A stretch of DNA of 39,465 nucleotides from an uncultured Candidatus Saccharibacteria bacterium. Its GTDB lineage: Bacteria; Patescibacteriota; Minisyncoccia; Phycocordibacterales; DATGWK01. Position numbers and translations under genes: made by a program. Location of the stretch: contig CAYTZJ010000002.1 in NCBI GenBank assembly GCA_964442475.1, positions 1 to 39,465 on the forward strand, in the 5' to 3' direction. Below, in pieces: positions 1-39,465 of this stretch (its first letter is position 1; each line of letters begins with the position of its first letter). Under the pieces are notes generated by a model that did no database searches, was not told the origin of the DNA, and saw only the letters and a list, made by a program, of their open reading frames with translations.

Positions 1-31
1 TCCTGAGGTATATTTTTTGAGCTTCTATTTT

Positions 32-157
32 TATCCACCAATAGCTGTTTTGGTAAATAACAGCAAGAATGGTAAGAATGTGAAGAGGTTTTGTATATCA
101 TCCGCCTATAGCTGTTTTGGTAGTTAAAGACAAAATTGGTAAAGTTGTTGTATTATA
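32..157 (+). repeat. Two degenerate tandem copies (about 67 and 57 bp) of the tRNA-Lys 5' end plus its upstream flank
   Basis: tccaccaatagctgttttggta (34-55) and tccgcctatagctgttttggta (101-122) mirror tccgcctatagctcagctggta (158-179) at the start of the real tRNA. Each copy is preceded by a similar t(g)tat-rich stretch. Neither copy continues into an anticodon or T arm. Confidence 0.7.
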
Positions 158-158
158 T

Positions 159-231
159 CCGCCTATAGCTCAGCTGGTAGAGCAGGTGCCTTTTAAGCAC
201 TTGGTCGTAGGTTCGATTCCTACTGGGCGGA
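159..231 (+). tRNA. tRNA-Lys, anticodon UUU
   Basis: Hand-folded cloverleaf. Acceptor CCGCCTA/TGGGCGG, D stem GCTC/GAGC, anticodon stem GGTGC/GCACT with loop CTTTTAA, variable TGGTC, T stem GTAGG/CCTAC with loop TTCGATT, discriminator A. The 3' CCA is not encoded (ACCC). C1-G72 is an unusual first pair. Confidence 0.9.
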
Positions 232-257
232 CCCGAGTTAGTAAATAAAAAAGAAAA

Positions 258-279
258 AGCACGCCGGTGGCGTGCTTTT
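258..279. terminator. Bidirectional intrinsic terminator
   Basis: GCACGCC (259-265) / GGCGTGC (269-275) hairpin, with an A-run upstream and TTTT downstream. The T-run is longer when read on the minus strand. Confidence 0.75.
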
Positions 280-295
280 GAGTACAAAACGAAAT

Positions 296-643
296 TTACA
301 AGCGAAGTCGTGACGAGATCGTGCCAACAATTGCCGATTGCGTTGGTTTACAATGACTACCAGCTTCTGAGCCTGAGATGGTTTTAGGTATCGGTCGGAA
401 AAAGTTAGTGGTCCGCATTTCGTTAAGTATGATGCTCGTATGCTTCCTGCACCAACGATTAGTTGGCATAACTTGGTGAGTACAACCCGCATACTGACAC
501 AGCTTAACGACCCTCTCCACACCAGAGTCAACGTGTTTTTCATTTCCAACTTCACATTCCTTTTTACCCTTTTTCACAGCTCCTCCTTGCTTAAAACTGA
601 CATCCCCATTTAAAAACATACACCTGAGAATTATTTTGGTCAA
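296..643 (-). CDS. Hypothetical small Cys/His-motif protein. Start uncertain: TTG at 643 or ATG at 618.
   Basis: ORF begins 3 nt after the holA stop and ends just before the terminator at 258-279. Contains CQYAGCTHQVMPTNRWCRKH (C-x4-C-x11-C-x2-H), a zinc-ribbon-like pattern. GC is visibly higher than in neighbouring genes. Confidence 0.4.
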   Translation of the reverse strand: MTKIILRCMFLNGDVSFKQGGAVKKGKKECEVGNEKHVDSGVERVVKLCQYAGCTHQVMPTNRWCRKHTSIILNEMRTTNFFRPIPKTISGSEAGSHCKPTQSAIVGTISSRLRL

Positions 644-645
644 AA

Positions 646-1362
646 CTAGACCGCAAGCACAAATTCTTCTAAGTAGTCCTCAAGGTCGCCACTTTCAATT
701 CTGGACAGATGATACAGATCGACCATATCACTAGAAATTTTCTTGAGCTCAGACAAAGAATAGTTTTTCAAAAAACGTTGATTTTTTCCCCATACAAAAG
801 GTTTTACACCCGCCTCATCTGCCGTTTTACTTTGAGCAACACTTAGCATGCTTTTGATCTGCCAAAACAAAATACCATGGATTTCTTCTGGTTCCGATCC
901 ACTTATTAATGCCTTTTGATATAAAACCCAAAGCCGAACCCGGTCTCTATCCCCCAATGCGTCGGTGAGTGAAAAAATATTAAATTCTTTTTTGGGTGTA
1001 ACATTTTTATCATCAATTTCCCATGTTTTTTCTGCATTCTTTTTTAAAAGATTCTTAATTGGAGCCTTGGGTGAATATTCAACAAAAAGAAAAGCGTGGT
1101 CCGCTGCCTTGAGTTCTTTTATCTGTTCCTCAAGATGTAGAGCCGCATCTTTATTTTCAAAAAGAGATTCAAGAACGACAATGTACTTATGTTCAAAAAG
1201 ACCCTGTCCACCAGCAATACCGGCAAATGAATCCTTATTCCATTCAGACAAAGACATTCTAAAAAGAAGTGCGTTTGGACGTTTCTTTTGGAGGGCACCG
1301 ACGAGTTCGTCTAATGTTTTACGAACTCGAGCACACTCTGAACCTGTAACAAAGTAAATCAT
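646..1362 (-). CDS. holA: DNA polymerase III delta subunit-like (HolA)
   Basis: N-terminus MIYFVTGSE..., length and helical C-terminal half fit HolA. The ATG at 1362 overlaps the polA stop (TAATG). Lies in the operon with polA. Confidence 0.55.
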   Translation of the reverse strand: MIYFVTGSECARVRKTLDELVGALQKKRPNALLFRMSLSEWNKDSFAGIAGGQGLFEHKYIVVLESLFENKDAALHLEEQIKELKAADHAFLFVEYSPKAPIKNLLKKNAEKTWEIDDKNVTPKKEFNIFSLTDALGDRDRVRLWVLYQKALISGSEPEEIHGILFWQIKSMLSVAQSKTADEAGVKPFVWGKNQRFLKNYSLSELKKISSDMVDLYHLSRIESGDLEDYLEEFVLAV

Positions 1363-3833
1363 TATTTTTTCATTTCTCCCCAATTCTTGCCCACCGAACT
1401 CGATACCAAAAGCGGCACGCCGTTGGTTTCCTGCGGTGAAATAACACCCTCCATAATTTCAACAATCTTGTCGCGAACCTTTGAAACAATACTTTCTTCG
1501 ACCTCAAATACGAGTTCGTCGTGCACCGTCAACAACATTTTGATTTTGTCTTGAAGCCCTTCATCGATAATATACTTATCAATTTTAATCATTGCGATTT
1601 TGATTATATCTGCACTTGTTCCCTGCAGAGGCGCATTGATTGCCATACGTTCACTCATTGCTCGAATAAAAGGCAGTTTGGAACGAATGCCTGGAAAATA
1701 TCTACGGCGACCAAAAAATGTTTCAGTAAAACCGTTCGTCGCTGCATCAGACTTGGTTTTTTCAAGATATGTTGCAAGAGTACTGAAATTGCTAAAGTAA
1801 TCATCGTAAAAACGTTTTGCTTCGTCTCGATCTGTACCAAGATTTGTTTTGAGAGCATTTACACCCATCCCGTACAAAATTCCAAAATTAATTACTTTTG
1901 CCCTACGCCTCATTTCTGCATCAACTTTTTCTGGAGGAACTTTAAAAACAAACGAGGCAACACCAGTGTGAACATCGCCACCAGATTTAAAAATATCAAT
2001 GAGCTTCTTTTCACCTGACATGAATGCTGCGATACGAAGCTCAACCTGAGAGTAATCACACGCGAGTAAATCGAAACCTTTTTCTGCAACAAATGCGTTA
2101 CGAATCCTTTTTCCTAAATCACTCTTAATCGGAATATTTTGGAGGTTCGGATCCTGAGAAGACAAACGACCAGTAACCGCACCAGTTTGGTTGAACCGCG
2201 CATGGAGTCTACCATCTGAAGCAACTTTCTCAGGAATATTATCGATATATGTCGAAAGAAGCTTCTGAAGTTCACGATAATCAAGAAGAAGTGGAACTAT
2301 TGGATGTTGGTCTTTCACCTTCTCAAGTTCAGATTCTTTTGTAGATCGATTTCCAGAGGCAGTAGTCTTGCCTTTTTTTTGCAGCAAAATTTTACCAAAA
2401 AGAATCTCTCCTAAAATTTTTGGAGAATTGATATTAAATTTTTCACCTGCAAGTTCCCAGATTTTTTTCTGAAGCAGTTCGAGTTCTTTATGATACTCTT
2501 TCGAAAGTTTTTTAAGATAATCAATGTCAATCTTTACACCTATTTCCCCCATTTTTCGCACAATCGGCACAAGTGGCAGTTCAATATTGTTATAAATTTC
2601 TGAAATTTTACCCTCCTTAAGTTTTGCAAAAATTTTCTCCTGCGCCTCTTTAAATGAATCAGTGTTGGCATAATTCAAAATTTCTTCAAGGCCAGGGTTT
2701 GAAATATTGGAATCAACAACCCAAAGTGCCAGTGCCACCCTGTCGATTTCTTCCTGAGAAACTCCAGTGATCTCGGCACCAAGCGACATTTGACCTGCCT
2801 TGCCCGTCGATCGACTAGAAATTTTCTGAGTTTTCTTTTCTATTTTTTGAAAATCGTCTGAAGAAAAACGATCCGATTTCTTTTCTTTTTTATTTTGATC
2901 AGAAATTAAAGAAGATTTTTGTTCCACCACCCCCTTCAACCGATCAAGTAAAGATCGGAATTCCAGCTCTGTAAAAAGAGTTTTAACTTTTTCCAAATCA
3001 ATATTTTCTTTCCAACTTTTTTCTGGAAGATCAAAATCAATAGGGGCATCACGCCGAATTGTTGCCAACATTTTAGAAAACTTAGCTTCATCTTCATGAG
3101 CCCTTAACAATTCAAGAGTTCTTTCTTTTATTCCGTCACCAATTAAATTTTTATCCTCCTTGATCTTGTTGTAAATTTCTTCTACAGTTCCAAATTTTTG
3201 GATAAGCACAGAGCCGGTTTTTTCTCCGATACCTGGGACCCCAATAATATTATCTGAAGGATCTCCTCGAAGACCCTTATAGTCTGGTAAAAGTGCTGGT
3301 CCAAAACCAAAACGCTCTTTAACCATTTCTTCATCGTAAACAACAGTATCACTGATCCCCTTTCGTAACGTGTACACTCGCACCCTTTTTCCATCCACAA
3401 GTTGCAACGTATCCATGTCACCGGAAGCAATCACAATTTCAATGTTCTTATTTTTTTTAAATTTTTCGACAATTGTTCCAAGAACATCGTCAGCCTCAAA
3501 CCCCTTACTTTCTAAAATGGGAATACCCATCGCTCGAAACACATCTTTCGAACGAATAAGTTGTGAAATAAGATCGTCATCTATTTTTTTTCGAGTAGCC
3601 TTGTAGCCGTCATACACATCGTGACGATGGGTCGGAGACGGCACATCATAACAAGCGACAACATAGTCTGGGCTAAGCTCTGTCATAATTTTGATAAGCA
3701 TTGTGACCAAACCATAAATCGCACCAGTTGGTTCACCTTTTGTAGACGCAAAATCTGGCAAAGCATGATATGCCCGATGGATGATCGCGTGAGAATCAAG
3801 CAGTACTAATCTTTTTTTATCTGATTTAGCCAT
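1362..3833 (-). CDS. polA: DNA polymerase I
   Basis: Has an N-terminal 5' nuclease domain (LLDSHAIIHRAYHALP, GVPGIGEKTG). The family A polymerase motifs are also present (DYSQVELRIAA, RRRAKVINFGILYGM, TVHDELVFE). The first ATG (MAKSDKK) is at 3833; the track ORF extends upstream from an alternative start. Confidence 0.95.
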   Translation of the reverse strand: MAKSDKKRLVLLDSHAIIHRAYHALPDFASTKGEPTGAIYGLVTMLIKIMTELSPDYVVACYDVPSPTHRHDVYDGYKATRKKIDDDLISQLIRSKDVFRAMGIPILESKGFEADDVLGTIVEKFKKNKNIEIVIASGDMDTLQLVDGKRVRVYTLRKGISDTVVYDEEMVKERFGFGPALLPDYKGLRGDPSDNIIGVPGIGEKTGSVLIQKFGTVEEIYNKIKEDKNLIGDGIKERTLELLRAHEDEAKFSKMLATIRRDAPIDFDLPEKSWKENIDLEKVKTLFTELEFRSLLDRLKGVVEQKSSLISDQNKKEKKSDRFSSDDFQKIEKKTQKISSRSTGKAGQMSLGAEITGVSQEEIDRVALALWVVDSNISNPGLEEILNYANTDSFKEAQEKIFAKLKEGKISEIYNNIELPLVPIVRKMGEIGVKIDIDYLKKLSKEYHKELELLQKKIWELAGEKFNINSPKILGEILFGKILLQKKGKTTASGNRSTKESELEKVKDQHPIVPLLLDYRELQKLLSTYIDNIPEKVASDGRLHARFNQTGAVTGRLSSQDPNLQNIPIKSDLGKRIRNAFVAEKGFDLLACDYSQVELRIAAFMSGEKKLIDIFKSGGDVHTGVASFVFKVPPEKVDAEMRRRAKVINFGILYGMGVNALKTNLGTDRDEAKRFYDDYFSNFSTLATYLEKTKSDAATNGFTETFFGRRRYFPGIRSKLPFIRAMSERMAINAPLQGTSADIIKIAMIKIDKYIIDEGLQDKIKMLLTVHDELVFEVEESIVSKVRDKIVEIMEGVISPQETNGVPLLVSSSVGKNWGEMKK

Positions 3834-4287
3834 GAAAATCAATAATTCGAGATTCTTCGTCGTGGTGACTAAACCGAATAATAATTTTCTCTTTCGGAAG
3901 CAGAGTTTCAACCTTATCCGCCCACTCAATACAAATAATATTTCTTTGATTTTTTACAATTTCATTCCAACCCAACGTTTCTAGTTCTTTTGGATCTTCT
4001 AATCTATACGCGTCTATGTGAATAAGGTGGTCGAACCCCACAACTCGTCCGGAACTTATGGAGGGTGGAAGTTTATAAATTTTTTCGATTACAAAAGTTG
4101 GACTTAAAATCTTTTCAGTTATTCCCAAAGCTTTACCAAAAAACTGCATGAACGTTGTCTTGCCAGCACCAAGATCACCGTAAAGCGCAATTACAGTTGC
4201 CCCTGTTTTACCCTCTGATACGAGCGATTGGGCTATTTCTTGAGCCTTTTTTTCTGTTTCTGCAATTTTATGAAGACTTTTCTGCAT
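3826..4287 (-). CDS. tsaE: tRNA t6A37 biosynthesis ATPase TsaE
   Basis: P-loop GDLGAGKTTF followed by SPTF, about 150 aa, typical of TsaE/YjeE. Overlaps the polA start by 8 nt. Confidence 0.85.
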   Translation of the reverse strand: MQKSLHKIAETEKKAQEIAQSLVSEGKTGATVIALYGDLGAGKTTFMQFFGKALGITEKILSPTFVIEKIYKLPPSISSGRVVGFDHLIHIDAYRLEDPKELETLGWNEIVKNQRNIICIEWADKVETLLPKEKIIIRFSHHDEESRIIDFHG

Positions 4288-4293
4288 GCCGAG

Positions 4294-4302
4294 ATTGTAT
4301 CA
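4294..4302 (-). promoter_or_regulatory. Extended -10 (TGATACAAT) placed 6 nt upstream of the tsaE ATG, predicting a leaderless transcript
   Basis: The reverse complement of attgtatca (4294-4302) is TGATACAAT. It is followed by CTCGGC and then ATG (4287). Confidence 0.5.
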
Positions 4303-4351
4303 CTTTGCCAGACGGTAGCCTACGAAAAAAATGTCAGGAAAAAATGTGGAC

Positions 4352-4397
4352 AAATAAAAACCCGCCAAGCTCTGCCATAAGCAGAAACTCAGCGGGT
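4352..4397 (-). terminator. Intrinsic terminator after the lipoprotein gene
   Basis: CCCGC (4361-4365) pairs with GCGGG (4392-4396), with an inner CTGC/GCAG helix. A T-run follows on the minus strand (aaataaaaa on plus). Confidence 0.6.
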
Positions 4398-4406
4398 AAA
4401 TGAGGT

Positions 4407-4832
4407 CTAGCGCCCCGCCCTTTCCAAGGGAACAAACTTCTCAAATCTCCTGATGTACCACATCTCGGGACTTTCACCCCGAGAATACGGACCGTAGCCG
4501 CCGTACCGACCAAGGTAGATCCGTGTGCGAGCAACGCCGAGTGGGTTATAGTCCGTATCAAGAACATCGAACTTGAGCTCGATTGTATTACCCATCGACG
4601 CATAACGAATCGGCACCTGAATCTCCTGGCCAGTTACGAGTGCTGGTTTGTACCCACTGTTACCATATGGGGACACACCGTTCACGGTCAGGTTGGTCAG
4701 AATAGTGCCGCCAATACCGTTGTGCACAAGCACAACGTCATCAGCACCCCATGACGAACTCCAAGTACCGCCACCGCAACCAACGAGGCATCCCAAAAAC
4801 AGACTGAGCAGAAGAAACAAGAAACATTTCAT
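4407..4832 (-). CDS. Hypothetical lipoprotein, GC-elevated
   Basis: MKCFLFLLLSLFLGCLVGCGGG is a signal peptide with a lipobox-like FLGC. No domain recognised. GC is clearly above that of the flanks. Confidence 0.6.
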   Translation of the reverse strand: MKCFLFLLLSLFLGCLVGCGGGTWSSSWGADDVVLVHNGIGGTILTNLTVNGVSPYGNSGYKPALVTGQEIQVPIRYASMGNTIELKFDVLDTDYNPLGVARTRIYLGRYGGYGPYSRGESPEMWYIRRFEKFVPLERAGR

Positions 4833-4980
4833 GAAATTACCCTTTCAATGTGAGGATCGCGTGATTGTGTTTGTTCTTATTTAACAAAGAAGTCTTACAA
4901 TATATTAATACAAATTATGTATTTTGTCTAGTATTTATATTGTAATCACATTTACAAAAGAGCTGAAGAGTTAAAAAAAC

Positions 4981-4989
4981 TGTTATAAT
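4981..4989 (+). promoter_or_regulatory. Extended -10 (TGTTATAAT) placed 6 nt upstream of the pilB ATG, predicting a leaderless transcript
   Basis: tgttataat (4981-4989), then ttctcc, then ATG at 4996. There is no purine-rich SD. Confidence 0.55.
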
Positions 4990-4995
4990 TTCTCC

Positions 4996-6678
4996 ATGGC
5001 TATCTCTTTTAATGAAGAAAAACAAAATGAAAGAGTAGATGAACTCAAAAAAGCAGAGGCTGAAGAGTTAACAAAAATTCTCTCTGCAAAATATGGTCTA
5101 CCCTACCTTGACCTATCAATATATCCAGTAAACATTGACGCACTTAGGATTATCAAAGAAGAAACTGCCCGCAAAGCAAATATTGCAGCTTTCCATATTA
5201 CTGACAAAAAAATCCGTGTTGGTATTCTTTCGCCTAAAAATCCTGAAACGCTAGAGGCAATCGAGGAACTTAAGAACAGAAATTACGACCCTATACCCTT
5301 TTTAGTTTCAATGGAGAGTTTAAAACATGTTTGGGAACGATACAAAGACCTTTCGTATTCTTTTGAAACAAAGGGTGGAGCACTGACAATCTCGGATGAA
5401 GAAATTGTTGAATTCAGAAACAAAGTTCATGGTCTGTCTGATATTTCTGCCCTTATCAAAGAAGTTCTTGGTTCAAAAAAAATTTATCGCATATCACGCC
5501 TTTTAGAAATAATAATTGCCGGCGCATTAGCAACAAACGCTTCCGACGTCCATTTTGAACCAGAAGAAATCCATACCCGCCTTCGATATCGACTCGACGG
5601 TATTCTTACAGACATAATTGGCCTCGATACAGAAACATATGGTTTGCTTTTATCACGAATCAAGCTTCTTTCAAATTTAAAACTCAACACCAAGGGCAAA
5701 CCCCAAGATGGTCGTTTCAGCATTAAGATGGAGGATACAGAAATCGAAATTCGAACCTCTCTTCTTCCTGGCGCCTACAACGAAACAGTTGTACTTCGAG
5801 TCCTAAATCCAAACGCAATTTCTGTTCCCCTCGAAAATCTTGGCATCCACCCCCGACTTCTTAAAATTCTTGAACATGAAATTAAAAAACCAAATGGAAT
5901 GATTTTGAATACCGGTCCAACAGGCTCCGGAAAAACTACAACTCTGTATGCCTTCCTAAAGAAAATTAATGAACCGGGTACAAAAATAATAACGATCGAA
6001 AATCCTATTGAATATCATTTAAAAGGAATTGTTCAAACTCAAACCGATGCCGAAAAGGGTTACACCTTTCTTGAAGGTCTTCGATCTGCCCTTAGACAGG
6101 ATCCGGATGTGATCATGGTTGGTGAAATTCGAGACAACGAAACAGCGGAGATAGCCGTAAATGCAGCGCTTACAGGACATTTGGTTTTCTCTACCCTACA
6201 CACCAACAATGCCGCGGGTACATTTCCTCGTCTCATCGATCTCGGTGTAAACTCAAAAGTTATTACGTCGGCAATCAGTAATGCCATGGCCCAACGACTC
6301 GTTCGCAAGCTTTGTAACGACTGCAAGAAAGAAGTTGATATTAGTGGAAAAGAAAAAAAACTCATTGAGTCAGTACTAACATCGATAACAGACAAAACTT
6401 ATCTTGATGGTCTTCAAACAAAAAAAATGTGGGTGCCAACTGGTTGTGAAAAATGTCACAATATTGGATACAAAGGCAGAATCGGAGTCTACGAAGCAAT
6501 TTTGAGTGACGCGACAATAGAAGAAGTAATCGAAGGCAATCCGAGCGAACGTGAAGTAAAAAAAGCAGCAACTTCGCAAAACATTCTTGATATGACGCAA
6601 GATGGTGTTATTAAGATTCTCCAAGGTGTGACATCGGTAGAAGAACTTGGCCGCGTTGTAGACTTACTGATTTACTAA
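4996..6678 (+). CDS. pilB: GspE/PilB-family secretion ATPase (type IV pilus assembly or competence type)
   Basis: Has an N-terminal GspE-N-like domain and Walker A GPTGSGKTTT. Also has Walker B/Asp box DPDVIMVGEIRD, His box TGHLVFSTLHTN and the tetracysteine CNDC...CEKC. Confidence 0.9.
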   Translation: MAISFNEEKQNERVDELKKAEAEELTKILSAKYGLPYLDLSIYPVNIDALRIIKEETARKANIAAFHITDKKIRVGILSPKNPETLEAIEELKNRNYDPIPFLVSMESLKHVWERYKDLSYSFETKGGALTISDEEIVEFRNKVHGLSDISALIKEVLGSKKIYRISRLLEIIIAGALATNASDVHFEPEEIHTRLRYRLDGILTDIIGLDTETYGLLLSRIKLLSNLKLNTKGKPQDGRFSIKMEDTEIEIRTSLLPGAYNETVVLRVLNPNAISVPLENLGIHPRLLKILEHEIKKPNGMILNTGPTGSGKTTTLYAFLKKINEPGTKIITIENPIEYHLKGIVQTQTDAEKGYTFLEGLRSALRQDPDVIMVGEIRDNETAEIAVNAALTGHLVFSTLHTNNAAGTFPRLIDLGVNSKVITSAISNAMAQRLVRKLCNDCKKEVDISGKEKKLIESVLTSITDKTYLDGLQTKKMWVPTGCEKCHNIGYKGRIGVYEAILSDATIEEVIEGNPSEREVKKAATSQNILDMTQDGVIKILQGVTSVEELGRVVDLLIY

Positions 6679-6683
6679 ACCAC

Positions 6684-7739
6684 ATGACAAAGAAAAATCC
6701 CGACATACAAATAAATACGGAAAACAACGAAGAACATGCCATAGAGGGCATGGCAGTAAAAGAAACTACCTTTCTCGACCTTACTCTTCGACCAAACACG
6801 TTTGATGAATACATTGGTCAGGAAGGTATTAAAGAAAACCTCAAGATCCTTTTGAGAGCTGCGAAAGAAAGGAATCATCCGCCAGAACACATTCTTTTTT
6901 ATGGCCCACCAGGTTTGGGTAAAACCACACTCGCCTACCTTATTTCTAAGGAAACTAATTCACAGATCAAAGTTACATCTGGTCCCGCAATTGAAAAAGT
7001 TGGCGATCTTGCCTCGATTCTCACAAACCTTGCTCCGGGTGATTTACTTTTTATTGACGAGATTCACCGACTCAATAAGGCGATTGAAGAAGTTCTCTAC
7101 CCTGCAATGGAAACAGGTCAGCTCGATATCGTAATTGGTAAGGGTCCATCGGCTCGCACCATTCAGCTTGATCTCGCTCCGTTTACACTTATTGCAGCAA
7201 CGACTCGTGTTGCAATGATCTCTGCCCCACTCCGCAGCCGGTTCTCTGGTGGTATTTTCAAATTGGAATTTTATACTCAAGAAGAAATTGAACAGATCGT
7301 TCGACGTTCAGCAAAACTTTTGAAAATCGAAATTGATTCAGACGCTGTGTCTGAAATTGCAATGCGAAGTCGTTTCACACCACGAACCGCAAACTACTTA
7401 CTCAAGCGTTGTCGCGACTACGCTCAGATTCATAAACATAAACTCGACAAGAAGTCTGTCGACACCGCGCTCAAACTTATTGGTGTTGATGAAAAAGGCT
7501 TAACACATTCAGACCGAGAAATTCTTCAAACAATTATCAAAAAGTTTAAGGGTGGACCAGTTGGTCTCAACACCCTTGCCGCTTCCCTTTCCGAAGAAGA
7601 AGCAACGATTGAAGAATTCAACGAGCCATATTTACTACAGCTTGGTCTTATTGAACGAACACCACGAGGGCGAATCGTAACAGACACTGGATACGATCAC
7701 ATGGAATCAAAAGTATCTGATTCAGGGAAACTTTTGTAG
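6684..7739 (+). CDS. ruvB: Holliday junction branch migration helicase RuvB
   Basis: LRPNTFDEYIGQE, GPPGLGKTTLA, LFIDEIHRL, and the RuvB C-terminal winged-helix region. Confidence 0.95.
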   Translation: MTKKNPDIQINTENNEEHAIEGMAVKETTFLDLTLRPNTFDEYIGQEGIKENLKILLRAAKERNHPPEHILFYGPPGLGKTTLAYLISKETNSQIKVTSGPAIEKVGDLASILTNLAPGDLLFIDEIHRLNKAIEEVLYPAMETGQLDIVIGKGPSARTIQLDLAPFTLIAATTRVAMISAPLRSRFSGGIFKLEFYTQEEIEQIVRRSAKLLKIEIDSDAVSEIAMRSRFTPRTANYLLKRCRDYAQIHKHKLDKKSVDTALKLIGVDEKGLTHSDREILQTIIKKFKGGPVGLNTLAASLSEEEATIEEFNEPYLLQLGLIERTPRGRIVTDTGYDHMESKVSDSGKLL

Positions 7740-7777
7740 ACTTGTCACTGTTTTTTTTCCGATATATTGTAGTCATT

Positions 7778-8305
7778 ATGGCAGGACATAATAAATGGGC
7801 ACAGATTAAACGACAGAAAGGAAAGACGGATGCTGAGAAGAGCAAGGCATTTTCTAAATTTTCTCGGTTGATTACCGTTGAGGCAAAGAAAGTTAACGGT
7901 GACAGAAATAGTTTTGCGCTTAAGGCAATCATTGAACGCGCACAGGCAATCAATATGCCAAAGGACTCTATTGATCGAGCTGTAAAGAAAGCGACCGAGT
8001 CAGCAGCAGCAATGGAAGCACATCTCTATGAAGCCTATGGACCCGGTGGTTGTGCGCTTATCATCGACACCATCACAGACAATAAAAACAAAGCTGTTCA
8101 GGAAATTAAACACATTCTTTCGCGAAACGGATACGAACTTGCAACAATGGGTGCTGCTTCATGGGCGTTTGAAAAAACCCACGAGGGCTGGAAACCAAAC
8201 TCAACCATGGAACTCTCCGATGAAGACATCCAGAAACTCGATCACCTTATTACCGAACTTGAATCAAACGATGACGTTCAAGCGGTGTATACTAACGCCG
8301 AATAA
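7778..8305 (+). CDS. yebC: YebC/PmpR-family protein, shortened (175 aa)
   Basis: MAGHNKWAQIKRQKG N-terminus and DDVQAVYTNAE C-terminus are hallmark YebC. The middle of the usual roughly 240 aa protein appears to be missing. Confidence 0.8.
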   Translation: MAGHNKWAQIKRQKGKTDAEKSKAFSKFSRLITVEAKKVNGDRNSFALKAIIERAQAINMPKDSIDRAVKKATESAAAMEAHLYEAYGPGGCALIIDTITDNKNKAVQEIKHILSRNGYELATMGAASWAFEKTHEGWKPNSTMELSDEDIQKLDHLITELESNDDVQAVYTNAE

Positions 8306-8820
8306 TGAACAGGAATAAAAATATCGTTCTCGCAATTGACCCAGGCTACGACAGACTTGGTGTCGCAGTGATACAAGAAGAAAAAGGCAAAAACACTTTA
8401 CTTTTTTCTGATTGCGTAACAACCGACAAAAAACTCATTCATGCCAAACGTCTTGCTTTGATTGGCACGGCTATCTCTGAATTAATCCAAACATGGCAAC
8501 CAAGCGCGATTGCAATCGAAGAACTTTTCTTTAGTAAAAACGCAAAGACCGCACTACTAGTTTCTCAAGCAGTCGGAGTGATCATCTACGAAGCAGCAAA
8601 AAACAATGTAAAAATATTTCTTTATAAGCCAGTCGAGGTAAAGGTGGCGGTTACCGGCTATGGAGCGAGCGACAAAACCCACGTACTCAACATGGTACCA
8701 AGATTAATAAAAATGAACCCCAGAAAACGGCACGATGATGAATACGATGCCGTAGCCGTTGGTATTACCCACATAGCATCACATCGCATCAGAGGAGATT
8801 TTTTATCCACAGAATCCTGA
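8305..8820 (+). CDS. ruvC: Crossover junction endodeoxyribonuclease RuvC
   Basis: LAIDPGYDRLGVAVI catalytic Asp motif, IEELFF, and HDDEYDAVAVGITH at the C-terminus. The start overlaps the yebC stop (TAATG). Confidence 0.9.
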   Translation: MNRNKNIVLAIDPGYDRLGVAVIQEEKGKNTLLFSDCVTTDKKLIHAKRLALIGTAISELIQTWQPSAIAIEELFFSKNAKTALLVSQAVGVIIYEAAKNNVKIFLYKPVEVKVAVTGYGASDKTHVLNMVPRLIKMNPRKRHDDEYDAVAVGITHIASHRIRGDFLSTES

Positions 8821-8828
8821 TGGATTTC

Positions 8829-8857
8829 TTGCCAAGTTTTTTTAAATTTGATAAAAC
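8829..8857 (+). promoter_or_regulatory. Candidate sigma70-type promoter, TTGCCA-17-TAAAAC with TGn
   Basis: TTGCCA (8829-8834), 17 nt spacer ending in TGA, then TAAAAC (8852-8857). Lies immediately after ruvC and about 50 nt upstream of the small acidic ORF. Confidence 0.4.
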
Positions 8858-8906
8858 AGTGCTACGTAAGTAGTTTGTATTTAAAAAAATAATTTTTAAA
8901 ATAAAT

Positions 8907-9050
8907 ATGGATGAATTTAAGGGTGATGAACCTCTAGATCCAATCGAAGCAATGGACGAAGAAGTAGAAGACGAGATGGAAGGTATGCACATCGATGGAG
9001 AAGAGGTTGCGGATGACGATGATGAAGTTCCAATAGAAACAGACTTGTAA
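8907..9050 (+). CDS. Small, highly acidic hypothetical protein (47 aa). Absent from the track because it is under 60 aa.
   Basis: MDEFKGDEPLDPIEAMDEEVEDEMEGMHIDGEEVADDDDEVPIETDL, 23 of 47 residues D/E. It has its own candidate promoter and is followed directly by a strong terminator. Confidence 0.45.
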   Translation: MDEFKGDEPLDPIEAMDEEVEDEMEGMHIDGEEVADDDDEVPIETDL

Positions 9051-9076
9051 AAAAAACTCCCTTCGGGGAGTTTTTT
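9051..9076. terminator. Bidirectional intrinsic terminator shared by the acidic ORF and tyrS
   Basis: aaaaaaCTCCCttcgGGGAGtttttt: a 5 bp GC stem, a TTCG loop, and A- and T-runs on either side. Confidence 0.85.
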
Positions 9077-9077
9077 G

Positions 9078-10301
9078 TTAAGAGTTTATTTTGACCTTAA
9101 GCCAACGACGTTTTCCAACACGATAAATCTTATGCTCAACACCCACGCTCGCGTTGGAAATTATGGTGCCGGTTTCTGCGTCAGAAACTGCATTTTCACT
9201 AACAAGTCTTCGCCACTCTGATTTTGATTCAACAATTTTTTCCTGAAGCATAATGTCTACAAGTTTTACACCAGGATTTGAAGTGACAGTTTTTATATCA
9301 TCTGGAATTTTTTTATCACTAAAAACCTCAATGAATTTTTCTTTTGCCTTTATTGCTTCTTTTTCTCCCCAATAAAGTGCGGTGAGCTTAGTTGCAAGTT
9401 CAAGTTTTATGTCTCGAGGATTTTCTCCGTATTCAAGTCTGCCACCAATTCGTTCTGCATCTTTTACAGAAACATTGGTGCAGAGTCGGAAATAACTAAC
9501 CATAAGATCATCGCGAACCGACATTACCTTTCCAAACATCTGATCCGGTGAATCAATAATATTGATAACATTACCCCACGATTTAGACATTTTTCGTCCA
9601 TCGGTACCATTGATCATTTCAGTAATGAGAATATCTTGCTCTTTTTGACCATAGTGTTTCTGAATTACACGTCCCGCCATTACATTAAAAAGTTGATCGA
9701 ACCCTCCGAGCTCAACGTCAGCCTTGATTGCAACGGAATCATACCCCTGCATCAGCGGATACATAAATTCTCGTAACGAAACCTCTATACCCTTTTCAAT
9801 TCGATCTTTGAAATTTCTCCGATTGGTCATTTGCTGAACAGTAAAACTTTCAGCAAGTTGGCAAATTTCATCAAATCTTAATTTCGAGAGCCAAGAACTG
9901 TTGTAAACGATTTCAGCCTTATCTACATTAATGATTTTTGCCAGCTGTTTCTTGTATCCGATTAAATTTTCTTTAATTTGATCTGCAGAAAGCATTGGGC
10001 GTTTATCGAGTTTGTCTGAAGGATCACCAATTTTTGCAGTAAAATCCCCAACAACAAGCACAACCTGATGACCAAGATCTTGAAAAGCTCGCAACTTCCA
10101 GAGCGTTACGGCATTTCCAATATGAATATTTTTTCCTGTTGGATCAATACCAAGTTTTACTCGAAGTCTCTTCCCCGATTTAAGTTTCGCCTCTAGGCTT
10201 TCTTTAACAAAAATTTCCTCTACCCCACGAGTGAGAATTTCGTGTATCTTTTCACTATCAGTAGAAACTTTTCCCGTACTATCACCAAAAATTCTTAACA
10301 T
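9078..10301 (-). CDS. tyrS: Tyrosine--tRNA ligase
   Basis: Class I motifs HIGN (HIGH) and KMSKS. Its 407 aa include a C-terminal S4-like domain (YRVGKRRWLKV). Confidence 0.85.
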   Translation of the reverse strand: MLRIFGDSTGKVSTDSEKIHEILTRGVEEIFVKESLEAKLKSGKRLRVKLGIDPTGKNIHIGNAVTLWKLRAFQDLGHQVVLVVGDFTAKIGDPSDKLDKRPMLSADQIKENLIGYKKQLAKIINVDKAEIVYNSSWLSKLRFDEICQLAESFTVQQMTNRRNFKDRIEKGIEVSLREFMYPLMQGYDSVAIKADVELGGFDQLFNVMAGRVIQKHYGQKEQDILITEMINGTDGRKMSKSWGNVINIIDSPDQMFGKVMSVRDDLMVSYFRLCTNVSVKDAERIGGRLEYGENPRDIKLELATKLTALYWGEKEAIKAKEKFIEVFSDKKIPDDIKTVTSNPGVKLVDIMLQEKIVESKSEWRRLVSENAVSDAETGTIISNASVGVEHKIYRVGKRRWLKVKINS

Positions 10302-10307
10302 GCGATT

Positions 10308-10316
10308 ACTTTAACA
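10308..10316 (-). promoter_or_regulatory. Extended -10 (TGTTAAAGT) placed 6 nt upstream of the tyrS ATG
   Basis: The reverse complement of actttaaca (10308-10316) is TGTTAAAGT. It is followed by AATCGC and then ATG (10301). Confidence 0.45.
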
Positions 10317-10433
10317 TAAATTTTAACCAATTCTTTAGGCGAGTTTTAAGCAACACAATACAAAATGCGCTTGTATTATATTAAATCAACCACCGTCTAT
10401 GGATGATACGTAGTGTGCTATCATACCAAATAA

Positions 10434-12902
10434 ATGCACTGGATTAAGGTTTTTTTGAAGAAAAAACATCTCTGGAACAAAACGAGTCTTGTTCGAGTCA
10501 TAACGCTTCTGGCGGCTATTTTTGTATTCCTTTCTGCTCTTTTTCTACTTTGGGTATCAAGTTGGAGAATCCCCGCCCTCGATTCTTTTGAGGGTCGTGA
10601 TGTGAGTCAATCAACCAAAATCTATGACCGAACAGGTGAAATTTTACTTTATGACGTATACCAAGATATCAAACGAACAGTTGTGCCGTTTGATAAAATC
10701 TCGCCCAACATTAAGGAAGCGGTTTTAGCAATTGAGGATGTAGATTTTTATAGTCACAAAGGTATCAAAATTACCTCTATAATCCGTGCTGTTATCGCAA
10801 ACATCACCGGTCTTGGATACAACCAAGGTGGTTCAACAATCACTCAACAAGTGGTTAAAAACTCCTTACTGACCAATGAAAAAAGTATTTCCAGAAAAAT
10901 TAAAGAGTGGGTTTTAGCCCCTAAACTTGAAAAGGTACTTACGAAAGAAGAGATTTTTAGTATTTATCTTAACGAAATCCCGTTTGGTGGAAATTTATAT
11001 GGCGCAGAAGAAGCAACACAAGCCTTTTTCGGAAAACCCTCAAGCGATGTCACTCTTGCCGAAGCTGCGTATTTAGCCGCTCTACCAAAGGCCCCAAGTT
11101 TTTATTCTCCATATGGTTCTCATAAAGACAAACTCGATGAACGAAAAAATTTGGTTCTAAGCGAAATGTTGCAAAATGGTTTTATTACACAAAAAGAATA
11201 TGACGATGCAAAAGCTGAAGTTGTCACCTTTAGACCACAATCAGAGTTTGGCATCAAAGCACCTCACTTTGTTCTCGAAGTTCGAGAAGAACTAGTAAAA
11301 AAATATGGTGAGCGCGTATTAGAAGAGGGTGGACTTAGAGTCATTACTACCCTTAACTACGACCTACAGAAAAAGGCTGAGGACTACGCAAAAGAATTTG
11401 CAGAACAAAACAAGAAAAACTTTGACGCTGAGAATATCGCACTCGTTGCACTAGATCCAAACAATGGAGACATTTTGTCGATGGTTGGCTCTAGAAACTA
11501 CTTCGACAAAGAGATTCAAGGTAACTTCAATATCACAACGGCACACCGCCAACCCGGCTCGGCATTCAAACCTTTTGCCTATGCCCAGGCATTTAGTCGA
11601 GGATACACCCCAGACACAGTTCTTTTTGACCTTCCAACAGAATTCTCTACAACCTGCACACCAGAAGGTAAACCTCGTTCAAGTTCTTCGAACTGTTACA
11701 TGCCTGGCAACTATGACCTAAAGTATCATGGTCCAATGAGCATGCGAAACGCCCTGGCTCAATCTGTAAACATTGCTTCTATCAAGGCTTTTTATCTCGC
11801 GGGAATGCAAGACACGCTTCGTCTAGCTCAAAGTATGGGAATTCAAAGTCTTGGTGACATCAACCAATATGGACTCACGCTAGTGCTCGGAGGGGGTGAG
11901 GTTTCTCTTTTGGACATACCAAGTGAGTATGGAGTGTTAGCCAAAGACAGTGAGCGAAATCCGTACCGATATATTCTGGAGGTTAAAGACCAAAACGTCG
12001 AAACACTTGAAAAAACAGAAACAAAACCGATCCGAGTTCTTGAAGCAAATGTTGCTCAGCAGATCTCTGACATTCTTTCTGACGAACAAGCCCGTGCGCC
12101 AGCCTTTGGCTACAATTCCCCCCTGCACTTCCCCGGCCGTGACGTTGCTGTAAAGACCGGTACGACAAACGACTATCGTGATGCCGTCATTGTCGGCTAC
12201 ACACCAAACATTGCAATTGGTGCATGGGCTGGAAACAACGATAATCATCCGATGCAAAGAAAAATTGCTGCCTTTATCATTGCCCCATTCTGGAACAAGG
12301 TTATGAACGAAGCCCTCAAAATCACTCCGAACGAAACATTCACTCGACCTGTAGTAGAAAACGGCAGAGACCTCAAACCAGTACTGAGGGGTATTTGGCA
12401 GGGTGGCATATCAAAATCAACCAATAATCAAGAAGAGATTGTAACTGGTGGCGTACACGACATTCTTTATTGGGTAAACAAAGAAGATCCACGTGGACCA
12501 GTTCCTCGTAACCCTGACGATGACTCGCAGTTTAAAAACTGGGAATACGCTGTTAAAAACTGGGTGCGAAACAACAACATTGTTCAAACCGATATTTCCA
12601 CACCACAAACCAGCAACGACAAGGAACCTGATATTGAAATTATTAGTCCAGTCGCAAGAAACACGTATGGAATGGAAACTGCAATTAATGTTTCCTTTGA
12701 GGCTGGTAATGGTAGCCCGATTTCGAAAGTAGAATATTATCTAAATAATGAATATGGAGGCAGTGCCAACTCACCCTTCAATATTGTTTTTGTTCCAGCA
12801 GAATTTACATCTTCCAAGAAGGGATCAAACATACTCAAGTTAATATTTACCGACGTTGCAAATCATCGAATAGAAAAAACAGTTCGTTTTACGATAAACT
12901 AG
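10434..12902 (+). CDS. Class A penicillin-binding protein (glycosyltransferase plus transpeptidase) with a C-terminal Ig-like extension
   Basis: N-terminal TM. GT51 motifs EDVDFYSHKG and GGSTITQQ. Transpeptidase motifs SAFKPF (SxxK) and KTGTT. Confidence 0.9.
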   Translation: MHWIKVFLKKKHLWNKTSLVRVITLLAAIFVFLSALFLLWVSSWRIPALDSFEGRDVSQSTKIYDRTGEILLYDVYQDIKRTVVPFDKISPNIKEAVLAIEDVDFYSHKGIKITSIIRAVIANITGLGYNQGGSTITQQVVKNSLLTNEKSISRKIKEWVLAPKLEKVLTKEEIFSIYLNEIPFGGNLYGAEEATQAFFGKPSSDVTLAEAAYLAALPKAPSFYSPYGSHKDKLDERKNLVLSEMLQNGFITQKEYDDAKAEVVTFRPQSEFGIKAPHFVLEVREELVKKYGERVLEEGGLRVITTLNYDLQKKAEDYAKEFAEQNKKNFDAENIALVALDPNNGDILSMVGSRNYFDKEIQGNFNITTAHRQPGSAFKPFAYAQAFSRGYTPDTVLFDLPTEFSTTCTPEGKPRSSSSNCYMPGNYDLKYHGPMSMRNALAQSVNIASIKAFYLAGMQDTLRLAQSMGIQSLGDINQYGLTLVLGGGEVSLLDIPSEYGVLAKDSERNPYRYILEVKDQNVETLEKTETKPIRVLEANVAQQISDILSDEQARAPAFGYNSPLHFPGRDVAVKTGTTNDYRDAVIVGYTPNIAIGAWAGNNDNHPMQRKIAAFIIAPFWNKVMNEALKITPNETFTRPVVENGRDLKPVLRGIWQGGISKSTNNQEEIVTGGVHDILYWVNKEDPRGPVPRNPDDDSQFKNWEYAVKNWVRNNNIVQTDISTPQTSNDKEPDIEIISPVARNTYGMETAINVSFEAGNGSPISKVEYYLNNEYGGSANSPFNIVFVPAEFTSSKKGSNILKLIFTDVANHRIEKTVRFTIN

Positions 12903-13153
12903 CAAATATCAACAATTGCCGGTTTTATTTTTTGGTTGATGTTTGAGAGAACATCAGCTTTTTTCATAAACAAAACACTCTTCGCGCTAGAACCAATGTT
13001 TAATCGCACAATTTTACCCCTAATTTCAATTTGTTCTGGAGTTATATCCAAACCCACACAAGACTTACAGGACGCGACTATAACCTCCTTTTTATTCGAA
13101 AGTCCGGCGAAGGCACTTTTAAATTTCGCAAAAAATCCATCGATATGATTCAT
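12899..13153 (-). CDS. DUF721/DciA-like small protein downstream of dnaN
   Basis: Position after dnaN, and IRGKIVRLNIGSSAKSVLFMKKADVLSNIN resembles the DUF721 core pattern. The stop overlaps the PBP stop within CTAG. Confidence 0.5.
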   Translation of the reverse strand: MNHIDGFFAKFKSAFAGLSNKKEVIVASCKSCVGLDITPEQIEIRGKIVRLNIGSSAKSVLFMKKADVLSNINQKIKPAIVDIC

Positions 13154-13171
13154 GTAGCTTATTTTACTACT

Positions 13172-14275
13172 CTACCGATTCATTGGCATTACTAGATACA
13201 AAAAAGAAGAATCTCCTACTCCACGTATAACAAGAGGTCTATTGAGTCCATTAAAGGAAAGAGAAACACTGTCGCTACTAAGTGAAGAAAAACAGTCTGT
13301 AACATATTTATGATTAAAATTCACAGACACATCAGTTCCCTTTAATGTTGCATCAACCTTATTTGTACTTTCACCCAGATCGGCATTGCTTGTCTTGATT
13401 TCAAATAATTTTTTACTTGGTTCTGCCTTAAGATTCACTTGATTGAACTTATCAGAAAAAATATTTGCAATTTTAAAGGCTTGTACTAGGTCGTCCTTAA
13501 GAACAATTGCTTCTGTTTGATTATCTTTGGGAATAATTTGATTGTAGTCAGGAAAAACCCCATCAATTACTCGTGAGGAAAGATATACCCCATCATACGA
13601 TATGGCGATTTGGGTTTTTGTTACAGCAAAATCAACATCCCCATCTGCTGCATCAAGGATTTTAATAATTTCTTGTGCGTTTTTGAATGGAATCAAAATA
13701 CTTTCAAATGGTTTTTGATCCTTAAGTTTTATTCTCTTTTCCGCCAATCTAAAAGAGTCGGTGGCAGCACATACTAAAGTGTCGTCATCACATTTAACCA
13801 AAATACTCGAAAGTTCTGGTTTGATACTTGAAACAGATGAGCTATACCAAACAGATCTTAGACCCTTTGCAAAATCTGAACTTTTAATCTTAAAAGAAAT
13901 TTCCTTACTAACCTCTGGAATCGACGGAAAATCATCTGCAGATTGAGACTTGATGGTGGTGGCAGTTTTTTCTGTTGTGATCTTAAGAAGCCCCGTTTCT
14001 GTTGTTTCAAGGGTTATATTTTTCTCGTATTGAGAATTATTTAAAAAACCCGAAAGTACTGAACCAGGAACCGCAATTCTTCCTTCTCTTTGCGTTTTTG
14101 TGGGTATTGTAATTTCGATACCTAAATCTAAATTCGTCGCTTTGATTGAAAGGATGTTATTGCTTGCTTCCAATAAAACACATCCAAGCACTGGTAGTGA
14201 AAGATTTTTACCAGTTATCTTCTCGGCTTGTGCGATTGCGGTTGTTAACTTTTCTTTTACACATTCTGTCTTCAT
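13172..14275 (-). CDS. dnaN: DNA polymerase III beta sliding clamp
   Basis: 367 aa with three-domain clamp-like periodicity, ending in LVMPMNR. Lies immediately downstream of dnaA. Confidence 0.9.
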   Translation of the reverse strand: MKTECVKEKLTTAIAQAEKITGKNLSLPVLGCVLLEASNNILSIKATNLDLGIEITIPTKTQREGRIAVPGSVLSGFLNNSQYEKNITLETTETGLLKITTEKTATTIKSQSADDFPSIPEVSKEISFKIKSSDFAKGLRSVWYSSSVSSIKPELSSILVKCDDDTLVCAATDSFRLAEKRIKLKDQKPFESILIPFKNAQEIIKILDAADGDVDFAVTKTQIAISYDGVYLSSRVIDGVFPDYNQIIPKDNQTEAIVLKDDLVQAFKIANIFSDKFNQVNLKAEPSKKLFEIKTSNADLGESTNKVDATLKGTDVSVNFNHKYVTDCFSSLSSDSVSLSFNGLNRPLVIRGVGDSSFLYLVMPMNR

Positions 14276-14526
14276 ATTTCTATATATAAATACTACTACT
14301 AATACTAGTGTTGTGGATATCTTGATAACTCAAGAATTCCCTTTAAAAATAAGGCTAAATTCGTATTTTTTATCCCCACACTCTGTTTATAAAAAAGAAC
14401 TATATGTGTGTTGAGCCACCCAGTTGGGGAAATCCCTAGTTTTTGTCCCCAACTTATTTTCTGCAATCCCGAGGTTTTGAAGTGTTTTTCAGTAGTTTTC
14501 ATGGGTTTATTCAGAGGTTATTAACA
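14276..14526. other. Candidate oriC segment (dnaA-dnaN intergenic)
   Basis: DnaA-box-like 9-mers TGTGGATAT (14312-14320) and TTATCCCCA (14369-14377), each 8/9 to TTATNCACA. AT-rich tatatataaatactactactaat (14281-14303). Perfect 9 bp inverted repeat AGTTGGGGA/TCCCCAACT (14422-14430 and 14446-14454). Confidence 0.45.
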
Positions 14527-15912
14527 CTATGTTATAAGAGCTCTAATTTGATTTAGTTCTTGCCCAAGTCCAGAATCGGTTTTTAAATCACCTTTAATTT
14601 TTTCGCATGAATGTATGACGGTTGTGTGGTCGCGCCCACCAAGACGTTCGCCAATTGAAGGATATGAAATTTTAAAGTCCTCTCGAAGGATATACATGGT
14701 GATTTGACGAGGGCGGATAACTTCTTTTTTTCGAGTTTTCTCGTAAATACTAGATTCTTCGATATTATAAAAATCGGCGACAATTTTTATGACCTCTTTT
14801 GTAGAAAGGGTTCGTTTCGCAGGTCGAGCGCTGTTTTTAAGTAAGTTTTTAACCTCCAAGAGGGATAATTCCCTGCCCTTAAGTTGGGCTTGGCACACAA
14901 CTGCGTTGAGTACCCCTTCGAGTTCTCGAATATTGGTAGAAACCGAAGCTGCAATGAAGTCGATGATTTCGTCGGTGAATATTACTTCTTGGCTTCTGAG
15001 TTTGGCTTTAAGTATTGCAAGTCGGGATTCGTGGTCCGGTGCAGGAATATCAACAATCATTCCAGCTGCAAAACGTGATCGAAGACGATCTTCAAGGTTG
15101 GGGATGTAGTTGGGGTGTTTGTCGGATGAAAAAATGATCTGTTTATTGTTGTCGTAGAGGTGGTTAAACAAATGAAAGAGTTCTTCTTGGGTTTTTTCTG
15201 TTTTAGAAAGAAACTGGATATCGTCCATAATTAAAACATCATATTTTCGGTATTTTTCTTTAAAATTGTTGATTTTGTTGGAGTTGTGGGGGTTGCTTTG
15301 GGCAGATTGTACAGAAGAAACGTAGTCACCAGCGAATTTTTCTGAGGTTACATAGTGAATTCTCATTTCTGGATACATATGCTTGAGATAGTTACCAACC
15401 GCTTGGATTAAATGAGTTTTGCCGTGGCCAGTGCTTCCGTAGACAAAAAGTGGGTTGTATACAATACCGGGTTTTTTGACTACAGCTTGGGCTGCGGCGT
15501 GTGCAAGTTCGTTAAATGGACCAACGATAAATGAATCAAAACCATATCGTGGGTTTAGATTGTCTTCTTTGTTGATATAGAAATCAGAAAGAGGAAGTTC
15601 GTTATTAAGAACCGCGTTTACAGAAGAACGTTCTTCGGTTGGAGCGCGTTTCTTCTCCCCTCCTCTGCTGATTGTGTACTCTAGAGAACGAATAGACGGC
15701 AGTGTGGTGCGTAATATTTTTAGGATTGCACCGTGATATTTTTTGAAAAGCCAATCTTTAACAAAATTATTGGGAACACTTACAAACACAACCCCGTCCT
15801 CTACTTTAAAGATTGATGTGTCGCGAAACCATGTGTTGAAGTTTGGTTTTGAAACAGAAAGTTCCATTTCAACAAGTACGTTATCCCAAAGTTTCTTGAT
15901 GTCTGGAGTCAT
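14527..15912 (-). CDS. dnaA: Chromosomal replication initiator DnaA
   Basis: AAA+ P-loop GSTGHGKTHL, VLIMDDIQF, and the C-terminal DNA-binding domain (GGRDHTTVIHSCEKI). Confidence 0.97.
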   Translation of the reverse strand: MTPDIKKLWDNVLVEMELSVSKPNFNTWFRDTSIFKVEDGVVFVSVPNNFVKDWLFKKYHGAILKILRTTLPSIRSLEYTISRGGEKKRAPTEERSSVNAVLNNELPLSDFYINKEDNLNPRYGFDSFIVGPFNELAHAAAQAVVKKPGIVYNPLFVYGSTGHGKTHLIQAVGNYLKHMYPEMRIHYVTSEKFAGDYVSSVQSAQSNPHNSNKINNFKEKYRKYDVLIMDDIQFLSKTEKTQEELFHLFNHLYDNNKQIIFSSDKHPNYIPNLEDRLRSRFAAGMIVDIPAPDHESRLAILKAKLRSQEVIFTDEIIDFIAASVSTNIRELEGVLNAVVCQAQLKGRELSLLEVKNLLKNSARPAKRTLSTKEVIKIVADFYNIEESSIYEKTRKKEVIRPRQITMYILREDFKISYPSIGERLGGRDHTTVIHSCEKIKGDLKTDSGLGQELNQIRALIT

Positions 15913-16140
15913 TGAGGTGTTGTTGGAGTGGATTATACACTCGATGCTGCATTATAGTACTTGTTGTCCGTCATGATCTATGTTCATAAGGTGTGAATAT
16001 GTTGTGGACCCAAAAAATTGTTAACTAATTTGTGATCAGTGATATTTTTGTTCGTTGTTTTTTGTGTTGGGGAGGATTGAATGAGGTTGTGGGTTTTATC
16101 TATGTGGCACTCATGTTTTTATGGTGGCGATTAAGTGAGG
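15913..16140. other. Candidate oriC segment / dnaA control region (dnaA-rpmH intergenic)
   Basis: Same-orientation cluster of TGTG(G/A)-core elements. Examples are TGTGAATAT at 15992-16000 (8/9), TGTGGACCC, TGTGATCAG, TTGTGGGTT and ATGTGGCAC. Two TATAAT hexamers lie on the dnaA strand (plus attata at 15932-15937 and 15951-15956). Confidence 0.4.
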
Positions 16141-16169
16141 TTGATTAAAATTTAAATGTGTCGTAGTAT
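16141..16169 (+). promoter_or_regulatory. Candidate rpmH promoter, TTGATT-17-TAGTAT
   Basis: TTGATT (16141-16146), 17 nt spacer, TAGTAT (16164-16169), then 11 nt to the ATG. This implies only a few nt of 5' UTR. Confidence 0.5.
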
Positions 16170-16180
16170 CTCAAACACAT

Positions 16181-16321
16181 ATGAAAAATGGTTTAACATA
16201 CAGACCAAAGAAACGAAAACGAGCACGAAGTCACGGTTTTCTTCAGAGAATGGCGACCCCAGGGGGCAAAAGAACTCTTTCTCGACGTCGATCGAAGGGT
16301 CGAAAGCGTGTTTCTCTTTAA
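16181..16321 (+). CDS. rpmH: 50S ribosomal protein L34
   Basis: [46 protein letters not shown] is a near-canonical L34. Under 60 aa, so absent from the track. Confidence 0.95.
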
Positions 16322-16328
16322 GCTAATA

Positions 16329-16670
16329 ATGCTTCCACGTAACCAAAGAATCCCCAAGGCAGCTGCGCGCGAGGTGTTTATGCGTGGAAATACATTCTCT
16401 TTCCCCTACTTTTTACTCAAGATTCTTCCTTCGGATCAAAAAGAAAGTCGTTTTGCTGTTTCTGTATCAAAAAAAATTGCTCCCACCGCTGTATTACGAA
16501 ACCGAACTCGCCGAAGGGTTTATTCGGTACTCAGAAACTACATTATTAGAACGAAGGCTGGTTTCAATGTTGCCTTTGTTGCAAAAAAAGGGGCGGACAA
16601 TCTCAAGGGTGAGGTTTTGGTAAAAGAAATTGAAACCGCTTTGGTTCACGCCAAACTCCTCGTTCGTTGA
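16329..16670 (+). CDS. rnpA: RNase P protein component
   Basis: Follows rpmH. Basic, about 113 aa, with RFAVSVSKKIAPTAVLRNRTRRRV (RNR motif). Confidence 0.85.
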   Translation: MLPRNQRIPKAAAREVFMRGNTFSFPYFLLKILPSDQKESRFAVSVSKKIAPTAVLRNRTRRRVYSVLRNYIIRTKAGFNVAFVAKKGADNLKGEVLVKEIETALVHAKLLVR

Positions 16671-16704
16671 AAGCTTCATTATATTAAGTACAATAGATAT
16701 ACAA

Positions 16705-17454
16705 ATGTCATTTCTCTATCACACCCTCGTTTACAACCCCCTATATAACGGACTGATTTATTTAATGGATGTGTTGCCGTGGATTGATGCTGGCCTTGCG
16801 ATTGTTATTTTTACTATAATCGTCAAGCTCATTCTCTTCCCTCTTTCCAAGAAGGCCGTAACTACTCAGCTTAAGATGAAGAAGGTTGAGCCGGAACTTA
16901 ATGCGCTTAAGGAAAAGTATAAAGATGATAAACAGCTACATGCAAAAAAAACCATGGAGCTTTATCGAACCAACGGAATCAACCCTTTTGCTGGAATTAT
17001 TTTGATTTTAATCCAACTCCCAATAATCATTGCTCTCTATCGGGTGTTCTTGTCTGGTTTTTCCAATATTGATGCGAGCATTCTTTATTCGTTCGTTCAT
17101 GTGCCAATTGCGATAAATACAGAGTTTCTTGGTCTTGTGGACATAACTAGCAAAAGCCTAATTTTGGCGCTTCTTGCGGGTGTTTCTTCGTTTATACAGG
17201 TTAAGCTTTCTGTTCCTCCGGTATCAAAATCAGAAAAGTTACGCGAAAATATGACCAAAGAAGAGCGTTTTAAACATGACCTAACAAGAAGTATGGGTTT
17301 GCAAATGAGATACATGCTCCCTGCCCTTGCGTTTTTTGTTTCTTGGACAATTTCTGGCGCAATTGCAGTGTATTGGATCACAAGCAATCTTTTCTCCATC
17401 GGACAGGAGTTGGTAATTCGTCGCTCTATTAAGAAAGCTGAAGCAAAAAGTTAG
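16705..17454 (+). CDS. yidC: Membrane protein insertase YidC (short form)
   Basis: Follows rnpA. Multi-TM, with LSKKAVTTQLKMKKVEPELNALKEKYKDD and NPFAGIILILIQLPIIIALY, typical of YidC/Oxa1. Confidence 0.85.
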   Translation: MSFLYHTLVYNPLYNGLIYLMDVLPWIDAGLAIVIFTIIVKLILFPLSKKAVTTQLKMKKVEPELNALKEKYKDDKQLHAKKTMELYRTNGINPFAGIILILIQLPIIIALYRVFLSGFSNIDASILYSFVHVPIAINTEFLGLVDITSKSLILALLAGVSSFIQVKLSVPPVSKSEKLRENMTKEERFKHDLTRSMGLQMRYMLPALAFFVSWTISGAIAVYWITSNLFSIGQELVIRRSIKKAEAKS

Positions 17455-18683
17455 ATTTTAAGTCCCCACAATTTCGAATCTGTTTTGTTTGTGAAAATAA
17501 TATACTTTTCCTCCGGGTCTAGATTGAGGTTGATGGCATCAAGGGAATTTTTTTGCTGAACGGTGTCAACAAGAAGTTTGTTTGCACCAGTGAGTGTGTC
17601 GATTTGCCAGATACTGTCTTCGAAATTAACTCTACCCTGATACCAATCATCGGGATACCGTGCATTTGTAATTGTTCTAGGTATTGCACAGTAGATATAT
17701 GTATTTTTTGCAGACCACACACATTTTTCTGCTAGGGTTTGTAGGCTTAGTTCGTTTACTTCACCATTTTTAATGTTTAAAACACTGGTTTTGAAACCAC
17801 CGTTGGTGCTTTCTGAGTAAAGAATTTGAGTGCCGGTTTGATTTGAAATGGCAGAAAGACCAGTTGGACCACCCATAATGCGACTGAGGAGGCCGTTGTT
17901 TGTTTTAAGGAAATAAAGCTGACCACTTGCGAGAGCGCTCGGCTTTGTCATGAGTGCGATGGTGTCTTTGTTTATCCAAGAAATAGTGAAATCTTTAATG
18001 ACTGATTCAAAGATTTGTTTTGGGTTTGTTGCGGTCGAAATGAGTATCCGTGAACCGTTTGGATTTGTTGTGATGTATGCCAATGTCCCCTCTTGAGGGT
18101 TTGTGGTAATGCTCTGAATGTTGTCTGGCAAAAAAGATGTTCTGAGTTCTTCGAGCATCTCCCCTTCGAGAGAGCGGGTTGTGATTGGGGTAAATTTTCC
18201 TGTTACTGTTTTGATGGTCTCTTCGTCATTTGCCAAGTATTGAAGCGTGAGTGTTTTGCCATCTTTTTGCCAGATTGCTTCGTATACTTTCGGAACAGTT
18301 GTGTTGGAAATTCTTTTCGAACCGGTAAGAGTGAGTTTACTTTCAAAAACGTTACCGGTTGTTTTGTCTACATAGCGGACAGTTGGTGTGCCGGAAGCGT
18401 TGAATACCACCGCACCTGATTGTGGTTCGCTCGAGATCTGCCAGAGTTTTGGTGGTGTTGTTGGAATGTTGGGTACTGGATTAGATGTATTTCCAGTATT
18501 TCCTGATGGTTGTATGTCGGAGTTATCTCCACTTGTTCCGAACGGAAAAAGGTCACCAATGCTTACACCGTCACTGAATGGGTTTTGCTGCCCAGATTCT
18601 TTTTGGCTGAAAAACCAATATGCACCGTAACCAATAAGTCCGAGTATGATGAGGATTATCGAGATTCTAAGAAAGGTTTTCAT
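17451..18683 (-). CDS. Membrane-anchored extracytoplasmic beta-rich (propeller-like) protein; last gene of the T4SS-like operon
   Basis: N-terminal TM (ISIILIILGLIGYGAYWFF), a G/N/P/T-rich linker, then about 330 aa of repetitive beta-strand-like sequence. Lies 3 nt after the pilin gene. Confidence 0.6.
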   Translation of the reverse strand: MKTFLRISIILIILGLIGYGAYWFFSQKESGQQNPFSDGVSIGDLFPFGTSGDNSDIQPSGNTGNTSNPVPNIPTTPPKLWQISSEPQSGAVVFNASGTPTVRYVDKTTGNVFESKLTLTGSKRISNTTVPKVYEAIWQKDGKTLTLQYLANDEETIKTVTGKFTPITTRSLEGEMLEELRTSFLPDNIQSITTNPQEGTLAYITTNPNGSRILISTATNPKQIFESVIKDFTISWINKDTIALMTKPSALASGQLYFLKTNNGLLSRIMGGPTGLSAISNQTGTQILYSESTNGGFKTSVLNIKNGEVNELSLQTLAEKCVWSAKNTYIYCAIPRTITNARYPDDWYQGRVNFEDSIWQIDTLTGANKLLVDTVQQKNSLDAINLNLDPEEKYIIFTNKTDSKLWGLKI

Positions 18684-18686
18684 TGT

Positions 18687-19391
18687 TTATTGAGTTGGAC
18701 CCTGGATTAAATTCGTAGGATTTCTTTCGCACTGAATTTGCACTTGGTTGTGGTCAGGGCTACATTCTCCAGGATTGAGTGGTCTTACTATTGCTGGTGG
18801 AGTTTTTGGAGGAAAATCGTTGCACTGTCTTAGGGCTATCCGTGAAGAGTTTTCGTTGTTTGCATCAAAAGAAAATGAAGCTTTTGATGTTTTGTAATCC
18901 GGAGCACTTCTTGTGGTGGAAACGCATTTAAATGTTTTTTGCCAAGTTTCAAAAATAGGGGTGTTGGGAGTAGTTGTGCTTGTTTCTTGCGGGGCTTGTA
19001 TTGGTGTTGGGTTAAGACTGAATGTAAGAATGCGAGGATTTACGGTGTTGAGAATTAACCAGGCTCCAATGGCTAAAATGAGGCCATAGATTGCTTGGGT
19101 GATTCTTTCTTTGCCATCCTCTTTGCCACTGATTACATCAGTCGACATGTACTCTACTCCGCCAATCGTAATCTGAATGACAGCCAGAACCGCCGCTAAA
19201 CCGAGGGTTAATTTAAAAATAGCTACTAAGTATTCGGGTAAGTTTGATGCTGCTGCTTCTGTAACACCTGGTAATGGCGCTAGTGGTGTGTAGTCGATGG
19301 CTGATACGACTTCCGCACCCACTATTCCCAAAATGAGTAACACTAGTGTGTTGAGGAAACCGAAACCAATTTTTTGCCAGTTTATTTTCAT
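18687..19391 (-). CDS. VirB2/TrbC-like T4SS pilin with a roughly 110 aa Cys-containing C-terminal extension
   Basis: Signal/TM, YTPLAPLPG, two hydrophobic helices (LAAVLAVIQITIGGVEYM and AIYGLILAIGAWLILNTVNP), then a tail carrying 4 Cys. Confidence 0.65.
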   Translation of the reverse strand: MKINWQKIGFGFLNTLVLLILGIVGAEVVSAIDYTPLAPLPGVTEAAASNLPEYLVAIFKLTLGLAAVLAVIQITIGGVEYMSTDVISGKEDGKERITQAIYGLILAIGAWLILNTVNPRILTFSLNPTPIQAPQETSTTTPNTPIFETWQKTFKCVSTTRSAPDYKTSKASFSFDANNENSSRIALRQCNDFPPKTPPAIVRPLNPGECSPDHNQVQIQCERNPTNLIQGPTQ

Positions 19392-19396
19392 ATTAT

Positions 19397-20407
19397 TTAA
19401 AATACTGATTGTGTCTGAGGTGGGGCGTCTGTGCCGTAGGTTGCGTACATTTTACCATCCGTATTTTGCAAAAATCTTTCTAGATTTTTAATCTGTAGTG
19501 ATATGAGTGATCGACCACCTTCCCCACCTTCTGGGGTTCTGACAATGATTGTGTTCTGTACCTGATTTATTTTTGAGTCATTAAGAGCCCAGTCGTATGT
19601 AAGAAGGTTTGATTTCTTTTGTGAATTTGAAAAAAAGAATGGTACTCCGATGATCCGGGCCTCAGAATTCGTAATTACAAAATCCTTATTATTAAGTGCT
19701 TGGCTTGATCGAATACCATACAGTGGGTGATTTTCGTAAAACACTACCTCGGGGGCTGAGTTGGGAATTAAAATTGATGCCTGAGAGCCGTATAGGTTGT
19801 CGGTTGATGTGATTTCAACAGATACATTTATTGGTTTGATAAGGATAGAGGGAGTAATGATAAATGTTTTTTTCCCGTAACCGGATGCGTTTGCTTTTAC
19901 GTTATCATCGAGTTTCCATTTATAAACAAGATTATCGGGATTTAATCGAGTTCCCTCTTTATTTATGATAAATGGTTCAGCGTAGATGGTGATGGGATCT
20001 TGAGCTGTATGGAGAGCTTTGCCTTTGTAAAATGGTGGCGTGTATGTATCAGCTTGCCAGATAAGATCGGTTACACTTGGCCGAAGAATGAGGCTTTTTA
20101 CAACCCCACCCATATTGATATCGACTTTGGTTGCTGTTCCAAGGTCGCCGGTTTTAATCGAAATGTTTTTTATACCAATACCAGAGCTCACAGCTTTTCC
20201 ATCGACCGACCAGGTCATTTCTGTTTTGTTTAGATCACGAGAAAAGTCTTCTACGTTGATTATTACCGTTTCAAAGGGTTTAGGATGTACTGGAGTAATA
20301 TTTACCCTCAACGCTTCAGATTGAGCGTGTGTGTTCTGTGCCGTGAAAACAAAGAAAAACACAAAGACACATAGTACTGTAGATCGTAATTTAACAAACA
20401 AATACAT
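19397..20407 (-). CDS. Secreted hypothetical protein, Ig-like beta-sandwich appearance
   Basis: Signal peptide ending TAQNTHAQS. No TM afterwards; beta-rich repeats. Lies in the operon. Confidence 0.6.
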   Translation of the reverse strand: MYLFVKLRSTVLCVFVFFFVFTAQNTHAQSEALRVNITPVHPKPFETVIINVEDFSRDLNKTEMTWSVDGKAVSSGIGIKNISIKTGDLGTATKVDINMGGVVKSLILRPSVTDLIWQADTYTPPFYKGKALHTAQDPITIYAEPFIINKEGTRLNPDNLVYKWKLDDNVKANASGYGKKTFIITPSILIKPINVSVEITSTDNLYGSQASILIPNSAPEVVFYENHPLYGIRSSQALNNKDFVITNSEARIIGVPFFFSNSQKKSNLLTYDWALNDSKINQVQNTIIVRTPEGGEGGRSLISLQIKNLERFLQNTDGKMYATYGTDAPPQTQSVF

Positions 20408-20424
20408 AAAAATATTTTAGCACG

Positions 20425-20835
20425 TTAGAGGGTCTTTCTGTTCACGTTAGCAACAGTTGGATTGATTTTGTTTGTAGTTTCAGGTGTTTTGGCCGCAACC
20501 TTTATTGCACCCTTCATGTCACCACCCAAGGCTCCTTGAACTATCGGTGGTAGCTTTGATTGGAAATACATCACGATGATTGTTGCGGTCCATGCTGGCA
20601 GTATTTGTAAAAAAGGAATGATTTCAATGATAGAACCAATGGCAAGGGTGGTCGCCCTGTTTTTGTTAAATTTGATGCCATTAATTTTGAACCAAAACCA
20701 AAAACCCAAGGTGGCCACAATGTTGATTATTGTTCCCAAAATTGGAATCCATGTTATGCAGTCAATTAGAATTGCTGTGCCCAACATGAGGAAAAATGTA
20801 GTTTTGTCTAAATGTTTTTCTGAGGATGGATTCAT
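20425..20835 (-). CDS. Small integral membrane protein (about 3 TM)
   Basis: The hydrophobic segments are FFLMLGTAILIDCITWIPILGTIINIVATLGFWFWF and LAIGSIIEIIPFLQILPAWTATIIVMYF. The start overlaps the VirB4 stop. Confidence 0.6.
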   Translation of the reverse strand: MNPSSEKHLDKTTFFLMLGTAILIDCITWIPILGTIINIVATLGFWFWFKINGIKFNKNRATTLAIGSIIEIIPFLQILPAWTATIIVMYFQSKLPPIVQGALGGDMKGAIKVAAKTPETTNKINPTVANVNRKTL

Positions 20836-22655
20836 TATTCTTCACTCTCTGCTAAATCTTTTTTGGCTTGTTCGATAGCAAGCACCTGTGATGGGTCGGA
20901 AGTAATAATCTGGTCTTCGGTGTATGAGGCAATGATTTTGATGGCAACATGTTTCAAACCAGCAAAAAAGATGCCCTCTCCTACCCCTGATTCGAGAAGC
21001 AAATACTTTTCCTCTTCAGTAAGGTTAAACGTTTGTTGAAGTCGATCAATCGATGTTGGAGATTGTTTTAAGAGTAGTTGAATAGAAGAGTTGGTAATGA
21101 TTGGCAAACCATATGGAGATTTCATAAAGTCGTCGACGTCTTGGGTGATCGTTGCAAGGCCGAGATAATATTTTCGACCGCGTTTTGCAAGTGAAAGCAA
21201 AAACGAAGCTGTGTCTTCTGATTTCATCATCCACCACGCTTCGTCGATAACAAGAAGTCGGCGTTTTAATTCTTTTCGAATGGCATTCCAAATGTAATGA
21301 GTAACAATGTACATTGCAATTGGTTTGAGCTCATCCTCCATGTCTCGAAGCGAAAACACGATCAATTTTTTATTGATATCAATATTGGTTGGACGATTGA
21401 TGAAGCCCGCCCAAGTACCCTTGGTGTATTTGGTTAGTCGTTGCGCTAGTGATTCCCCACCATCCATACCAGAGAGCACGAGTTCAAAATCCGACATAAG
21501 TGGAGGTTCAATATTTCGAAAATCAGAATCGGCAGTAATGTCTTTTAGCGCGTATGTTTCTGTGATTGCTGCGTCTATGATTGCATCCTCTTCGGGGGTA
21601 AGGCCGCCCATCATGAGACGGAAGAGTCCAATAAGATTAATGATGTTTGAACGCAACACGGATGCTCCGGACTCGTCTTGACCAGGAACAGGAAGGTCAA
21701 ATGGATTGATGTGGTGTTCTGAGTTAAGCGAAATTTTAAAGTATCGTCCTCCGACGGCTTCTGCCAAGTACTCATATTCCCTTTCAGGATCGATAACCAA
21801 TACTTCTGTATCAAACATTAACGTACGAAGAATTTCGAGCTTAGTTGCGTATGATTTACCCGCACCAGACTTTGCAAATGTAATTGAGTTGTAGTTTTCC
21901 AAAGAAAATCTGTCAAAAAGAATAAGGCTTGAATTGTGTCGGTTGATGCCAAACAAAATTCCTTTGTCTGATGTTAAGTCGAAAGAAATGAATGGGAAAA
22001 GGCTTGAGAGTGGAGACGAGTTGAGACGTGAGTGTACCTCGAGTAGGTCAGTTGCGATCGGAATAACACTCTTGAACCCTTGTTCTTGTTGAAATAGTGC
22101 CGGCTTAACATACACAAGCTTTGCTTCGAGAATAGATTTAATTTCTGACTCAGTATTGTCGAGCTCCTGCTCGCTTTCAGCGTAAATAGTGATGTATAGC
22201 CCAACCTCAAAGATTTTTTCTTGTGCTTGTTGAAGACTGTCTCGAAGATTTTCAAGGTCTTGATACGCGGTATCGAGCATTGGATCTCGAACCATACCCT
22301 TGTTTTCTCTTTCATGAATCTGGGCTTGAACTTCAGCAACCTTTTTCTGAAATTGTCTAAGTGCAGCAACGGTGTCAATTGGATGAACAAAAATCGACAC
22401 ATCGAACACCTTGTCGAGATTAATAACTGGCGCAAACCAACTTTCATTGAGAAATCGTGGATATGAAATAACAAAAAATGTTCGGACGAATTTGTCTCCC
22501 AGATTTAATTCTCGTGGCCCAACCTTGAGTGCACTTGGTGCAATGATATCTTTGAGCTCGAGCGACTCAGCTTGGGCCATTTGTTGTGGCAAAAAAGGTA
22601 CTGCTTGTGCAAGTTTTTGTTCTTCTTTCTTTTTAAATAATCCAAATAAGGCCAT
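20835..22655 (-). CDS. virB4: VirB4/TrbE-family T4SS ATPase
   Basis: Walker A FAKSGAGKSYATK and Walker B RRLLVIDEAWWMM. The N-terminal region (IAPSALKVGPRELNLGDKFVRTFFVISYP) resembles monoderm VirB4 proteins. Confidence 0.85.
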   Translation of the reverse strand: MALFGLFKKKEEQKLAQAVPFLPQQMAQAESLELKDIIAPSALKVGPRELNLGDKFVRTFFVISYPRFLNESWFAPVINLDKVFDVSIFVHPIDTVAALRQFQKKVAEVQAQIHERENKGMVRDPMLDTAYQDLENLRDSLQQAQEKIFEVGLYITIYAESEQELDNTESEIKSILEAKLVYVKPALFQQEQGFKSVIPIATDLLEVHSRLNSSPLSSLFPFISFDLTSDKGILFGINRHNSSLILFDRFSLENYNSITFAKSGAGKSYATKLEILRTLMFDTEVLVIDPEREYEYLAEAVGGRYFKISLNSEHHINPFDLPVPGQDESGASVLRSNIINLIGLFRLMMGGLTPEEDAIIDAAITETYALKDITADSDFRNIEPPLMSDFELVLSGMDGGESLAQRLTKYTKGTWAGFINRPTNIDINKKLIVFSLRDMEDELKPIAMYIVTHYIWNAIRKELKRRLLVIDEAWWMMKSEDTASFLLSLAKRGRKYYLGLATITQDVDDFMKSPYGLPIITNSSIQLLLKQSPTSIDRLQQTFNLTEEEKYLLLESGVGEGIFFAGLKHVAIKIIASYTEDQIITSDPSQVLAIEQAKKDLAESEE

Positions 22656-22696
22656 ATATTTGTCTCAAATCTTAAAAACGAATTTCAAATCTATAA

Positions 22697-23362
22697 TCAT
22701 GTTTTTGATTCGGCGAGCTGGATCGGTTTTTCGGCATCTCCGGGATTAAAAATTTTGTAGAAAAGTTCGATCACTTCTTCTGTTCCAAGCTCTACAACTC
22801 GAACTCCACATCGCACCAACCCCTGTTCTACTACTGCGATTCTTTGTTCAAGCTGGGTTCGGTGTTCTTCGAATGAATCTTCTTCGGTGTGACCACCCTT
22901 CCCTTTTTTGGTTGGTAGAAGTCCCTTAATCATGTCGAGTTTGGAATCGCCCTTTTTGGTCTGAAGAGGTCCAGGAGTATATGGAATGACGATAAAAAAA
23001 TGTTTCGTCATAATGTTGGTGTTTTTGGTAAAACTTTTGATGAATTCAAGAGAGTCTTGTGTCTGAATTTGCATCAGGTCGTTTGATTGTTTTTTTTCTT
23101 GTTGCTCCATTAGGGCAATATACGGACGAATGTCGAGTTTGCGAGACTGTAAAAAGATTTGAATCGAGAAATCGAGTGAATTTAAAAAATCTTGGAATTG
23201 ATAGATGATAGCTTGACGTTCATCCTCTGATTTAAGAGAAAAATTAATTGAAGATGTGAGCACAAGTGCTCGAAGTGAACCGTCCTTGAGAACGATAATA
23301 CCGTCTCTCACTTCTTTGATGGGTACATATTCTTGTGTTGCTCGTGCGTTTACTGATGCCAT
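22697..23362 (-). CDS. Stand-alone protein resembling a VirB4 N-terminal domain (no P-loop)
   Basis: The N-terminal part, VPIKEVRDGIIVLKDGSLRALVLTSSINFSLKSEDERQAIIYQFQDFLNSL, has the same pattern as VirB4 N-domains. So does the C-terminal VRVVELGTEEVIELFYKIFNP. The gene sits between the VirB3-like and VirB4 genes. Confidence 0.45.
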   Translation of the reverse strand: MASVNARATQEYVPIKEVRDGIIVLKDGSLRALVLTSSINFSLKSEDERQAIIYQFQDFLNSLDFSIQIFLQSRKLDIRPYIALMEQQEKKQSNDLMQIQTQDSLEFIKSFTKNTNIMTKHFFIVIPYTPGPLQTKKGDSKLDMIKGLLPTKKGKGGHTEEDSFEEHRTQLEQRIAVVEQGLVRCGVRVVELGTEEVIELFYKIFNPGDAEKPIQLAESKT

Positions 23363-23376
23363 GGTGTGATTATAAC

Positions 23377-23796
23377 TTACTTCAACTCATCATCTGATGT
23401 TGGGTTGTTACTTTGTTTTACATCAAGATTCCACATGAGGTCATGAAGTTTGCTTTCGGAAAGTTTTGGAACGAGTGATGGGTCGATTGGTTTTTTGTCT
23501 TGAGCTTTTGAGGTTTTTTCTTCATGTTTCCAGAGATATAGTTTGTTTGTAATGCTGTATTTAAGGTAGGCTTCAACAACTCTGATGAAGGGTTGGTTAT
23601 TTACTTTGTAAAAAGCCAGCAGACCACCAAGTGCCGCTACCGGAAGTGCAAAAAATATTGCTAAAAACTTCGGTAGAAATGAAAAAAGTATAACAATCAA
23701 ACCAACAGAACCACCGAGATAAATAAATTGCTTGAACGTAAGGGGTCCAATGATTTTGTCTTCTACGTCAGTGAATTGTGGTACTTGGAATCGCAT
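23377..23796 (-). CDS. PrgI-family / VirB3-like membrane protein
   Basis: MRFQVPQFTDVEDKIIGPLTFKQFIYLGGSVGLIVILF followed by a second TM is the hallmark PrgI N-terminus. Confidence 0.75.
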   Translation of the reverse strand: MRFQVPQFTDVEDKIIGPLTFKQFIYLGGSVGLIVILFSFLPKFLAIFFALPVAALGGLLAFYKVNNQPFIRVVEAYLKYSITNKLYLWKHEEKTSKAQDKKPIDPSLVPKLSESKLHDLMWNLDVKQSNNPTSDDELK

Positions 23797-23797
23797 T

Positions 23798-24724
23798 TTA
23801 TTCTATTGGTTCGCGGTATGGATCAATTCCATCACGTGGTCTGCTTGGTTGTGATGTGTTCGTTGAAGATCTGAATATTCTACTAAGTTTTTGATCAACG
23901 ATACTTCCTCCGATATGCGTCGAGGTTTTATTTGTCTGATGTGGCATAACATTCTGACTATGAAGATGAACACCATCAACTCTTTCCGTTTCTTTGTGGT
24001 CCATGAGCATGTGGTCAGGGTTTGTTTCTGGCCCCTTTTTTACCACACCTGCTTTTGAAGGATTGGGAATGAAGGGATTAACTGGTTCAGGCCGAATTGG
24101 TTCTGGTTTAGATTCTGTTGGTGTGAAGACTTCTGCTGTAAGTGGCGGAGTTGTTTCGATTTTCCCCTCTTGGACTTGTCTCAGCTCATTCATTACTGCG
24201 CCAAAAATTTGAGCATTAGCGTCAAAGGCAATTTTGAGTGCTTGGTCATATGTAACGTCGAGTTTTTGGACTATGTTTAAGCGAAAATCTCTGAGTTGAG
24301 TTTTGCCGGAAATTACATTTTCTATTTCTTTCTCAAATCCCAGTCTTTGGTTTTCTGAAAGGTTGTATTTTTGTACTAATTCTGTCACAAGGGGTTTGAT
24401 GTTATTTAGATAGGTTGATTCTTTTGTTGCGCCTCGAATTTTTACTAACACAGAGTTTTGAACTTCATCGTTAATTGTTTTTGCTTTCTGAGAGTCAAAA
24501 CGAAAGATAATTGAAAGATTATTTGTAAATGAAGAGACTGGCTGAAGCCCGAGCGCCGATTGGGAAACAAGATCAACGAAATCTGACGTTTCTTGATCGT
24601 TAAGGTTGTATTTTTTTGCGATTCCCCAAACCAATTCTGAGGTTTCAGGTGCCATAAATACCTCTCTTGCTGGTTCTGGCAGTTTTTTGTACGCAGCTAA
24701 TATCTGTTCTTTTGAGTATTTCAT
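23798..24724 (-). CDS. Cytoplasmic hypothetical protein with two helical repeats and a Pro-rich disordered tail
   Basis: No signal peptide or TM. Repeats begin KKYNLNDQE... and QKYNLSENQ... The ATG at 24724 (MKYSKEQ) is preferred over the overlapping track start at 24769. Confidence 0.6.
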   Translation of the reverse strand: MKYSKEQILAAYKKLPEPAREVFMAPETSELVWGIAKKYNLNDQETSDFVDLVSQSALGLQPVSSFTNNLSIIFRFDSQKAKTINDEVQNSVLVKIRGATKESTYLNNIKPLVTELVQKYNLSENQRLGFEKEIENVISGKTQLRDFRLNIVQKLDVTYDQALKIAFDANAQIFGAVMNELRQVQEGKIETTPPLTAEVFTPTESKPEPIRPEPVNPFIPNPSKAGVVKKGPETNPDHMLMDHKETERVDGVHLHSQNVMPHQTNKTSTHIGGSIVDQKLSRIFRSSTNTSQPSRPRDGIDPYREPIE

Positions 24725-24728
24725 TGCT

Positions 24729-26900
24729 TTAGAATAAACCCTTGCCCATACCGCTGGTGATGTAATCAAAGAGTGGGCCTCCTCTTGGGCTCGTTCGTCT
24801 TATTTCCGCACCAATTGTCTGTAGTGTGGTTGAGTCTTGTTCATCAGGCATCTTTGAAAGCATTGCGGGTGTCAGCTGTGAAATTACATGAGGATTTGTA
24901 AGAATTGCCGAATCAAGTTTTGCAACATTTTGCAGCTTCATTCTCTTGAGTTCGATGGAAATATCTTGTCGTACGGCGGCTATTTGGGCAGGGGTTGCAG
25001 TAGCAGGAAGTGCGGTTGCACGATCCACAGCGTCTTTAAGTGCTCTGCTTCGTTCATCTCGGACCATTTTTTTCTGAGCAGCTGTGATTCTTGCGCTTTT
25101 AAGGAAACCTTCAACTTGGCTGTCACTCATGTGACCAATAAACCTTTGACCCTCAGGTGTTGTGCTGTTAAGCATTGTTGAGTCAATGAGTTCCATTTCT
25201 TTGTCAGAAATTGCACGGACAGCTTGTCGGGCTGTGGGATCATTGTTTGCAATAAGATTCTTAACGTTCTTAAATCGTTCCTCACGAACCTTTGATCGCT
25301 CCTGTTCATTAAACTTCTCACTTTTTTCAAGAATATGTTCAACCTGACTAGGGCTAAGTCTTTCAATATGAGGTGCAATACCCTTGTAACCAAGACTGTC
25401 AATTTCTTTTGTTGTCATGCGGTTGAGAATGCGTTGCGCATCGTCTTTCTGAGTAGGGGTTGCTGTTGCTAGAGTTGCGATCTTAAGTTTTGCTTTGTCA
25501 CTTCGTTCCTCTGCCTTGTTTGCAATGTCTGTTTTAAGCTCCTTAAGCTCCTTGTCCTGATCCTTGAATGATTTGTCTCCACCGAACTTAGATTTAGTAA
25601 GCGCACCGGTTGTAAGTCCCCGAACAAAGCGAGAAGTCCTTCCGTCCAATCCCTTGTTTTCGAGATACTTGTCTGCTTTTGATCCGTATCTTCCGATTGT
25701 ATTCCGGCCGAAGTATCCCTGCGCTTCTTTTCTTTTACTATCAAGTGTTTTGAGTGCTGCTCCAGCGCCGTACGCACCGAACTTTTCTGCAACTATGAGT
25801 GCACCGATGATCATGGCGATTACGATGGCGTAACTTAGAAATGTTTCGCCAGCAATTTGTGATGGACCGCCCGCATTGCCGAGAAATGCTTGTATCAAAT
25901 CAGGTTTTGCTCCTGCTGGATATATAACACCATTGATTTTTCCGAGTACCTTTAATGTCGCCCACATTGTTAACATAAATGCAGGAGCAAAAATACAATT
26001 TTTGATCAAAGGCTCCTTCCACTTGTCTGAATATTTGTCGTTCGGCAATGCCATTGCACCAAAGGCTAGTGGTGAAAGTACGAACAAGAAAATGAGCGTC
26101 ACCAGTCGCGCTAAGAACATTAAACCTGCAGCAAGAAACACAAATGCAGTTATTAAGAAAAATATTGACCCCACTACTCCTCTTACGATGATGTTTCCAA
26201 AATCATCTTGGGCTCCACCAATGATTATGTTGGTGAGTGCGTCTTTATCCCATGTTGTTTGCAGACCCATATGACACATAAAGGCCTGGCTTAAGCCACC
26301 AGCCGGCGCACCGCCTGGACCACAGGGGCTGTTGATGATTTGGTTGTAAAAACTAACACTTAGTATGTTTGATGCGTCAACGGCAACTTTTGTAAAAAAG
26401 AAACTGAAATTAAGCAAAAGTGCAACCACTACCACTCGCACAAGAGTTTTTCGCATGTTTACTCCCGTGCCAAGAATTGTGCTGATTGCAATGTAAAGAA
26501 TAATGAAGATAAACGACATGTTTGCAATATCGCGGAATGTTGACCATGCAGAATTTACCCCTTCCGAACCTATAATTGCACCCATTTTCACGATTGATAT
26601 GCTAATCACCTTTTCCAAAAATAGTCCGGCGACATACAAAAGCAAACTTGTGATTCTCAGAAATGCTTCTGAGAGTACGTTAACAGCTGCTTTCATAACA
26701 CCCCAACCCAGCTCTGCGGCAGAAGGAATTATGGAAGGGCCTGCTGTTGCAGCTGCTGCAGCTGCTGCAGTAATAAAGTTAATTGGAACTTGGGCGTTTG
26801 CGATGTTGTTGATTGGCGTAAGCACAAGCATAAAAATTACAACAAATAACAATGTTGTTTTTTTAAAAAATGCTTTTATTTTGTGCTTAGAATCAAACAT
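24729..26900 (-). CDS. Polytopic membrane protein, VirB6/TrbL-like, with a roughly 330 aa cytoplasmic repeat-containing tail
   Basis: Signal/TM followed by an Ala tract (AAAAAAATAG), and at least 6 hydrophobic helices across aa 60-390. The hydrophilic tail carries three degenerate repeats (LSPSQVEHIL, MSDSQVEGFL, LTPAMLSKM). Confidence 0.55.
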   Translation of the reverse strand: MFDSKHKIKAFFKKTTLLFVVIFMLVLTPINNIANAQVPINFITAAAAAAATAGPSIIPSAAELGWGVMKAAVNVLSEAFLRITSLLLYVAGLFLEKVISISIVKMGAIIGSEGVNSAWSTFRDIANMSFIFIILYIAISTILGTGVNMRKTLVRVVVVALLLNFSFFFTKVAVDASNILSVSFYNQIINSPCGPGGAPAGGLSQAFMCHMGLQTTWDKDALTNIIIGGAQDDFGNIIVRGVVGSIFFLITAFVFLAAGLMFLARLVTLIFLFVLSPLAFGAMALPNDKYSDKWKEPLIKNCIFAPAFMLTMWATLKVLGKINGVIYPAGAKPDLIQAFLGNAGGPSQIAGETFLSYAIVIAMIIGALIVAEKFGAYGAGAALKTLDSKRKEAQGYFGRNTIGRYGSKADKYLENKGLDGRTSRFVRGLTTGALTKSKFGGDKSFKDQDKELKELKTDIANKAEERSDKAKLKIATLATATPTQKDDAQRILNRMTTKEIDSLGYKGIAPHIERLSPSQVEHILEKSEKFNEQERSKVREERFKNVKNLIANNDPTARQAVRAISDKEMELIDSTMLNSTTPEGQRFIGHMSDSQVEGFLKSARITAAQKKMVRDERSRALKDAVDRATALPATATPAQIAAVRQDISIELKRMKLQNVAKLDSAILTNPHVISQLTPAMLSKMPDEQDSTTLQTIGAEIRRTSPRGGPLFDYITSGMGKGLF

Positions 26901-26902
26901 AT

Positions 26903-28120
26903 TTATTCAACATCTACAGCCGAAGAACAGATTTGAAAAGCATTTTGTCCACCCTTTGTGACACGTACCTGAGCAGTTTTTCTTCCGGTATTATCGTACC
27001 CGATCAATGCTCTTTCAGTCGTAATGCGACCAATTCCATCACTACCAAAGCCATCACCACTCCAGAGATATGTGACACTATCGCCAGAACCACCTGTAAC
27101 AAATGCGTACCATGTAACAAGTTCCCCTATTGTTGCGGTGGTTTTGTCTGGATAACAAGACACTTCAAGCGGGCTGGCTTGTTGAGCTCGAAGAGAACCA
27201 TAGTTTGAACCACCAGCACCAAAGCTTGAAAGTCCTTTTGTTAATACTGTTTGAGCTAGTTGTCCAACAAGAGCGCCAACGATCTCGTTGATTTCATCTG
27301 CAAGCTCAAGTTGGCGAATGCCAGTACCAAGCGTATTTTCGAGCTGATTTTCGATTACCGTACCTGGTGTTTGTATTTCACTATATTCTTTACACTCCCC
27401 GGTTTGAGGGTCGCTCAAGATACAATCTCGATACGAAAGAAACCCCTGACCCCAATTTGCTTCCAAAAGTTTGATTGACTGACCACGCGCAGTTCTGATC
27501 GAAAGCTCTGTTTCTGCTGCAAGATATGCACCAACTGGATTGTTTTGAGAATTTTGGCTGATTGAAAACCAAGAATCCCACCCCCCTTGGCTGAAGTCTC
27601 CATTGGTAAATTTGGCAAAGTTTTCTGTATTGCGAATCGCATCAGTTAGACGACAATAATTTCTTTGTACATATGTAGATGAATAGTTGATTGCCAAAGC
27701 GGATCGAATGTCGAGCGAAAATGGTTCACAAACAAAACCAAGTTCTGTACCTGCGATAAAGTTACCAGCGATCTGGTCACCTACATCAGCAAAGAAACTT
27801 TCGGGATTAGAGATGAATGCTGGATTGCCTTGGAAGCCAGAGTTGATCCAGGTCACAATTGAGTTGGTGATGTTGCTAATGATGATCTGTGTCGAAGCTT
27901 TAAGAACCCCGTCCAAAATATATTCTTTTTGATTGAGGGCCGTGCTGTTTACTGATGTATTGGTAATCGCCGCTTGATTCACAACATCCCCCACTGGAAC
28001 GAATTGGGCTGAAACTTTTGTTGGAATAAAACTAAACGCGCTTAAAATCATTGCCATCACAAATAACAAAACAGTTTTCGGGATTAGTTGGAATGTTTTT
28101 TTAAAAAATCCTGTATTCAC
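26903..28120 (-). CDS. Secreted hypothetical protein with a C-terminal PKD-like domain. GTG start.
   Basis: Signal peptide ending KVSAQ, paired Cys residues, and C-terminal VTYLWSGDGFGSDG (PKD-like WxxGDG). Lies 1 nt after the upstream stop. Confidence 0.6.
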   Translation of the reverse strand: MNTGFFKKTFQLIPKTVLLFVMAMILSAFSFIPTKVSAQFVPVGDVVNQAAITNTSVNSTALNQKEYILDGVLKASTQIIISNITNSIVTWINSGFQGNPAFISNPESFFADVGDQIAGNFIAGTELGFVCEPFSLDIRSALAINYSSTYVQRNYCRLTDAIRNTENFAKFTNGDFSQGGWDSWFSISQNSQNNPVGAYLAAETELSIRTARGQSIKLLEANWGQGFLSYRDCILSDPQTGECKEYSEIQTPGTVIENQLENTLGTGIRQLELADEINEIVGALVGQLAQTVLTKGLSSFGAGGSNYGSLRAQQASPLEVSCYPDKTTATIGELVTWYAFVTGGSGDSVTYLWSGDGFGSDGIGRITTERALIGYDNTGRKTAQVRVTKGGQNAFQICSSAVDVE

Positions 28121-28121
28121 G

Positions 28122-29132
28122 TTATTGAATAGTTTTTACGAACAGTGCTCCAAATTCGTTTTCATCAAAGGTTACGCTGTTTTTTTCAAACTCTGCTGTA
28201 ATGTCTTGGATGCTTTTTTGGAATAGTTCAACATCAGAATAGTAATTTCCCACCCCTACAATCCCAATGAGTGGATCTGTAAATATTTGGCGAAATCCTT
28301 CAATGTCACTCAGGAGTTTGCTTGTGCTGTTGAGAAGAGCAAGGTGTTTGTCTGTCATGTTTTGTGGAACAGGTACAGTAGCAAGACTGTTTAAAATTGC
28401 AGTGTAGCCCTTGATGATTGGATCAAGTTTTTCGATCTCGTTTTCTTTATTGTTGAGAACAGCAGTAGAAAGAATATCCATTTCGCTTATTTTGCTTTCC
28501 GTCCTACCTTCATAGAATGCAAGTCCGAGATTGTTGCCATATGTTTTCAGATCAGAAACCGCACTGAGTTTGATATCGGTAGCGGAATATTTTTTAAAAA
28601 TAGGATCAAAATTTTTATTTGAAAATGTTTCGCTAATGATTTTATTCTGTGTTTGAGAATCAAAAACTACACCTGTTTTTTTTGCTTCAAGATAGTTTGA
28701 AAAAAGCTTCCGTCCAATTTCACCGGTTTTTGTTTTATCTGATTCGACTTGGATAACCGCTTTTGTTTTTGTTGAATTGTCGAGATCGGTTATTTTGTCG
28801 TTTGGACCGGCCTTGAGTGGATTGCGGTTTGTTTTGACTTCATCACCGTCGGATGTTCCGTCTTTGTCTGTATCGGGGTTCTTCGTGTCTGTTCCCCACA
28901 ATACTTCTTCCCAATCTTGAAGATTGTCCTCGTCGGTATCGGTCCCGTTGTTTTTTATTGTTGCTTTGATTATTTCGGCAACTTGAGATTTGTTGTCCGC
29001 AACATAAATCGAATGTGGTGTCTCTCCACCACGAACTTTTGTTGCATACACAGCAAATCCGATGGTACTTACTCCCACAAGGCACGCAAAAGCAAGAAAA
29101 AAGATTTTTCTGTTCGGTTTGACAGAACTCAT
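28122..29132 (-). CDS. Membrane-anchored protein with thrombospondin type 3-like Ca-binding repeats; first gene of the operon
   Basis: N-terminal TM (IFFLAFACLVGVSTIGFAVY), then DTDEDNLQDWEEVLWGTDTKNPDTDKDGTSDGDE, then a domain of about 230 aa of unknown type. Confidence 0.6.
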   Translation of the reverse strand: MSSVKPNRKIFFLAFACLVGVSTIGFAVYATKVRGGETPHSIYVADNKSQVAEIIKATIKNNGTDTDEDNLQDWEEVLWGTDTKNPDTDKDGTSDGDEVKTNRNPLKAGPNDKITDLDNSTKTKAVIQVESDKTKTGEIGRKLFSNYLEAKKTGVVFDSQTQNKIISETFSNKNFDPIFKKYSATDIKLSAVSDLKTYGNNLGLAFYEGRTESKISEMDILSTAVLNNKENEIEKLDPIIKGYTAILNSLATVPVPQNMTDKHLALLNSTSKLLSDIEGFRQIFTDPLIGIVGVGNYYSDVELFQKSIQDITAEFEKNSVTFDENEFGALFVKTIQ

Positions 29133-29138
29133 AGTAAA

Positions 29139-29147
29139 ATTATACCA
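29139..29147 (-). promoter_or_regulatory. Extended -10 (TGGTATAAT) placed 6 nt upstream of the first ATG of the T4SS-like operon
   Basis: The reverse complement of attatacca (29139-29147) is TGGTATAAT. It is followed by TTTACT and then ATG (29132). Confidence 0.55.
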
Positions 29148-29244
29148 AATAAATTGTTGATGTTCCCCATTCTTTCAGGGGATATTGAACAAAACCTTGA
29201 AATAGAATTTTGTTTTGCAAAATATTCGGAGTATTATTGATTTA

Positions 29245-30333
29245 ATGCCTCATTCTTTTGGAAAAATTACAGCTCTTTTTTTTGTGTGTGTTGTTTTTTC
29301 ATTTTTTGTCTGTATTACTAATGCAACTGCACAAACCAACAAACCAACTTTCTTTTTTATTCGTGATTTGAAGGAGGGATCAAGTGGCAATGATGTGTTG
29401 GAGTTGCAAAAACTCCTCAACAAAGACCCAGATACACGTATTGGGGGTACCGGGATTGGTTCTCAGGGCCAAGAATCTAGCTATTTTGGAAAAATTACTA
29501 AAGATGCTGTTACTCGATTTCAAAATAAGTATAGTACCGACATTCTTCGTCCAGCTGGGCTCACTCAAGGAACAGGAAATGTTGGTCTCTGGACTCGACT
29601 AAAGCTCAATCAGATACTCATTAATGCCCAAATTGCCCAAACACCACCATACTCAGACACCGAGGATTTTAAAGATGAATCAGAAGAAGTAATTTCACCT
29701 GAGATTGACGTTGTTACTTCAAAAACGGCTGCAAATAAGCTTAATTCCTTTATTTTAACAAACAATACTAAGGATTTAAGCCTTTCTTCTCTTTCTCGCT
29801 ACTCTGGAAAGGCTGGGTCAACAATCACATTGGCCGGAACTGGTTTTGCTAAAGAGAATACAGTGCGCCTAGGTGTTCAAAAAATAGAAAAAATGGCTTC
29901 ACAGAGCGGTAGAGAGATCAAATTTACTATACCAGAATCAACAAAGCCAGGTAGATACGACATTTCTGTCGTATCTGGAGGTAAAACCTCAAATACCATG
30001 CCTTTTATGGTGACCGTGCCCAATGGCATTGCTCCAATTGTTACCCAAATTGAGCCAAAACAAGCTAAATTTGACCAAGAAATCAAGGTTTTTGGCCAAA
30101 ATTTTACCAAAACTGACAATATTATTAGTTCTCATCTTGGAATAATTAAAAACATCTCGTCTCCTGACGAAAAAACCTTGTCGTTTTCAATTCCACTGCC
30201 TAAATATATGACTGATCCTCAAAAGTGGTTTGGAAGTAAGGATAATTTATACTGGCCCGTTACTTTATATGTGATAAATGAGAATGGAATTAGTAAACCT
30301 GGCCCTGCATCAAGCTTTATAATAAATATATGA
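29245..30333 (+). CDS. Secreted protein with a peptidoglycan-binding domain and two IPT/TIG-like domains
   Basis: Signal/TM (ITALFFVCVVFSFFVCITNATAQ). The PG-binding-1-like motif is GNDVLELQKLL...YFGKITKDAVTRFQNKY. IPT-like segments are GSTITLAGTGF and IKVFGQNF. TATTAT lies 7 nt before the ATG at 29245. Confidence 0.65.
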   Translation: MPHSFGKITALFFVCVVFSFFVCITNATAQTNKPTFFFIRDLKEGSSGNDVLELQKLLNKDPDTRIGGTGIGSQGQESSYFGKITKDAVTRFQNKYSTDILRPAGLTQGTGNVGLWTRLKLNQILINAQIAQTPPYSDTEDFKDESEEVISPEIDVVTSKTAANKLNSFILTNNTKDLSLSSLSRYSGKAGSTITLAGTGFAKENTVRLGVQKIEKMASQSGREIKFTIPESTKPGRYDISVVSGGKTSNTMPFMVTVPNGIAPIVTQIEPKQAKFDQEIKVFGQNFTKTDNIISSHLGIIKNISSPDEKTLSFSIPLPKYMTDPQKWFGSKDNLYWPVTLYVINENGISKPGPASSFIINI

Positions 30334-30722
30334 GTTTTTTTTCAAGATTTTCCTCAAAGTCACGACTGAGAATTTTATCGGCTTTTATTTTGCTTATTGG
30401 TTCTGCTACTTCTTTGGGAATTTTTTTATATAGTCGGGCAGAGTGTTCGGGTTTGCCTTTTGGTGGACTAGTTGTTTGGACAAGACCCTGCAGTTGCAGT
30501 GGAAATTTTCTTATAAGTGTTTCGGGTCCGCTTGGGGGTGAGTTTGTGTATTATCCAGGCACTCAAGCTTATGAAAGTTTTAATCTTGGCTTACAAAATA
30601 ATATGTGGGTTTTGGGTTTGTATACACCAGGAGGTGTATGTTCGGCTCTTGAGGGCGAGTGCACGACAATACCAAGTCAGGGCACAATCACACCTACGGT
30701 TGGCACATCTCCTACTTTTTAG
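30330..30722 (+). CDS. Small secreted Cys-containing hypothetical protein
   Basis: Signal/TM, then 5 Cys (AECSG, PCSCSG, VCSALEGEC). The ATGA overlap with the upstream gene suggests translational coupling. Confidence 0.55.
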   Translation: MSFFSRFSSKSRLRILSAFILLIGSATSLGIFLYSRAECSGLPFGGLVVWTRPCSCSGNFLISVSGPLGGEFVYYPGTQAYESFNLGLQNNMWVLGLYTPGGVCSALEGECTTIPSQGTITPTVGTSPTF

Positions 30723-31505
30723 TTAGATTCTTTCTGAAATTTTTTTCCAATTTTCTAGGGTAAGGTCCTCTGCCCTACTTTTTTCCGGTAGATTTAATTC
30801 TTTTAGTACATCAGCAATTTTTTCTTTTTCTGAAATTTCAGAAAGATTAGAAATAAGAATTTTTCTTTTGTGAGCAAACGCTGCTTTGATGGTGTTGAAA
30901 AACTTTTCTTCAGAAATTGTTTCAAAAAAACTTTTTGAAATGTTTTCAATTGCAATTACAGCCGAATCAACATTGGGTGCGGGTTGAAACGATCCACGGT
31001 GTACAACGGTGATTTTGTGAGGGGTTCCATATGCTTTGATGCTTAGTGAAAGCAAACTTTCTTTTTTATCCTGAGCGATAATTCGTTCAACCACCTCTTT
31101 TTGTAAAAGAAGAACCATTGCAGACGGATGATTTTTTGTTGAAAGAAAATTTCTTAGAAATTGACCGGTGATGTAATACGGAAGATTTGCTACGATTTTG
31201 TACTTTCCCTTTTCAAGGTTGAGTTCTTCTGGATTTGTTTCAAGAATGTCTTTTTCTAAAATGGTGAGGGTGCCAGTATTTATTTCGTTAGAAAATTTTT
31301 GTGTAAGCTCTTCGATCAGTCTGTTGTCTTTTTCAACCGCAATTACGCGTGCTCCCGCTGTTAAAAGCGCCTTAGTAAGAACACCCCTTCCTGGTCCAAC
31401 TTCTAAAATTTTTTCACCGACTGTAATTTTTGCAGCAGAAACTATTTTGAAGATTGCTGCTTCTGATGTTAGAAAATTTTGACCTAAACTTTTTTTGGCT
31501 TTCAT
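30723..31505 (-). CDS. rsmA: 16S rRNA (adenine1518/1519-N6)-dimethyltransferase
   Basis: SLGQNFL and the SAM motif ILEVGPGRGVLT. NLPYYIT. Confidence 0.9.
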   Translation of the reverse strand: MKAKKSLGQNFLTSEAAIFKIVSAAKITVGEKILEVGPGRGVLTKALLTAGARVIAVEKDNRLIEELTQKFSNEINTGTLTILEKDILETNPEELNLEKGKYKIVANLPYYITGQFLRNFLSTKNHPSAMVLLLQKEVVERIIAQDKKESLLSLSIKAYGTPHKITVVHRGSFQPAPNVDSAVIAIENISKSFFETISEEKFFNTIKAAFAHKRKILISNLSEISEKEKIADVLKELNLPEKSRAEDLTLENWKKISERI

Positions 31506-33481
31506 CTGAGATCTATTACACGTTCATTGTATCCTGAGTCTGAATCAAAAAAACCGTCACCGCCTGGTTTTGCGACCAAAAATTCTTTTTCTGTTAGCTC
31601 AGGAGGAATATCAAAAAGAAATTCAGAAGGAGTGTGAATTTCTTGTTCACCGAAAATGGTTCGAACTTGTGAGTATGCAAGGTATACCTTTTTACGAGCT
31701 CGAGTTATGGCCACATAGAATAATCGCCGTTCTTCTTCGCCTTCGTGTGCGCTGACGTTTCCCTTGCCCATTCTTTCATGTGGGAAAAGTCCTTGTTCGA
31801 GTCCAGTAATGAATACGTAATCAAATTCCAGACCCTTTGCAGAGTGAACTGTCATGAGTTTTACCGAAGCCTGCTTCTCTCCTGGGGCTTCTTCCTGTGC
31901 AGCAAGCGCTGCGTCTCCGAGAAATACTTCGATGCTATCTGTTGGTGGCAGACTATCATAACGTGTTGCCAGGGTGACAAGTTCCATTAGATTTTCAAAT
32001 CGTTCTTGATCCTCATCACTACCCTGTTTAAACATTTCTTCTATTCCGCTATCTTTTAAAACAAATTTGATTATTTCTGAAGCGGGAGCAGTTTTTGTTT
32101 TCTCAGCAATTCGATCAAGGAGTGCAAAAAATACACCAACCTTTCTTTGAATTGCGGGGGAAATTTTTTCCATTTGTCCCTGTCGAAGTTTTTCTAATGT
32201 TGCTTCGCCAATTCCTCGAGCGGGCAGATTGATAACACGGCCAATATCTGACCAAGAATCGCGATTAAGCGCTGCGCGAATAAAAGATAAAATATCTTTC
32301 ACCTCTTTTCGTTCAAAGAATTTTGTTCCGATCATTGAGTACGGGATCCCTAAACCCATGAATGCCTCTTCAAGTGTTCGAGATTGAAAGTTCGCTCGGT
32401 ACAAAACGGCAATTTCGTCAGGACTAATTCCTTTTTCGATAAGCGTTCGTGTTTTGTGAGCGACGAAGTAAGCCTCTTGAAGTTCACTCCAACCCTCAAA
32501 AACTCCAATTTTGTCGCCAAAACCCTTTTGAGTAAAAAGATTTTTTTCGATTCGTTGCTTATTTTTTTTGATAATTTGATTTGCAGTATCGATAATTGTT
32601 TTTGTTGAACGATAATTTTCCTCAAGAAGAACCACCCTTGAATTTGGGAAGTCTTTTTCGAATCGCAGGATGTTTGAAATATCAGCACCTCGCCAAGAAT
32701 AAATATTTTGATCCGCGTCGCCCACAACGCAAATATTTTTATGGCTGTCGGTTAGAAGTCGTGCGATTTGGTATTGAACAGTGTTGGTGTCCTGATACTC
32801 ATCAATATGAATATATTTCCACAGATTTTGGTAATACTCCCGTACCTCCTGATTCTTTTTAAGAAGTTGCATGGTAACAAGAAGCAAATCGTCGAGGTCG
32901 AGTGATTTTTCTTTTGCTAAGACGTTTTCGTATTCTAACCAGACGGAAGAAACAATTTTAGGAAAATATTCTTGTCCAACGTTATCAGCATACTCGGTGG
33001 CAATCACCCCCTTTCCTTTTAGACCAGAAATTGCGTTTAAGATTTTTGCGGGATCGTACTGCTTTGGATCATAGCCCTTTGTTGTCAAAATTTCTTTTAC
33101 AATTTTTTTTCCGTCAGATTTGTCTGAAATTGAGAAAAAACGCGGTAATCCTAACAGTTGGCAGTTTTGTTTGATGATATGAACACCGAGTGCGTGAAAT
33201 GTGTTGATGAATGGTTTGATTCCGGATGCATAGGCTTGAGCAAGATCTTTGTCATCTAGACAGAGTTTTTCTACTCGCTCACGCATTTCGCGAGCGGCTT
33301 TGTTTGTGAATGTGATCGCCAAAATCCTTTCAGGAGAAACACCATTTTTCATTAAATGAAAAATGCGATACGTGATAGTTTTTGTTTTTCCGGCACCAGC
33401 ACCAGCGACAATCAGTACTGGACCCTCAGTTTGGAGTACGGCTTCCTTTTGTTTCTCATTCAAGTCATTAAGAAAATTCAT
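31502..33481 (-). CDS. pcrA: UvrD/PcrA-family ATP-dependent DNA helicase
   Basis: AGAGAGKTKTITYR (Walker A), HIDEYQDTN, YRSTKTI and VTLATRYDS...TVHSAKGLEFDYVF. Confidence 0.9.
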   Translation of the reverse strand: MNFLNDLNEKQKEAVLQTEGPVLIVAGAGAGKTKTITYRIFHLMKNGVSPERILAITFTNKAAREMRERVEKLCLDDKDLAQAYASGIKPFINTFHALGVHIIKQNCQLLGLPRFFSISDKSDGKKIVKEILTTKGYDPKQYDPAKILNAISGLKGKGVIATEYADNVGQEYFPKIVSSVWLEYENVLAKEKSLDLDDLLLVTMQLLKKNQEVREYYQNLWKYIHIDEYQDTNTVQYQIARLLTDSHKNICVVGDADQNIYSWRGADISNILRFEKDFPNSRVVLLEENYRSTKTIIDTANQIIKKNKQRIEKNLFTQKGFGDKIGVFEGWSELQEAYFVAHKTRTLIEKGISPDEIAVLYRANFQSRTLEEAFMGLGIPYSMIGTKFFERKEVKDILSFIRAALNRDSWSDIGRVINLPARGIGEATLEKLRQGQMEKISPAIQRKVGVFFALLDRIAEKTKTAPASEIIKFVLKDSGIEEMFKQGSDEDQERFENLMELVTLATRYDSLPPTDSIEVFLGDAALAAQEEAPGEKQASVKLMTVHSAKGLEFDYVFITGLEQGLFPHERMGKGNVSAHEGEEERRLFYVAITRARKKVYLAYSQVRTIFGEQEIHTPSEFLFDIPPELTEKEFLVAKPGGDGFFDSDSGYNERVIDLR

Positions 33482-33577
33482 ATGAATATTGAGTATATCA
33501 CATGTGTTATTTCACGGCCTTATAGAGCCATTTTTTATAAATATTTGGACGTTGTCCACATTATGTCGTGCTATGCG

Positions 33578-33605
33578 TTGACCGAGGGTTTGCCTGCAGT
33601 ATAAT
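33578..33605 (+). promoter_or_regulatory. Near-consensus promoter TTGACC-16-TATAAT about 130 nt upstream of the LysM/M23 gene
   Basis: TTGACC (33578-33583), 16 nt spacer, TATAAT (33600-33605). Confidence 0.55.
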
Positions 33606-33637
33606 GATCGAGTACTGAAATAAATCTGAAATAAAAC

Positions 33638-33658
33638 GGCTCTACAGAGCCATTTTTT
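33638..33658 (+). terminator. Short terminator-like hairpin inside the M23 leader (possible attenuator)
   Basis: GGCTC taca GAGCC, then A and TTTTTT. It lies between the promoter and the ATG at 33736. The stem is only 5 bp, so it is weak. Confidence 0.35.
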
Positions 33659-33735
33659 CACGGAATTACCGAATTATCATTAGTTCTAGGCTTATTTTAA
33701 AACTTTCTCCTAAACTCTCTTTCCGACGACGCAGT

Positions 33736-34746
33736 ATGACGGAGTTTACTAAATTTAAAAGCATTTTTTTTACTCTGACCTTTTCAGCGGTTACGTTTAG
33801 TTTTTTGATTTTCCCTGGTTTTGCCCACAAGGCTAATGCTGGGGTTTTTTCTTTTCTTTCAAATGTTCTTTCTGGTACAGAAAGTATTGATAATTCAACA
33901 GAAAGTCACACCAATTCGCAGAAGCTTTCTATATTACAAGCTCCCCTAGCTGCCAAACTTGCTGTTGGTGGCGCCGAAATCACTATCGTAGATAATTCAG
34001 CTCTTGAGTACGAATCTGACTCTGGCACCGACGGTTACAAAACAGATCAGATCAGCACATATATTGTTCATGAGGGCGATACCCTTTCTCAGATTGCCAA
34101 AATGTTCGGTGTTTCTGTAAATACGATTGTTTGGGCAAATGATATTAAAAATGGAGTGATTTCTCCTGGGGACGATCTTGTTATCCTTCCTGTTTCGGGT
34201 GTAAAGCATAAGGTTAAAGAAGGAGACACTCTTCAGTCCATTGCAAAAAAGTATGACGCCGATCTCGGTGAAGTATTAAGTTTTAACGGTCTTGGTTCTG
34301 ATGCAAAACTGGCTGTTGGTCAGGAAATCATTGTTCCAAACGCTGAGGTTGAAACAGTTTCAAAGACTCTAGTAAAAACAGGTGGAACGATTAATTCTAG
34401 CGGTTACTTCATTCGTCCAATTGCCGGTGGTCATAAATCTCAAGGTATTCATGGTTATAACGGTGTTGATCTTGCGGCTCCAGTTGGTACAAACATCGTG
34501 GCAGCTGCTGGTGGAAAAGTGATTGTTAGCAAGAGTAACGGTGCGTACAACGGAGGTTATGGAAACTATGTTGTTATTTCTCATCCCAACGGCACGCAAA
34601 CCCTCTATGCACACATGAAGAATGTAAATGTAAGTGTTGGTCAGACTGTAAAGCAGGGTGATCTTGTTGGAACTATTGGTATGACTGGCAGAACTACGGG
34701 TCCACATGTTCATTTCGAGATTCGTGGTACAAAAAATCCGTTCTAA
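33736..34746 (+). CDS. LysM-domain M23 family metallopeptidase (cell-wall endopeptidase)
   Basis: Signal/TM, two LysM repeats (HEGDTLSQIAKMFGVSVNTIVWAN and KEGDTLQSIAKKYDADLGEVLSFN), and M23 motifs HGYNGVDLAAPVGT and GPHVHFEI. Confidence 0.9.
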   Translation: MTEFTKFKSIFFTLTFSAVTFSFLIFPGFAHKANAGVFSFLSNVLSGTESIDNSTESHTNSQKLSILQAPLAAKLAVGGAEITIVDNSALEYESDSGTDGYKTDQISTYIVHEGDTLSQIAKMFGVSVNTIVWANDIKNGVISPGDDLVILPVSGVKHKVKEGDTLQSIAKKYDADLGEVLSFNGLGSDAKLAVGQEIIVPNAEVETVSKTLVKTGGTINSSGYFIRPIAGGHKSQGIHGYNGVDLAAPVGTNIVAAAGGKVIVSKSNGAYNGGYGNYVVISHPNGTQTLYAHMKNVNVSVGQTVKQGDLVGTIGMTGRTTGPHVHFEIRGTKNPF

Positions 34747-34767
34747 ATATCTTTCAAAAAATAAAAA

Positions 34768-34822
34768 AGAAACCGCCCTGTCCCACGAAGCTCTGAAAGA
34801 GCGAAATGGAAGGGCGGTTTTA
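34768..34822. terminator. Bidirectional terminator, long hairpin
   Basis: AACCGCCCT (34771-34779) pairs with AGGGCGGTT (34811-34819), with an inner GCTCT/AGAGC helix. A-rich upstream, TTTT downstream. Confidence 0.65.
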
Positions 34823-34833
34823 TATTGGTTCGA

Positions 34834-35118
34834 TCAGTGGGAAATGAGCCGAAGGACGTGTTCTTCGAGGTCATCGACCGTACAATTTCTCAGGACCTCG
34901 TTTGTAGGGAAATTCTCTCCTGTGATTTGAATGTTGAGATCTTCTTGCAGTTTCTCGCGTAGTTCGGTGAAATCCCCCTCGTCATCTAAACCGATGAGGA
35001 GGTCGCCTCCGAGCCTGTCTGTCCCATTGATTTGTTTCTTCGGAACGCCACTTATATCGTAAAGAATTTCATAGATACTGTTTCTTACTCGCCTGTGTGC
35101 CGTTGCTTCTTTTGTCAT
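34834..35118 (-). CDS. ACP-fold-like small protein lacking the canonical DSL serine
   Basis: Layout is carrier-protein-like (RLGGDLLIGLDDEGDFTELREKLQEDLNIQI) but has no Ser at the attachment position. A strong SD (AGGAGAAAAC then ATG) is unusual for this window. GC is elevated. Confidence 0.5.
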   Translation of the reverse strand: MTKEATAHRRVRNSIYEILYDISGVPKKQINGTDRLGGDLLIGLDDEGDFTELREKLQEDLNIQITGENFPTNEVLRNCTVDDLEEHVLRLISH

Positions 35119-35198
35119 GTTTTCTCCTGTGTAGTGATGGCACCAGTGATGCGTACCAGAGTGCTATGTGTTCTGGCAAGGATTTTCTTACACAATTA

Positions 35199-36753
35199 TC
35201 ATCTTGTCAACCCCTCAACTTTTCTGAACTGTAAGGCTTCCAGTACATGGTCTTTTTTGATTTCATTGCAATTTTCTAGGTCTGCGATTGTTCTTGATAC
35301 TTTCCACACACGATGATACGACCGCATTGAGAGATTAAACGCACTAGCACTTTGAAACAATGTTTCGGCAGCTTCAGGGGAGATGTTGCTTACTCGCGCT
35401 AAGTCATCCCCCGACATTTCGCTGTTAAGGTGTGGGCCTTTGTCGAGTGATGAAAAACGATTTTTTTGTTTTTCTCTTGCTTGAGTAATTCTTTCAACCG
35501 CTGAAACTGTTTCGTTAGTGTTCAGAGTTTTTGATGTGTTTAAGTTTGTATATTCTACTTCGCCAACCTCTACAGAAAGATCTATGCGATCTAAAATTGG
35601 TCCGGAAAGTTTATTTTTATAACGCAAAATATCTGTAGACAAACAAACGCATCTACTTTTTTTGCTTGTGTGGTATCCACATGGACATGGATTCATCGCT
35701 GCAATCAAAATGAAATGTGCTGGAAAATAGACGCTCGCTCTGGCTCGAGCAATATGAACAATTTTATCTTCGAGTGGTTGTCGTAATGCTTGAATAACTT
35801 TTTTATCAAATTCAGTAAACTCATCGAGAAAAAGTACACCTCGATGTGCGAGTGTAATTTCACCGGGTTTGGGAATGGCTCCACCACCAACAAGAGATGA
35901 GTATGAAGAAGTGTGATGTGGTGCACGAAATGGTGGATATGAAATTAAATTATCAGTTAGTCCCACAATTGAATGAATCGAAGTAACTTCAAGCGCGTGT
36001 TCAATGGGTAATCGTGGTAGGAGTGAGCGCATTGCATTTGCGAGCATTGTTTTTCCCGTGCCCGGTGGTCCGGACATGATGATGTTGTGTCCACCAGCTG
36101 CAGAAATTTCAAGACCACGTTTTGCAAAGCCTTGCCCAATAATTTTTTCTAGTAAGATTAATTTTTTTTCTGACAGATTTTCATTGTGATCCAGGATATT
36201 TTTTTGAATGCGTTCGCTTCTTTCAAACTCAGAAATTTTTTCTTTAATTTTTTTTTGTTTTTTGATTTTATTTTTGAAACAATTTTTCTGGTTGTGATGA
36301 TGAACAATTTCATGTAGGGTGCTTACTACAAAAATTTTTACATTTTCAACCAACGCAGCTTCATTGGCATTTTCTTTTGGAACAAAAATTTCTTCGAAAC
36401 CTTTTTTCTTTGCTTCGATGACGATTGCTAAAACTCCTTTTACTTTTCTTATATTTCCATCTAAGGAAAGTTCTCCAAGAAAAAGTTTTTTAGTTGGATC
36501 AAAATTAATATCTCCACTTGCAATTAAGTATCCGAGCGCCATTGCGAGGTCGAAATGAGTTCCCTCTTTTCTAATATGAGCTGGTGCTAGAGAAATCACA
36601 ACCCGGTGATCTATCCTTCGCTTCCTCCATTGCCTTGTCGGGTAATCCGACAATTGAAAAGGAATGTAACCCTCGAGACAGATCAATTTCAATGTCAACA
36701 ATTACACCCTTGAGGTGGTATGATTGTCCGCTATGTGTTTTTGAAAACCCCAT
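35199..36753 (-). pseudogene. comM: Mg-chelatase-like AAA+ protein ComM/YifB, reading frame broken near 36600-36625
   Basis: The N-terminus (MGFSKTHSGQSYHLKGVIVDIEIDLSRGLHSFSIVGLPDKAMEEAKDR) is in one frame and stops at 36571. The rest (RVVISLAPAHIRKEG..., GPPGTGKTMLA) continues in another frame from about 36620. Confidence 0.7.
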
Positions 36754-36841
36754 TTACTTTTTTAATTTTTATGGTCAACGAGCACAAAAACAGCACTTGC
36801 CAACAAGAGGCAGAATATTGTGAAACTATTACAATCCAAAT

Positions 36842-36965
36842 ACACTGCCGGCACAGGGAAATGAATAACCTGTTTACCGGCCTAGAATAATGGTTTCACG
36901 GCAGGGTTCAAGAAAGTCTAAAGAAGTTCTAAAGTTTTCCATTCCTATCTAGAAAACTTTTTTTC
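36842..36965 (+). ncRNA. Candidate small structured RNA of unknown family
   Basis: Helix GCCGG-c-ACAGG (36847-36857) / CCTGT-tta-CCGGC (36869-36881) competes with CTGCCG (36845-36850) / CGGCAG (36899-36904). AAAGTTTTC/GAAAACTTT hairpin (36931-36960) is followed by a T-run. Possible -10 TACAAT at 36830-36835. Confidence 0.2.
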
Positions 36966-37021
36966 AATAATGTGAATAGTTAAAGGAGTGTGGTAGCGGC
37001 ATGTGTTTACTACATATATAC

Positions 37022-37046
37022 AAAAACACCCCGTGTGGGGTGTTTT
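37022..37046. terminator. Bidirectional intrinsic terminator after the dksA-like gene
   Basis: aaaaACACCCCgtgtGGGGTGTtttg. Confidence 0.8.
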
Positions 37047-37052
37047 GATTTA

Positions 37053-37418
37053 TTACATGTGAGCCTTACAAGTGATTGCGGCTGGATTTGCTTCGAGCCT
37101 GTCCAATTCAATTTTTTCGCCACCAATTTCACAAATCCCAAAATTATTACCAGATGAAATTTTTTCTAATGCTCTTTCTACTTCGTTAAACCGGGTTTCT
37201 AATTGTTTCAAAATTGCAGTATGGTCTTCATATTCTTCAATGCGAGTTCCTTCATCGTTTGTGTCTGCTTTTGTTGCTTCATCTGCTTCTGGTGGAGTCG
37301 CTTCCCAATCTTTTGGATTGTCGGGATTAATTCGTCCAACCGATTCAAGTTCGCTTTGCAATACTTTCTTTTCTGATTCCAGCTTATTTTTGAAATTTTG
37401 AATTTGTTCGTTAGTCAT
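37053..37418 (-). CDS. DksA/TraR-family protein with a degenerate zinc finger
   Basis: Coiled-coil N-terminal part, then FGICEIGGEKIELDRLEANPAAITCKAH. This matches the DksA C-terminal pattern, but the four Cys are reduced to C...C-x2-H. Confidence 0.7.
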   Translation of the reverse strand: MTNEQIQNFKNKLESEKKVLQSELESVGRINPDNPKDWEATPPEADEATKADTNDEGTRIEEYEDHTAILKQLETRFNEVERALEKISSGNNFGICEIGGEKIELDRLEANPAAITCKAHM

Positions 37419-37424
37419 ACATTA

Positions 37425-37433
37425 ATTATACCA
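37425..37433 (-). promoter_or_regulatory. Extended -10 (TGGTATAAT) placed 6 nt upstream of the dksA-like ATG
   Basis: The reverse complement of attatacca (37425-37433) is TGGTATAAT. It is followed by TAATGT and then ATG (37418). This is the same 9-mer as the T4SS operon promoter. Confidence 0.55.
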
Positions 37434-37476
37434 AATCTATTTTGTTGTGATTAATATAACAAAACCTCGCGTTTTT

Positions 37477-38595
37477 TTAACGAATAACTTGAGAAGAAAA
37501 ATATCGATTCAAAAGTTCTCTAAATGTTGTTTCGTTTGTTGTGACAACAAGAGTTTTTAAATCCAAAAATGAGTACAACAAAACAATGTTGCCAACACGA
37601 TCTTTAAGAACACGGGTGTCTTTGCTTTTGATCACAACGTCTTCAAATTGTGGATTTGTTGATGTTGAAATTGCAAACAGTGTTGTGGGTTTAATGAAAA
37701 GTGGTTCAAAATCTGTGGTGATGTTTTGTTCAAAACGAATCATTCCATCGTAAGCATTATCGAATGATGAAACACGTGTGAAAATAAACGGCTCTTTTAT
37801 ATTTCCAATCGCATGTATTCCGAATACCCATTCAGAACCCAATGCCCTACCAAGCGATGATGGTGCACTTTTCCCAAAAAGTTCAAAGAAACTTTGAGCA
37901 GAAATTATTTTTTGTTCACCGTTGTTGTTTTCTGTCAGGTCGATTCGAATCAAACCATTTGTCTGTCGAGGACGAATAAGTGATTGTTGAATAAGTGAAA
38001 GTATTTCAGACGTTTGCTTGTTCGTGATATCGATCGATTCTTTTGCATCAGTAGTAATAATTGCAATCGGACCCTGTACAATCGGTTCTGGTTTATTGGT
38101 ATAAAAATTAAAAACTAATCCTGCAATACCGATGCCCGCAAGCATAAGCACCAGACTGATCACAAGAATTAATCCCTTTTTTGTTGCCCTTTCAGTTTTT
38201 TCAATAACCACTTCACCCTTTTTTATTTGTTCCACTTTTTTTTCTTCTTCCGCCCTTTTTACACTAGCAACGGATTCATTTTTACTTCTACCTGCTTCCG
38301 CAACATCGCGTTCGTATGTGCGAAGAGGTTTTACAATTGAATAGAGTTCTTTTTTCTCTGGAGTCAATTGACTCTCATCACTTAGTGAACTGATAACCGT
38401 TGGTGGTGGAACGAGTTGGTCGATACGAGTGCTGATTGGGTTGCCAAAGACTTTTGGGGGTTCAGGGTCTGTTCCCAAACGATTAGCGGCACTTTTAAAT
38501 GTCTCACCAAATTCTTTTCGGTCTGTTTTTTTGATCTCGGTTGCGAGTTTTTCTATTTCTTTGTCTTTGAATTGTGGTTGGTTTTCTGGGTTCAT
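37477..38595 (-). CDS. Hypothetical bitopic membrane protein
   Basis: Lys/Glu-rich N-terminal half, a single TM (LILVISLVLMLAGIGIAGLVF), and an extracytoplasmic C-terminal half. TATAAA lies 7 nt upstream of the ATG. Confidence 0.6.
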   Translation of the reverse strand: MNPENQPQFKDKEIEKLATEIKKTDRKEFGETFKSAANRLGTDPEPPKVFGNPISTRIDQLVPPPTVISSLSDESQLTPEKKELYSIVKPLRTYERDVAEAGRSKNESVASVKRAEEEKKVEQIKKGEVVIEKTERATKKGLILVISLVLMLAGIGIAGLVFNFYTNKPEPIVQGPIAIITTDAKESIDITNKQTSEILSLIQQSLIRPRQTNGLIRIDLTENNNGEQKIISAQSFFELFGKSAPSSLGRALGSEWVFGIHAIGNIKEPFIFTRVSSFDNAYDGMIRFEQNITTDFEPLFIKPTTLFAISTSTNPQFEDVVIKSKDTRVLKDRVGNIVLLYSFLDLKTLVVTTNETTFRELLNRYFSSQVIR

Positions 38596-38670
38596 TCATT
38601 TCTTTATAAATGATCTTAGAATCTTTGTTTTATTTTTATTTAAAAAATAATTTTCATATACTTCGTACCA

Positions 38671-38695
38671 AAAAACCGACGTGGTGTCGGTTTTG
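38671..38695 (-). terminator. Intrinsic terminator after the NYN gene
   Basis: AACCGAC gtggt GTCGGTT, with a T-run on the minus strand (aaaaa on plus). Confidence 0.75.
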
Positions 38696-38706
38696 AGGAT
38701 TGAATA

Positions 38707-39324
38707 TTATTGAGGTCGTATCTCTTCTCCACTTGCTCGAGCATCTGCATCTGCTGAGGTTTCTATTTCATTATCGTTTTCAGTTTTGCTTTCGTGTGCT
38801 CGTCTTCGATTGTTTGCATTTGTCATCAAATATCGACGTGGGTTGAGATCGAGATCTAAGAAATCGTCGGCGGTTTCGATGAGTTTTGCTGAAGAAGATT
38901 TGCCGAAAGAAACAACCTCAACTTGGCAACCTTGGTTTTCTCTTAAATATTCTACGAGTGGTACAAAATCGCCGTCACCTGTAATGAGAATAACAGTATC
39001 GAGTTTGGGTGCGAGCTTGATTGCGTCAACCGCAAGACCAACGTCCCAATCTGCTTTTTTGGCACCACTTGAGAAAATCTGAAGGTTTTTTGTTTTGGTT
39101 TCGATACCCACCTTACTGAGTGCGTCAAAAAACCCCTTTTCTTCACCTGATTCAGTTGTAATAACGTATGCAACTGCACGAATGAGAGAACGTCCGGCGA
39201 GAACGTCTTTTACAATTTGACCGAAATTAACCTTAGATTTATAGAGATTTTTACCACTATGGTAAAGATTTTGAGTGTCGATAAAAATACCGACTCTCTG
39301 CCCCTTATGTTTTATTACTGACAT
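38707..39324 (-). CDS. NYN-domain (LabA/DUF88-like) putative RNase
   Basis: RVGIFIDTQNLYH and VILITGDGDFVPLVEYL...VEVVSF match the NYN/LabA pattern. The C-terminal tail is charged. Confidence 0.75.
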   Translation of the reverse strand: MSVIKHKGQRVGIFIDTQNLYHSGKNLYKSKVNFGQIVKDVLAGRSLIRAVAYVITTESGEEKGFFDALSKVGIETKTKNLQIFSSGAKKADWDVGLAVDAIKLAPKLDTVILITGDGDFVPLVEYLRENQGCQVEVVSFGKSSSAKLIETADDFLDLDLNPRRYLMTNANNRRRAHESKTENDNEIETSADADARASGEEIRPQ

Positions 39325-39397
39325 GAAAATTAACTAGCTTATTAAAATTTAGAACACCTATTGAAATTTGCTTACCAAAAGTACTCAAAAAACGAAA

Positions 39398-39465
39398 TTA
39401 TGCTCGCTTTTTGAGATTTAGCTTCTTCATTACCTCGTTGAATCTATCAACGCTCTTTTTTTGAA
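39398..39465 (-). CDS. Possible 3' end of a gene that runs off the window edge
   Basis: The frame is open to the edge and ends ...QKKSVDRFNEVMKKLNLKKRA then TAA at 39398-39400. It is too short to assign. Confidence 0.2.
   Translation of the reverse strand, partial: QKKSVDRFNEVMKKLNLKKRA

Follow-up and report, generated by a model that had tools for sequence, protein, structure and literature searches.

The window, by which we mean the whole 39,465-nt stretch of DNA analysed here, contains an operon of 11 tightly packed minus-strand ORFs between 17451 and 29132. The preliminary description had reported an unbroken run of eleven, and an ORF check recovered every one. Gaps between neighbouring ORFs lie between -1 and 41 nt as described, with the exception of 23798–24769, where the TTG start of the longest ORF produces a 41-nt overlap with virB6; an in-frame ATG at 24724 would give a gap of +4. 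The features of the operon and its surroundings are:

4996–6678: PilB-type T2SSE ATPase (Pfam match), a VirB11 superfamily member
14527–15912: dnaA, neighbour of the operon
16181–16321: rpmH, neighbour of the operon
17451–18683, minus: o11, membrane-anchored, one N-terminal TM segment
18687–19391, minus: VirB2-type T4SS pilin (PF18895 above cut-off)
19397–20407, minus: o9, secreted, with signal peptide and Ig-like beta-sandwich modules
20414–20422, minus: candidate internal extended -10 element TGCTAAAAT, followed by 6 nt and ATG; precedes o9-pilin-o11
20425–20835, minus: o8, small membrane protein with 2–3 TM segments and conserved motifs WFK..G and LP.WT
20835–22655, minus: VirB4 ATPase, central and C-terminal domains (NF045971, PF19044, PDB 4ag5)
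22697–23362, minus: TrsD-like cytoplasmic protein, the VirB4 N-terminal domain as a separate gene (NCBIfam and alignment)
23369–23374, minus: candidate internal -10 hexamer of the leaderless type (TATAAT, with an ATG after a 6-nt spacer); precedes trsD-virB4
23377–23796, minus: PrgI/VirB3-like protein with two TM segments (PF12666, E 7e-13; TM scan)
23798–24769, minus: o4, cytoplasmic, fast-evolving, at a gene position that is conserved between virB6 and prgI
24729–26900, minus: extended VirB6/TrbL-like polytopic membrane protein (orthologue Pfam matches, fold match, TM scan)
26903–28120, minus: o2, secreted, with a conserved ~290-aa helical N-domain and a variable PKD/Ig-like C-terminal domain
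28122–29132, minus: o1, membrane-anchored or secreted, with a DxDxDG calcium-binding (TSP3-like) motif
29139–29147, minus: extended -10 element TGGTATAAT, leaderless-type promoter, read from sequence
29215–30333, plus: d1, divergent, encoding an anchored protein that has peptidoglycan-binding (PF01471, E 4e-4) and TIG/Ig (PF01833, E 4e-10) domains
30330–30722, plus: d2, small, anchored, cysteine-rich protein with one TM segment and 5 cysteines

Four of these proteins had been read from their translations as a VirB2/TrbC-like pilin, a PrgI/VirB3-like protein, a VirB4 ATPase and a VirB6/TrbL-like protein, and each assignment held; curated HMMs support the pilin, PrgI, VirB4 and TrsD. The 606-aa VirB4, with Walker A (SGAGKSY) and Walker B (VIDEAWW) readable in the translation, scores above the cut-off of the NCBIfam model for the CD1110 family (NF045971; 374.6 bits, cut-off 325) over profile positions 174–733 of 752, and matches PF19044 (E 1e-25) and the PDB VirB4 entry 4ag5 (E 2e-41). 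The TrsD-like protein matches positions 2–118 of the same CD1110 profile (E 7e-8), positions 101–233 of VirB4_plasma (E 5e-11) and NF041427 TrsD (E 1e-4), and its residues 4–208 align to residues 23–197 of a plasmid VirB4 that is not split (797 aa; E 2e-6). The split of VirB4 is a conserved state, since the TrsD-like protein is ~212 aa long in 77 loci. VirB4 identity is 77–87% in the 80 closest Paceibacteria species; the nearest plasmid VirB4s, from Clostridium, Bacillus and Streptomyces and annotated as CD1110 family, reach at most 36%.

PrgI was found in 45/45 loci at 51% identity and aligns with PrgI from the clostridial plasmid pCDC3875. The VirB6-like protein has a signal peptide, 6–7 TM helices and a ~340-aa cytoplasmic helical tail according to the TM scan. 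It gave no direct Pfam match itself, and its assignment comes from orthologues, four of 29 of which match TrbL/VirB6 (PF04610), from database homologues with PF04610/PF19590, some named 'type IV secretion system protein', and from structure. Its AlphaFold model (core pLDDT 85–97) has R388 TrwI/VirB6 as all of its top four PDB fold matches (8rtd_L, 8rt9_F, 7o3v_J/F), at the modest level of probability 0.96–1.0, TM-score 0.37–0.43 and E 8e-3 to 0.1, and there is a weak match to the mycoplasma ICE protein NF045848. The pilin (31.3 bits against PF18895, cut-off 26.6) combines a signal peptide and two hydrophobic helices with a variable ~115-aa C-terminal domain containing four cysteines. All 29 orthologues match PF18895 and six additionally match TrbC/VirB2 (PF04956). 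Conservation is limited to the N-terminal half, orthologues range from 148 to 555 aa, and 64 of 67 loci have a single pilin gene. VirB8-like and VirB1-like components were not identified within the operon.

The other seven operon ORFs had been credited with signal peptides or TM anchors plus generic modules. This does not extend to 22697–23362, the cytoplasmic TrsD-like core part, or to o4, which has neither TM segment nor signal peptide in the TM scan and no family match. Sequence homologues of o4 occur in 7/45 loci only, and an ORF of 163–599 aa fills the virB6-prgI slot in 60/60 loci. For six of the eleven operon proteins, putative roles derive from weak domain hints or gene position alone. 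The o1 protein has a single N-terminal hydrophobic segment and a weak TSP3_bac match; its orthologue profile matches calcium-binding loops in the PDB (7c7u, E 5e-5), and it was found in 30/45 related loci at ~27% identity. The gene for o2 is invariably directly upstream of virB6, and 638 unnamed homologues exist. Its helical N-domain has no family match and is modelled by AlphaFold at pLDDT 50–75, its C-terminal beta-sandwich at pLDDT >90 with PKD folds matched; the protein has no sequence match in the PDB and no plasmid match. Four of 63 family members weakly match PF13605 (DUF4141), and a DUF4141 protein is listed adjoining traJ in Bacteroides conjugative transposons (PMC10434189). Speculatively, o2 is a candidate for a stalk or pilus-tip protein of the VirB5/TraI-like kind.

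In at least 49 of the 68 loci, the o8 position is filled by a small ORF with several TM segments; o8 has no Pfam family, and hhalign showed no relationship with either PrgI or the pilin. Both o9 (~32% identity) and o11 were found in 45/45 loci. Orthologues of o9 match BiPBP_C (8/28) and Ig_3 (6/28), and o11 is probably a TolB-like beta-propeller, judging from weak TolB matches (TIGR02800, E 0.014; PDB 7mx5, E 0.008 with the orthologue profile) and from DPPIV_N, PD40 or DUF5050 matches in a few orthologues. Membership of the divergent genes in the T4SS is uncertain. The d1 gene was found in 15/45 loci, and residues 38–180 of its product, an N-terminal region including the peptidoglycan-binding domain, match PHROG endolysins (E 6e-5 and 5e-4), with no catalytic-domain match among those alignments. 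The d2 gene was found in 12/45 loci and has no family match.

A leaderless-type promoter had been proposed for the operon, and TGGTATAAT (29147–29139) indeed lies 6 nt before the ATG of the first gene at 29132. TGnTATAAT or TGATATACT-like elements occur 6–11 nt ahead of the first-gene start in many orthologous loci, and a TANAAT-N6-ATG layout is found at 8–9 other window genes; Shine-Dalgarno sites are otherwise nearly absent from the window. It is doubtful, from the sequence, that one promoter would serve all eleven genes, because leaderless-type -10 elements also lie ahead of trsD and o9-pilin-o11. A -10-like hexamer lies 5–8 nt ahead of the trsD start in 39% of orthologous loci, against 11–16% at virB4, dnaA and rsmA, and the layout of extended -10, 6 nt and ATG precedes o9-pilin-o11 in 62%.

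The order pcrA-rsmA-[operon]-yidC-rnpA-dnaA-dnaN is invariant in 45 Paceibacteria species (45 loci), and relatives occur in at least 576 species representatives. As originally described, base composition resembles that of the flanks (GC 0.40–0.42 within the cluster, 0.36–0.42 outside) and att-like repeats were not found on either side of the cluster within the window. The fixed order, breadth of occurrence, native GC and absence of such repeats together show that the locus is vertically inherited, chromosomal and non-mobile. Relaxase, VirD4 and integrase were found neither among the ORFs scanned with Pfam across the window nor in 80 related loci, and 5,752 ORFs from both sets contained no clostridial-type VirD4 or SLT hydrolase. 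On this basis the locus is not a conjugation system. The reported lack of mobility genes stands, except that VirB11, also listed as missing, has a superfamily relative in the window: the PilB-type ATPase, which is a type IV pilus ATPase outside the T4SS cluster. For this genome the VirD4 result covers the 39.5-kb contig, outside which a coupling-protein gene could lie. T4CP homologues are located elsewhere in most Patescibacteria genomes, and the distal homologue of S. epibionticum is not essential; relaxases number only 109 in 3,035 genomes, rarely near virB4, and highly divergent ones may exist (PMC12102498).

These results show that the cluster is a Patescibacteria-type T4SS in its Paceibacteria form, derived from the MPF-FATA machinery of single-membrane bacteria. 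The ancestry follows from the CD1110 affiliation of the closest plasmid VirB4s and from the VirB6-(x)-PrgI-(x)-VirB4 order common to pCDC3875. We assign a probability of about 85% to the explanation as a whole, that is, this identity together with the pilus and host-contact mechanism proposed below. The earlier picture of a T4SS-derived, non-mobile, origin-adjacent machine in a reduced CPR genome, probably for host contact, delivery or uptake, is borne out by the profile matches, the fold match and the conserved gene order, and also by published work (PMC12102498, PMC10633639). Its view of such systems as essentially uncharacterised is out of date, as composition, origin-proximal position and essentiality of the class were published in 2023–2025. 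Quinonero-Coronel et al. 2025 described MPF-FATA ancestry, TrsD/PrgI/VirB6/VirB2 content without a relaxase, and a position adjoining dnaA, dnaN, rnpA, ksgA and rpmH (PMC12102498). Wang et al. 2023 reported that the T4SS is essential for epibiotic growth (PMC10633639); the orthologous cluster of Southlakia epibionticum is essential and comEC dispensable, with essentiality known from this Saccharimonadia species only (PMC10633639, PMC12857230). The window therefore holds one more ordinary member, and what is new is confined to small details: the variable pilin tail, a protein that may be VirB5-like, probable leaderless promoters inside the operon and the head-on orientation.

The most likely role is that of a pilus-bearing, host-contact translocon. 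The TrsD-like protein and VirB4 would form the cytoplasmic motor, and PrgI/VirB3, the extended VirB6 and the small 2–3-TM protein the membrane platform. The VirB2-type pilin would be the pilus subunit, its variable C-terminal domain facing the pilus exterior, and the surface set would comprise four secreted or anchored proteins, all evolving fast, whose domains are calcium-binding, helical plus PKD, Ig-like and propeller-like. We hypothesize that PrgI and VirB6 act as docking sites for VirB4/TrsD hexamers, which would extract pilin from the membrane to build a pilus or tube; the surface proteins and pilin tail might then recognise and breach the host envelope, allowing macromolecules to move between epibiont and host cell. 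Identity among species is 80% for VirB4 versus 61% for DnaA, and 25–31% for VirB6 and the surface proteins, a sequence pattern that fits an indispensable motor joined to quickly diverging host-facing parts.

As to direction, our guess, held with somewhat less than even confidence, is that host nucleic acids or other cytoplasmic macromolecules may be imported. In a Microgenomatia strain grown in culture, host RNA uptake has been described, not linked genetically to the T4SS, and the interface with the host shows tubes that 'may be T4SS pili' (bioRxiv 10.64898/2026.06.21.733656). Among T4SSs that work without a coupling protein, H. pylori ComB is an importer and Bartonella Trw a pilus-only system (PMC11665869, PMC12857230); archaeal Ced is also an importer (PMC12102498). 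Export of epibiont effectors that manipulate or permeabilise the host, as in pathogens, is in our judgement unlikely. It has been put forward as speculation for Saccharibacteria (PMC11665869) and as 'DNA or protein delivery' (PMC10633639), host targeting fits the fast-evolving surface parts, and the cytoplasmic, fast-evolving o4 could be a substrate or chaperone. Cytoplasmic substrates, however, normally require a VirD4-type coupling protein, and searches of the window and the related loci recovered none; the distal homologue in S. epibionticum is dispensable (PMC12102498), and no effector-like genes were recognised at the locus.

The hypervariable pilin domain, the variable Ig, PKD and propeller surface proteins and the negative search for a coupling protein in the window and related loci would also suit a device that kept pilus building for specific host binding and transports nothing, as proposed for Bartonella Trw (PMC12857230). 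We consider this improbable: a VirB4 conserved above DnaA, together with the retained extended VirB6 and its large cytoplasmic tail, suggests a function beyond building a pilus, adhesion of Saccharibacteria is already ascribed to type IV pili (PMC10633639, PMC12857230), and the window also encodes a PilB ATPase. A remnant or cryptic ICE, with relaxase, coupling protein and integrase off-contig or too divergent, is close to refuted. The components descend from conjugative MPF-FATA systems, the contig is short and very different relaxases are conceivable (PMC12102498), but the same chromosomal genes flank the locus in 45 species, composition is native without att repeats, and integrase, relaxase and VirD4 are absent within ~10 kb in every related locus. 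The gap between plasmid VirB4s (at most 36% identity) and chromosomal orthologues (77–87%) and the scarcity of relaxases near virB4 (PMC12102498) point the same way.

The host-contact translocon proposed here can be set beside several known systems. ComB (DNA uptake), Ced (DNA import), Bordetella Ptl and Brucella VirB (export) and Bartonella Trw (variable pili) have the VirB2/3/4/6 core in common with it, without VirD4 at the locus. Archaeal CedB partially matches the VirB4 ATPase domain (E 4e-9), and Trw likewise has variable pilus components, whereas ComB, Ptl, VirB and Trw belong to diderms and have a VirB7/9/10 outer-membrane core. For all of these systems, the sequence link to this locus is the VirB4 family only. 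Mycoplasma ICEs are mobile, and all scores against their models fall under curated cut-offs: the Mbov_0397 VirB4 model is matched by VirB4 (E 4e-79) and TrsD (E 5e-11), and weak near full-length matches link the pilin to the pilin-like Mbov_0395 and VirB6 to MMCAP2_0566 (E 0.02–0.05).

Among MPF-FATA monoderm T4SSs (CTn2/CD1110 type, e.g., C. botulinum pCDC3875; pGO1 Trs; pCF10 Prg/Pcf), the CD1110 VirB4 model is exceeded here, pCDC3875 has the gene order in common, and pGO1 likewise has a separate TrsD and a shorter VirB4 (PMC12102498). Unlike those systems, no VirD4, relaxase or SLT/CHAP VirB1-type hydrolase was found here, a VirB2-type pilin, which they generally lack, is present, VirB6 has ~460 additional residues, identity does not exceed 36%, and the locus is chromosomal rather than mobile.

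The Patescibacteria T4SS (PMC12102498; S. epibionticum SEML1_0004/0006-0019, PMC10633639) has the same VirB4, TrsD, PrgI/VirB3, VirB6 and PF18895 VirB2-like pilin, and is likewise chromosomal, beside dnaA, dnaN, rnpA, ksgA and rpmH, its locus also lacking a relaxase and a T4CP. Here a single pilin carries a long, variable C-terminal domain, in contrast to the array of 6 short pilins in the S. epibionticum-type layout; neither a lysozyme/peptidase gene after virB4 nor an NTF2/VirB8-like gene was recognised here, and the accessory set o1, o2, o8, o9 and o11 is not named in the cited accounts. In the S. epibionticum gene table, the core order VirB6-x-PrgI-TrsD-VirB4 and the direction of transcription relative to dnaA are the same as in the operon described here.

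The eleven-ORF cluster carries every defining feature of the Patescibacteria-clade T4SS (PMC12102498) that can be tested from sequence, and is a typical Paceibacteria member of that class. Its VirB4 is of the MPF-FATA type and falls in the Patescibacteria's own clade, as judged by profile score and identity to relatives. A TrsD-like gene lies beside virB4, genes for PrgI/VirB3 and VirB6 lie near it (VirB6 recognised through its orthologues and fold), and the VirB2-like pilin expected near virB4, marked by PF18895 or PF04956, is present by PF18895. The locus is chromosomal, has no relaxase and stands beside dnaA, dnaN, rnpA, ksgA and rpmH, in a window of housekeeping genes at ~40% GC that spans a complete metagenomic contig of 39,465 bases. 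A preliminary description had reported the ORFs, their tight packing and their sequence motifs, and ORF calls and a reading of the sequence bear it out.

Features of the window, with the parts list of the cluster and the predicted locations of its products
Left part, in order: holA, polA, tsaE, PilB-type ATPase, ruvB, yebC, ruvC, tyrS/trpS, class A PBP
13172–14275, minus, dnaN
14527–15912, minus, dnaA
16181–16321, plus, rpmH
After rpmH and before the eleven-ORF cluster, rnpA and yidC
29132 down to 17451, minus, the eleven ORFs
28122–29132, minus, o1, N-terminal anchor and DxDxDG calcium-binding motif
26903–28120, minus, o2, signal peptide, helical N-domain of ~290 aa, PKD-like C-terminal domain
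24729–26900, minus, virB6, polytopic
23798–24769, minus, o4, cytoplasmic
23377–23796, minus, prgI
22697–23362, minus, trsD, hydrophobic segment absent
20835–22655, minus, virB4
20425–20835, minus, o8, conserved membrane protein with 2–3 TM segments
19397–20407, minus, o9, secreted, Ig-like
18687–19391, minus, VirB2-like pilin
17451–18683, minus, o11, anchored, weak but repeated TolB/beta-propeller signals
29215–30722, plus, d1 and d2, divergent ORFs
Right part: rsmA/ksgA, pcrA/uvrD, LysM-M23 peptidase, ComM-like ATPase, DksA/TraR zinc-finger protein, NYN-domain protein
33736–34746, the LysM-M23 peptidase, 4.6 kb from the first cluster gene (o1)

The PilB/GspE-type T2SSE ATPase of the left part has an MshEN domain (4996–6678) and stands alone among the DNA repair genes tsaE, ruvB, yebC and ruvC, with no other type IV pilus genes seen nearby. 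On the right, the ComM-like Mg-chelatase-family ATPase and the DksA/TraR zinc-finger protein lie 6–8 kb from the cluster, in company with a 372-aa ORF without a family match (35199–36701, 37053–37418, 37477–38595). The convergent yidC (plus) and o11 (minus) overlap by 4 bases at their stop codons (17451–17454), which leaves no terminator space between them. Terminator-like hairpins between 17000 and 31000 number 25 against 12.2 +/- 3.9 in shuffled sequence, about twofold, and most are on the plus strand, antisense to the cluster. An Rfam scan of the window returned tRNA-Lys only.

The VirB4 ATPase of the preliminary description (606 aa) scores 374.6 bits, above the curated cut-off of 325, with NCBIfam NF045971 ('VirB4-like conjugal transfer ATPase, CD1110 family'), covers positions 174–733 of that profile, and matches the solved VirB4 C-terminal domain in PDB entry 4ag5 (E 2e-41). 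Positions 2–118 of the same profile are covered by the TrsD-like ORF, which also matches the TrsD model and aligns end to end with residues 23–197 of the unsplit 797-aa VirB4 of Clostridium botulinum plasmid pCDC3875. Because this ORF matches the N-terminal part of both the profile and the unsplit protein, VirB4 is divided here between two genes, one for a TrsD-like N-domain and one for the ATPase. This divided form is the conserved one, kept at ~212 aa plus ~606 aa in 77–78 related loci. A PHROG label of 'terminase large subunit' for the TrsD-like protein (E 7e-8) was rejected as an artefact, since four VirB4/TrsD NCBIfam models and the alignment to the plasmid VirB4 N-domain agree. Scanning one genome per GTDB species yielded at least 576 VirB4 relatives; the best 80 are 77–87% identical to the window protein, and all come from Paceibacteria/Parcubacteria metagenome-assembled genomes. 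The nearest plasmid VirB4s reach no more than 36% identity and belong to Clostridium, Bacillus, Streptomyces and related monoderms. The protein described as PrgI/VirB3-like is indeed of the PrgI family (PF12666, E 7e-13).

The 723-aa VirB6/TrbL-like protein has no direct Pfam match of its own. Among 29 orthologues, however, four match the TrbL/VirB6 Pfam, and homologues in the databases carry PF04610 or PF19590, some under the name 'type IV secretion system protein'. Searching PDB sequences with a profile of the orthologues returned nothing beyond coiled-coil noise, which came from the C-terminal tail, so a fold search was needed. In the AlphaFold model the membrane core is confident (pLDDT 85–97, residues 60–380). 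Among 350,542 PDB chains, the four that match this model best are all TrwI/VirB6 of plasmid R388, with modest scores (TM-score 0.37–0.43, E 8e-3 to 0.1). On orthologue matches, homologue annotation and modelled fold together, we accept the assignment as VirB6. Beyond a lysine/arginine-rich stretch the protein continues into a helical tail of ~300 aa (24729–25640, residues ~420–723), which is probably cytoplasmic and contains a weak internal repeat (E 0.028); orthologue lengths range from 607 to 1195 aa.

With PF18895 the VirB2-like pilin scores 31.3 bits, which passes the Pfam cut-off of 26.6, and its orthologues match that family too (29/29). A conserved VirB2-type core (residues ~30–120) is followed by a linker and a 4-cysteine domain (together residues ~120–234). 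Orthologues do not share this C-terminal tail, and in total length they run from 148 to 555 aa. A single pilin gene is present in 64 of 67 loci, compared with the pilin arrays reported for Saccharimonadia.

The remaining ORFs had been described as signal peptides or TM anchors joined to generic modules, which does not hold for the TrsD-like protein, which lacks a hydrophobic segment, or for o4, which is also cytoplasmic. The slot between virB6 and prgI, occupied here by o4, is filled by an ORF in 60/60 loci. Taken at its longest, o4 starts at a TTG and overlaps virB6 by 41 nt (24725–24769), and that start is preceded by a GGAGG motif, of which the window has just two; an alternative ATG at 24724 would leave a 4-nt gap. 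Between virB4 and o9, where o8 lies, a small multi-TM ORF is found in at least 49 of 68 loci. The o8 protein has no Pfam family, and its candidacy as a second VirB3 or a pilin paralogue was dismissed at hhalign probabilities of 2% and 0.2%. The two divergent ORFs beside the cluster encode a protein with PG-binding and TIG domains (d1) and a small, cysteine-rich one (d2); they occur in only 12–15 of 45 loci, which makes their membership in the system uncertain.

The secreted protein o2 comes from a family that numbers at least 638 members, all unnamed, and it matches no Pfam, NCBIfam or PHROG family. Two profiles searched against PDB sequences came back empty, tblastn against plasmids found nothing, and in a fold search the C-terminal PKD domain dominated while the helical N-domain had no match. 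That N-domain is conserved; the PKD-like domain, confident in the AlphaFold model, is exchanged in relatives for other Ig-like modules. The gene always lies immediately upstream of virB6, which is the position of virB5 in VirB-type operons. PF13605 (DUF4141) is weakly matched by 4 of 63 family members (best E 0.0012). TraJ of the Bacteroides conjugative transposons is presumably the VirB6 equivalent. In gene tables for those elements a DUF4141 protein directly adjoins traJ (PMC10434189). In the R388 structure VirB5 caps the VirB6 pentamer, and 'Stalk complex (TrwJ/VirB5-TrwI/VirB6)' is the title of both PDB entries, 8rt9 and 7o3v. Because of the DUF4141 matches and the location just upstream of virB6, o2 is a candidate VirB5/TraI-like tip protein.

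The locus is inherited vertically. The gene order is essentially invariant in the 45 related loci with full 10-kb flanks, and reads pcrA, rsmA, [o1, o2, virB6, (o4), prgI, trsD, virB4, (o8), o9, pilin, o11], yidC, rnpA, dnaA, dnaN; o4 and o8 are seemingly absent by sequence similarity, yet kept by position. No relaxase, VirD4, VirB11-sized ATPase or integrase was found among the window ORFs by Pfam scan, in agreement with the preliminary description, and no att-like repeats flank the cluster, the direct and inverted repeats there being all short and at chance level. Selection on the locus is uneven.

Identity among 37 Paceibacteria species (all-against-all, window left out)
VirB4, 80%
TrsD, 63%
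DnaA, 61%
PrgI, 50%
RsmA, 49%
DnaN, 48%
YidC, 46%
o9, 31%
o11, 30%
o2, 29%
VirB6, 25%

The T4SS motor is more constrained than the replication initiator and the envelope and surface parts diverge fast, since VirB4 exceeds DnaA and the surface proteins stay at 25–31%; picking loci by VirB4 similarity inflates the VirB4 value somewhat, though not by 20 points.

Shine-Dalgarno sites are nearly absent from the window, with such a motif at only 2 of 37 genes. A leaderless-type TANAAT-N6-ATG arrangement precedes eight or nine genes, including tsaE, pilB, dksA, o1, trsD, o9 and d2. The leaderless-type promoter claimed for the head of the cluster is present: positions 29147–29139 read TGGTATAAT, followed by six bases and an ATG. 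Within the cluster, -10 elements stand at 29139–29147 (o1), 23369–23374 (trsD) and 20414–20422 (o9), and in orthologous loci the -10-N6-ATG layout is found before o9 in 62%, trsD in 39% and prgI in 37%, against 5–25% at other genes. This recurrence before o9 and trsD suggests internal promoters, and the 'operon' probably includes internal leaderless ones. A sigma-70 two-hexamer scan, which misses extended -10 elements, showed no enrichment.

The sign of the GC skew switches at ~14.4 kb, within the AT-rich spacer between dnaN and dnaA (14276–14526). Two near-consensus DnaA boxes lie in this spacer; over the whole window DnaA boxes are not enriched (13 against 10.9 expected). The 11.7-kb cluster lies to the right of the switch and is transcribed leftwards, so transcription heads for the origin and meets replication head-on. 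Relative to dnaA, the cluster of S. epibionticum is oriented in the same way. Such an arrangement sits uneasily with a plain appeal to high expression or gene dosage, and the published gene-dosage idea does not address it.

Taking the observed parts list, predicted locations, vertical inheritance and selection pattern as its starting point, a mechanism modelled on established T4SS biology would place TrsD and VirB4 in a hexameric motor docked on PrgI/VirB3 and VirB6. VirB4 would pull pilin from the membrane, and the pilus would be polymerised on the VirB6 platform. With the pilin termini facing outward, the filament would be covered by the variable C-terminal domain. Passage through the cell wall and host recognition could fall to the secreted proteins (Ig, PKD, propeller and calcium-binding).

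As to direction, we tentatively favour the import of host macromolecules, with a probability of about 0.4. The locus has no coupling protein and the distal T4CP of S. epibionticum is non-essential (PMC12102498), which speaks against the export of cytoplasmic substrates. Export of effectors by the epibiont is rather unlikely. Import without a coupling protein has precedent in ComB and Ced. Nucleotide auxotrophy is typical of the Patescibacteria phylum. For a Microgenomatia strain in culture, a 2026 preprint describes host RNA uptake as well as tubes at the interface that 'may be T4SS pili'; together with this auxotrophy it, too, favours import. That the pilus serves adhesion only appears unlikely. 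Building on import, the parts could be joined into a lineage-specific, fast-evolving host-contact module of Paceibacteria. A single pilin with a hypervariable, disulfide-containing outer domain would be combined with o2 as a VirB5/TraI-like tip or stalk on a VirB6 pentamer, presenting PKD/Ig adhesins; o1, o9 and o11 would span the envelope or bind the host, and the VirB6 tail would replace the coupling protein. The product would be a decorated pilus with which a single-membrane bacterium imports host nucleic acids. As a whole this combination is unlikely, and that such a module should be hitherto undescribed is just as doubtful.

The interpretation as a domesticated T4SS-derived machine in a reduced genome stands; its supposed uncharacterised status does not, the class having been published. 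Class, composition and origin-proximal position are all in the literature, and the window adds no new principle. Possibly new are the leaderless-promoter layout, the head-on orientation and matches to mycoplasma ICE proteins: the pilin and VirB6 of the window match, weakly but near full-length, the NCBIfam models of a 'pilin-like' protein (Mbov_0395) and its neighbour (MMCAP2_0566). These matches hint at VirB2-like pilins inside MPF-FATA, and bear on the origin of the Patescibacteria pilin, a question raised in PMC12102498. Few machines are known to be indispensable to the parasitic life of this huge and largely uncultured bacterial branch, and the Patescibacteria T4SS is one of them; the window is a clean Paceibacteria example with its 11-gene layout fully resolved. 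Motor conservation, the pilin tail, o2, the likely internal promoters and the head-on orientation could be useful for choosing structural and genetic targets.

Quinonero-Coronel et al. (2025) surveyed 3,035 genomes and found VirB4 in 2,417, mostly of a Patescibacteria clade nested in MPF-FATA, with TrsD, PrgI/VirB3, VirB6 and VirB2-like pilins clustering near virB4 (PMC12102498). Relaxases were rare, T4CP homologues were common and seldom near virB4, and in Paceibacteria and Microgenomatia the locus adjoined dnaA, dnaN, rnpA, ksgA and rpmH. Its position is put down, as a suggestion, to gene dosage, and its proposed role is the import of DNA or other macromolecules (PMC12102498). These systems are also treated in a 2024 perspective (PMC11665869) and a 2025 T4SS nomenclature review (PMC12857230).

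A conjugative MPF-FATA T4SS, in contrast, has a relaxase and a VirD4/TcpA-type coupling protein, neither of which was found in the 39.5-kb window, and no match to CD1115-type VirD4 turned up when 5,752 ORFs, from the window plus 80 related loci, were searched. It also has a VirB1-type SLT/CHAP hydrolase, whereas the eleven ORFs contain no hydrolase domain; the only cell-wall feature of d1 is its PG-binding domain. As phmmer queries against this whole ORF set, the SLT hydrolase, VirD4 and VirB6 of pCDC3875 found no matches. No ORF matched a VirB8-like (NTF2-fold) bitopic protein in sequence, and structure models covered o2 and VirB6. ComB-like uptake systems comprise ComB2-4 and ComB6-10, including the outer-membrane B7/B9/B10, whereas only VirB2/3/4/6 equivalents are present here and profile scans of the window gave no VirB7/9/10-like matches; the resemblance to ComB is functional at most. 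The order on pCDC3875 is VirD4, hypothetical, VirB6, PrgI, hypothetical, VirB4, hypothetical, SLT hydrolase, so that its core order equals that of the window, which lacks the coupling protein and hydrolase. Functional evidence comes from Southlakia epibionticum, the only organism in which Tn-seq has demonstrated a need for the system in epibiotic growth, through an essential 'apparent T4SS' (SEML1_0006-0019; Wang et al. 2023, PMC10633639). That system is closest to Gram-positive conjugative ones, its pilins are essential, and no coupling protein or relaxase is recognisable (PMC10633639). Its gene tables give the core order VirB6-like, x, PrgI, TrsD slot, VirB4, as in the window, and place these minus-strand genes directly behind dnaA, dnaN and recF (PMC10633639).
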